Shown one piece after another: positions 1 to 46,226 of a stretch of DNA of 46,226 nt. Below the pieces are notes generated by a model, which made no database searches, had not been told where the DNA came from, and saw only the letters and a program-made list of their open reading frames with translations. How positions within the stretch are numbered: the stretch's first letter is position 1; the number at the start of each line of letters is the position of its first letter. Source of the stretch: Opitutaceae bacterium (GTDB taxonomy: Bacteria > Verrucomicrobiota > Verrucomicrobiia > Opitutales > Opitutaceae); contig SYDD01000055.1 in assembly GCA_005786775.1 (NCBI GenBank), positions 1-46,226 of the forward strand, written 5' to 3'. The position numbers and the translations under genes were made by a program.

Positions 1-1404
1 CACGCGCTGATCGGCGAGAACGGTGCCGGCAAGAGCACGCTGATGAAGGTGCTCAGTGGGGCGCACCAGGCGGACGCGGGTGAAATGACGCTGGACGGCC
101 GCCCCTACCGGCCCGGGGGCCCGCCCGACGCGCGCCGCCGCGGGGTGGCGATGATCTACCAGGAGCTTACCCTCGCGCCGCACCTCTCCGCTCGGGAGAA
201 CATCTTGCTCGGGCTCGAGCCGGCCAGGGCCGGCTGGATCGACGTCGCGGCCGCGCGGGCGGCCGCGCGGGACGCGCTTGCCCAGTTGGGCCACGGCGAC
301 CTCGACCTCGAGCGCCCCGCCGGCGCCTTCGGCATCGCCGAGCGGCAGGTGATCGAGATCGCCCGGGCCCTGATCTGCCGGCCGCGGGTGCTGATCCTCG
401 ACGAGCCCACGAGCAGCCTCACCGGAGCAGACACCGAGCGGCTGTTCGCGGTGATCGCCCGCCTGCGGGACCAGGGGGTGAGCATCATCTACATCAGTCA
501 CTTTCTCGAGGAGTGCCGCCGCCTCTGCGACCGCTACACGGTGCTTAAGGACGGCGCCTCGGTCGGCTCGGGCCGGATGGCGGAGGTCACGCCGGACGAC
601 CTCGTCACGATGATGACGGGCCGCGAGGTGCGCGACCTCTATCCCCGCAACGTGCGGGCGCCGGGCGAGCCGCTCCTCGAGGTGCGGGCGCTGGTGGGCG
701 GGCCGCGCCTGCGGGGCGCGGACTGTGTGGTGCGGTCGGGCGAAATCTTCGGGCTCGCGGGGCTGATCGGCGCCGGCCGCACCGAACTGCTGCGGGCGGT
801 CTTCGGGCTGGATCCACGGAGCGCGGGAGTCGTCCGGTTCGGCGGGGAGGACGCGGCTGCCCGGCCGCGCGAGTGCTGGGCACAGGGGGCGGGTTTCCTC
901 AGCGAGGACCGCAAAGAAGAGGGCCTGCTGCTCTCGCAGCCCCTCGGCGACAACCTGACTCTGACTAAGTTGGGCGCATTCAGTCGGGCTGGGTGGATCG
1001 ATACGGGGCAGCAGTCTGCGGCGGCGGCGCGCTGGATCAAGGCTCTGCGGATCCGCTGTCTCGGTCCGGGCCAGCCCGTGGGTCAGTTGTCAGGCGGCAA
1101 CCAGCAGAAAGTGGCCCTCGCGCGGCTACTTGAGCACCCCGCGCGGATTCTCCTCTTGGATGAACCCACCCGCGGCATCGACGTCAGCAGCAAGGCCGAG
1201 ATCTACACGTTGATCGGCGAGCTCGCCGCGGCCGGCAAGGCCGTGGTCGTGGCGAGCAGCCACTTGCCCGAGCTTCTCGGGCTCTGCGACACGATCGGCG
1301 TCATGTGCCGGGGCTCCCTCGTCGCGGTGCGCCCGCGCGCCGCGTGGTCCGAGGCCGAGCTCCTGCGCGTGGCGACCGGCGCCGCCTCCCCCTTCTCCGG
1401 ATGA
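1..1404 (+). CDS. Sugar ABC transporter ATP-binding protein (RbsA/MglA-type, two NBDs), 5'-truncated by the window edge
   Basis: Frame 1 is open from base 1: HALIGENGAGKSTLMK (Walker A), ILDEPTSSL (Walker B), YISH. The second NBD has LSGGNQQKV and LLLDEPTRGID. Confidence 0.93.
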   Translation, partial: HALIGENGAGKSTLMKVLSGAHQADAGEMTLDGRPYRPGGPPDARRRGVAMIYQELTLAPHLSARENILLGLEPARAGWIDVAAARAAARDALAQLGHGDLDLERPAGAFGIAERQVIEIARALICRPRVLILDEPTSSLTGADTERLFAVIARLRDQGVSIIYISHFLEECRRLCDRYTVLKDGASVGSGRMAEVTPDDLVTMMTGREVRDLYPRNVRAPGEPLLEVRALVGGPRLRGADCVVRSGEIFGLAGLIGAGRTELLRAVFGLDPRSAGVVRFGGEDAAARPRECWAQGAGFLSEDRKEEGLLLSQPLGDNLTLTKLGAFSRAGWIDTGQQSAAAARWIKALRIRCLGPGQPVGQLSGGNQQKVALARLLEHPARILLLDEPTRGIDVSSKAEIYTLIGELAAAGKAVVVASSHLPELLGLCDTIGVMCRGSLVAVRPRAAWSEAELLRVATGAASPFSG

Positions 1405-2366
1405 ATCCCCGCCTAACCGCCCTGCTGGCCCGCCTCGGTCCCTTCCTTGGCCTCGTGCTGGTCACTGCGCTCTTCGCGCTTCCCGCGGAGACCCGCGAGC
1501 ACTTTCTCTCCTACGCGAACTTCAAGATCGTCCTCACCCAAACCGTCATCGTCGCCATCGGTGCCCTCGGGATGACACTCATTATCGTCAGTGGGGGCAT
1601 CGACCTTTCGGTCGGCTCCAGCATCGCGTGCACCAGCGTCGTCGGGGCCCTGCTGCTGCAGCGCGGCTGGGGGCCGTTTCCCGTGGTGCTCGCGATGGTC
1701 GGCGCCGGCGCCTGCCTCGGCCTTGTCAACGGCCTCTCGATCGCGCTGCTCCGGGTCGTCCCCTTCATCATCACCCTGGGCACGCTCGGGGTGGCGCGCG
1801 GCGGCGCCAAGTGGCTCGCGGACAATCAGACGGTCAACTACGACTCCTCGCCGATCAACGGATGGATGACCACCGCCGACCCGTTCGGGTACGCGCTGCC
1901 CGCGGGAGTGTGGGTGGCGGCGGGCCTTGCGCTGGTGATGGCTGCGGTGTTGCGCCGCACGGTCTTCGGCCGGCACGTCTTCGCGTTGGGTTCGAACGAG
2001 GCCGCGGCCCGCCTCTGCGGGGTTGAAACCGCCCGGCTCAAGGTGGCGATCTACGCTGTGGCGGGCGCCACCTTCGGCGCGGCGGGGGTCTTCCAGCTCG
2101 CTCGGCTGCGGCAGGGGGATCCGACGGTGGCCGTAGGGCTCGAGCTGGACATTATCGCGGCGGTCATCATCGGCGGCGCTAGTCTCAGCGGGGGCGTGGG
2201 CACGGTGCTCGGCTCGATGATTGGCGCGCTCATCATGGCCGTGCTCCGCAATGGTTCCCAGCAGATGGGCTGGCCGACCTACTTTCAGGAGATCATCATC
2301 GGTCTGGTCATCATCGTCGCGGTCTTCGTCGACCGGCTACGGCAGGACCGCGCGGTCACCGCCTGA
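1401..2366 (+). CDS. Sugar ABC transporter permease (RbsC-type)
   Basis: ATGA overlap with the upstream stop. Motifs GGIDLSVGS, PFIITLG, GSNEAAARLCG and ELDIIAAVIIGGASLSGG, plus many hydrophobic helices. Confidence 0.93.
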   Translation: MNPRLTALLARLGPFLGLVLVTALFALPAETREHFLSYANFKIVLTQTVIVAIGALGMTLIIVSGGIDLSVGSSIACTSVVGALLLQRGWGPFPVVLAMVGAGACLGLVNGLSIALLRVVPFIITLGTLGVARGGAKWLADNQTVNYDSSPINGWMTTADPFGYALPAGVWVAAGLALVMAAVLRRTVFGRHVFALGSNEAAARLCGVETARLKVAIYAVAGATFGAAGVFQLARLRQGDPTVAVGLELDIIAAVIIGGASLSGGVGTVLGSMIGALIMAVLRNGSQQMGWPTYFQEIIIGLVIIVAVFVDRLRQDRAVTA

Positions 2367-2421
2367 GCTGCCCCGTGGCCTCGGCATTGCCATCCGTAGC
2401 CGCCTCGCTTAGAGGAAAATA

Positions 2422-4494
2422 ATGCCGTCGCGTCCGCCCTTCCGCCATCCGACCAGAGTCCTGCTGGTCGATGACGAAGCGTTGGTCGCATCTGCCGTAA
2501 GGGCGGCGCTCGCAGACCTGACCGACCTCGAGTTCCACTTTTGCCAGGATTCGCGGCAGGCCCTTGCTGAGGCCCGGCGGCTCGGCCCCACCGTCATCCT
2601 GCAGGACCTGCTGATGCCGGAGGTTGACGGTCTCGAGCTCCTGCGGCGCTACCGTGAGGATGAGGTCCTGCGCGGGGTCCCCGTGATCGTGGTCTCTGCC
2701 AAGGAAGATGCACGGAGCAAGGCCCTCGCCTTCGAGCTCGGCGCCAGCGACTACCTCGTCAAGCTGCCCAACAAGGTCGAGCTAGTCGCGCGCGTGAAGC
2801 ACCATTCCGGCGCCTGCGTCAGCCGCCGCCAGCGCGACGAGGCGTTCGAGGCTCTGCGCGAGAGCGAGCAGGAACTAGGCGCCCGCAACGCGGAGCTCAT
2901 CGCGCTCAACGCCCGCCTCGAGGAGGCCACCCGCGCGAAGTCCGAGTTCCTCGCTAACATGAGCCACGAAATCCGCACTCCGATGAACGGAGTGATCGGG
3001 ATGACCGCGCTCTTGTTGGAGACTCCGCTCACCGGCGACCAGCGCACCTGTGTCGACACGATCCGCAGCTGCGGCGAGAGCCTGCTCACGATCATCAACG
3101 ACATCCTCGACTTCTCGAAGATCGAAGCGGGCCGTGTTGAGGTGGAACACCACCCCTACGACCTCCGGCAGTGCGTCGAGGATGCCTGCGATTTGGTGGC
3201 TCCGCGCGCTGCTGAAAAGGGCCTCGATCTTGTCGTCCTGATCGCTCCGGGCACCCCGGAGACCGTGATCGGAGACGGCACTCGCCTCCGCCAGATCTTG
3301 GTCAACCTCGCGGTCAACGCAGTTAAGTTTACCGCTCGAGGGCAGGTCGTGGTTGAGGTGCGAGCGGAGCCGGGGCCCGCGGCCGGCGGGGCAACGCTGC
3401 GCTTTGCAGTGCACGACACCGGCATTGGGGTCCCGGTGGACAAGCATGACCGGCTGTTCCGCTCGTTCTCGCAGGTCGATAGTTCCACGACGCGCCAGTA
3501 CGGCGGTACGGGCTTGGGCCTCGCGATCTGCAAGCGTCTCGCGGAGCTGCTCGGCGGGGGCATCGGCTTCGAAAGCAAGGAGGGCAAGGGATCCACGTTC
3601 TTCTTCCATGTGCAGGTACGTCTGGGTGAGCCGCAGCGCCCGCTCTGGCAGACTGCGACCGACTCGTTACGGGGCCGCCGAATTTTGGTGGTGGATGACA
3701 ACGCGGCGCAGCGCCGCCTCGTACGAGAATGCGCGGGGATCTGGCAGGCGGAGGTGGTAGAGGCCGCCAGCGTAGAGGAGGCCACCGGCCTGCTCGCTCG
3801 GACCGGCGGGCCCGCGCCGGATGTGGTGGTCATCGACGGGGAACTGCTGGGCGCGGATCCGGCCGCCGGTTTAGGTCGCTTCCGCGCCGGGGCGACCGCG
3901 GTACCGCCGATCCTCCTCTCCCTCCTGCGTCACCCACGGGCGGGAGAGCCGGGCGCCGGCGGCAGCGAGGTGTTCCTCGTCCGTCCGCTGCGCCCTGCGG
4001 TGCTTTACGAGTGCCTACTCCAACTGCTGGCGGAGCAGGCACTCCCCGCGGGCGGTGACGGGGCCGCCAGCCGTCTGCCGCGTCCGCTCGCCGCGCAGTT
4101 GCCGCTGCGCATCCTGGTGGCGGACGACAACACCGTTAACCAGATGGTTGTAGTGATGATGCTGAACCGAATGGGCTACGCCGCCGACGTGGTCGCCAAC
4201 GGCCTCGAGGTACTCCGGGCGCTGGAGGTGAAGGTCTACGACCTGATCTTCCTCGATATTCGGATGCCCGAGCTCGATGGCTACGACGTCGCCCGGCGGG
4301 TTCGTGAGCGCTGGGCCACCCAGCCTGCCGGTCGGCCGCGCCTCGTCGCCATCACTGGCAACGCGATGCAGGGCGAGCGGGAGCGCTGCCTCGAGGCCGG
4401 GATGGACGACTATGTCGCGAAGCCCTTCCGGCTGGATGACCTGCGCATAATGCTCCAGCGGTGGGGCCGTCGGCTGGTCTCAGGTAAGGCTTAG
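2422..4494 (+). CDS. Cytoplasmic hybrid histidine kinase: WspR-like REC - HisKA - HATPase - degenerate REC - REC
   Basis: N-terminal VLLVDD...ILQDLLMP...DYLVKLP. H-box [19 protein letters not shown]-box [15 protein letters not shown]-boxes DTGIG and [10 protein letters not shown]-terminal ILVADDN...IFLDIRMP...DYVAKP. Confidence 0.92.
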
Positions 4495-5567
4495 CGAACC
4501 GCCGCGGCGGCCGGGAGCTGGAGCTGGCTGAGGCGCAGGGAGGTTTTCGCGCGGACACGGCCCGTGCCGTCGCGCACCTGCAGGGCCACGCGCGGGTCGG
4601 ACTGCTGCCAGTCGATCTCGATCCAGCCGAAGTGATGGTCCATGCAGGCCTGACCGAGGCGGTTGCGGTTGGGCTCTAGGTTGTCCCACTCGGTGTTGAT
4701 CCCGCTCGCGGTGAGGTCGTGGAGAGGGTAGCACTTCGGCGCCTTCAACACCGAGATCTCGCCCCAGTGTACGTCGCCGGAGAGAAAGACGACCCCCTGC
4801 GCGCGCGTGCTCACGATCAGGTCCACCATCCGGTCGACCTCCCGGGGAAAATTGGTCCAAGACTCCCAGCCATTGTACTCGTGGGCAAACTGGATGCTCG
4901 TGCCGATTAGGCGCAGGTCGGCCGGCTCCTGCAGCCGCTCCCGCAGCCACGTCCATTGCTCCGCGCCGAGGAAGGTATTCTCCGGGTTGGAGTCGGGGCG
5001 GTAGTCATTCTTGTAGGAGGAATTGGTGTTCCGGGTCAGCGGGCTGCGGAAGGTGCGGGTGTCGAGGAGAATGACCTGCAAGGTGCGTTTTCCGGCCGGG
5101 TCCGTGAAACGGTAGCTGGTATGGATGCCCGGGCGCCCCCGGCGGGGACTGTCCGCTGGTTCCTGCCAGAAACGGAGGAAAACCTCCTTCGAAGCCTCCT
5201 TCATCGGATAGTCGCGCCCGCCGTCGTTCACCCCGTAATCGTGGTCATCCCAAGTCGCGATCATTGGCACCTCTGCGCGGAGGGCCGCAAACGTGGGCTT
5301 GGCCGCGACCTGGCGGTACTTGGCCTCGAGGACGGCCATGTCCTCCGTGTCTCCATACACGTTGTCGCCGAGCCAAATGAAGAGCTCGGGCTGGAGTTCA
5401 CGTACCATCTGAAGCACCGGTGCAGGGCGGTCCTGCTTCATGCACGAGCCGAGGGCGATCCGTGAGACGAGGGGATTTATGGCCGGAGCGGGCACGGGCG
5501 GCATGGCCCCGGTCGCGGCGGTGAAAGAGCTCAGAAACAAGCAGAAAAGGAGGGAACGGGTGCGCAT
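4491..5567 (-). CDS. phoD: Alkaline phosphatase D (PhoD) family metallophosphatase with signal peptide
   Basis: Motifs [25 protein letters not shown] and SGDVH. Start placed at ATG 5567 ([12 protein letters not shown]...). Confidence 0.85.
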
Positions 5568-5605
5568 CGGGGGGAGGACGGGGCTTCGGGCGCAGCCTTT
5601 CTTCC

Positions 5606-7339
5606 GTGCGGCCGCGATGCAATCCGAACCGCGCCGCACGCCAGGTCAGCGACGACTTGCCCGCGGCGGGCGGATCGCGCTTGCTCGTCGCCTCCTTGGA
5701 CACGCCCGCGTTGCCTCTTCTGCCGGATGTTGCGCCCGCCACTCGCCCCCACCGGGCGCGTTGGGCTGCCGCCGCCGTGTTGGTTGCGACGGCTACGCTC
5801 ACGGTGCTCGCCTTTCCGCCCTTCCGGGTGCCGGAGGCGGCGTACGCCGCGCTGTTTCCGGCCGTCTTCTGGGCCTATCACCGCCCCGCCTGGCGGCTCT
5901 ACTTGACCACCCTGTTCGCGGCCCAGGCGCTCGCCTGGACCGTGCTGCTCGGCTGGCTGCACCACGTCACTTGGCTCGGGTTGCTGCTGCTGGGGCCCTT
6001 TATCGGAGCGTGGGTCGGAGTCTGGTTCGTGGCGGTCCGCTGGGTGATGCCGCGCCTGCCGGGCCAGACCACCCCGGTACGCCTGCTGGCGGTGCTCGGC
6101 CTCGCGGGCGGCTGGGTGGTCGTGGAGTGGACGCGCTCTTGGCTGCTCGGCGGGTTCCCGTGGCTGCCGCTTTCCGCGAGCCAGTGGGAGCGAGTGAGCA
6201 TCTTGCAGGTGGCGCCCTACACGGGCGCCTACGGGATCTCCTTTGTGCTCGTGATGATGAACCTCGGCTTTGCCGCATACGCGCACCGGCTTTTCCGGGA
6301 GCGCGTGACCGGCATCAACAAGCGGAGCCAGGAGTTCTTCCTCGCCCTCTTCCTCCTCCTAGGTTGCGTCTCCCTGCACGTCACCGAAGCCTTCAATCGC
6401 CGCGGCCAGGCGGTTCCGATTGGGCGGGTCGCGATCGTGCAGCCCAAGATTCCGCAGGAGATTAAGTGGGACCCGCAGCGCGCGCCCGCCATCCTCGAAG
6501 TCCTGCGCGAGGTGACGCTCCAGGCCGCCGCTGGCCGGCCGGATCTCATCCTTTGGCCGGAAGCGGTGACGCCGCTTGCCGTCCGGGGGGACGAGGCGGT
6601 GCGGGCCTGGGTCGAGGGGCTGGTGCGCGAGGCCCGGGCGCCGCTGGTGCTAGGTTCGATCGCGGTTGAGCAACCCGGACAGCCCAGCGAATCCTGGCGC
6701 AACGGGGCTTTTCTGGTGACCCCCACCGAGGGTGTGGCGACGAACTATTACGTGAAGCGGCAACTGGTCCCGTTCGGCGAGTACGTGCCGCTGCGCCCAC
6801 TGATCGGCTGGATCGGCAAGTTCGTCCCCATCGGGGGGGACTTCGAGCCGGGTGACACTTCCGCGCCGCTGCTCACGCCGGTGGCCGGAAGCGCGTTGGC
6901 CGCCGGGCCGCTGATCTGTTACGAGGATATTTTCCCGGGGCTCGCGCGGGGCAGTGTCATCGGCGGCTCGGACCTGCTGGTGGTGCTGACCAACAACGGC
7001 TGGTTCGGTGAGGGCGGCGCCGCGGAACAGCACGCGGCCCACGCGGTGTTGCGCGCGGTGGAGACTCGGCGGCCCGTACTCCGGTGCGGCAACGCGGGCT
7101 GGAGCGGTTGGATCGACGAGTTCGGGATCATCCGCGCCCGGCTCACGGACGACGCCGGCAGCCTGTACTTCCGCGGTTTCCGGACCCTCGAGGTGACGCG
7201 TGATCCGCGCTGGGTGGGTCGCGCCACGCCGTATGTAGCGTGGGGCGACTGGTTCGTGCTCCTGAGCGCGGCGCTGGCGGCGGGCGCGGTGCTACTCCTG
7301 CGGACCGCGCCGCGGCCGCCTCCCGCCGGCGGCGCCTGA
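5606..7339 (+). CDS. lnt: Apolipoprotein N-acyltransferase (start codon uncertain)
   Basis: N-terminal TM helices with GGFPW. Nitrilase triad motifs WPEA, YVKRQLVPFGEYVP and ICYED, plus TNNGWF and RAVETRR. Confidence 0.92.
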   Translation: MRPRCNPNRAARQVSDDLPAAGGSRLLVASLDTPALPLLPDVAPATRPHRARWAAAAVLVATATLTVLAFPPFRVPEAAYAALFPAVFWAYHRPAWRLYLTTLFAAQALAWTVLLGWLHHVTWLGLLLLGPFIGAWVGVWFVAVRWVMPRLPGQTTPVRLLAVLGLAGGWVVVEWTRSWLLGGFPWLPLSASQWERVSILQVAPYTGAYGISFVLVMMNLGFAAYAHRLFRERVTGINKRSQEFFLALFLLLGCVSLHVTEAFNRRGQAVPIGRVAIVQPKIPQEIKWDPQRAPAILEVLREVTLQAAAGRPDLILWPEAVTPLAVRGDEAVRAWVEGLVREARAPLVLGSIAVEQPGQPSESWRNGAFLVTPTEGVATNYYVKRQLVPFGEYVPLRPLIGWIGKFVPIGGDFEPGDTSAPLLTPVAGSALAAGPLICYEDIFPGLARGSVIGGSDLLVVLTNNGWFGEGGAAEQHAAHAVLRAVETRRPVLRCGNAGWSGWIDEFGIIRARLTDDAGSLYFRGFRTLEVTRDPRWVGRATPYVAWGDWFVLLSAALAAGAVLLLRTAPRPPPAGGA

Positions 7340-7359
7340 ACCCAGGGTTCCCGGCCGGC

Positions 7360-8550
7360 TCAGCCCAGAGTGATCTCGCCCTGGGAAAGGCGCAGCAGGA
7401 AGAGTGCGGCGACCTGGGCCCGTGGCGCGATCGTATCGGTGCGGATGAATTCCCGGTTGCTGTGCAGGTGGTCGCCGATGGGCCCGAGGCCGTCGAGGTT
7501 GGGCAGCCCGTCGGCGGACAAAAAGTTGCCATCCGAGGCGCCACCGGTGTGCACCCAGTCGAACGGAGGCAAGCCGACCGTGGCGGCGGCGTCTCGCCAG
7601 GCGGCGAAGGCGCGTTCCTCCCGCGGCCCGCACTCCTTGGGCGGACGGTTGAACCCGCCCTTCAGCTCCAAGCGAAGGCCTTCCCGCTGGTTGATCGCGC
7701 CGGCGAGCTGTTCTAGGCGGTGCAGGAGAGCGTCGCGGTCGGCGGCGGTAGTGACACGCAGGTCGAGCTCAGCCGCAGCTTGGTCGGGTACCACGTTGGT
7801 CGCGGGGCCACCCCCGCGAATGTTGCCAACATTGACCAGCACCCCGGGCAGTTCCGCGGGGAGCCGGCTGGCGGCGAGGAGGAATTCGGCGAGCGCGAGG
7901 ATCGCGTTCCGCCCGTCGTTCGGAACCTTGGCGGCGTGAGCGGCGCGGCCGTGGGCCATGGCGATCATCCCGCCGGTGCCCTTCCGCGAACGCACGAGGT
8001 CCCCGTTCACACGCGCGGGTTCGAAGACGAGACCGAGGTGGTGCCGCGCGGCAGCCGCAGTGAACAGCGCCCGGCTGCCGTGCGAACCGGTCTCCTCATC
8101 CGGGGTGAGCAGCACCTCCCAGCCGAGCCGTTCGCCGGGGCCGGACGCCTCGAGCGCGGAGAGCGCGGCGAGTATCACCAACAGGCCGCCCTTCATGTCG
8201 ATCACACCGGGACCGCGAAGCGTCGTGGCGTCGAGACGGGTGCAGGTCTGAAATGGGTCGTCGGCCTCGTAGACCGTGTCGAAGTGACCGCTCAGCAGTA
8301 CTTGCACAGGTGCCTCCGGCCGAAGGCGCAGGCGCAGGGCCGCCGCGGTGCCGGGGCAGGGCGGCTCATCGATGGCGGCGGTCGGGAACGCGGCGGTGAA
8401 GTCCTGCCGGAGGACGGTGCGCATCCGGTCGAGCCCGGCGCGGTGGCCGGAGCCGGAATTCACGTTGGCCCAGCGCTCAAGCTGGTCGACGAGGGCCGGG
8501 GTGCGGCCGGGCAGGCCGGCGATCGGGGCGGGCAGGGCGGAATTAGGCAC
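7360..8550 (-). CDS. M20 family zinc metallo-hydrolase (glutamate carboxypeptidase/deacylase-like)
   Basis: Motifs GHFDTV, GPGVIDMKGG, PDEETGS, VFEP, GRAAHA, GGASDGN and HLHS. Confidence 0.88.
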   Translation of the reverse strand: MPNSALPAPIAGLPGRTPALVDQLERWANVNSGSGHRAGLDRMRTVLRQDFTAAFPTAAIDEPPCPGTAAALRLRLRPEAPVQVLLSGHFDTVYEADDPFQTCTRLDATTLRGPGVIDMKGGLLVILAALSALEASGPGERLGWEVLLTPDEETGSHGSRALFTAAAARHHLGLVFEPARVNGDLVRSRKGTGGMIAMAHGRAAHAAKVPNDGRNAILALAEFLLAASRLPAELPGVLVNVGNIRGGGPATNVVPDQAAAELDLRVTTAADRDALLHRLEQLAGAINQREGLRLELKGGFNRPPKECGPREERAFAAWRDAAATVGLPPFDWVHTGGASDGNFLSADGLPNLDGLGPIGDHLHSNREFIRTDTIAPRAQVAALFLLRLSQGEITLG

Positions 8551-8607
8551 GCGCGTCCCTACGCGCGCGGGCTCGTGGGCGCAAGTCGCGGCGGCGCGCC
8601 GGCCAGC

Positions 8608-11600
8608 TCAGAAGGTGCCCTTGAGCCCGACGGTCCAGAGCGACGCGTAGTCGATCCGCTGCCGGAATCGCGCCATGGACGGCGTGCTCGGCCCGTAAAT
8701 CTTAACGTCCTCGGTCGCGTCACCGACATTGCGGAAATTGTAGAAGAGAGAGATCCGTCCGCGCAGCAGGACCTCGCCGACCACGTCGACGTAGAGCCGC
8801 TTGGAGGTCCAGTTGAAGGTACCCGGCTCGATACTCGCCCCGGTCATGCGGTTGTTCCGTGCAAGGCCGCGGTAGTTCCAGTTCACCCGCACGTTGTACC
8901 GCGGGCGGGTGAGGCTCACCCCCCAGCTGCCGCTGCGGGGTACGAAACCGGGGAAGGAAAGCGTCTCGTCGCCGAGCACGCGCTGCGCACTGCCGTTGAC
9001 GAACACCTGCACCCCGCGCGCCCACGGGGGCAAAAACGTGAGGGCCTGCTTGTAGCTGAAGTCGAGCCCCTCCGTGCGCACGACGCCGGGCACGTTGTAC
9101 TGGGTCGCGACGTCGTACGGCCCATACTCCGAGGGATCGAGGCCGTACAGGGCGAGGAAGTCGGGCGTTGGCGCGAAGACGGTCGCGCCGAAGAAGTCGT
9201 CGATGGTGCGGCGGAACGCCCCGAGCGAGATCTGGCCTACACCCTCGAAGTAACGCTCGAGGCGGATGTTCACGGTGCGCGCGCTCCACGCCTTGATCCC
9301 GGCGTTGTTCAGGGTGAGCCGATTGCCGGCGGACGGTGGGTTGCTGGTGTCGGGCAGGGTGAATCCACCCGAGTACTGGATGAAGTTGGGCCGGCCGACC
9401 GAGTGGTAATACGAGGCGCGCGCGATCAGATGCTCCTGCAGGTTGTAGCTCGCGTTGAAGCTGGGGAAATACCGCAGGTACTCCTTCTCGGTGCGCGCGG
9501 CGCGGTCGAGGTAGGTCAACTGGGAGACGCCGAGGGCGTTGGTCGTCGGCACGATCAGCAGTGGCGCGCCGTTGGCGCCGCGCAGGATCTGGCCGCGGAG
9601 GTCCCGCTGGTAGTTTAGGGTCGGATCGCTCAGGGGCCCCTCGCCGGTCACGTTGGTCTGCTCCACCCGCACGCCGCCCACCAGCTTGAGCCGGTTCTGG
9701 AGCAGACCGAGGTCACCGCGCAGGTAGAGCGAGGAGATAAGCTCCTCGGAGCGCCGCGAGGCCGCGACCTGGTTGCGGTAGACAGTGTTGGCGACCTGGG
9801 TGTACTGGCCGGGATTGGCGACCCAGTTCTCGTACACCTTGCGGTTGCTGGGGGTCTCGAGGCGCGGGAAGCCGTAGGGCAAAATGCGCTGCGAGTAGAT
9901 CGGGTCGAAGAACGGCAGGGGCGAGTCGTCGCCGCCCGGGCCCGTGCTGCCGCGGCCGTCGCGGCCCACGTAGTTGAAGGTGCCCGTGCCGCCGCGGAGG
10001 TCCCGCATGCTCTGGCGCAGGTCAAAGCCCGCCTTCAGGGTGAACGGCAGGCGCGTGCCAAACGCGCGCCGCAGGCTCCCATAGGCCGAGCGCTGGCGGT
10101 CGATGTTCACGTCATCCTGCGTCGTCGTGGAGACCAGCGCGTAGGCGCCAAGCGCGTAAGGGTCCACCGGCTGGCCGGTCGCACCGTCGCGTACCGCGAT
10201 CTCGCCGGGACGCAGATAAAAGATTCGGCTGAAGTCGATGGTGACGTTTGAGCGCTGCAGGGTCACGTTGCGGAAATACCCCTGCCGGAGATCCGGGTTG
10301 CCGTCGTCCTGCAGCGAGTAGCCGAAGCCGAGGTCGCCGCGCCAGAACGGCCCGTCGTGGCGCCAGACAATCGTCGGCATCCGCGTCCGGTTGAAACGGT
10401 TCCGCTCCTGGTGTGCCGAGGTCAGCACCCCGGCCCCCGGCGTGCCCCGCACCGCGTCCACGCTGAACGCCCCTGGGGCGACCGCCCCGACATTAAAAGT
10501 CACGTTCGACACGACGTATTGCCCGTCGAAGGACGAGTACTGGAAGCCGAGGGTGACGCGGTCCCGCGGGGTGAATTTGTAGTCGAGGCTGATCCCGACG
10601 GAGCGGCGGGTGGTGACCTTCGGAGCGTCCTGGATCAGGTACTGCGATAGGTAAGGGTTGCCGGCTGTGGTGTGCGGGAAGGTCGTCCCATTGGTGGCGG
10701 ACTGGACGCCGCGCCAGGTCATCGTCGAGTTATCCTGGGGCGAGTAGTTGGTCGAGGTGCCCGCGGAGAGGGTGTAGCCGAAGCGGGAATTGACGGGCGC
10801 CACGTACGAGAAATCGAAGCCCGGATGCACATTCCGCGTGGGGCTGGGCTTGGGCCCGGGCACCTTGTGGAAGTCACGGGCGTTGTCCCGGAGGATCACA
10901 TAAACGCTCGCGTTCAGCACCGGCCGGGCGCGTTCAAATGCGCTGCGGGGCACCATATTCACCGAGCCGGCGAGGGCCGAGCCCTGCGACTCCGGGGTGG
11001 GGGAGTAGGAGATCTCGATTCGGGAGAGGTTGTTGATCGAGATCATGTCCGACTGGACGCTGCGGCCCGTGGTCGCGCCGGGCGCCGAGGCGATGCTGAA
11101 GCCGTCGAGCGTCACGGGCACGTTGTCCGCGGGCACGCCGTTGATGGAGATCTCGCGGGCGTTACCCCCGGTGTAATCGATGGTCACCCCGGGCAGGAAC
11201 TTCAGGAACTCAGCGACGTTGCCCTCGGCGACGTTCCCGAACTCCTCGGTCGAAAGCACATTCTTGATTTTCGAAGCGAAGCGCTGCTCGTTGATGGCGA
11301 GCGCCGAGGCGTCTATCTCCCGACTGGTCGCCACTCGGAACGCGTCCAATTGCACCGCGCTGCCCCCGAGGGAGACGTCGAGCCGCGCGGATTCGCCCGC
11401 GCTTACCTGGACTTGGAGGGTAACCGTCGGTAGACCGGTATAGAAGACGGATACCTGCGCTGCTCCCGCCGTCACGGGAGCCAACCGATAAAAGCCGCCT
11501 GAATCAGAAAACGCCTCCACTCCGGCAGTACCTAGTCTCACGCGCGCACCCTCCAGGAACTCTCCGGTACGGGCGTTCACGACACGCCCCTCGATGGATC

Positions 11601-11721
11601 CCGGTACGGCCTGCGCGAGGGCGCCCGCCGCCGTCACTAAGGTGAGGAGTAAGCTGGCGAGGCACGGAACCACTCGACGGAAGGGGGAACGCAGGGCGGG
11701 GTGCGGACGATGAGAAGGCAT
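8608..11721 (-). CDS. TonB-dependent outer-membrane receptor with N-terminal carboxypeptidase-regulatory-like domain
   Basis: 1037 aa. Signal peptide, GSIEGRVVNARTGEFLEGARV N-domain, plug NVAEFLKFLPGV, barrel motifs FPSFNASY and ARASYYHSVGRPNF, C-terminal GLKGTF. Confidence 0.9.
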   Translation of the reverse strand: MPSHRPHPALRSPFRRVVPCLASLLLTLVTAAGALAQAVPGSIEGRVVNARTGEFLEGARVRLGTAGVEAFSDSGGFYRLAPVTAGAAQVSVFYTGLPTVTLQVQVSAGESARLDVSLGGSAVQLDAFRVATSREIDASALAINEQRFASKIKNVLSTEEFGNVAEGNVAEFLKFLPGVTIDYTGGNAREISINGVPADNVPVTLDGFSIASAPGATTGRSVQSDMISINNLSRIEISYSPTPESQGSALAGSVNMVPRSAFERARPVLNASVYVILRDNARDFHKVPGPKPSPTRNVHPGFDFSYVAPVNSRFGYTLSAGTSTNYSPQDNSTMTWRGVQSATNGTTFPHTTAGNPYLSQYLIQDAPKVTTRRSVGISLDYKFTPRDRVTLGFQYSSFDGQYVVSNVTFNVGAVAPGAFSVDAVRGTPGAGVLTSAHQERNRFNRTRMPTIVWRHDGPFWRGDLGFGYSLQDDGNPDLRQGYFRNVTLQRSNVTIDFSRIFYLRPGEIAVRDGATGQPVDPYALGAYALVSTTTQDDVNIDRQRSAYGSLRRAFGTRLPFTLKAGFDLRQSMRDLRGGTGTFNYVGRDGRGSTGPGGDDSPLPFFDPIYSQRILPYGFPRLETPSNRKVYENWVANPGQYTQVANTVYRNQVAASRRSEELISSLYLRGDLGLLQNRLKLVGGVRVEQTNVTGEGPLSDPTLNYQRDLRGQILRGANGAPLLIVPTTNALGVSQLTYLDRAARTEKEYLRYFPSFNASYNLQEHLIARASYYHSVGRPNFIQYSGGFTLPDTSNPPSAGNRLTLNNAGIKAWSARTVNIRLERYFEGVGQISLGAFRRTIDDFFGATVFAPTPDFLALYGLDPSEYGPYDVATQYNVPGVVRTEGLDFSYKQALTFLPPWARGVQVFVNGSAQRVLGDETLSFPGFVPRSGSWGVSLTRPRYNVRVNWNYRGLARNNRMTGASIEPGTFNWTSKRLYVDVVGEVLLRGRISLFYNFRNVGDATEDVKIYGPSTPSMARFRQRIDYASLWTVGLKGTF

Positions 11722-11898
11722 GATTCGGGGGTGGTTTGCAGCTTGCTGGCGGAAGCAACGTCGGAAGGCCCAGCCGGCTCAAGCCGATTACCCGCGGCGT
11801 GACCGCGTTGACAAGGTGGGCGAAGGGGGGCTTTTCTCGGCCTCTCGGCGGGGCCGCAAGGCGCGTTCCGCGCTCTCCCTTCCGCCGGGGCCCCGCCT

Positions 11899-13314
11899 AT
11901 GGGAAAACTCCCGACGTGTCTTCTCCTTGCCCTCCTCCTGCCTGGCGTCCTCGGTGCTGCCGAGAATCGTCATCGGGTCGATTCACCTGCCGCCCTTCGC
12001 GGGGCGCTCCGCCGGGCGGGCCCCGGCGACCACATCCAGCTTCGCGATGGCGTTTACCAGCTCAATGCCGTGCTTTCCGTGCGCTCTGGCGGCACCGCGG
12101 AGCGCCCCCTGGTGATCGAGGCGGAGAACATCGGTGGTGCGGAGCTGACCGGGACCCACGGTATCGTCATCGGTGAATCGGCCGAGCATGTGGTGATTCG
12201 AGGCTTAAGCCTCACGCACGCCGCCGGCCGCTTCAGCGTCGCGGCGGGCGCCCGACACATCCGGATCACGCGGAACCAGTTCCGCTGCCAGGGCGATGGG
12301 GTGATGCTCTCCATCTCCGGTGACGACGTCGAAGTGGACCACAACGAGTTTGCGGACAAGACCACCGCCGGGGCGATGCTCGCGGTGGCCGGCGTCGGAC
12401 CGCAGATCGCGCGTCGGACTTGGATCCACCACAACCTCTTTCGCGATTTCGGCGGCCCGCTGGGCCGACCCTCCGAGATGCTGCGGGTCGGGCTGAGCGC
12501 AACTGGTCTCTCGGTCGGCCGCGCGCTGGTCGAGCACAACCTATTCCTCCGGGCCCGCGGCGAGACCCGACTTGTTTCCAACCGCTCCTCGGGCAACGTC
12601 TATCGGCACAACTCCTTTGGCGAGAGCCCCTCCGCCCAGGTCGACCTTCGCCACGGCAACGACGTGGAGTTCTACGGCAACTTCCTCCGGGGCACAGAGG
12701 GGCTCCGAATCCTCGGTGACCGCCACCGCGTCCACGGTAATTACTTCGAGTCCAATCACGCCGGGATCTCCCTCGGCAACGGCACCGTTGAGACCGCCGG
12801 CCCGGGCTCGCCCGCCGCCGCGCTAGACCGGCCCGACGACTGCGCGATCGTCTTCAACACCTTTGTCGACAATCGCATGCACCTGCAGCTCGCCCGCGCC
12901 GCCGGCGAGCGCCTCGGCGCCCGCAACATCACGGTCGCGCACAACGCGTTTCAGGGCGGTAACATCGTCGCCCGGATCGATGGCCCCTACGACGGCGGAG
13001 TGTGGAAGGGTAACTTTCTGGCGCCCCGCGTGAACGCCGGGCAGATGCCGCCCGAGGGATATACCCGCGGCAATCTCCGGTTACAGCCGGCTGACGACGG
13101 GCTGCAGCGCCCCAGTTCCAACAGTCCGCTCCTCGACGCCGGCGCCCGCGGATTCCCCTTCGCGGAGGTCGATCTCGACGGTCAGCCCCGCGGCGACCGC
13201 CCGGACGCGGGCGCGGACGAGGTTAGCTCAGCCCCCGTCTCCGCCCGCCCCCTGCGGCCTGAGGATGTCGGGCCCGCGGCGCGCACCGCGGCCGCTCCCG
13301 GGAGCGCCCCTTGA
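11899..13314 (+). CDS. Secreted polysaccharide lyase family 6 (chondroitinase B/alginate lyase) fold beta-helix protein with atypical active site
   Basis: Signal peptide. AGPGDHIQLRDGVY, GTAERPLVIEAE, VDHNEF, IHHNLF, VEHNLF, LRHG and HGNYF are beta-helix motifs typical of PL6. Confidence 0.82.
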   Translation: MGKLPTCLLLALLLPGVLGAAENRHRVDSPAALRGALRRAGPGDHIQLRDGVYQLNAVLSVRSGGTAERPLVIEAENIGGAELTGTHGIVIGESAEHVVIRGLSLTHAAGRFSVAAGARHIRITRNQFRCQGDGVMLSISGDDVEVDHNEFADKTTAGAMLAVAGVGPQIARRTWIHHNLFRDFGGPLGRPSEMLRVGLSATGLSVGRALVEHNLFLRARGETRLVSNRSSGNVYRHNSFGESPSAQVDLRHGNDVEFYGNFLRGTEGLRILGDRHRVHGNYFESNHAGISLGNGTVETAGPGSPAAALDRPDDCAIVFNTFVDNRMHLQLARAAGERLGARNITVAHNAFQGGNIVARIDGPYDGGVWKGNFLAPRVNAGQMPPEGYTRGNLRLQPADDGLQRPSSNSPLLDAGARGFPFAEVDLDGQPRGDRPDAGADEVSSAPVSARPLRPEDVGPAARTAAAPGSAP

Positions 13315-13339
13315 CACGCCCTTTCGCGGACCGCACGTT
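13311..13339 (+). promoter_or_regulatory. Putative sigma70-type promoter of the TPR gene
   Basis: Perfect TTGACA (13311-13316), 17 nt spacer, CACGTT (13334-13339). ATG follows at 13352. Confidence 0.4.
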
Positions 13340-13351
13340 CCTCCGCCCGCG

Positions 13352-14416
13352 ATGAAGCTCCTTTGCCCCGCGCCCTCGCCCCGCCGGTTCCGCTTCCTGC
13401 TCGCGCTGGCGATTATCGGCCTCGCGGGTCACGCCGCCGATCCCGCGCCGATCCGTCCTGCTGGCCAGGAGGAGATTTCCGCGGCGGACCTCCTTAAATC
13501 GCTCTTGCTCGCGCGGGAGCAGCTGCACGCCGCCCAGCTCGCGGCGGTCAATGCGCGGTTCGAGGCGGAGACGAAATACCGGCAGGAATCCGAGGCGCTC
13601 AACGCGAAGCTGGAGGGCCTACGTTCCGGGATGGAGGCGGAGCGCGCGGCCCAGCGAGCGGAGCTCCAGCGCATCCAGGCCGATCGGGAGCGCGAACGGC
13701 TGGAGATGGAGCGCAATTACCGAACCCTCGTTTGGTTGGTCGGTGGCATCGCGGCCGCCGGGCTGCTGGTCGTGCTCGTCTCCCCTTGGCTGCAGCTGCG
13801 GGCTATCAATCGCCTCCATGATTCAGCCCTAGCCCGCGCCCAGTTGCTCGCCCCGAAGCCCACCGGACTGCTCGCCCCGGGAATGGAGTCGAGCCCGGCC
13901 GAGCAGGTCGTCAATTCCTCCAACCAGCGGCTACTCTCGACGGTCGACCGGATTGAGCGCCGCATCAACGCGCTGGAGCAGGCCGCCGCCCCGACGGTTG
14001 CCTCGGGTCCGGGGTCAAGCACCACGAACCCGGTCACCGATCCAGCCGCCGCTGGGCGCGCTTCGGACCAGTCCACGTGGGTCGGGGTGCTGTTGGCGAA
14101 AGCCCAGGGGTTGCTCAAGGCGAACAAGGCGCAGGAGGCCCTCAATTGTCTGGAGGAGATTCTCAAGGTGGAGCCCAACCACGCGGAGGCCTGGGTCAAG
14201 AAGGGGTCTGCCCTTGAGCGATTGCGGCAAGACGAGGGGGCGGTGCAGTGTTACGATCGTGCGATTGAGCTCAATCCCACGCTTACACTCGCCTACCTAC
14301 TCAAGGGTGGAGCGTGCAATCGACTGAAGCGCTTCGACGAGGCGGTGACTTGCTACGAGGAGGCGTTGCAGGTTGAGGAAGCCGGCCGCCGCAATTCCTC
14401 GTCGGTCCGGACCTAA
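13352..14416 (+). CDS. Membrane protein: signal peptide, coiled coil, single TM, C-terminal TPR repeats
   Basis: Hydrophobic N-terminus, E/R/Q/L-rich helix and TM LVWLVGGIAAAGLLVVLV. About three TPRs follow (AEAWVKKGSALERL...AVQCYDRAIELNP...LAYLLKGG). Confidence 0.8.
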   Translation: MKLLCPAPSPRRFRFLLALAIIGLAGHAADPAPIRPAGQEEISAADLLKSLLLAREQLHAAQLAAVNARFEAETKYRQESEALNAKLEGLRSGMEAERAAQRAELQRIQADRERERLEMERNYRTLVWLVGGIAAAGLLVVLVSPWLQLRAINRLHDSALARAQLLAPKPTGLLAPGMESSPAEQVVNSSNQRLLSTVDRIERRINALEQAAAPTVASGPGSSTTNPVTDPAAAGRASDQSTWVGVLLAKAQGLLKANKAQEALNCLEEILKVEPNHAEAWVKKGSALERLRQDEGAVQCYDRAIELNPTLTLAYLLKGGACNRLKRFDEAVTCYEEALQVEEAGRRNSSSVRT

Positions 14417-14451
14417 GCCCCGCGACACTTCGCGCGCCGCGGGCCTGTGGA

Positions 14452-15894
14452 TCAGTTCGTGCCGAAGCCGCCTCGCTCGCGCTCCATTCGGAGTTGCTGG
14501 CGGGCGACATCGATCCGGGCGCCGATGAGTTGGCGGTTCTCCTCACCCTTATCCGCCAGCTCGCGCTCCAATTCTTCGATCCGCCGTTCGTAGGCGCAGA
14601 TCCGGTCCTGCAGGGGGGCCTGCAGTTGCCCGAGCCGCTGCTCAATTTCCCGCATCTCCTGCTCCGCCCTCTCTTGCGCAGTGAGCAACCGTTCCCGCTG
14701 GCGAAACAAGTTCTGGAAAATCCGCTCCCGCATCCAGCCCATCACGCCTGAGCGGATGGCCTGCTGCGCCCGCTCGGCTTTGCCCTCCGCGATCAGCGCC
14801 CGGTCTCGCCAGACAGCATCGTCGCCCCTCGCAAGGCCGGCCCTGGCTGTGGTCATCAAGGCGGCCGAGGGCCGCGCGCGCAGACGCCAGAGGATGGCCG
14901 CGAGGATCAAGCCGACGACTGCCAAGCCCCCAGCGATCCAGAAGGTCTGCTGCGAGATCCGGCCGGCCACCGACTGCTCGGCCGCCAGCTTAGTCTGCAG
15001 GGTGCTGATCACGCTCTTCTCCCGCATGGCGGCGAGCGCCGCCAGCGCGGCGCGGTCGATCCGCTGGCCTTGGCGCACCACTACTTGGCCCGCCGCAAAG
15101 GAATCATTTGCGGTGACGCCCTCGATCCGGCGGGCGCGCAGCGACGCGGTGGCCTCCTTGTCGGGCACCGCGTTGGGTCGCACGTAGGACGCGATGAAGC
15201 GCCCCACCTCGATCTGGTCCGCTGGGAAGTAACCCTCGATCAACCGTCGCGCCCGGCTCACACCAAACAAATTGGAAGCGGGCACGGAGGGGCCTGCTTT
15301 GTCCAAGTCGGCGGCGGACGGGGCTTGGTCGAGGCTCGGGACCGTCACTAGCTGCACCGCTTGACCGGTCGGCAAGCCATCGTCCCCCCGTGACGCCAAA
15401 ACGGGCCGCGCCATCACGTCGCGCAGCGGTCGCAGCCACTCCGTCAGCAGGGTGGTATCTGGTTCCGCGCTAATCCAGCGGGGGGCCAGCGCCTCTAGCG
15501 GCAGCCCGCGGCCCTCTCCACGGGCCAATTGGCTGAGAACCCGGGCGTAGGGCATGGTGCCTAGGTCGGCGGCGCGTGGCGTGCTGCCTCCAAGCGCGGC
15601 GGTCAGGAGTGCCCGGAAGCGGGTGCGGGCGGACTCCACCCGGGTGCGGATTTCTAGTTCTACCTCCGCGCCGACCTGCGGGGTGTGGCGGAGCACGAAC
15701 AGGACCTCCCGGGCAACGCGTTCACGCAAGGCGGCCGTGGCCTCAGGGTTGATCACCTGGAACGCGACCGGCGCGACGATATCCTCCCGCGCCACATCGC
15801 CCAGTTGGTAATCGGCGCCGCGGGAGGCTAGGGGCGCGAGGCTTAGGCCAGCGAGGAAGAGCAGGCGGCGGAGCACGGCGCGCGGAAGGACCAT
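14452..15894 (-). CDS. Membrane protein with 7TMR-HD-extracellular-like domain, one TM and cytoplasmic coiled coil
   Basis: Signal peptide. YQLGDVAREDIVAP and AGQVVVRQGQRID resemble the ends of the 7TMR-HDED domain. TM FWIAGGLAVVGLILAAILW, then a long heptad-rich C-terminus. Confidence 0.7.
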   Translation of the reverse strand: MVLPRAVLRRLLFLAGLSLAPLASRGADYQLGDVAREDIVAPVAFQVINPEATAALRERVAREVLFVLRHTPQVGAEVELEIRTRVESARTRFRALLTAALGGSTPRAADLGTMPYARVLSQLARGEGRGLPLEALAPRWISAEPDTTLLTEWLRPLRDVMARPVLASRGDDGLPTGQAVQLVTVPSLDQAPSAADLDKAGPSVPASNLFGVSRARRLIEGYFPADQIEVGRFIASYVRPNAVPDKEATASLRARRIEGVTANDSFAAGQVVVRQGQRIDRAALAALAAMREKSVISTLQTKLAAEQSVAGRISQQTFWIAGGLAVVGLILAAILWRLRARPSAALMTTARAGLARGDDAVWRDRALIAEGKAERAQQAIRSGVMGWMRERIFQNLFRQRERLLTAQERAEQEMREIEQRLGQLQAPLQDRICAYERRIEELERELADKGEENRQLIGARIDVARQQLRMERERGGFGTN

Positions 15895-16017
15895 GGGGAG
15901 AAGTGGGGGCGTGGGCGCCAACCGTTACGACGGGGCCGGGGAGAGGGACGGAAGGTTGTTCCGGAGGGTGGTGAATGGAAAGCTTCGGCCGCGCGCCGCA
16001 ATCCTTTTTCCGCCGGC

Positions 16018-16497
16018 TCAGCCCCGGTTGAGCCACCAGAGCGTGGCGTTCAACACGGTGGCGAAGCTGACCCAGAGCAGGTAGGGCGCCCAGAGCGCCG
16101 CGGCGAGGCGATCCTCCCGCCACAGGAGCCGCTGGAAGGCGGCGAGCACGCCCCAGAGCACGAGGATCTCCACCAGCGCGAGCGCGGGGCTCCGCAGGCC
16201 GAAGAACAGCACGGACCACAGGGCGTTCAGGAACAGATGGCCGCCGTAGGCCAGCGCGACCCGGAGCGCCGCCGCACCTTCCCGCCGCCGCCAGACGCGC
16301 CACACCGCGATCGACATCAGGACGTAGAGGGTGGTCCAGACCGGGCCGAAGATCCAGGCGGGCGGATTCCACGCGGGTTTGATCAGCGTGGGGTACCACG
16401 AGCGCACGTTCTCGAACGTGGCCCAGGAACCGATCCCGCCGGCGAGGAAGGTCGCGAGGAGGAAGAGCGGGAGTGCCAGCGCCGAGCGGAGGTTCAT
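16018..16497 (-). CDS. tspO: TspO/MBR tryptophan-rich sensory protein
   Basis: Motifs WYPTLIKPAWNPPAWIFGPVWTTLY, LNALWSVLFFG and PYLLWVSFATVLN. Confidence 0.93.
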   Translation of the reverse strand: MNLRSALALPLFLLATFLAGGIGSWATFENVRSWYPTLIKPAWNPPAWIFGPVWTTLYVLMSIAVWRVWRRREGAAALRVALAYGGHLFLNALWSVLFFGLRSPALALVEILVLWGVLAAFQRLLWREDRLAAALWAPYLLWVSFATVLNATLWWLNRG

Positions 16498-16635
16498 CCG
16501 GCGAGTTTTGGGGGGCCGGAGCACGAGGTCAAAGCCGGCGCGGCAGCCTCTTCCGGCTTATCGGCAGGATAGGAGCAGGATTGTCGGCACACTGTCGGCA
16601 CACTGGAGGCAGACCGGGGTGAGGAACGGGGGCGG

Positions 16636-16661
16636 AAAAAAGGCGCCCCGGGGGGCGCCTT
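16636..16661 (-). terminator. Rho-independent terminator downstream of the TBDR-Dabb pair
   Basis: Minus strand reads AAGGCGCCC-CCCG-GGGCGCC-TTTTTT, about 30 nt after the Dabb stop. Confidence 0.8.
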
Positions 16662-16691
16662 GGCGGACCAGTCACCCGGAACGGGCGCGGC

Positions 16692-17102
16692 TCAGTTGGT
16701 GATGTCGAACGTCGTGCTGCGCTCGCGGATGGGCAGGTAGGCCTTGTACCACTCCTTCTGAGCCTCGCTGTTCGCGTAGTCCTTAAGGGCCTGCTCGCTG
16801 GCGAATTCCATCACGATGGCGTGGGTGCGTTCGCCCTGCGCCTTGATGGTCTTGGTCCAGACGCGCGTAATGCCCTTGTAGGCGGCGGGCAGCTGGTGCG
16901 CGCCGTCCAAGGCAGCCTTGATCTGTTCCGGAGTGGTGCCGGCTTTCCACGAGACCGTGACCACGTGGATCACGGTCGTGGGCGCGGTGGCCTTGGCCGC
17001 GGGGGCAGCACCCTTCTTGGCGGCCTTCTTTTCGGGATCGGCGGCGAAGGCGGCCCCTTGGAGGAGCACGCCCGCGGCTAGGAGGAGGAGCAGTTTTTTC
17101 AT
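16692..17102 (-). CDS. Exported Dabb (stress-responsive A/B barrel) family protein
   Basis: Signal peptide MKKLLLLLAAGVLLQGAAFA, a K/A-rich linker, then VIHVVTVSWK...THAIVMEFASEQALKDY. Confidence 0.75.
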   Translation of the reverse strand: MKKLLLLLAAGVLLQGAAFAADPEKKAAKKGAAPAAKATAPTTVIHVVTVSWKAGTTPEQIKAALDGAHQLPAAYKGITRVWTKTIKAQGERTHAIVMEFASEQALKDYANSEAQKEWYKAYLPIRERSTTFDITN

Positions 17103-17119
17103 GGGAGGGGGAGGCAGGT

Positions 17120-20100
17120 TCAGAAACGACCCTCGATGCCAGCCGTGATGGTAGTGCCCTGCACCAAGAACGTCTCCAACTGGTCCGGGATGCCGCGATA
17201 GTAGATCTGCGGCTCATTGAACAGGTTGGCGACGCCGAAGGTCGCAGTGAGGTTGGAGCGGAGCTGGTAGCGCAGGTTCAGGTTCACGAGCTCGCGCGCC
17301 TTCAGGTATTGGTTGCGGGAGGGGGCTGTGACGTTGAATGAGTTGCGGATGCTCTCGCTCGTGTAGTTGTAGCTGACGGAGAGGCCGAACTTCCGGTAAT
17401 CCCACGAGACGGAGACATTGCCCGTGCGCGGGATGAAGCCGTTGATCTGGCCGTTCGACAGGTACGTGGTGCCGCCGAAGTCGCCGTGGGCGTTGATCAG
17501 CGTCATATTCGCGTTCAAGCGGAGGGTGCGGAGCAGGCCGGGCAGGAAGCGGAACTGCTGCTGGTAGGCGAACTCCCAGCCCTGGGCGATGGCGGTGCCG
17601 GCGTTGACCGACTGGAGGATCTTATAGCCCTCGAACTGGCCCTCGAAGCCGTTGTCATTGCCGTTGCCGACGATGCCGGTCTCCCGCGCGCCAATGATGA
17701 AGTCGCTGATGGTCTTGTGAAACCACCCCACGGAGAAGCTGCCGGCGGGCTCGAAGTAGTACTCGAGGCTGAAGTCCCAGTTCTTTGCTTGTTGCGGCAG
17801 CAGGGCAGGGTTGCCGATGGACACTGTCTGGTTGGTGTCGTTGAACGAGAAGTTGGGCAGGGCGTTGGCGAGCGAGGGCCGGCCGAAGCCGGTCGTCCAA
17901 GCGCCGCGGAGCTTCAGGTTGGCGGTGAGGTCGCGCCACAGGTGAATGCTGGGAAAGTTCTGGCCGTATTTCCCCTCGTTGAGGTAGGCGTCCTCGTAGT
18001 CGCGCTGCGCGGAGCCGATCGGGTCGGCCGCCTGCTGCGCGGCGTTGCTGAGGACGCGGGCGCGGATGCGGGAGAGACCTTCGGTCTCGGTCACCTCGCG
18101 GCGCACGCCGGCGAGGAAGCCGGTGCGACCGATGCGACCCTGAGTCATTAGGTAGTAGCCGGTGATGACCTCATTGACCTTGTTCGAGTTGGCGAGGCGG
18201 TTCTGCTCGCGGAAGTAGATGTCCTCGCGCCACAGGGCCGGGTTGGTGGGCTGGCCGTTCTGGATGAAGGGCGCGGCGTCCCAGACCGGGATGTTGCGGC
18301 CGGTCTTGACCTTGTCCCAGAGCAGGATCGAGGGGTCGGTGGGCAGCGCGTTGGTGCCGAGGTAGTTCCAGCGGCGGCCGCGGCGCTCGAGCTCGACCGT
18401 ATGGTCACGAACCTGGCCGCCGGTCTTGAGGAAGGCTGAGAAGGCCTCGAAGGGCAGCTTGTACTTGAAGTGGGCGCGGGCCTCCTTGATCAGGTCGATG
18501 TCGAGGTTGCCGGAGTTCGAGGACAGGCCGTTGACCGCGGGCCGGTAATTGGCGGGGTTGGTGAAATCGAGGCCGCCGTTCTGGATGAAGCGGGGGTACA
18601 GGTCGCTCTGGGTGCGATCGAGGATCCAGCCCACGCCAGTCTCGCCGTTCGGGCCCCGCACGTTGTTGGTGGCGTTGCCCGGGGTGCCGTCGGGTCCGGT
18701 GAAGGGCACGTTGCCGATGCGGTTCACCAGCCCGGCCTCGGCACCGAGGGTGCGGTAGCGGGTGCGGCTCCAGAGGCCGGCCCACTCAATGTCGAGGCGG
18801 CCGAGGATGTGCTCACCCGCGAGGTCCATATGCCGCAGGCGCTGGTCGCGGTTGATCAGCGTGGAGGTCACGTCGATCAGGGCGGGTGCCGTCGTACCGG
18901 AGGTGGCGGTGGCGGCGGTCGGCACGGCGCGCACGGTGGTGATGCGGTCCGTCCAGCCGGGGACGACGCCCGTGGTGGTCGCGTTCGGCACCGCGGTCTG
19001 GCTGCCGGCGTAGGCGCGCGTCTGGTACTGGCGACGCATCGGCTCCGGCGCGTCGTTGTAGATCAGGTTCAGCTTGATCAGGTTGTTCTGGTCGAAGCGA
19101 TAGTCCCACTTCGTGTTCAAGCTGCGCTGCTTGCGGTTGTTGTAATTGTCGGTCGTGCGGTAATCCCAGACGAAGGCCGGCTGCACGTTGGTCTGCTGGT
19201 AGTCACGCTGGGTCCGGAAGAAGCCGAAGGCATTCTCGGAGTAGAAGGCGTTGACCGACACGGCCAGGTTCTCGGTCTTGCTGCCGAAGACGGCGAACTT
19301 CTCGATGTAAGAGGCGTTCATTAGCGCGTGGGTTCGGCGCTGCTCGCGGAGCGGCACTTGCTCGGTAAACCAGGGCGCCATCCGGGCGGTGAAGTTCAGC
19401 GTCACGCGCCGCTTTTCGCGCATCGAAAGGGGGGAGCGGGTCTTGAAGTTCACGCCGCCGCCGAGGGAGTCGACCGGCTTGTCAGGCGTCTGGCCCTTGA
19501 CCACTTCAAGGGACTCGAACATCGCGCCGGTGAAGGCGGTCATGCGGGTATTGCGGTTCTGGGCACTGAAGGAGGACATGCCGCCGCCGTCGATGGTGAT
19601 GGAGCTCATCCCGGCGCCCATCCCGCGCACGCTGATGACCTCGACTACCTCGTCGCCCGGGTTACCGAAAGCCACGCCGGGAAGGCGGATTGCCAACTCG
19701 GTGGCGTTCATGTTGGGCAGGTCGACGAGCGCGTCCATCGACGCCACGTTTTTAAGGTTGTCCGCGTTGCGCTGCTGGGTGAGCGCGGAGGACAGGCCGG
19801 CCTTTTCGGAGGTGACCTTGAAGGTGTCGAGCATCAGCACCGTGCTGGTCAGTTCGAAGTCCCGCACCGCGGTCTGGCCCGCGCCGACGGTCAGGGAGAC
19901 CCGCTGCGAGTCGAGGCCGATGTAGGACACGACCAACTCGTGGGTGCCAGCGGGAACGCCGCTGATCAGGTAGCGGCCGGTCTGGTCGACGAGGGCGGAG
20001 AGGTTGAGGGCGGGGATCTCGGCACGGGCGCCGATCAGACCGTTGCCGGTGGCCTTGTTGGTGACGATGCCGCTCACGACGCCTGCGCCGGCCGCGCGCT

Positions 20101-20221
20101 CGGCGGCCAGAGCGGGGGCGGGGAGGGTGAGGGCGGTGCCGGCGGCGAGCGCGGCCAGTAGGCAGGCCAGACGGTAGGTACGGGCCATGGGGGCCCGGAG
20201 GGACAAGTTACGTGGGTTCAT
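17120..20221 (-). CDS. TonB-dependent outer-membrane receptor with N-terminal carboxypeptidase-regulatory-like domain
   Basis: 1033 aa. Signal peptide, VSGIVTNKATGNGLIGA N-domain, plug LPNMNATELAIRLPGV, barrel motifs FPSIHL and NWDFSLEYYF, C-terminal GIEGRF. Confidence 0.9.
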   Translation of the reverse strand: MNPRNLSLRAPMARTYRLACLLAALAAGTALTLPAPALAAERAAGAGVVSGIVTNKATGNGLIGARAEIPALNLSALVDQTGRYLISGVPAGTHELVVSYIGLDSQRVSLTVGAGQTAVRDFELTSTVLMLDTFKVTSEKAGLSSALTQQRNADNLKNVASMDALVDLPNMNATELAIRLPGVAFGNPGDEVVEVISVRGMGAGMSSITIDGGGMSSFSAQNRNTRMTAFTGAMFESLEVVKGQTPDKPVDSLGGGVNFKTRSPLSMREKRRVTLNFTARMAPWFTEQVPLREQRRTHALMNASYIEKFAVFGSKTENLAVSVNAFYSENAFGFFRTQRDYQQTNVQPAFVWDYRTTDNYNNRKQRSLNTKWDYRFDQNNLIKLNLIYNDAPEPMRRQYQTRAYAGSQTAVPNATTTGVVPGWTDRITTVRAVPTAATATSGTTAPALIDVTSTLINRDQRLRHMDLAGEHILGRLDIEWAGLWSRTRYRTLGAEAGLVNRIGNVPFTGPDGTPGNATNNVRGPNGETGVGWILDRTQSDLYPRFIQNGGLDFTNPANYRPAVNGLSSNSGNLDIDLIKEARAHFKYKLPFEAFSAFLKTGGQVRDHTVELERRGRRWNYLGTNALPTDPSILLWDKVKTGRNIPVWDAAPFIQNGQPTNPALWREDIYFREQNRLANSNKVNEVITGYYLMTQGRIGRTGFLAGVRREVTETEGLSRIRARVLSNAAQQAADPIGSAQRDYEDAYLNEGKYGQNFPSIHLWRDLTANLKLRGAWTTGFGRPSLANALPNFSFNDTNQTVSIGNPALLPQQAKNWDFSLEYYFEPAGSFSVGWFHKTISDFIIGARETGIVGNGNDNGFEGQFEGYKILQSVNAGTAIAQGWEFAYQQQFRFLPGLLRTLRLNANMTLINAHGDFGGTTYLSNGQINGFIPRTGNVSVSWDYRKFGLSVSYNYTSESIRNSFNVTAPSRNQYLKARELVNLNLRYQLRSNLTATFGVANLFNEPQIYYRGIPDQLETFLVQGTTITAGIEGRF

Positions 20222-20487
20222 CGGTGGCTGACTTGGGTGGGAAGCAATGCGCCCGCCGCGGGCAGGAAGACCGGGACGGGAGGGTCCCTCAGAGGGCCGC
20301 GCGAGGCCGCCCGAGGCAAGTGCAAATCCGTGGATGCCGGCCGGGTGCGGGCCGATGGCGAAGGCGGTGCGGTTGGGTTTATCCGCGGGAGTTTTGGCTC
20401 GACTTTTGGGCTTAAGCTGCTTGCCTCAAACGATTTTCCGCCGCCGGCGGTTGTTCTTAATCACGTGGCGCGCCCCGTCTTTCCTTC

Positions 20488-21834
20488 ATGAGCAGCAAAC
20501 GCAACATTCCCACCCGCCGCTTCGTCAAGCCGTCGTTCAATTTCCTGATCGAGAAGAAACGCGACGGGGGTGAATTCACGCAGGAGGAGATCCGTTACAT
20601 TATCGACAGTACGCTGGATGGAGAGATGCCCCAGCACCAGCTAGCCGCGCTCGCGATGGCCATCTACTTCTCCGGGATGTCCGCCCAGGAGACCGCCGAC
20701 CTGACCGAGGAGATGATGCTCTCCGGCGAGGTGATCGATCTCTCCCACATCGCCAAGCCTAAGATCGACAAGTACTCCACTGGCGGGGTCGGCGACAAGA
20801 CTTCCCTAGTGCTGGTGCCCCTGGCGATGGCTTCCGGCGTGCTCGTGCCGATGATGTGCGGCGTCGAGCACGATTATGTGATCAATACGCTGGACAAACT
20901 GGCCTCGATCCCCGGCTTCAAGGGCCAGCAGTCCGCCGAGCAGTTCGTCGCCCAACTCGGCCGCATTGGCGGGGCCATCATCGCGCAGACCGAGGACCTC
21001 GCCCCGGCCGACGCCAAATTTTACGAGCTGCGCAAGGAGACCGGAACCATCCCCAGCCTGCCCCTCATTACTGGTAGCGTCCTGTCTAAAAAGCTCGCCG
21101 AGGGCTCCGAGGGGCTGGTGATCGACGTGAAGTGGGGCAACGGCTCATTTATCAAGGACTTGGAGCAGGCCAAACAGTTGGCCCGCTCGATGACCCGCGT
21201 CGGTCGCTCGATGAAGCGGCGCTGCGTTGCTTTGGTGACGGACATGAATCAGCCGCTCGGCGACACCGTCGGCACCTCGCTGGAGGTCAAGGAAGCGATT
21301 CAGCTCCTCAAGGGCCAGGGCCCGGAGGACATGAAGGAGCTCGTTCTGAAGCTCGGGATGGAGATCGTGCGGCTCGCCGGCGTCGCTGGCTCCACGCTTT
21401 CGGCCAAGCAAACGGTGCAGCGTCACCTAACGGATGGCTCTGCCCTCGAGAAACTTAAGGAGCTGGTCAAGGCGCAGGGCGGCGACACCGCCTATATCGA
21501 TCACCCCGAGAAGTTCCCGGCGGCACGCCACATCCGGAAGCTTCCCGCCCCCAAGCGCGGGTACGTCCATACCATCAACGCGGCGATGATCGCCCGCGGG
21601 GTGCACCTGCTCGGCGCGGGCCGCGACGAGCACCACCCGAAGCTAGACCACTCGGTGGGCGTCTCCGAGGTCAAGAAGGTCGGCACGCAGGTCAAGCAGG
21701 GCGAGCCGCTGATGATGATCCACTACAACGACGAGTCGAAGCTCGAGCAGGCGCTGGAGTACTTTAAGAACGCGTACCGCCTTGCGCCCAAGCGGCCCAC
21801 TCCGCCGCCGCTGATCGTCGAGCGCGTCGCCTAA
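20488..21834 (+). CDS. Thymidine/pyrimidine-nucleoside phosphorylase-family protein with divergent active site
   Basis: Family motifs LIEKKRDG, STGGVGDKTSL, TLDKLASIPGF, LAPAD, SKKLAEG, DVKWGNGSF, TDMNQPLG and LGAGR are present. KHS is replaced by KYS and the SGRGLGHTGGT loop is replaced. Confidence 0.85.
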   Translation: MSSKRNIPTRRFVKPSFNFLIEKKRDGGEFTQEEIRYIIDSTLDGEMPQHQLAALAMAIYFSGMSAQETADLTEEMMLSGEVIDLSHIAKPKIDKYSTGGVGDKTSLVLVPLAMASGVLVPMMCGVEHDYVINTLDKLASIPGFKGQQSAEQFVAQLGRIGGAIIAQTEDLAPADAKFYELRKETGTIPSLPLITGSVLSKKLAEGSEGLVIDVKWGNGSFIKDLEQAKQLARSMTRVGRSMKRRCVALVTDMNQPLGDTVGTSLEVKEAIQLLKGQGPEDMKELVLKLGMEIVRLAGVAGSTLSAKQTVQRHLTDGSALEKLKELVKAQGGDTAYIDHPEKFPAARHIRKLPAPKRGYVHTINAAMIARGVHLLGAGRDEHHPKLDHSVGVSEVKKVGTQVKQGEPLMMIHYNDESKLEQALEYFKNAYRLAPKRPTPPPLIVERVA

Positions 21835-21861
21835 GGTCCCTGCGGGCCTGAGATCCGCGTC

Positions 21862-21892
21862 GAGCCGGGCCGCGAGGCGCGGCTTTTTGTTT
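21862..21892 (+). terminator. Rho-independent terminator after the phosphorylase-like gene
   Basis: AGCCG-G-GCC-GCGA-GGC-G-CGGCT hairpin (GNRA loop) followed by TTTTGTTT. Confidence 0.72.
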
Positions 21893-21925
21893 GGCGCCCC
21901 GGGCCACCTCGCCCTCACTCATTGG

Positions 21926-23149
21926 GTGGAAAAGCCGCCCGCCGCTCCGTCGCCGCCCGTCGATCGATCCAGTTGGCCCCGTCCCTGGGCCCAGTTGAAG
22001 TATTTCACCTTCCAGCCGGCGATCTTCCCGCGGTTGCTGGGCCAAGTTTCACCGGACGCCCGCCCTGGCGACCTCGTCAACGTATTCGACAAGCAGGGCC
22101 GGCCCGCCGGCGCCGGGCTCTACAACCCCCGCGCCAAGATTCCCCTCCGCGTAGTCTGCCATTCCCCGGAGCCGGTGAACGAGGGTTACTTCGAAGGTGC
22201 CCTCCGCCGCGCTGTGGAACTGCGCCGCACCCTGTTCAAGCTCGACGAGGCCACGGAGGCCTACCGCCTCATCAACTCGGACGGCGATGGCCTGAGCGGG
22301 CTCACGGTTGACCGCTATGGGGACACGCTGCTCTGCGAGGTTTACAGTCTGGGCATCGCCCAGCGCCTGCCGGCCTGGCTGCCGCTCCTGCACGAGCTGG
22401 CCGGCACCCGTCACGCCCGGGTCCACGTGGATCACGACCTCGGGAGCCTGGAGGGGATCAAGCCCTCCCTGTTCAAGGAAACCAACGCCGCCGCCCCGGC
22501 GGCCGTCCGCATCCGCGAGCACGGCCTGCGGTACGAGGTGGATTTCGCCGGCGGGCACAAGACCGGCTTTTTCTGCGACCAGCGGGACAATCGGCGCGCC
22601 CTCGCCCGGTTCACCTCCGGTGCCCGCGTCCTCGACCTTTGCTGCTACACCGGCGGCTTCTCCCTCAACGCCAAGCTCACCGGCGGGGCCGACGAGGTGA
22701 CCAGCGTCGACCTCGACGAGGTGGCGATCGCCCAGGCCCGCCGCAATGCGAACCTCAACCAGGCCCGGCTCAAGCTCGTCCACGCGGACGCCTTTGCCTA
22801 CGCCCGGCAGATGCAGGCCAACGGGGAAAAGTGGGACGTGGTGGTGCTCGATCCGCCCAAGTTCATCTTCACCCGCGAGGACCACGGTAACTGGGAGGGG
22901 CGACAGAAATACGAGGACCTCAACCTGCTCGCCCTGTCGCTGGTCCGCCCCGGCGGCATCTTTGTGACCTGCTCCTGCTCCGGCCTGCTGTCGCTCGAGG
23001 ACTTCGAGGCACACGTGATCAAGGCCGCCCACCGGCAGGACCGGCGCTTGCAGTTCCTGGACCGGACCGGGGCGGGTCCGGATCACCCGGTGTACTCCAA
23101 CTGCCTAGAAAGCCGGTACCTGAAGGTGCTCTGGGCGCGGGCGGTCTGA
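21926..23149 (+). CDS. rlmI: Class I SAM-dependent rRNA methyltransferase, RlmI-like (PUA + methyltransferase)
   Basis: Motifs YRLINSDGDGLSGLTVDRY, GHKTGFFCDQRDNR, VLDLCCYTGGFS, VVLDPPKF, TCSCS and DHPV. GTG start chosen downstream of the terminator. Confidence 0.82.
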   Translation: MEKPPAAPSPPVDRSSWPRPWAQLKYFTFQPAIFPRLLGQVSPDARPGDLVNVFDKQGRPAGAGLYNPRAKIPLRVVCHSPEPVNEGYFEGALRRAVELRRTLFKLDEATEAYRLINSDGDGLSGLTVDRYGDTLLCEVYSLGIAQRLPAWLPLLHELAGTRHARVHVDHDLGSLEGIKPSLFKETNAAAPAAVRIREHGLRYEVDFAGGHKTGFFCDQRDNRRALARFTSGARVLDLCCYTGGFSLNAKLTGGADEVTSVDLDEVAIAQARRNANLNQARLKLVHADAFAYARQMQANGEKWDVVVLDPPKFIFTREDHGNWEGRQKYEDLNLLALSLVRPGGIFVTCSCSGLLSLEDFEAHVIKAAHRQDRRLQFLDRTGAGPDHPVYSNCLESRYLKVLWARAV

Positions 23150-23180
23150 ACCCCCCGGCGCCCGGGCCGCGCGGGCGGCC

Positions 23181-23738
23181 TCAGACGCGGCCGAGGTAGC
23201 TGCCGTCGACCGTGCTGACCCGGATCACTTCGCCTTCCTTGATGAAGAGGGGGACCTGGACGACCAGCCCGGTCTCGAGCTTGGCGGGCTTCTGCACGTT
23301 GCTCGCGGTGTCGCCCTTCACGCCGTCTGCCGACTCGATAACCTTTAGGGCCACTGCGGCAGGCACGTCGACCGAAAGCGGCCGCTCATCCACGAAAAGC
23401 ACGTCCACCTTGCCGCCGGCGGCGAGGTAATTCTTCACGTCCCCGAGCTGGGTCTCCGTGAGCTCGATCTGCTCGAACGTGTCATTGTCCATGAACGCAT
23501 AAGTGCCGCGGTCGGCGTAGCTAAATTCCAGCGTCTTCCGATCCGTGGGTAGCACCTCGATGGTGTCTGTGGAGGCGAAACGCTGGTCCAACGCCTTGCC
23601 GTACCTTAGGTTCCGCATCTTGATCTGCACGAACGCGCGCAGATTGCCGGGCGTACGGTGCTGGGTCTCCATGACGAGGTGGGGCTCGCCGTTGAACTTG
23701 ATGACTTGGCCTTTGCGGATGTCGTTGGCTGCGGGCAT
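23181..23738 (-). CDS. efp: Translation elongation factor P (PGNL loop variant)
   Basis: Motifs DIRKGQVI, HRTPGNLRAFVQ, FMDNDTFEQ, GVKGDTAS and KPAKLETGLVVQVPLFIKEGE. Confidence 0.95.
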   Translation of the reverse strand: MPAANDIRKGQVIKFNGEPHLVMETQHRTPGNLRAFVQIKMRNLRYGKALDQRFASTDTIEVLPTDRKTLEFSYADRGTYAFMDNDTFEQIELTETQLGDVKNYLAAGGKVDVLFVDERPLSVDVPAAVALKVIESADGVKGDTASNVQKPAKLETGLVVQVPLFIKEGEVIRVSTVDGSYLGRV

Positions 23739-23782
23739 GGCGGTAGAGTCTCGCGGACGGGGGAAACGGGTTAAAGGGAACG

Positions 23783-23812
23783 AGGGTGGGGTGGGCGCTT
23801 CGCCGCTGTCAA
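23783..23812 (-). promoter_or_regulatory. Putative efp promoter
   Basis: Minus-strand TTGACA (23812-23807), 18 nt spacer, CACCCT (23788-23783), in the divergent efp/lpxC gap. Confidence 0.35.
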
Positions 23813-23879
23813 GGCCGCGGGCGGCGCATCTCCGCGCTTGCGCTGCTCGGGCTGCTGACCGGAAGCTGGCGGCTCAGTC

Positions 23880-25205
23880 ATGAAGCAACGCACCCTCGCG
23901 CGGGAGGTCTCCATCCAGGGCAATGCGCTCCACACGGGGGAGAATGTGACCCTCACTCTCCGGCCGGCGCCGGCGGGCTCCGGCATCGTTTTCCGCCGCG
24001 TAGACCTAAGCGGCAATCCCGAGCTGCGGCCGCGAGTCGATCTCGTCACGGATCTCGTCCGCGCTACCACCATTCAGTCCGGTCACGCCAAAATCCACAC
24101 CGTGGAACACGTCCTCAGTGCGCTGGCGGGCTGCGGCATCGACAACGCGGTGATTGAGATGAACGCCTCCGAGCCACCCATCCTCGACGGCTCGGCCCGG
24201 CCGTTTGTGAATCTTATCCTGCAGGGCGAGCCGGTGGAGCAGGAGGCAGATCGCGAGTACTTCGAGCTCGACGCGCCGGTGTCGGTCACCCGCGGTAACT
24301 CCTCGATTATCGCGCTGCCTTGCGACCAGTTTAAGGTTTCCTGCACCTCCGCCGACGACCGCGGCATCCACACCCAGCACCTGTCGCTGACGATCGACCC
24401 GGATGTCTTCATGACCCAGGTGGCGGCGGCGCGCACCTTCACGGTTTACGAGGACATCGAGTCGCTGCTGAAGCTGGGCAAGATCAAGGGCGGTTCCCTC
24501 GACTGCGCGGTGGTGATCCGGGGTGACAAGATTATCTCGAAGGAGCCGCTGCGCTTCGCGGACGAATTCGTACGGCACAAGATCCTCGACATCATCGGGG
24601 ACCTCTCGCTGCTCGGGCTGCCGCTCAAGGCTCACATTGTCGCGACCCGCCCGGGCCACGCGATCAACGCCGAGCTGACCAAGGCGCTCGCCGCGAAGCT
24701 GGAGGAGCGCCGCAAGACGCCCAAACGCAAGGCGCGTCCGACGACGGTGCTGGCGACAGAGACCTCCCTCGATATTCGGCGCATCCTAGACACGATTCCC
24801 CACCGCTATCCGTTTGTAATGATCGATCGGGTATTGGAGTTCATCGGCAACGACGAGCTGGTCGCGATTAAGAACGTGACGATCAACGAGCCCTACTTCA
24901 CGGGGCACTTTCCGGCTAATCCGGTGATGCCCGGGGTCCTACAGCTCGAAGCGATGGCGCAGGCCGCTGGCATCGTCATGCTCCGGCGCACGGGCAACAG
25001 CGGGAAGACGGCGTTCTTCATGAGCGCGGACAAGGTGAAGTTCCGCCGGCCGGTGCGCCCCGGGGACCAGATCATCATCAACGCCAAGATCACGAAGGTT
25101 CGGGGCGACAAGCTCGCCGCGGCGGAGTGCAACTGCACGGTCGGCGGCCAAGTGGTTTCCTCCGCGGAGCTGATGTTTGCGGTGGTCGAGGAGGGGGAAG
25201 AGTAG
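23880..25205 (+). CDS. lpxC: Bifunctional LpxC (UDP-3-O-acyl-GlcNAc deacetylase) / FabZ (3-hydroxyacyl-ACP dehydratase)
   Basis: LpxC motifs [27 protein letters not shown] and [10 protein letters not shown]. FabZ motifs [11 protein letters not shown] and [22 protein letters not shown]. Confidence 0.95.
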
Positions 25206-25206
25206 G

Positions 25207-25998
25207 ATGGCCGTCCGGATTCATCCCACGGCCATCATCGAGCCGGGCGCCCGCCTCGGCGTGGATGTCGAGATCGGTGCTTACGCCTACGTCGGTCTGG
25301 AGGTGGTACTCGGAGATCGTACTCGCCTGCATCACCACGCCTCGGTTGAGGGCGACACGTGGCTCGGCGCTGCGTGCGAGGTTTTCCCCTACGCTTGCCT
25401 CGGCGGGCGTACGCAGGACCTGAAGTTTGCCGGCGGGAAGCCCGGACTGCGCGTCGGAGATCGCAATGTATTCCGCGAATACGTGACCCTTCACGCCGCC
25501 ACGCGGGATGGGGACCTGACCCGAGTTGGCTCGGACAACGTGCTGCTGGCCGCTTGCCACGTGGCCCACGACTGCGTGCTGGGAAACCATATCGTGATGA
25601 GCAATGGGGCGGTCCTCGCCGGACATGTGGTGGTGGAGGATCACGTGGTCGTGGGCGGCTACGGCGGGGTGCACCAGTTCTGCCGCCTCGGCGCGCACGC
25701 GATGCTCTCGGCCACGGCTAAGCTGGTCCACGACCTACCGCCCTACTGCCTTGCCGACGGCACCCCGGCCGAGGTGCGGGCAGTAAACCGAGTGGGGCTG
25801 GAGCGGCGCGGCTTCTCTGCGGAGCAACTGGAGCGCGTGAAGCGGATCCACCGGTTCCTCTACCGCGAGGGCCTCAACCGCACGCAGGCGCTGGAGCGGC
25901 TTGCGGCGGATCCCGATGCCGGCTCGGAGGAGTTCCGGCGGATGTTGGAGTTCGCCCGGGCCAGCGAGCGCGGGCTCGCCCGCGGGGCGCGGGGCTAG
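25207..25998 (+). CDS. lpxA: Acyl-ACP--UDP-N-acetylglucosamine O-acyltransferase
   Basis: IHPTAII, hexapeptide repeats, QDLKF, REYVT, HVAHDC, LAGHV and VHQFCRLG. Lies directly after lpxC-fabZ. Confidence 0.94.
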   Translation: MAVRIHPTAIIEPGARLGVDVEIGAYAYVGLEVVLGDRTRLHHHASVEGDTWLGAACEVFPYACLGGRTQDLKFAGGKPGLRVGDRNVFREYVTLHAATRDGDLTRVGSDNVLLAACHVAHDCVLGNHIVMSNGAVLAGHVVVEDHVVVGGYGGVHQFCRLGAHAMLSATAKLVHDLPPYCLADGTPAEVRAVNRVGLERRGFSAEQLERVKRIHRFLYREGLNRTQALERLAADPDAGSEEFRRMLEFARASERGLARGARG

Positions 25999-27413
25999 GC
26001 GAGTGGCTCCCGTTCGACGGCGTCCAGGAGGGCCGTAAGGTCCGCGAGGGTGGTCTGGGGATTCATCAGCGCCGTGCGCAGCCAGCGGCGGCCGCGGAGC
26101 GTCGTCTGCACCAGGTAGTGGCTCCCGTCCGCGAGGATCCGCGCGCGGGCCCGCTCATTCAGGGCATCCACGGCCGCGGGGGCGGTGCCAGGGGGCGTGC
26201 GCCGGAAGCACACGATGTTGGACTCGGGCTCCACCGCGACCTCGAAGCCGGGCCGCTCGCGGATGAGGGCGGCGAAGTCGCGGGCGAGCCGGTGGGCCCG
26301 GCGGACGTGCTCCGCGAACAGCTCCGGATTTCCCCCGCGCCAGAGCGCCGCGATCCGCAGGCTCATACTCAGCTTGGTGCACTCGAACGTGCGCCGGCCG
26401 CTGTCCCACCAGGGCTCCTCCGCGCTGGGGTCGAATAGGTACTGCGCCTCTTGGTTGAAGGCGGCCCACGCGTCGCCCGACTGGCGGAACAGCACGGCAG
26501 TCGCGAGCGCTGGGGTGAGCAGCAGCTTGTGGAAGTCAACCACCGCGGAGTCAGCGCGCTCGATCCCCGTGAGTCGGTCGCGCAGCTCTGGGCAGAAGGC
26601 CGCGGCTGCCCCGTGGGCGCCGTCCACGTGCAGCCAGAGCCCGTGCTGCGCGCAAAAGTCGGCGATCGACTCGATGTCGTCGTAGCTGCCGGTCGAGGTG
26701 GAGCAGGCGGAGGCCACCAACGCGAAGGGGCGGCGACCGCGCCGGCGCGCCTCGGCGAGGGCGGCGGGGAGCAGTTCCGGCCGCAGCTTGAAGCGCGCGT
26801 CGGTGGGCACGGTGATGAGCCCCTCGCGCCCGCCGCCCATCACCTGTACCGCGCGGGCCGTGCAGTAATGGCTTTCCTCCGACGCGATCACGGCCCAGTC
26901 GGGGACCGTGCCGCGCTCAAGGACGGAGGGCCCGAGTCGCCGGTTGCGCGCGGCGAGCAGGGCGGTCAGGTTCGCGAGGGTGCCGCCCGAGGTGAGGAAG
27001 CCGGCGCCGGCGGGCCAGCTAAGCAGCCCGGCGGTGGCCTCGACCACCCAGCGCTCGAGGGCGTTGGCGGCGGGGCCCATCTCGTAGACCCCCATCGCGT
27101 TGTTGAGGAGCTCGCTGGCGAGCCCGGCCAGCGCGGCCTCCGGGGCCGGCGCGCACACCTGGTGGCCCACGTAGCACGGGTGATGAAGTTGGATCGAGCG
27201 CCCGGCGAATTCCCGCAGGAAATCCACCAGCGCGCCGGGCGGTTCGGACATCTTGCGCCGCCAGTGCGCCAGTTCGCCCGCGGGATCCATCGGAGGTAAG
27301 ACGGGCCCCCGCCGCGCCTGCGCGTCCGCCAGCAGGCCGGCCAGCAGGTCCACCACCGCGTGCCCCTCGCGCCGGAAACGCTCCGGGTCGAACGCTGTTT
27401 CCAGGGGGCTCAT
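25995..27413 (-). CDS. Group II pyridoxal-phosphate-dependent amino acid decarboxylase
   Basis: Motifs HHPCYVGHQ, TSGGTLANL, SHYC, TGSYD, WLHVDGAHG and DFHK (PLP lysine). Confidence 0.88.
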   Translation of the reverse strand: MSPLETAFDPERFRREGHAVVDLLAGLLADAQARRGPVLPPMDPAGELAHWRRKMSEPPGALVDFLREFAGRSIQLHHPCYVGHQVCAPAPEAALAGLASELLNNAMGVYEMGPAANALERWVVEATAGLLSWPAGAGFLTSGGTLANLTALLAARNRRLGPSVLERGTVPDWAVIASEESHYCTARAVQVMGGGREGLITVPTDARFKLRPELLPAALAEARRRGRRPFALVASACSTSTGSYDDIESIADFCAQHGLWLHVDGAHGAAAAFCPELRDRLTGIERADSAVVDFHKLLLTPALATAVLFRQSGDAWAAFNQEAQYLFDPSAEEPWWDSGRRTFECTKLSMSLRIAALWRGGNPELFAEHVRRAHRLARDFAALIRERPGFEVAVEPESNIVCFRRTPPGTAPAAVDALNERARARILADGSHYLVQTTLRGRRWLRTALMNPQTTLADLTALLDAVEREPLA

Positions 27414-27420
27414 CGCGGCT

Positions 27421-27885
27421 TCAGGCGCGCTTGTAGACGAGCGCCGGATCGAACAGCCGCTCCCCGGTGAACGCGAGCCTCGGCGTGCCCGCCGCGGCGG
27501 CTTCGAGGTCCTCGAGCCGGCGGTAGAAGCAGGAACGGTAGCCATTGTGGCAGCTGGCGTTGGCGGCGCCGCGCTGCTCGACCTTCAGCAGCAGTACGTC
27601 CTGGTCGCAGTCGGTGCGCAGTTCGCGGACCTCCTGGGTGTTGCCCGACTCCTCGCCTTTCACCCAGAGCTTCTGGCGCGAGCGGCTCCAGTAGGTCGCC
27701 TTGCGGGTCCGCAGCGTGTGGGCGAGCGACTCCGCGTTCATAAAGGCGAACATCAGCACCTCGCCGGTCTGCGCGTCCTGGGTGATGCAGGGGATCAGAC
27801 CATCGGGCCCGAACTTGGGCTGCAGGGTCCGGCCGAGCTCGATCTCGGCCGTGGTCGTGCGGGGAGGGAAGCTGGACTGGCTCAT
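27421..27885 (-). CDS. hisI: Phosphoribosyl-AMP cyclohydrolase
   Basis: Motifs [40 protein letters not shown] and [11 protein letters not shown]. Confidence 0.94.
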
Positions 27886-27944
27886 CGGAAGGCAGAGCAA
27901 GCCGGGCGGCTCCGGGCGAGGCAACCCTAAGCTCGCCGTCGCCC

Positions 27945-28241
27945 TCAGGCGGGCAGCGCGCGCAGGTAATCGTAGGTGTACAGCCCGGTGCGGTGGCCGT
28001 CGCTGAATTCGAAGCGCAGGGCGTAGTTTCCCACTCGCTCCCAGCGCGTGACCTTCACCCCAGGGAACTGCCGCGGCCCATCCCCGCCGTAGCGGTTGCC
28101 CAGAATGTCCCGCTCGCCCTGATTGGCCGCGCTCGGAGAGGCCGCCCGCAGACGCTCCGGCAGAAAATAGGACTCGCCCCCGTCGTCCCAGGCGATCGCG
28201 ACCTCGTCCCCGATGAGCTGGATGTTGACCGGCGTGCGCAC
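27945..28241 (-). CDS. DUF971 / gamma-butyrobetaine hydroxylase N-terminal-like small protein
   Basis: Motifs [14 protein letters not shown] and [28 protein letters not shown] start at 28241. Confidence 0.85.
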
Positions 28242-28350
28242 GAGTCGACCGAAACGCCGGCGGAGCCGAAGGCAAACGGCAAACCGACTTCCCAAGGAGT
28301 GAACCGCCGGGCGCTGCCAGCCACCGAATGTGAGTAAGTGAATAACTTCT

Positions 28351-28418
28351 GTGGGGTTCTGGTGGGGAAAGACTTGACCAAAGTGGGAGAAGGTGGGTTG
28401 AAATGGGGCAGTTTGGGG
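28351..28418 (+). promoter_or_regulatory. dcw promoter region with phased TGGG direct repeats (MraZ-binding boxes) and a TTGACC -35-like element
   Basis: TGGG starts at 28352, 28363, 28384, 28394, 28404 and 28414 (10-11 bp period). TTGACC lies at 28374-28379, immediately upstream of mraZ. Confidence 0.75.
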
Positions 28419-28453
28419 CAATTCGCCCTGATTTTGCATTTTTCCCTCCTTTC

Positions 28454-28906
28454 GTGGCACTTGCGGGCAACACCTTCTATACCGGGCTCTTCCGGCATTC
28501 CTTGGACGACAAGGGTCGGTTGACGCTGCCGTCCGCGTGGCGCCAAGCCCACGCGGCGGAGGATCGGTTTTTGGCTACGCCCCATCCGGACGGTTACATC
28601 GCCGTGCTCCCGCCGCGGGAAGTTGAGGTGCTGCACGCCAAGATCTCCGGGATGAAGATGAGCGATGCGAAGGCGCAGGCTTTCGCCGCGCGGTTCTTTT
28701 CCCAAACGCAGGACTTCTCCTTCGACAAGGCCGGCCGCATCGGGCTCTCCGCCGAACTGCTGCGGCACGCGGGGATTGAACGCGAGGCAGTGCTGGTGGG
28801 TACGCTTACCAAGTTCAACATCTACACCCCGGCGCGCTGGCAGCAGGAGGAGGCGCGCGCGGCGGGCGAGCACTTCGGCGATTTGATGCGCCAAATGGAC
28901 ATCTAA
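28454..28906 (+). CDS. mraZ: Division/cell wall cluster transcriptional regulator MraZ
   Basis: Two SpoVT/AbrB repeats, [10 protein letters not shown] and FDKAGRIGL. First gene of the dcw cluster. Confidence 0.92.
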
Positions 28907-29046
28907 GATGCGCCGCCCGCTGCCAGCCCATCCCGCCGCTGCACCCCGACCCCCGCTGCTCCCGGGTCCGGCACGCCCGCGCCGGCGCGCGATCCTACGG
29001 CTACGGATGCTGGCGCGGTCGGCGCCGGCGGGGAGAGGAGGCGGCA

Positions 29047-30003
29047 ATGCCAAGCGCGGACGTTGAACCTGCCCCCACGGTGATTTCCCCCGGACACCAC
29101 CCCGTCCTGCTCCGCGAGGTGTTGGCGCTACTCGCGCCGCGCCCCGGGGATCGCTTCCTCGACTGCACCTTCGGTGGCGGCGGCCACACGCGCGCCCTGT
29201 TGGCTGCGGCGCCCGGAGTGCAGGTCGTGGCGTTGGACCGCGATCCCGCCGCGCGGGAACGCGCCGAACCCCTGTTGCGCGATTTCCCAGGCGCCCTCGA
29301 GCTGCTCGATCTCGACTTCGGCCGGCTGCGGGAACTCACGCCCTCTGGCTTTCAGGGCATCGTTTTTGACCTCGGGGTTTCCTCGTTTCAGCTCGATGAC
29401 GCCGCACGCGGCTTCTCTTTCCGGCAGGACGCCCCGGCGGACATGCGGATGGACCCGCGCGCCGGGGTGCCGGCCAGCCTCTGGCTAGAAACGGCCACCG
29501 AAGAGATGCTGGTGCGGGCGGTCCGCGACCTCGGCGAAGAGCCGCAGTGGCGCCGGGTCGTGCGCTCATTGCGCGCCGCGCGGGGTTCGGGGTTGCTAGC
29601 TCGCACGAGCTCCCTCGCCGCGCTCATCGCGGACGCCATTCCCACCCCGGTGCGGCATGCGTCGCGAATCCATCCGGCCACCCGTTCCTTCCAAGGAATT
29701 CGGATGGCGGTCAATGACGAGACCGGCGCCTTGGAGCGCGCGCTGCCCGAGGCCTTCGCCCGCCTCGCCCCTAGCGGCGTGCTCGCGATCATCAGCTTCC
29801 ATTCTCTCGAGGACCGGCCGGTGAAGCAGTTTTGCCGCCGGATGTGCGGGCAGCCCGAGAGTGCGGACGATGCTACGCCGCAGGATCTGCGCACGATCCG
29901 GGCCGAGCCGTTGACGCGCCGGCCGATCACGCCGACGGACGACGAAATCGCCGCTAATCCGCGCAGCCGTTCCGCGAAACTTCGCGCCGTGCGCCGCCTC
30001 TGA
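29047..30003 (+). CDS. rsmH: 16S rRNA (cytosine1402-N4)-methyltransferase (alternative start GTG 29080)
   Basis: Motifs [50 protein letters not shown] and [10 protein letters not shown]. Confidence 0.95.
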
Positions 30004-30012
30004 TTTTACGCC

Positions 30013-30405
30013 GTGAGAAAAGATACCTCCGCCTTCGTCAACCAGCTGCTAGTCTGGCTCCTCGTCACGATCGGCCTCGGCGGGTCCGTCGGACTGGTCA
30101 CCGTCTGGATGCGGCACCAGATTTCCGCCACCGCCAAGGCCAACCGTGATCTCGCGGCGCAGATCGCGCGCTACGACCGGCTGGTGGACGAGACGCGCAC
30201 CCAGATCGAGACGGAGCAGGCTTCGGACAAGCTCCGGCACCTCAATTCCGCGCTCGGCCTTGGACTCGTGCCGGTGAACCAGATTCCGGTCGTGCACGTG
30301 ACGGACAACGTGGTCGAGCGCCTCGCGCGCCGTGCCAATGCAGGAGTACTGACCGACGGGCCGGTGCCCGCGGCCGCGCTACGGATTACCCTGCCGGGGT
30401 TCTGA
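30013..30405 (+). CDS. Probable cell division protein FtsL-like
   Basis: Short N-terminus, one TM and a coiled coil, in the canonical position between rsmH and ftsI. Confidence 0.65.
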   Translation: MRKDTSAFVNQLLVWLLVTIGLGGSVGLVTVWMRHQISATAKANRDLAAQIARYDRLVDETRTQIETEQASDKLRHLNSALGLGLVPVNQIPVVHVTDNVVERLARRANAGVLTDGPVPAAALRITLPGF

Positions 30406-30408
30406 GCG

Positions 30409-32280
30409 ATGTCGAAGGGCTTCGCCTCCAGTGGCCGGATGGTCCTGATCGGCGGCATTCTGCTGCTGTGCCAAGCGGCGCTGGGCGTGCGGTTGGTCTG
30501 GCTGCACGTCGTTGACCGCGAGGCCCTACTCAAGCCGCTCGCCAAGGTCCGACCGATGCTGATTCCGGAGGCTGCCCGGCGCGGGGACATTCTTGACGCT
30601 CGCGGCGCCCGCCTCGCGACCAGCCGGTCTGAGATCTTGCTTGGGGTGGACCCGCATTCGTTGCTGCCGCGGGACGAGCGGAAGTGGGCCGAACTGGCGG
30701 CGCTGATCGAGTTGCCGGAGAGCGAACTCCGCGAGCGTTTCCAGCCTCGTTTCCGGCGCGGTGGCGTCCGGGGCGAAGAGACCGACGATGCTGGGGAGAC
30801 TCCCGTTCCGTTCGCGCTGCCCACGGCCCACGGGAGCGAGGAGGAGCAGCGGCCGATCACTTGGGTCAAGTTGCGGGAAGATGTCTCCGAGTCCCTCTAC
30901 GAGCGGGTCCGTCGGCTCGACATCCGGGGCGTCTATGGGATCCGGCATTACCGTCGGGTCTATCCGAGCAATGAGCTTGCGGCACATGTGATCGGTTACG
31001 TGAACCGCGAGCACCAGGCGGCGGCCGGGATCGAGGCGTACGCGGACTTTTACCTGCGGGGCCAGCAGGGTTGGCGGGTGGGGGAGCGCGACGGGCGCAA
31101 CCGGGAACTGCCCCAGTTCGCCTCCCGCGAGGTGCCGCGCCGCGACGGGTACAGCGTCGTACTGTCCATCGATTCCACGGTGCAGGACATCGTCGAGCAG
31201 GAGCTTGCGCAGCTCGCGGCCCGCTTTGAGCCCCGCAAGGCCTCGATCGTGGTTAGTGACCTCGACGGGTTCGTGCTAGCGCTCGCGAACTACCCTTCTT
31301 TTAACCTGAACGAATTCAACCGCGTACCAAAGGCAGAGGAGGCGCGGATGAAGAATGCGGCCGTCGCGGACATTTATGATCCGGGTTCGGTTTTCAAAAT
31401 CGTGCCCGCAGCGGGGGCCCTTGAAGAGCGGCTGGTGACCCCGCTGACCGTCCTCGACTGTACGGTCGATCGAGTGGCGCACCGCGGACGGATGCTCTCG
31501 CTGCCGGCCGAGGACCACAAGATGGGTAATCTCACGATCGCGGAGATCCTGAGCCACTCCAGCAACCGCGGGGCTGCGCAGCTGGGGATCATGCTGGGTG
31601 AGGAACGGCTCGAGCGGTACGCGCGCGCTTTCGGCTTCGGCGCGAAGCTCGGATTCCCGGTTGGCGGCGAGGTCGCGGGCATTCTGCACCCTCACCAGCG
31701 CTGGTACCCGATCGACATCACCCGCATCCCGATGGGGCATTCGGTCTCCTCCACGGTGTTGCAGATGCACCAGGCGATGTCGGTGATCGCCGCCGGCGGC
31801 GTCCTGCTGCGGCCGCAGGTGATCCGCGAGATCCGGGATTCCGCGAACGACACGGTCTACCGCTACGGCCGCACGGAGATTGGACGGGCGGTCTCGCCGC
31901 GTACCGCTGCCCAGGTCGCGGCGATGTTGGTCGGGGTTACCCGCAAGGGCGGTACGGCGCTCGAGGCCTCGATTACGGGGTTCGACGTAGCGGGCAAAAC
32001 CGGTACCTCCCAGAAGTTCGTGGATGGCCAGTGGTCCAAGAAGCACCACATCGCGTCGTTTTCCGGCTTTTTTCCTGCGGTTCGGCCGAAGGTCGTAATT
32101 ACCGTGATCGTGGATGATGCCGACCACAAGGCGCCAGGCGGCGTGGCTTATGGCCGCACGGTCGCCGCACCCTCGTTCAAGCGGATCGGCGAGCGCCTAA
32201 TTCCCATCCTCGACATCCGTGCAAGCGCGGCGGTCGTCCCGGCTTTGCTGGTCGCCCGGCGCGAGGGGAACGCTCGATGA
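30409..32280 (+). CDS. ftsI: Class B penicillin-binding protein (FtsI/PBP3)
   Basis: N-terminal TM, RRGDILD and RVYP. Catalytic motifs PGSVFK (SxxK), SSN (SxN) and KTGT are intact. Confidence 0.92.
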   Translation: MSKGFASSGRMVLIGGILLLCQAALGVRLVWLHVVDREALLKPLAKVRPMLIPEAARRGDILDARGARLATSRSEILLGVDPHSLLPRDERKWAELAALIELPESELRERFQPRFRRGGVRGEETDDAGETPVPFALPTAHGSEEEQRPITWVKLREDVSESLYERVRRLDIRGVYGIRHYRRVYPSNELAAHVIGYVNREHQAAAGIEAYADFYLRGQQGWRVGERDGRNRELPQFASREVPRRDGYSVVLSIDSTVQDIVEQELAQLAARFEPRKASIVVSDLDGFVLALANYPSFNLNEFNRVPKAEEARMKNAAVADIYDPGSVFKIVPAAGALEERLVTPLTVLDCTVDRVAHRGRMLSLPAEDHKMGNLTIAEILSHSSNRGAAQLGIMLGEERLERYARAFGFGAKLGFPVGGEVAGILHPHQRWYPIDITRIPMGHSVSSTVLQMHQAMSVIAAGGVLLRPQVIREIRDSANDTVYRYGRTEIGRAVSPRTAAQVAAMLVGVTRKGGTALEASITGFDVAGKTGTSQKFVDGQWSKKHHIASFSGFFPAVRPKVVITVIVDDADHKAPGGVAYGRTVAAPSFKRIGERLIPILDIRASAAVVPALLVARREGNAR

Positions 32281-33626
32281 GTGGTCTCCTGCTCACGCCC
32301 CCCTCCGGCCTCGCTCGCCGGGTGCCGCCACCCGCCCGCGCCGCGGCTGGGCGCGCGCGTCTGGGCGACCTACTCACGCCCGAGCAGCGCTTCGCGTCGG
32401 TCGGTCCGCTGGATCGTCCAATCGCGGGCCTTGCCGCGGATGCCCGACAGGTAGTGATGGGCAGCGTCTTCTTTGATGTGGCGCCAGCGGGGGATCTGCG
32501 GTCCGGGCTCGACGAGGCGGTATCCCGCGGAGCGATTGCGGTCGTAAGCCCCCGTCGGCCCCGCGTCGCGTTGGGCCGTGGCCTTACGGTCATCCAGGTG
32601 CCTGATCCGCTTCGCGCGCTCGCGGGGGTCGCTCGCCGCTTCTTTCGGCACCCGGACGTCGCCCTACGCCTCCATGCGGTGGAGGGCGATCACGGTAAGA
32701 CCACTGTCGCCCACCTGCTGCGCGGCCTGCTGGGCACGCCAGCGGAACTGGGTCTGATCAGCTCCGTTCACCACGATCTCGGTTCCCGCGTCCTGCCGGC
32801 TAGCGCCGCCTGCCCGCTCGCGTTTCACGCAGTGCTGGCTCAGATGCGCGATGCGGGCTGCACCGGCGCGGTGATTGAGCTCCCGTCCTGCCCCGCGGAG
32901 GCCGGGTGGCTGGCGGATACGGCGTGGGCCTCGCGACTCGATCTGCGGGTGGCGGCATCGGAGGCTGGAGTGGGAATTCCGGCGCCGTCCCGAAGTCTCC
33001 GTTTACGTGGGGTGGCGGACTGCACGGCCCCGATCCCGGAGCGCCTCCGGGGCGTAGGGGTCAACTTAGAGTTGGCCGTTCGGGCCGCGATAGAGCGGGG
33101 CGTGTCAACGGCCACCGTTGCGGCGCGCCTTGGGCGGTTGCCGCCCGTGCCCGGCCGGGGCGAACCGGTCGCGGTGCCTGGCGGCTTCGAGGTGTGGGTC
33201 GACGCGGCGGACCGGCCGGAACGGCTGGCGTATTTTCTCAGCTTGGTGCGCGCGCTCACTCCCGGTCGCGTGGCGCTGGTGTTGGGTTGTCCCGGTGAGT
33301 GCGACCCGGCGCCCCGTCCGACCTTGACGCGGGTCGGCGAGCAGGGGGCGGAGCTCGTAATGCTTACGGCGGCTGATTCTTGGGGCGAACCCCTGGAGGA
33401 GATCCTGCGCGATATGCTGCGCGGTACCGCGAACCCCGGAGCCATTCGCTGCGTGCCGGATCGTCGGGTCGCCGTGGCCGCGGCTTTGGATTGGGCCCGC
33501 CCGGGTGATGCCGTTGTTATCGCGGGTCGCGGCGCGGCGGCTTTTCAGCGCATCGAGCGGGTTGCCGTGCCGTGTGACGATCGCGGGCTAGTACGCGAAT
33601 GGGCGCGGGGGAGGTCGGGGCTGTGA
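32277..33626 (+). CDS. murE: Degenerate MurE-like Mur ligase (open frame, catalytic motifs destroyed; pseudo-enzyme or incipient pseudogene)
   Basis: Three-domain MurE outline and position between ftsI and murF with ATGA/GTGA overlaps. The P-loop is AVEGDHGKTT, there is no TTP and no DHLDYH, and DYAH, DNPR and GKGHE are all substituted. Confidence 0.8.
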   Translation: MSGLLLTPPSGLARRVPPPARAAAGRARLGDLLTPEQRFASVGPLDRPIAGLAADARQVVMGSVFFDVAPAGDLRSGLDEAVSRGAIAVVSPRRPRVALGRGLTVIQVPDPLRALAGVARRFFRHPDVALRLHAVEGDHGKTTVAHLLRGLLGTPAELGLISSVHHDLGSRVLPASAACPLAFHAVLAQMRDAGCTGAVIELPSCPAEAGWLADTAWASRLDLRVAASEAGVGIPAPSRSLRLRGVADCTAPIPERLRGVGVNLELAVRAAIERGVSTATVAARLGRLPPVPGRGEPVAVPGGFEVWVDAADRPERLAYFLSLVRALTPGRVALVLGCPGECDPAPRPTLTRVGEQGAELVMLTAADSWGEPLEEILRDMLRGTANPGAIRCVPDRRVAVAAALDWARPGDAVVIAGRGAAAFQRIERVAVPCDDRGLVREWARGRSGL

Positions 33627-35014
33627 GCGGCGGGTTCAACCCTGCAGAATTGGCGGCGTGGACCGGTGGACGCTGGACGCGGTCGCCTTCGGCGAGTCTC
33701 GTGGGCTTCCACTTTGATTCCCGACGTCTCGGGCCGGGCAGCGTCTTCGTGGCCTTGCCGGGCACGCAGCGGGATGGGCACGATTTTCTACCCGCGGCGG
33801 CCGCGGGGGGAGCGGCGGCCGCCCTGGTCTCCCGGCCGCGCGCGGACGCCGGTCTCCCGCAGCTCGTAGTGGGCGACCCGCTGCGGGCTTGGCAGGTGAT
33901 CGCGCGGGAGCACCGACGGCGGTTTACTGGGCCAGTCGTGGGAATTTCCGGGAGTGCGGGCAAGACCTCGACCAAGGACCTGCTCGCCCTCCTCCTCGGT
34001 GCCGCGGCGCGCGGCGTCGCCGCCACCGAGGGTAATTTCAACAACGAACTCGGTGTGCCCCTCACGCTCACCCGGCTCGACCCAGCCCGCGACCGGCTGG
34101 CCGTGATTGAGGCGGGGATTAGCCTGCCCGGGGAGATGGACCGGCTGGCCAAGATGATCGAGCCGGACATTGCCGTCATTACGTTGGTCGGGCCGGCTCA
34201 CTTGCAGGAACTGGGCGGTCTCGAGGGGGTGGCCCGCGAGAAGTCGCGCCTGCCCGCGGCGGTCCGGCCCGGTGGGCTGATGGTTTTTCCGGAGGAAGTT
34301 GCGGCCTGGCCCGCCTTCGCCGCCTTATCGGGTCGCCGAATCGTGGTGGCTCCCGGCGGAGAACCTGGCCCGGAACGGGTTGTGTGCACGCATGGGAGCG
34401 GACCCACGGGCACGCTCCTGCGGCTGGCAGGGGGCGGCGCGCCCGCGGCCGAGTTCCGCTGCCGCGCGGTCACCCCGGGACTCGCCCGCAACGCGGCCCT
34501 CGCGCTTACGATCGCTCGTCAACTTGGCGTATCAGACGCGGATCTGGCTGCCCGGCTCGCGACGTGGCTGCCGGCCCGCCTCCGAGCCGAAGTCCGTGAG
34601 ATCGGCGGCCGCTTCGTCTACCTCGATTGCTACAACGCGAACCCAGCTTCGATGGCGGACGCATTTGCCGGTTTTACCGCCCAAGCGCCGGTGGCGCAGC
34701 CTCGCCTGTACCTCCTCGGTTGCATGGAGGAGCTTGGCGTCGAGGCTGGCCGGCATCATCGCGAGCTCGGCGCGCGGCTGGCCCCGCTGCTGCGGTCGGG
34801 CGACCGGGTGCGCGTGCTTGGTACCGAGGCGGCGGCGGTGATCGAAGGTTTAGGCGCCACCGGGACGATGTCGGGAAGTGGCGCCGTATTGGCGTCCTTG
34901 AACGCGGCGGCGGCGGAGTTTGCCGCTTGGCCGGGCGCGGTGCTGCTGAAGGGCAGCCGACGCTATGCCCTCGAGGGCGTGTTGCCGGTGGGGGAGGGGG
35001 ACGCCCATGCTTAG
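33623..35014 (+). CDS. murF: UDP-MurNAc-tripeptide--D-Ala-D-Ala ligase
   Basis: Motifs DSRR, DGHDF, GISGSAGKTSTK, GNFNNELGVPLT, HLQELG, DCYNANPASM and LKGSR. Confidence 0.92.
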   Translation: MSGGFNPAELAAWTGGRWTRSPSASLVGFHFDSRRLGPGSVFVALPGTQRDGHDFLPAAAAGGAAAALVSRPRADAGLPQLVVGDPLRAWQVIAREHRRRFTGPVVGISGSAGKTSTKDLLALLLGAAARGVAATEGNFNNELGVPLTLTRLDPARDRLAVIEAGISLPGEMDRLAKMIEPDIAVITLVGPAHLQELGGLEGVAREKSRLPAAVRPGGLMVFPEEVAAWPAFAALSGRRIVVAPGGEPGPERVVCTHGSGPTGTLLRLAGGGAPAAEFRCRAVTPGLARNAALALTIARQLGVSDADLAARLATWLPARLRAEVREIGGRFVYLDCYNANPASMADAFAGFTAQAPVAQPRLYLLGCMEELGVEAGRHHRELGARLAPLLRSGDRVRVLGTEAAAVIEGLGATGTMSGSGAVLASLNAAAAEFAAWPGAVLLKGSRRYALEGVLPVGEGDAHA

Positions 35015-36122
35015 CTACCTAGCCCAGTACGAGGACTACTTCGGTCCGCTGCGCCTGTTTGGGTCGATCACCGTTCGTACGATGCTCGCGGCGGTCACGG
35101 CGCTGTGGCTCGGCTTCCTCCTTGGGCCGCGATTGATCCGCGTGTTCCGGGCGTGGAAGTTCGGGCAGGGTTATATCGACGACCGCACGGGCGCTCTGGG
35201 ATCGACCTACTTCGACAAGAAGCACACCCCAGCGATGGGGGGCCTGATTATCTGCCTCCCCGTCCTCATCAGCGGGCTGTTGTGGGCCGCGCCCAATATC
35301 TGGGTGCTGGTCACTCTGATGGTCTACGCGGCGCTCACCATTCCGGGCTTTCGGGATGATCTCCTCAAGGTCCGGCGCCGCAGCCGCGACGGCATCTCGG
35401 GCTGGGAGAAGATCGCCTGGCAAAGCGGGGCCACGCTACTGGCGCTGGCGCTGCTATTCTGGCACCCGCTGAGCGCCGGGAAGATCCGCGAGTTCTGGGT
35501 GCCGTTCGTGAAGCAAGCCGTCATCCCCTCGATGCCCTGGTGGCTGCTGCTCCTCCTGCTCTACTTGTGGGTAGTGGGTTTCAGTAACGCCATCAATCTT
35601 ACCGACGGTCTCGACGGGCTGGCGACTGGCTGCACGATCACGGTAGCCCTCGTCTTCGCGGTGATGGCCTATCTGGCCGACCACGTGTTCCTCTCCGAGT
35701 ACCTGCTCATCAGCCACGTGCCCGGCACCGGCGAGCTCACGGTCATCTGCGGTGCCCTCATCGGCGGCTGCATGGCCTTCCTCTGGTACAACTCGCACCC
35801 GGCCGAAGTCTTCATGGGCGACACTGGATCGCTCGCGCTCGGAGGCTTGCTCGGGATTATGGCCTTCATGATTCACCAGCCCGTGACGCTTGTCATCGCG
35901 GGCGGCGTCTTCGTGGCGGAGGCGCTCTCGGTGATCATTCAGGTGGGGTGGTTCAAGGCCACCCGCTGGCGCTACGGCGAGGGTCGGCGCTTTTTCCTGA
36001 TGGCTCCGATCCACCATCATTTTCAGAAGCGCGGCTGGCCCGAGACCAAGGTCGTGCTGCGCTTTTGGATCCTATCCTTGGGCTGCGCGCTCGCCAGCCT
36101 AGCCACCCTCAAACTCCGCTAA
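35007..36122 (+). CDS. mraY: Phospho-N-acetylmuramoyl-pentapeptide transferase
   Basis: Motifs KKHTPAMGG, GFRDD, NAINLTDGLDGL, FMGDTGSL and MAPIHHHF. Confidence 0.95.
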   Translation: MLSYLAQYEDYFGPLRLFGSITVRTMLAAVTALWLGFLLGPRLIRVFRAWKFGQGYIDDRTGALGSTYFDKKHTPAMGGLIICLPVLISGLLWAAPNIWVLVTLMVYAALTIPGFRDDLLKVRRRSRDGISGWEKIAWQSGATLLALALLFWHPLSAGKIREFWVPFVKQAVIPSMPWWLLLLLLYLWVVGFSNAINLTDGLDGLATGCTITVALVFAVMAYLADHVFLSEYLLISHVPGTGELTVICGALIGGCMAFLWYNSHPAEVFMGDTGSLALGGLLGIMAFMIHQPVTLVIAGGVFVAEALSVIIQVGWFKATRWRYGEGRRFFLMAPIHHHFQKRGWPETKVVLRFWILSLGCALASLATLKLR

Positions 36123-36126
36123 ATCG

Positions 36127-36297
36127 ATGCCCCCGGCCTCTTCCCTGCTTCCCGCGCCCCTCGCACCCCGGTACGCCGCCTGCCTTGGATGGCCTCGCCT
36201 GAGGGTACCGCTTGCGCTCGCGCTGCGTTGCCCCTCACCTCGGGCTGTTCAACGCCGTTCCTTCCTGCCCTGCTACCGGCAACTCCGCTCCTTATGA
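36127..36297 (+). pseudogene. 56-codon ORF at the expected murD position (possible murD deletion scar)
   Basis: ATG lies 4 nt after the mraY stop and the TGA overlaps the LysM ATG (ATGA at 36294-36297). No Mur ligase motifs are recognisable; the call rests on position only. Confidence 0.3.
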
Positions 36298-37247
36298 AAC
36301 TGCTCCGGGTCTTCGGCCTCGTCGCGGGCGTCCACGCCCTCGCGCTCCTCGTCATCCTCGCTAATCCAGGCTGCAGCACGGCCGTCAAGGCGCCGCCCGT
36401 ACCGAGCGACACGGTGTTGCGTTCCGCGGACGCTCCTCCGCCCCCGCCGGGCCCTGCCCCGTCCGCGGGCGCGTCCGTTTACACTTCTCCGCCGGAGTCC
36501 GTCCGTCCGGTGAACCCGCCGGTGACGCCGCCGCCCGCCGGCGCGATGGCGAGCGGGGCCCCGGATCCCGCGGACGTTTCCCCCGCCACGGTCCGGTTCG
36601 TGCCCACGCGCCCGGGCACACCGGTAGCCGGCGCCCTAGCTGCCGAGAAGGTCGCCGAGGTCACGCCGGCCGCGACCTACGTAGTGCGACCGGGGGACAG
36701 TCTCTGGACGATCGCCCGGCGGCACAAACTCGTGGTCTCGGATCTTACCGCGGCCAACGGCCTGGCGGCGAACGCTGCACTCCAGCCGGGCCGCAAACTG
36801 GTCATTCCTTCCAAGTCCGCGCCGGTCGCTCCGGGCGCGCCCTCTACGGGTGGGGTCGCTACCCCGAAAGCGGCCGAGCCCGCGCCGGCCCCGAAGCTCA
36901 CCGGGGATGGGGTCCGGCACGTCGTCCAGAGCGGAGAGACGCTCGGCGTGATCGCCCGCAACTACGGGGTTCGACAGGCGGAGATCGCAGTGGCCAACCG
37001 CATCACGGATCCGGCCCGCATCCGGGCCGGTACGGAATTGATTATTCCCGGCTGGCAGGCCGTGAACGGCAAGGCGGCCAAGGCTCCGGCGACTTCCACG
37101 GTGGCCCCTGCGCCCGGCGCCGCTGCGGCCCTCGCGCCGGCGACGTCGCTGAGCGTGCCGGTGCTGACGATCGAGCCCGCGCCGACGTCGGCCGTCCCCG
37201 TGATCCGCATCGATGACGGACCGGTCAGCCCGGCCCCGAAACTCTGA
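36294..37247 (+). CDS. Membrane-anchored or lipoprotein LysM peptidoglycan-binding protein (2 LysM domains, Pro/Ala-rich linkers)
   Basis: Hydrophobic N-terminus ending ANPGC. LysM motifs TYVVRPGDSLWTIARRH and RHVVQSGETLGVIARNY. Confidence 0.88.
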   Translation: MKLLRVFGLVAGVHALALLVILANPGCSTAVKAPPVPSDTVLRSADAPPPPPGPAPSAGASVYTSPPESVRPVNPPVTPPPAGAMASGAPDPADVSPATVRFVPTRPGTPVAGALAAEKVAEVTPAATYVVRPGDSLWTIARRHKLVVSDLTAANGLAANAALQPGRKLVIPSKSAPVAPGAPSTGGVATPKAAEPAPAPKLTGDGVRHVVQSGETLGVIARNYGVRQAEIAVANRITDPARIRAGTELIIPGWQAVNGKAAKAPATSTVAPAPGAAAALAPATSLSVPVLTIEPAPTSAVPVIRIDDGPVSPAPKL

Positions 37248-37256
37248 GCCCCCGGC

Positions 37257-38408
37257 GTGGTCGTATCCGCTCAGACCACCGTCACCCGCCGCGCACGCGC
37301 GGCTTCGCTGGTCAACCCGGCGAACATCATCCTGCTCTGCGCCTTGGCGCTCGTCGCGCTCGGGCTTACCATCCTTTTCAGCGCTAGCGCGGGTTTCAAG
37401 AAGGGGCCTTACTTTTACTTGAACAAGCAGCTGGTCGGCCTGGCGGCCGCTGCCGTCCTCTGCTTTGTGGCGAGCCGGCTAAACCTCGATTACCTCCGCC
37501 GCTACGCTTGGTGGATCGGGGGTGCCTGTCTGGTACTGCTCGCGTTGGTGCTGGTTGTCGGGATTAGCGTTAATGGTAGTCGTCGCTGGCTGGGCTACGG
37601 ATCCTTCCGTTTTCAGGTGTCGGAATTTGCCAAGCTCGGTCTCGTCTTTTGCCTCGCGCACTACTTGGCCCTGAACCAAACGCGCATCGCCGAGTTCAAG
37701 CGTGGCTTTGTTTACCCGGGTGGAATTATCGGCGCCTTCGCGCTGCTCACTCTCCTGGAGCCGGATTTCGGCGTTTCTGCCCTGATGGTCGCCGTCGGCC
37801 TGGTGCTAATGTTCCTTGCCGGCGCGCGCTGGAGGTACCTCGTGCCCGCCTTCCTCGCGGTGTCCGTGGTATTCACCATCGCCGTGATCCAGAATCCGAA
37901 CCGGCTGCGCCGGATGACGGAGTTCTTGAGTGAAGAGAAATCTTACCAGCTACGCCAGGGTCTGGCCGCGTTCGCCGCCGGCGGGGTCGAAGGGGCCGGC
38001 CTAGGCCAGGGGCGCCAGCAACTCAGCTACCTCCCGGAGGCCCATACTGATTATATCTTCTCCGTTGTGGGCGAGGAGCTGGGGCTTTTTTTCACCCTCG
38101 CCGTCGTGCTGTGCTTCACGGTCATCCTCATCGCCGGGCTGGTCCACCTGCGGCGCGCGCCGAGCTTGTTCCACTTTCTCCTCGTCCTCGGCAGCCTCCT
38201 CCTGATTTGCGTCCAAGCAATCATCAACGTGGGGGTCGTGACGGCCGTGCTGCCGACCAAGGGGATGTCGCTGCCGTTTATTAGCGCTGGGCTCTCGAAC
38301 CTTTTGCTCATGGGGCTGCTGCTCGGGATCATTCTCAACAGCCAGCGCCGGTGGGGCCGCGCGGGCCTGCCGGCTGGTGCGGGTGCGATGCGGGAGGTCC
38401 GCACGTGA
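37257..38408 (+). CDS. ftsW: SEDS family peptidoglycan glycosyltransferase FtsW
   Basis: Motifs NGSRRWL, QVSEFAK, LEPDFG, LPEAHTDYIFSVVGEELG and LPTKGMSLPFISAG. Confidence 0.92.
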   Translation: MVVSAQTTVTRRARAASLVNPANIILLCALALVALGLTILFSASAGFKKGPYFYLNKQLVGLAAAAVLCFVASRLNLDYLRRYAWWIGGACLVLLALVLVVGISVNGSRRWLGYGSFRFQVSEFAKLGLVFCLAHYLALNQTRIAEFKRGFVYPGGIIGAFALLTLLEPDFGVSALMVAVGLVLMFLAGARWRYLVPAFLAVSVVFTIAVIQNPNRLRRMTEFLSEEKSYQLRQGLAAFAAGGVEGAGLGQGRQQLSYLPEAHTDYIFSVVGEELGLFFTLAVVLCFTVILIAGLVHLRRAPSLFHFLLVLGSLLLICVQAIINVGVVTAVLPTKGMSLPFISAGLSNLLLMGLLLGIILNSQRRWGRAGLPAGAGAMREVRT

Positions 38409-39514
38409 GTCGGTTCCTGATCGCGGCCGGTGGCACCGGCGGACACTTGGCGCCGGGCATCGCCCTCGCCGAGGCCCTGGGGGAGCGCGGGCACCACTGC
38501 CTGATCCTGATCAGCCGCAAGCAGGTGGACGCCCGCCTCGGGGCACGGTACCCGGAGCTCCGGTTCGCGGCGATGCCCGGCGCCGGCCTCGGGACCAATC
38601 CGATCACGTTCGTGCGCTTTGTGGGTTCCCAGCTGCGGGCGCTGTCCTTTTGCCTTGGCATCTTTCGACAGGAACTCCCAGACGTTGTCGTCGGCTTCGG
38701 CGGGTTCACCAGCGCGCCGGCCCTCCTCATTGCTCGGCTCCGGGGTATCCCCGCTGCCCTCCACGAGTCTAACCGTGTTCCTGGGCGCGCCGTGCGGTTG
38801 CTCGGCCGCGTGGCGCGCCGCGTGTATTTGCCGCCCGGCGTCGACCTGCCCGCGCTGAATCCGGTCGTCGTCCGCGCCGCCGCGATGCCGGTGCGGCGCG
38901 AAATCCAGCGCCTCCCCCGCGCCGCCGCCCGGGCCCGCTGGGGCTTCGATGACGCCAGCCCGCTGCTCGTTGTGCTCGGCGGCAGCCAGGGCGCCTCTGC
39001 CCTCAATGCGTGGGCCACTGGGCATCGCGCCGCCCTCGCCGCAGGCGGAGTCCAATTGGCGGTCGTCACCGGCCCCGGGAAGGAGGCAGGCGTCGAGTTG
39101 CTCCCCACCGGGCGGCCGAAGGCCATCTTCCTGCCGTTTTGCGATCAGATGGCCGCACTCCTCTCGGCCGCAGATCTTGTCGTCTCCCGCGCCGGAGCTG
39201 GCACCCTTGCAGAATTGATCCGTTGCCGGACCCCCGCGCTCCTCGTGCCCTTTCCTCAGGCGGCGGACAACCACCAAGCGGCCAACGCAGATCACTTCGC
39301 CTGCCTTGGGGGCGGCGAGGTTTTCCCGCAGACGGGCCTCGGCGCGCTCCTGCCCCGAGTACTCCAGCTCCTGTCCGATCCGAACACCCTGGCGGAATAC
39401 GGCCGGCGGCTTGCCGCTGCGGATTCCGCCCTCCGCTGGGAGGAGATCCTCCCCGACCTTGAGGCGCTTGCCACCTCCGCGCCGTCACCTTCCGCCGCCG
39501 CGGCCGCCGCCTGA
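38405..39514 (+). CDS. murG: Undecaprenyldiphospho-muramoylpentapeptide beta-N-acetylglucosaminyltransferase
   Basis: Motifs AAGGTGGH, GFGGF, HESN, GGSQGA, SRAGAGTLAE and DNHQAANA. Confidence 0.92.
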   Translation: MSRFLIAAGGTGGHLAPGIALAEALGERGHHCLILISRKQVDARLGARYPELRFAAMPGAGLGTNPITFVRFVGSQLRALSFCLGIFRQELPDVVVGFGGFTSAPALLIARLRGIPAALHESNRVPGRAVRLLGRVARRVYLPPGVDLPALNPVVVRAAAMPVRREIQRLPRAAARARWGFDDASPLLVVLGGSQGASALNAWATGHRAALAAGGVQLAVVTGPGKEAGVELLPTGRPKAIFLPFCDQMAALLSAADLVVSRAGAGTLAELIRCRTPALLVPFPQAADNHQAANADHFACLGGGEVFPQTGLGALLPRVLQLLSDPNTLAEYGRRLAAADSALRWEEILPDLEALATSAPSPSAAAAAA

Positions 39515-40485
39515 TGCCCATCGTCTCCTACTCTGGGCCCGCCCGCGATTGGGACGCTCTCGCCGTCGCCTTAGCCGCCGCGATGGGCGGCGCGTCTCGG
39601 GTCCGGCGCGAGGAGCCCTTGGGCCCCCGCACCACGCTGCGGGTCGGGGGCGCGTCCCGCCTTTTCCTCGAGCCCGCCGATGCCGCCGCGCTCGCCTCCG
39701 CGCTCCGCTTTCTCCGCGCGGCCGGCGTACCTTTCCTCCCATTGGGCCGCGGTTCTAACCTCCTTGTGCCCGACGAGGGCGTAGACGGCGCCGTAATCGC
39801 CCTCGAAGGCTCTACGTGGTCGGCCTTCACGCCTAACGGTGATGGCACCGTCTGGACCGGTGCCGGGCTGCGGCTGAAGCAGCTTTGCGGCCTCGCGACC
39901 AAGGCCGGTCTGGCGGGCTTCGAGTTCCTCGAGGGCATTCCCGGCACTGTCGGCGGAGCGCTACGGATGAACGCGGGCGCGATGGGTGGCTGGATGTTCG
40001 ATCGGGTCGAGGAGGTGGAGCTAATGTCCGCTGAGGGTGAGGTCGTCCGCCTGCCGCGCGCCGCTTTCCACGTTGATTACCGCCACTGCCGCGAGCTGGG
40101 GGATGCGATTGCCCTCGGGGCCCAGCTTCGTTCCGGCGCCACGGCGGCCACGCCGGCGGAAGAGATTGTCCGTCAGATCGACGTCTATCGTCGCAAACGC
40201 CAAGAATCCCAGCCGCGGGAGGCTAGCGCGGGCTGCATGTTCAAAAACCCGCCGGGCGACTCCGCCGGGCGCCTGATCGACCAGTGTGGCCTAAAGGGGC
40301 TGCGCGAGGGCGCCGCCGAGGTCTCGCCGGTCCACGCCAATTTCATCGTCAACCACGGCGGCGCGACGGCCGCTGAGGTGCTCGCGCTCGTTCGGCGGGT
40401 GCGTGCGGCGGTGTACGCGCAAAAGGGGGTTGAATTGCAGCCCGAGGTGCTGCTTTTCGGTCGCCGGTGGGAGGAATACCTGTGA
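39514..40485 (+). CDS. murB: UDP-N-acetylenolpyruvoylglucosamine reductase (stand-alone; Cys in place of the usual catalytic Ser)
   Basis: Motifs TTLRVGG, GRGSNLLV, GIPGTVGGALRMNAGA, SAGCMFKNP, HANFIVN and LQPEV. TGATG coupling to murG. Confidence 0.93.
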   Translation: MPIVSYSGPARDWDALAVALAAAMGGASRVRREEPLGPRTTLRVGGASRLFLEPADAAALASALRFLRAAGVPFLPLGRGSNLLVPDEGVDGAVIALEGSTWSAFTPNGDGTVWTGAGLRLKQLCGLATKAGLAGFEFLEGIPGTVGGALRMNAGAMGGWMFDRVEEVELMSAEGEVVRLPRAAFHVDYRHCRELGDAIALGAQLRSGATAATPAEEIVRQIDVYRRKRQESQPREASAGCMFKNPPGDSAGRLIDQCGLKGLREGAAEVSPVHANFIVNHGGATAAEVLALVRRVRAAVYAQKGVELQPEVLLFGRRWEEYL

Positions 40486-41408
40486 ACGCGCCGATCATCA
40501 CCGTACTGGCCGGCGGCATTTCCGCTGAACGCGAGGTCTCGCTCGGCTCCGGCCGCGCCAGCGCCCTTGCGCTCGCCCGTGCCTTTCCCACCCGCCTCCT
40601 CCAGGTCACCACCGCCGCCCTGCCTCCGGGTCTCGATCCGGCCCGCGACGTCGTCTTCTCCACGCTCCACGGCACGTTTGGCGAGGACGGAGGGATGCAG
40701 CGGCTGCTCGACGCGGCCGGGATCGAGTACGCCGGTTGCGATGCGGCAGCCAGCGAGCTGACCATGGATAAGTCCGCCACCAAAGCCCGCGCTGCCGCGG
40801 CCGGAGTTCGGGTGGCGGAGGGAATGAGCTTCCGGGCGGACGAGCGTCCCTCCGCCGCCGACTTGGTCGCTCGCCTCGGCCCGCGCGTGGTGCTCAAGCC
40901 CAACGCCGAGGGCAGCAGCGTTGGGCTCAGCCTACCCGAAGGCCCGGACGCGATCGCCGCGGCGCTGGCGGGCATCACCGCGGGGTCTTGGCTGGCAGAG
41001 CGGCGTCTCTCCGGGCGGGAACTTTCCGTCGGTGTCCTTGAGGGTCGCGCGCTCGGAGTCGTCGAGATCCGGCCTCGTTCGGGCGTGTACGATTTCACGA
41101 GCAAGTACACGCGCGGGATGACGGAATACTTCGCGCCTGCCCCCCTCGCCGCGGACCAGACCGCCGCGGTCCAGCGGGCGGCTGAGACGGCCTTCGCGGC
41201 CTGCGGCTGCCGCGACTACGCCCGCGTAGATTTCATTTTGGAGACCGCGGGCCCTTGTCTCCTTGAGATCAACACCCTGCCCGGGATGAAGGAGACCAGC
41301 CTCCTACCGATGAGCGCTCGGTGCACGGGCTTTGATTTCACTGCCTTGGTCCCGGCCCTAGTGGCGCCTGCCCGGCGGCGCTTCGCCGCCCGACGAGGCG
41401 CCGGCTAA
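40482..41408 (+). CDS. ddl: D-alanine--D-alanine ligase
   Basis: Motifs GGISAEREVSLGSG, LHGTFGEDG, MDK, KPNAEGSSVG, YDFTSKY and EINTLPGM. Confidence 0.94.
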   Translation: MNAPIITVLAGGISAEREVSLGSGRASALALARAFPTRLLQVTTAALPPGLDPARDVVFSTLHGTFGEDGGMQRLLDAAGIEYAGCDAAASELTMDKSATKARAAAAGVRVAEGMSFRADERPSAADLVARLGPRVVLKPNAEGSSVGLSLPEGPDAIAAALAGITAGSWLAERRLSGRELSVGVLEGRALGVVEIRPRSGVYDFTSKYTRGMTEYFAPAPLAADQTAAVQRAAETAFAACGCRDYARVDFILETAGPCLLEINTLPGMKETSLLPMSARCTGFDFTALVPALVAPARRRFAARRGAG

Positions 41409-41410
41409 AG

Positions 41411-42382
41411 ATGGCGCGCGCGCTCCCAGATCCCGATGGTATCCGCAGTTGGCGGGATATTCCCCAGCCGGCGAGTACGCGCGTAATGTCGCGGGGCGGC
41501 CGCTGGCGCCGGCTCCTGCAGACCCTGCGCGTCCTGCTGCTGACCGGGGCCATGGCCGGCCTGGGCGGCCTCGCCTGGTTTACCGCCGGCGCTCTCAGCC
41601 GCGATCCGGGTCGGGTGCCCGACGTGGCCCGCTCGGTCCCGCTCCGCCGCCTCGAACTTGCGACCACCGCCGGCGGTGTGCTCGACCTCGAATGGCTCCG
41701 CCGCACGCTCGCGCTGCCGCCCACGGCCACGCTGGTGGAACTGGACCTCGAGGCCCTCCGCGGCCGCCTGCTCGCGGATCCCCAGGTCGTCTCCGCCACG
41801 CTCACCCGGCAGTTCCCTGACACACTCGCCGTCCGCCTCGCGGAACGCTCCCCGGTCGCGCGGATCCGCGTTGAGCGCAACGGCGAGGCGCGCGACCTGC
41901 TCGTCGCTTCCGACGGGGTCGTGTTTCCCGGGGTGAACCAAGATCCAGCGGCGCTCGCCTCGCTCCCTTGGCTATCCGGCCTCGCGCTTCATCCCGCCGG
42001 AGACGGCTTCCGTCCGATCCCGGGAATGGCGGCCGTCGCCCAACTGCTGGCGGACGCTCAGTACGCGGCGATGCCTTTGTACCGTAGCTGGACTTCCCTC
42101 TCCCTTGCGCGGCTCGCCTCCGACCGGGAGATCGAGGTCCAGACCCGGGACGGTGCGACGGTGGTCTTCAGCGCCGCCCGCGACTTCTTCGTGCAACTGG
42201 CGACGCTCGACTACCTCGCCTCCCGCCTGCGCCGCGAACCTGGCGCGCACGCGCGCATCGACTTGACCCTTGGGCGCAACGTGCCGGTGATGGTTACGCC
42301 GCCGGGGGAAAGCGCGGCCTCTCCGCGCCCGCCTTCGCCCGCGCCCGGCCGCTTCTCCCTCGATTCCTTCCCGCAGCGCTGA
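41411..42382 (+). CDS. ftsQ: Cell division protein FtsQ/DivIB (TM + POTRA)
   Basis: One TM and POTRA motif PQVVSATLTRQFPDTLAVRLAERSPVA. Position between ddl and ftsA. Confidence 0.82.
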   Translation: MARALPDPDGIRSWRDIPQPASTRVMSRGGRWRRLLQTLRVLLLTGAMAGLGGLAWFTAGALSRDPGRVPDVARSVPLRRLELATTAGGVLDLEWLRRTLALPPTATLVELDLEALRGRLLADPQVVSATLTRQFPDTLAVRLAERSPVARIRVERNGEARDLLVASDGVVFPGVNQDPAALASLPWLSGLALHPAGDGFRPIPGMAAVAQLLADAQYAAMPLYRSWTSLSLARLASDREIEVQTRDGATVVFSAARDFFVQLATLDYLASRLRREPGAHARIDLTLGRNVPVMVTPPGESAASPRPPSPAPGRFSLDSFPQR

Positions 42383-42389
42383 ATCTCCC

Positions 42390-43601
42390 TTGAGCTCACG
42401 CCCCTACCACATCGGTGCCGTCGAGATCGGCACCTCCAAGGTCACCGTCATTGTCGGCGAGTACTCCGGCAAGGAACTCGCCATTATCAGTCGCGCCGAA
42501 GTGCCCGCCCGTGGGATCATCAAGGGGGCCGTGGTTGACTACCGCGCCGCCAGCGACTGCACGCACGCCGCCCTCGAACAAGCTGAGCGGGACGCCGGCG
42601 AACGCATCGGGGGTGTTTTCCTGGCTCAGAGCGGCAGCCACCTAGAGGGTTTCTATAACGAGGCGGCCGTGAATGTGAAAGCCTCGGACAACCTCGTCGA
42701 GGCGGGTGACGTCGCCACGGTCTGCGAGCTCGCCAAGGCCAAGCAGCTGCCCCTCGGTCGCTCCGTCGTCCACCACATCCGCCGCCCCTTCCGCGTCGAC
42801 GGCCGCCTGGTCCCCGGTAGCCCCCTCGACCTCGTTGGCCACCGGCTTGAGGTCGGCTACTGGACCGTCCACGGCCAGGAGCAGCGGCTCGCCGACCTGA
42901 TTCACGTGATCCAAGGCTTCAACCTGAAGGTCGAGGAGCTGGTCCTTTCTAGCCTCGCCTCGGGCCACATGGTCACCTCTCCCGAGGAGCGCCAACACGG
43001 GGTACTCGTGATCGATCTCGGCGCGGGTACGACCGATTTCGCCCTCTACCGCGACGGTTCTCCCCACACCACCGGGGTAGTCGCGGTGGGCGGCGAGCAC
43101 GTCACCAACGACCTCGCCGTCGCCCTCCGCCTCACCGCGCCGCAGGCCGAGAAGCTCAAACTCCGCCACGGCCGCGCTGAGGTCCAAGCCCGCGACCGCG
43201 CGGCCAAGGTCTGGCTCGACGGGAATTTCGCCATTGGCGATCGCCAGTTCCCCCAGCTTGCCATTGAGCAGGTCACCGCCGCTCGCACCGAGGAGATCCT
43301 CCAAGTCGTGCGCAAGCGCCTCGGCGTCGCCTTCTCCCCGGAGACTTGCGCCGCCGGCGTGGTACTCACCGGGGGCGCCGCCAAGCTCCCCGGTCTTGCC
43401 GCCGCCGCTGGCCGCGTCTTCGGGGTCCCCGCCCACCTCGGGGAGGCTCCCGGCTGGATCAGCCCAAACCTCCGCGACCCGGGTTACCACACTGCGCTGG
43501 GACTGCTGTACTACGGCATCATCCACCACTCCGAGCGTCGGGCCCCCGCTCGTGCCCGGAACAGCCTCTTCGCCGGGGTTCGCCGCCTCTTCGCCGACTG
43601 A
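42390..43601 (+). CDS. ftsA: Cell division protein FtsA
   Basis: Motifs EIGTSKV, GIIKG, IDLGAGTTD, GGEHVTNDL, AEKLK and LTGG. C-terminal amphipathic helix LFAGVRRLF. Confidence 0.93.
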   Translation: MSSRPYHIGAVEIGTSKVTVIVGEYSGKELAIISRAEVPARGIIKGAVVDYRAASDCTHAALEQAERDAGERIGGVFLAQSGSHLEGFYNEAAVNVKASDNLVEAGDVATVCELAKAKQLPLGRSVVHHIRRPFRVDGRLVPGSPLDLVGHRLEVGYWTVHGQEQRLADLIHVIQGFNLKVEELVLSSLASGHMVTSPEERQHGVLVIDLGAGTTDFALYRDGSPHTTGVVAVGGEHVTNDLAVALRLTAPQAEKLKLRHGRAEVQARDRAAKVWLDGNFAIGDRQFPQLAIEQVTAARTEEILQVVRKRLGVAFSPETCAAGVVLTGGAAKLPGLAAAAGRVFGVPAHLGEAPGWISPNLRDPGYHTALGLLYYGIIHHSERRAPARARNSLFAGVRRLFAD

Positions 43602-43612
43602 CCCGCGCGCCG

Positions 43613-44869
43613 ATGAACCTCAACGAACTTCCCCTCGAGCAGCCCCTGCTTTCGGACCGCGGCATTGCCATCAAGCTAGTCGGGGTCGGCGGCGCCGGCG
43701 CGAATGCCGTTGACCGCCTCAAGATGGAGAACCTCGAGCGCCTCCGTCTCGCGGTGCTCAATACCGACCACCAAGCCCTCGCCAGCTCCCCCGTCCAAGA
43801 AAAAGTCCTGCTCGGGATGACCGTCACTCGCGGCCTCGGCGCCGGCGGTGACCCGGAACGCGGCCGCGAGGCCGCCGAGTCCGACCGAGAAAAAATCGCC
43901 GCCGTGGTGAAGGACTGCGATCTGGTGTTCCTCGTAACTGGGATGGGCGGGGGCACCGGTAGCGGCGCCTCCCCGATCGTGGCCGAGATCGCCGCCGAGG
44001 CGGGAGCCCTCGTCATCGCCTTCGTCACGCTTCCTTTTAGCTTCGAGGGCGGTCGTCGCCTCAAGCAGGCGGAGGACGGGTTGCGTGCCCTCCGCGCCTC
44101 CTGCGACGCGGTGATCCCCCTGCCCAACGACGTCCTGCTCCAGGCCGCCGGAGAAAACGAGACGGTGCTCGATGCTTTCGCTCGTGCGGACGACTGGATC
44201 GCCCGCGGGGTCCGCTCCCTCTGGGCGATGCTGTTCCGCACCGGACTTATCAACCTCGACTTTGCCACGCTCCGCCAGGCCTTCCAGCAGCGCGGGGGGA
44301 AGACGCTCTTCGGGCTGGGGGAGGGGGCCGGCGAGAACGCGGTCGCCGACGCGCTTGCCAGCCTCCGGCAGTGCCCGCTGCTCCAAACCCCGGATTTCTC
44401 CCGCCGCGCCGATCGCCTTTTAGTTAACATCGTCGGCGGCCCCGACCTCACGCTGCCCCGTGTCAACGAGGTGATGACCGCGATTACCGACCAGTTTGGC
44501 CGCGATTCTCACGTGATTATGGGGGCGGTGATCGACGAGAATCTCGCGGGCCGGGTAGAGCTCTGCGTGGTAGGCACCAGTGACCTCGGCGGCCGCAACG
44601 TCAGCGCCCGCCGCCCCGCTGCGCCGGCCCGGCCCAAGGGCGCCGCCGCCCTGGGCCGAGAGCCCGTGGCGGCCCCCGCTGACCCCGCTGCGGCAGCGTC
44701 TTCCCCGGCTCCATCCCTTGCCCACGGTGCCGCGGTGGCCCAGGAGGAGTTCGGGTTTGGCGAGATCGAGACCCGCGGGCAGTTCGAACGCTCGGAGCGC
44801 AACCTCTTCGACGGCCAGGACCTCGACGTGCCTACCTACCTACGCCGCGGGATCAAGGTCAGCCTCTAA
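43613..44869 (+). CDS. ftsZ: Cell division protein FtsZ (T7 loop NLDFAT variant)
   Basis: Motifs GVGGAGANAV, NTD, GLGAGGDP, GMGGGTGSG and PFSFEG. C-terminal core peptide DLDVPTYLRR. Confidence 0.95.
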   Translation: MNLNELPLEQPLLSDRGIAIKLVGVGGAGANAVDRLKMENLERLRLAVLNTDHQALASSPVQEKVLLGMTVTRGLGAGGDPERGREAAESDREKIAAVVKDCDLVFLVTGMGGGTGSGASPIVAEIAAEAGALVIAFVTLPFSFEGGRRLKQAEDGLRALRASCDAVIPLPNDVLLQAAGENETVLDAFARADDWIARGVRSLWAMLFRTGLINLDFATLRQAFQQRGGKTLFGLGEGAGENAVADALASLRQCPLLQTPDFSRRADRLLVNIVGGPDLTLPRVNEVMTAITDQFGRDSHVIMGAVIDENLAGRVELCVVGTSDLGGRNVSARRPAAPARPKGAAALGREPVAAPADPAAAASSPAPSLAHGAAVAQEEFGFGEIETRGQFERSERNLFDGQDLDVPTYLRRGIKVSL

Positions 44870-44872
44870 GCC

Positions 44873-44910
44873 CGGCGCCGCGCCGGAATTTTCGGAAACC
44901 CGCGGCGCCG
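44873..44910. other. GC-rich inverted repeat right after the ftsZ stop (possible terminator or mRNA-stabilising hairpin)
   Basis: CGGCGCCGCG (44873-44882) pairs with CGCGGCGCCG (44901-44910). No U-tract follows. Confidence 0.4.
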
Positions 44911-44974
44911 TGCGGCGTCTGGTCCCTCCGCGCTTGCCACCTCCGGCCCGGCGCCAATTTCCTCTTTGTCGTCC

Positions 44975-45571
44975 ATGAATCTGCCTAACCTCCTGACGCT
45001 CTCGCGCATCCCGTTGATGTTCGCGGTCGTCGGGTTGATGTATGCCCGGTTTCCTTGGTCGGCCACCCTCGCGTTCTGGCTCTTCATCATCGCCGCCTTG
45101 ACGGATTGGCTCGACGGCAAGATCGCCCGCGCCCGCGGCATCGTCTCGGCCTTCGGCCGGTTCATGGATAGCGTGATCGACAAGGTGCTCGTCATTGGGG
45201 TGATGATCGCGCTGGTGAATGGGGATTACTTCGCGGGCTATAACCTCGCCGCGATGCTCCTTTTACTCTGCATCCTGTGCCGCGAATTCGCGGTCTCCGG
45301 TTTACGGATGGTCGCGGCGACCAAGGGCCAAGTGGTGGAGGCTGACACCGGCGGCAAGGTGAAGACCTTTGTGCAACTCAATGCCATCGGCTGGCTGATG
45401 GGCGCACGGATGCTCGCTCAGGACTTTGGCGAGGTCTACGGCGGGCAAGACCGGCACTGGCTCACGGGCGTCTGGCTGCTTGGAATTCTCCTCTTCATCC
45501 TCTCCGCTGTTCTCACCGTGACGTCGGGGTTAACCTACTTCCGGCGTCACCGCCACGTGTTGTCCGACTGA
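44975..45571 (+). CDS. pgsA: CDP-diacylglycerol--glycerol-3-phosphate 3-phosphatidyltransferase
   Basis: Motifs MNLPNLLTLSRI, TDWLDGKIAR...GRFMDSVIDK, REFAVSGLR and GKVKT. Confidence 0.92.
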   Translation: MNLPNLLTLSRIPLMFAVVGLMYARFPWSATLAFWLFIIAALTDWLDGKIARARGIVSAFGRFMDSVIDKVLVIGVMIALVNGDYFAGYNLAAMLLLLCILCREFAVSGLRMVAATKGQVVEADTGGKVKTFVQLNAIGWLMGARMLAQDFGEVYGGQDRHWLTGVWLLGILLFILSAVLTVTSGLTYFRRHRHVLSD

Positions 45572-45578
45572 TCCGGCG

Positions 45579-46094
45579 ATGGCGGCGAAATCCTTGCGTT
45601 GGCTTCGATTCTTGCCGGACGCCCTCGTAATCGGCCCCGCTACCCTCGGTCCGCTCGGCCGGCGCATGCCAGCGCCTGGGACTTGGGGTTCGCTCGCGGG
45701 CCTCCTTGCCTACGCGGTGATTTTCCGTGGCGCCGGCGCGGGAGCTCTCCTCGCCGGCACGACCGTGGCTGCGGGGTTGGCCGCCCTGCTCTGCGGCGAG
45801 GCCGAGGCGCGGCTGGGACGTTCGGACCCCGGTTGCGTGGTACTCGACGAGGTGATCGCGTTGCCCCTCTGTTTCCTCGGCTGGAGTGAGTTGGTCGCCG
45901 CGCACCCCGCGTGGCAGGTTCTGCTGGCTGGCTTCGCCCTCTTTCGGTTCTACGACATCGTGAAGCCGCTCGGCATCAGCCGTCTCCAGGCATTGCCGGG
46001 TGGCTGGGGCGTGGTGGCGGATGACCTCGGCGCCGCCCTCGCGACCGCGGTCACCCTCCACGTGGCGAACTGGGCTTGGCTTGCTTTCCGGTAG
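45579..46094 (+). CDS. pgpA: Phosphatidylglycerophosphatase A
   Basis: Motifs APGTWGS, DPGCVVLDEV, FRFYDIVKP and GGWGVVADD. Confidence 0.93.
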   Translation: MAAKSLRWLRFLPDALVIGPATLGPLGRRMPAPGTWGSLAGLLAYAVIFRGAGAGALLAGTTVAAGLAALLCGEAEARLGRSDPGCVVLDEVIALPLCFLGWSELVAAHPAWQVLLAGFALFRFYDIVKPLGISRLQALPGGWGVVADDLGAALATAVTLHVANWAWLAFR

Positions 46095-46119
46095 GTGGGC
46101 ACCGTTGGGCCGGATCCGC

Positions 46120-46226
46120 CTAATCCACGGGTTCCAAGTGCTCCAGCGGCAGAGTGACCAGCACACCCTGCTGCAGGACATCCACTGCCACGATGATCCC
46201 GCGGGGAGCGTCCGGATTCTCCACGA
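46120..46226 (-). CDS. 3' end of a gene running off the window, possibly the C-terminal KOW region of a NusG/RfaH/UpxY-like antiterminator
   Basis: Minus frame reads VENPDAPRGIIVAVDVLQQGVLVTLPLEHLEPVD* (stop at 46120-46122), resembling the end of NusG-family KOW domains. Only 34 aa are visible. Confidence 0.45.
   Translation of the reverse strand, partial: VENPDAPRGIIVAVDVLQQGVLVTLPLEHLEPVD

Follow-up and report, generated by a model that had tools for sequence, protein, structure and literature searches.

Loss of MurC and MurD, with predicted inactivation of MurE, in a freshwater Opitutaceae bacterium points to likely use of a ready-made stem peptide through Mpl

MurC, MurD, and MurE are regarded as essential in walled bacteria. 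L-Ala-D/L-Glu epimerases of the YcjG (E. coli) and YkfB (B. subtilis) type are catabolic steps that follow MpaA or YkfC. PAP11, a subunit of the plastid-encoded RNA polymerase, is a MurE-fold protein without ligase function. In Verrucomicrobium spinosum, the murC-murB fusion is essential (PMC12283558). Mpl acts in the recycling pathway AmpG-NagZ-AmpD-LdcA-Mpl of E. coli, Psychrobacter arcticus, and Vibrio cholerae; the P. arcticus enzyme turns over 260/min with tripeptide, 1.4 with L-Ala-D-Glu, and 0.7 with L-Ala, and is thus ~200-fold slower with dipeptide (PMC3060825), while in Vibrio toxicity results when Mpl loads tetrapeptide (10.1101/771642). Wall scavenging is already known from culture: for Fidelibacter multiformis IA91 (class AB16), muropeptide auxotrophy and a wall built with pieces from other bacteria are described (PMC11652737). 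We found no published account of a staged loss confined to the peptide steps, or of its link to a dipeptide epimerase.

The window analyzed here, all 46,226 nucleotides of contig SYDD01000055.1, comes from a freshwater Opitutaceae genome (G000; 73.8% complete, 397 contigs) and carries a dcw cluster in the order mraZ-rsmH-ftsL-ftsI-murE*-murF-mraY-(56-codon ORF)-lysM-ftsW-murG-murB-ddl-ftsQ-ftsA-ftsZ (Table 1). Names from NCBIfam for most genes, Pfam for FtsQ and LysM, and tblastn against a relative for ftsL agree with the order given in a first-pass annotation. Relatives with both genes carry murD in the mraY-lysM interval and murC as the N-terminal part of a fusion with murB; in the source locus, the 171-nt mraY-lysM gap and the 1-nt murG/murB overlap leave no room for either, as first noted, and the comparison places the deletion of murD at mraY/lysM and the excision of murC from the fusion. 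The 56-codon ORF is open in five of five close relatives; it was rejected as a murD remnant, as the MurD profile gives no match, and it does not score against the small-ORF family found at the murD site of other relatives.

Table 1. Features of the source contig's dcw cluster.
Feature	Position	Strand	Basis
mraZ	28454..28906	+	NCBIfam MraZ models, below cut-off
rsmH	29047..30003	+	TIGR00006 above cut-off
ftsL-position gene	30013..30405	+	51% identity with gene at equivalent position in G015; no family match
ftsI (PBP3), intact	30409..32280	+	SVFK/SSN/KTG motifs; 3% of invariant residues changed; dN/dS 0.05
murE*, predicted catalytically dead pseudoenzyme, open frame under purifying selection	32277..33626	+	NCBIfam 175 bits against cut-off 257; middle domain with 24/76 invariant residues left; dN/dS 0.21; pLDDT 87, MurE fold
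murF, intact	33623..35014	+	TIGR01143 above cut-off; 2% of invariant residues changed; start probably GTG 33623
mraY, intact	35007..36122	+	TIGR00445 above cut-off
former murD site, 171-nt spacer with 56-codon ORF (36127-36297)	36123..36293	+	murD occupies the site in murC+murD+ relatives
LysM protein	36294..37247	+	PF01476 x2; found in every locus spanning the site; conserved dcw member in the family
ftsW	37257..38408	+	TIGR02614 314 bits; motifs
murG	38405..39514	+	TIGR01133 202 bits; 2% of invariant residues changed
stand-alone murB, C-terminal half of ancestral murC-murB fusion, murC half deleted	39514..40485	+	NF010480 above cut-off; ~800-aa MurC-MurB frames in relatives
ddl, intact	40482..41408	+	NF002378 above cut-off; 0% of invariant residues changed
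ftsQ	41411..42382	+	POTRA_1
ftsA	42390..43601	+	TIGR01174 above cut-off
ftsZ	43613..44869	+	TIGR00065 above cut-off

Profile searches found no MurC or MurD elsewhere in the source genome, and none in three single-contig relatives of like layout (G130, G163, and G200), which yielded only MurE, MurF, Mpl, and FolC; they hold four Mur_ligase_M matches, versus seven in the murC+murD+ relative G127. No additional Mur ligase was found in the source genome or the single-contig loss genomes, and Mpl is vertically inherited, unchanged, and without visible adaptive change, which speaks against the relocated or horizontally acquired ligases proposed earlier.

The remaining upstream ligase gene, murE*, encodes a protein ~70 residues shorter than intact MurE. 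It lacks NLTRDHLDYH and the next lysine, DNPR has become DSWG, and the P-loop reads GDHGKTT, whereas active MurE (TIGR01085) has TNGKTT; these P-loop, TxDHLDYH, carbamylated lysine, and DNPR elements are presumably those on which catalysis depends. Among 174 otherwise invariant residues, 54% have changed, versus 0–3% in MurF, MraY, FtsI, Ddl, MurB, and MurG. The structure model nevertheless has the three-domain Mur ligase fold expected at the murE position (TMq 0.84 to E. coli MurE, 1e8c); its best structural match is PAP11 (8r6s_Q, TMq 0.83), at 23% identity, equal to that with true MurE. MurE* is therefore predicted to be a catalytically inactive, folded pseudoenzyme, and because its frame is open and under purifying selection it is no pseudogene: the verdict of a dead murE holds for the catalytic core and fails for the gene.

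MurA, MurB, MurF, Ddl, MraY, MurG, and FtsI are all predicted to stay intact through the losses. The catalytic motifs first reported in the flanking enzymes are present, and RodA and PBP2 homologues occur in the source genome. MurA was detected in five of five murC-less genomes, in each case below the curated cut-off and without a murC+ genome as control.

A canonical Mpl lies on another contig of the source genome (G000:C181), scoring 391.2 bits against the TIGR01081 cut-off of 388.7 and only 231 against the MurC cut-off of 335. It carries GICGTAMG, which fits the GI(C/G)GT loop of Mpl, and SAFFDKRSK, an instance of the Mpl-only motif (S/T)AFFDKRSK (PMC3060825). For the peptide-domain signature HH, E-P-R-S-N-T, S-N-G it has HH, EARSNT, and TNG, the P-to-A change being common to the source clade. 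Mpl is found in 53 of 56 murC-less genomes, with ~2.3 misses expected from incompleteness; it was not found in G043, G055, and G213, which are 93–95% complete. Mpl is the sole predicted ligase left to load UDP-MurNAc in the loss lineages and very probably the entry point of the stem peptide; the Mpl-like tripeptide route listed among the earlier options is the one the data favor.

Across sampled Opitutales, the murC/murD-less state has ~15 independent origins. Among 102 dcw loci, 44 share the source layout and 35 have the murC-murB fusion, the ancestral state. As read from the sequences, the order of loss is murC first, murD next, and MurE decay last: G151 lacks murC with murD whole, murD is truncated in seven genomes, and MurE spans intact to dead among relatives, a staged process rather than the displacement as a unit envisaged in the first-pass annotation. 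The relative rate of MurE is raised in 17 of 17 loss groups (0.76–3.99 versus 0.64), that of MraY is not, and MurF is somewhat faster in several MurE-dead clades (2.1–2.7 versus 1.46). MurD already drifts in G151, which argues that Mpl is not a simple substitute for MurC. MurE is near-intact in some loss clades (g51, g49, and g40 pairs), with 23–50 invariant-site changes per unit tree length against 224–273 in dead-MurE clades.

The best correlate of loss is a cytoplasmic L-Ala-D/L-Glu epimerase (G000:C174), assigned from sequence. It is present in 52 of 56 murC-less versus 4 of 22 murC+murD+ genomes and in 14 of 14 Opitutaceae loss lineages, with sister contrasts of 9:0 (p 0.004), ahead of the amidase (5:0) and AmpG (4:1). 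Its dN/dS of 0.08–0.14 indicates strong selection, also where MurE is dead; in several genera it adjoins nagZ, amidase, ampG, murQ, and anmK, a wall-degradation cluster, and it is retained after these neighbors have gone. The protein has MR_MLE N and C domains (Pfam), and its catalytic motifs are invariant in 24 sequences; KVKLG, VDANQ, EQP, ADE, KLMK, DLDG, and a loop arginine align to 3IJI, presumably supplying two catalytic lysines, three metal ligands, the DxD, and the loop arginine. Matches reach E 7e-131 to 3IJI, which we take to be a Bacteroides dipeptide epimerase (PDB label 'Muconate cycloisomerase'), and ~1e-40 to 1JPD and 1JPM. The G163 copy falls below the NCBIfam equivalog cut-offs for YcjG (162 versus 343) and for DgcA, an N-acetyl-D-Glu racemase (222 versus 400), so the substrate is assigned through the PDB relative only. 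Neither YkfC (0 of 5 genomes) nor a short MpaA-like peptidase to feed the enzyme was found. The epimerase likely let Mpl and MurE bypass MurC and MurD.

With MurC and MurD lost and MurE predicted inactive, use of a ready-made peptide via Mpl is likely, and the dead MurE means that the source organism would need the tripeptide itself. In the explanation that we favor, at about even chances, Mpl joins a ready-made, probably scavenged tripeptide to UDP-MurNAc and a normal pentapeptide wall follows. MurA and MurB are predicted to make UDP-MurNAc, to which L-Ala-gamma-D-Glu-mDAP from other bacteria would be joined by Mpl; and MurF, Ddl, MraY, MurG, FtsW, and FtsI, to judge by their intact sequences, would complete the wall. 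The tripeptide source itself could as readily be external as not. Historically, the epimerase would have made L-Ala-D-Glu from L-Ala-L-Glu, Mpl would have loaded it and MurE extended it, and murC and murD would have become dispensable; given an adequate tripeptide supply, MurE catalysis could then decay, the protein being kept for a non-catalytic role.

In favor of scavenging, MurE alone decays, its rate raised in every loss group while that of MraY is not, and the steps downstream of the tripeptide are unchanged. Also in its favor are the distribution, score, and diagnostic motif of Mpl and the preference of the P. arcticus enzyme for tripeptide (PMC3060825), the four versus seven Mur_ligase_M matches, MurA in five of five murC-less genomes, the drift of MurD in G151, and the cultured precedent (PMC11652737). 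The same holds for the epimerase's place in a wall-degradation cluster, the enrichment of a lipoprotein amidase in loss lineages (47/56 versus 12/22; contrasts 5:0), and five OppA-type binding proteins (SBP_bac_5) in the source genome, which also carries two Amidase_3 and three NamZ genes. Against it, no AmpG-like permease or Amidase_2 was found in the five closest genomes (G000, G009, G011, G023, and G057; 0/5 each), and no LdcA-type S66 peptidase in the five genomes examined, despite the toxicity of Mpl tetrapeptide loading in Vibrio (10.1101/771642), so the source clade lacks a detectable complete E. coli-type recycling set. AmpG does not track loss (41/56 versus 15/22; contrasts 4:1), the two OppA-type proteins compared are nearer OppA than MppA, and loss extends to non-streamlined genomes of 8–10 Mb (G200 and G060). 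The three loss genomes in which Mpl was not found and the sub-threshold, uncontrolled MurA matches also weigh against it, and pure scavenging poorly explains a strongly selected epimerase where MurE is dead and no feeder peptidase was found.

Because the epimerase tracks the loss, an undescribed de novo route comes into consideration, though we think it rather unlikely. The peptide would be home-made, with no outside supply: L-Ala-L-Glu from protein or peptide turnover would be epimerized to L-Ala-D-Glu, a ligase unrelated to MurE would attach mDAP to this product, either as free dipeptide or as UDP-MurNAc-dipeptide, with Mpl doing the loading. Besides the correlation and the persistence of the epimerase beyond its cluster, the near-intact MurE of some loss clades points to UDP-MurNAc-dipeptide made without MurC or MurD, and the epimerase would supply D-Glu in a family where glutamate racemase is patchy. 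No candidate ligase emerged, however (ATP-grasp_4 in 0/5 genomes and no further Mur-family protein); the PaaK-like ligase that adjoins the epimerase occurs in 78 of 78 Opitutaceae whatever their murC/murD state. The loss of murC and murD in G040, a genome of a different family, came about with no more than a 36% epimerase paralog, the characterized Mpl is slow on dipeptide (PMC3060825), and Mpl shows no adaptation in Opitutaceae loss lineages. The epimerase could instead destroy L-Ala-D-Glu, preventing a dead-end precursor made by Mpl. In its full form, a MurC/MurD-independent route in Opitutaceae with the 'catabolic' epimerase running forward, Mpl loading, and a non-Mur mDAP ligase in MurE-dead lineages, leaving MurE, plus truncated MurD in two other genera, as selected non-catalytic proteins, the proposal is equally doubtful.

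Stepwise replacement of MurC, MurD, and MurE on UDP-MurNAc by non-homologous enzymes, with Mpl and the epimerase as bystanders, is improbable: such enzymes would be invisible to profile searches, and the whole-genome scan covered only a single assembly (74% complete), but ~15 losses demand three enzymes either ancestral or repeatedly gained, and the epimerase correlation stays unexplained. Slightly less probable still is a stem without the position-3 diamino acid, in which Mpl would load L-Ala-D-Glu, MurF would add D-Ala-D-Ala directly, and other amines would cross-link. It needs no new ligase, would suit the faster MurF of MurE-dead clades, and recalls the ornithine and low DAP reported in Opitutaceae hydrolysates (PMC5303756). 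However, nearly every loss genome has a MurF with 97–100% of its invariant residues, and three MurE-dead genomes share an identical Pal wall-binding motif with a murC+ control. We take this motif to bind mDAP; with it and MurF unchanged, the different stem peptide once suggested for this locus is unlikely. A vestigial or disappearing peptidoglycan is very improbable: older reports of undetectable DAP in the group, and of ~ten-fold less than in E. coli (PMC5303756), stand against normal purifying selection on MurF, MraY, FtsI, Ddl, MurB, and MurG and the presence of RodA and PBP2 homologues. Least probable is an artefact or relocation, the idea being that the quarter absent from the fragmented source assembly holds murC, murD, and a sound murE, or that the junctions are misassembled; for the lineage as a whole it is refuted by the shared contiguous layout, by the lack of murD from 27 of the 43 genomes in the genus and also from single-contig genomes, and by contigs from other studies that bridge mraY-lysM (X5 record 21, X6 record 28) and murG-murB (X2 record 15, X6 record 31), so that the loss of three consecutive steps, as first described, stands.

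A widespread free-living family, including many relatives of the source bacterium, has thus repeatedly dropped MurC, MurD, and MurE function, whereas the pathway's other steps are retained. If scavenging is true, many common lake- and soil-type bacteria would depend on their neighbors' wall peptides, which would help explain resistance to culture and suggest a simple medium supplement; if the de novo reading is true, bacteria would possess another way of synthesizing the stem peptide. With staged intermediates at hand and the epimerase linked to the loss, three purified enzymes would allow both readings to be tested. The findings also touch a long-standing question, the amount of peptidoglycan present in this group, and the natural MurE and MurD pseudoenzymes offer probes of non-catalytic Mur ligase roles.

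Among known systems, PAP11 shares with MurE* a MurE fold kept without ligase function, by analogy only, its origin and complex being unrelated. The Opitutaceae epimerase has the enolase fold and invariant catalytic motifs of the YcjG, YkfB, and 3IJI families; unlike them, it tracks murC/murD loss, YkfC was not found, and we propose that it acts in anabolism or proof-reading. The verrucomicrobial murC-murB fusion represents the ancestral state, from which the source locus differs in having murB alone. MurD2/MurL of Xanthomonas likewise sets the D-Glu configuration by epimerizing a peptide and not free glutamate, but acts with ATP on the UDP-linked dipeptide beside a retained MurC, MurD-type ligase, and MurE (PMC8788868), whereas MurC and MurD-type proteins are absent from Opitutaceae loss genomes. 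As in Mpl recycling, a canonical Mpl would join a murein peptide to UDP-MurNAc before MurF; there Mpl is dispensable beside MurC-E and accompanied by AmpG, Amidase_2, and S66 LdcA, whereas here it is the sole predicted loading ligase. Fidelibacter, too, is a free-living Gram-negative without working MurC, MurD, and MurE or de novo stem synthesis, in which the reliance on others proposed for Opitutaceae is demonstrated. IA91 is described as having no synthesis of its own for MurNAc, D-Ala, D-Glu, or DAP, a state inherited from its ancestors (PMC11652737); Opitutaceae, by contrast, keep MurA, MurB, and Ddl and have lost only the peptide-loading steps, and in Opitutales this happened ~15 times, leaving intermediates that can still be seen, with a dipeptide epimerase kept.

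The gene order and tight coupling of the window's dcw cluster, as described in the first-pass annotation, were confirmed by gene annotation, and the misassembly that it wished to exclude is countered by contigs that bridge both junctions; these belong to three metagenome runs (X2, X5, and X6) whose studies differ from the possible source. In genomes that retain murC and murD (keepers), mraY and lysM are separated by murD, and an ~800-residue MurC-MurB fusion has murC as its N-terminal half; in the window, a 171-nt spacer occupies the murD site, and murB stands alone at the fusion site. The window corresponds to contig C319 in a genome of 2.96 Mb (G000) that is 73.8% complete. Its four Mur_ligase_M matches are MurF, MurE* (the window's MurE, which lacks the catalytic core), FolC, and a protein on contig C181 identified as Mpl (391 bits vs. 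a cut-off of 389). A six-frame search of this genome with profiles built from the relatives' MurC, MurD, and MurE found no further Mur ligase. The closest titled relatives are Opitutia/Opitutaceae MAGs, whose MurE* is 76–82% identical; freshwater metagenomes from several studies carry the stretch, and no RNA dataset is listed for the region. The TonB-dependent receptors and chondroitinase-B-like protein in the window are ordinary polysaccharide-use genes. Just upstream of the dcw cluster and downstream of hisI lies a decarboxylase whose best model, the L-2,4-diaminobutyrate decarboxylase RhbB, scores below its cut-off.

Location of features in the window and on contig C174 of the same genome (G000)
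Feature	Location	Strand	Basis
TonB-dependent receptor	8608-11721	-	domain/family search
chondroitinase-B-like beta-helix protein	11899-13314	+	domain/family search
TonB-dependent receptor	17120-20221	-	domain/family search
PLP-dependent decarboxylase	25995-27545	-	
PaaK/CapK-like adenylate-forming protein (L162)	G000:C174:6431-7693		no Pfam match

The 56-codon ORF after mraY was rejected both as a murD remnant and as a member of a small-ORF family with the motif NRAFxRAWAARR: it gave no score, with 183 of 500 shuffled sequences scoring as high. That conserved family (~60–75 aa) is encoded immediately after mraY in genera g1, g23, and g40, whether murD is present or not (e.g., loci L032, L047, and L063 of genomes G054, G005, and G016, respectively), while a different 59-aa family (MPIDYNFE...FAGVR) directly follows mraY in g49 and g51.

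The loss of murC and murD is a lineage trait, not a product of incompleteness. Among 43 same-genus genomes, 16 have a murD that scores above the cut-off, and murD was matched in 159 of 201 family genomes; of the 42 without it, three were not scored as losses, namely G255, which has zero Mur ligase matches, and G149 and G061, where a contig ends inside or before murD. Three single-contig genomes (G130, G163, and G200) have four Mur_ligase_M matches each, vs. seven in G127, which carries both genes. Among 102 dcw loci, both genes are kept in 35 and gone with both junctions contiguous in 44; seven lack murC but hold a piece of murD, one holds a murC scrap, one misses murC alone, and 14 are not fully scorable. 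Dollo counting on a ten-protein dcw tree, where recombination could change the number, puts the independent losses at 15 (14 within Opitutaceae and one in G040, from another family), and the count is the same after collapsing nodes below 0.95 support. When named cultured strains with a stand-alone MurB were sought, the source names that gave an organism among the best 120 matches were all those of MAGs, a result of little weight.

The loss of the three ligase genes is staged. Only one murC-less genome (G151; locus L115, contig C124) has a whole murD, and there the drift of the MurD motifs has already begun. The murE of this genome carries an in-frame TGA at the position of a conserved Trp, and its Mpl match contains one TGA as well; assembly errors or early decay could account for both. 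Six loci (L099–L103 and L105, in G179, G079, G196, G119, G175, and G242) encode a MurD cut to its first two domains without catalytic motifs, a form that arose independently in two genera and is under purifying selection in genus g24 (dN/dS 0.10). Across genomes lacking murC (loss genomes), between 1% and 56% of 174 invariant MurE residues have changed (54% in the window), as against 0–3% for MurF, MraY, FtsI, Ddl, MurB, and MurG in the window and ≤9% in any Opitutaceae loss genome. The relative rate of MurE is raised in all 17 loss groups tested (0.76–3.99 vs. 0.64), with no such rise for MraY. Nevertheless, 100 of 101 murE frames are stop-free, dN/dS in the window's clade is 0.21 for MurE* and 0.14 for MurF, and MurE* is predicted to fold well as a MurE (pLDDT 87). 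MurE* and the truncated MurD are pseudoenzymes under selection. A scaffold role for MurE* is plausible from reported Mur-Mur contacts (PMC10214165), and translational coupling to murF could be a further reason for its retention. At locus L133 (G037, from another family), MurD and MurE are decaying although still full-length, and the dcw cluster has lost both murC and murB.

UDP-MurNAc is likely made, since MurB is intact and MurA was found in five of five loss genomes (below the curated cut-off, and split over two contigs in G000), and UDP-MurNAc-tripeptide is likely consumed, since both MurF and Ddl remain intact. Among known enzymes, only Mpl connects these two steps. It was detected in 53 of 56 loss genomes and in 21 of 22 keepers, the three absences being in line with the 2.3 misses expected from incompleteness, and it carries all canonical motifs. 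No adaptive change in Mpl after the loss was detected among 42 sequences (5 of 47 searched loci were unparsed): one weak column differs, and the rate ratio is 1.11 vs. 0.87. A second Mpl in G242 (C89, a 4-kb contig; L228) groups with the window's clade and is probably mis-binned. According to PMC3060825, characterized Mpl turns over the tripeptide at 260/min, vs. 1.4 for L-Ala-D-Glu and 0.7 for L-Ala. Recycling of the cell's own wall gives no net growth by stoichiometry, so growth requires either an external source of the peptide or another synthesis.

The strongest genomic correlate of the loss came from a wall-degradation cluster in G163 (anmK, murQ, GHL10, amidase, and nagZ). It is an enolase-fold protein encoded in this cluster, and among solved structures its best relative is 3IJI, which we take to be a Bacteroides Ala-Glu epimerase. 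Orthologs (E < 1e-100, 61–87% identity) occur in 52 of 56 loss genomes vs. 4 of 22 keepers and in all 14 Opitutaceae loss lineages; the G000 copy, on C174, is 72% identical. In 12 sister contrasts, with pairs picked on the ten-protein dcw tree and presence lists transcribed by hand, the epimerase scored 9:0 with three ties (p 0.004), compared with 5:0 for Amidase_2 (47/56 loss genomes vs. 12/22 keepers) and 4:1 for AmpG (41/56 vs. 15/22). The motifs of the epimerase do not vary among 24 copies, and its dN/dS is 0.08–0.14 in the window's clade, where the remaining cluster genes are gone. Counting against a universal role, neither G040 nor G037 has the ortholog, and the protein falls short of the NCBIfam cut-offs.

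In clades such as g51 and g49, MurE is nearly intact after the loss of murC and murD (23 and 44 invariant-site changes per unit tree length, vs. 224–273 in clades with dead MurE), which suggests that UDP-MurNAc-dipeptide still exists there; epimerase and Mpl would supply it, with no unknown enzyme required. With MurE unable to act, the window's clade requires a tripeptide. Our favored reading for the window's organism is that Mpl loads a ready-made tripeptide, most likely a scavenged one, and we give scavenging an even chance. It is supported by the gene content of G000 (five OppA-type binding proteins, two Amidase_3 genes, and three NamZ genes), by the degradation cluster being enriched in loss lineages, and by a precedent in culture for scavenging of wall fragments (PMC11652737). 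Against it, AmpG and Amidase_2 were not found in the five closest genomes, S66 LdcA was found in none of five genomes, no clear MppA was identified among the two OppA-type proteins tested, and epimerase retention in this clade is left unexplained. The NamZ-family exo-muramidases lie on contigs C62, C155, and C210; anmK, murQ, and nagZ were not found in G000.

A de novo epimerase route to the stem peptide, which the retained epimerase would fit, we consider less likely in the window's clade: a home-made tripeptide needs a ligase, and no candidate was found. ATP-grasp_4 L-amino-acid ligases are in none of five genomes, and the PaaK-like protein beside the epimerase, considered as an mDAP ligase, is not discriminating, being in 78 of 78 Opitutaceae (seven only as a 30% form). 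It is 70–95% identical across the other 71, absent from G040 and G037, labeled only a putative AMP-binding enzyme in the protein atlas, and looks like an unassigned core gene of the family. NlpC/P60 was found in none of five genomes and short M14 peptidases in two of five. Glutamate racemase (PF01177) was uninformative as a marker, patchy in both states; the strong matches that were read adjoin unrelated genes and resemble RacX/YgeA-type racemases. Seven keepers (G014, G015, G017, G021, G051, G052, and G127) have no Asp/Glu racemase match. An altered stem peptide is disfavored, with MurF unchanged and the Pal motif unchanged in three MurE-dead genomes. The horizontally acquired replacement ligases proposed in the first-pass annotation are rejected, as the Mpl and epimerase trees broadly match the dcw tree.

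In summary, the first three steps of stem-peptide synthesis have really been dismantled, repeatedly and in order; we infer that Mpl is the entry point into the pathway, and an undescribed biosynthetic route to the stem peptide has a live chance. In the full-text literature, as covered outside subscription journals and in the portions available, no paper was found that describes murC/murD loss in Opitutaceae or an anabolic Ala-Glu epimerase. For cultured Opitutaceae, Rast et al. (PMC5303756) report DAP, sacculi, and a murC-murB gene. The most similar lifestyle known is that of Fidelibacter IA91, which, unlike the loss genomes described here, also lacks sugar and D-amino-acid synthesis.
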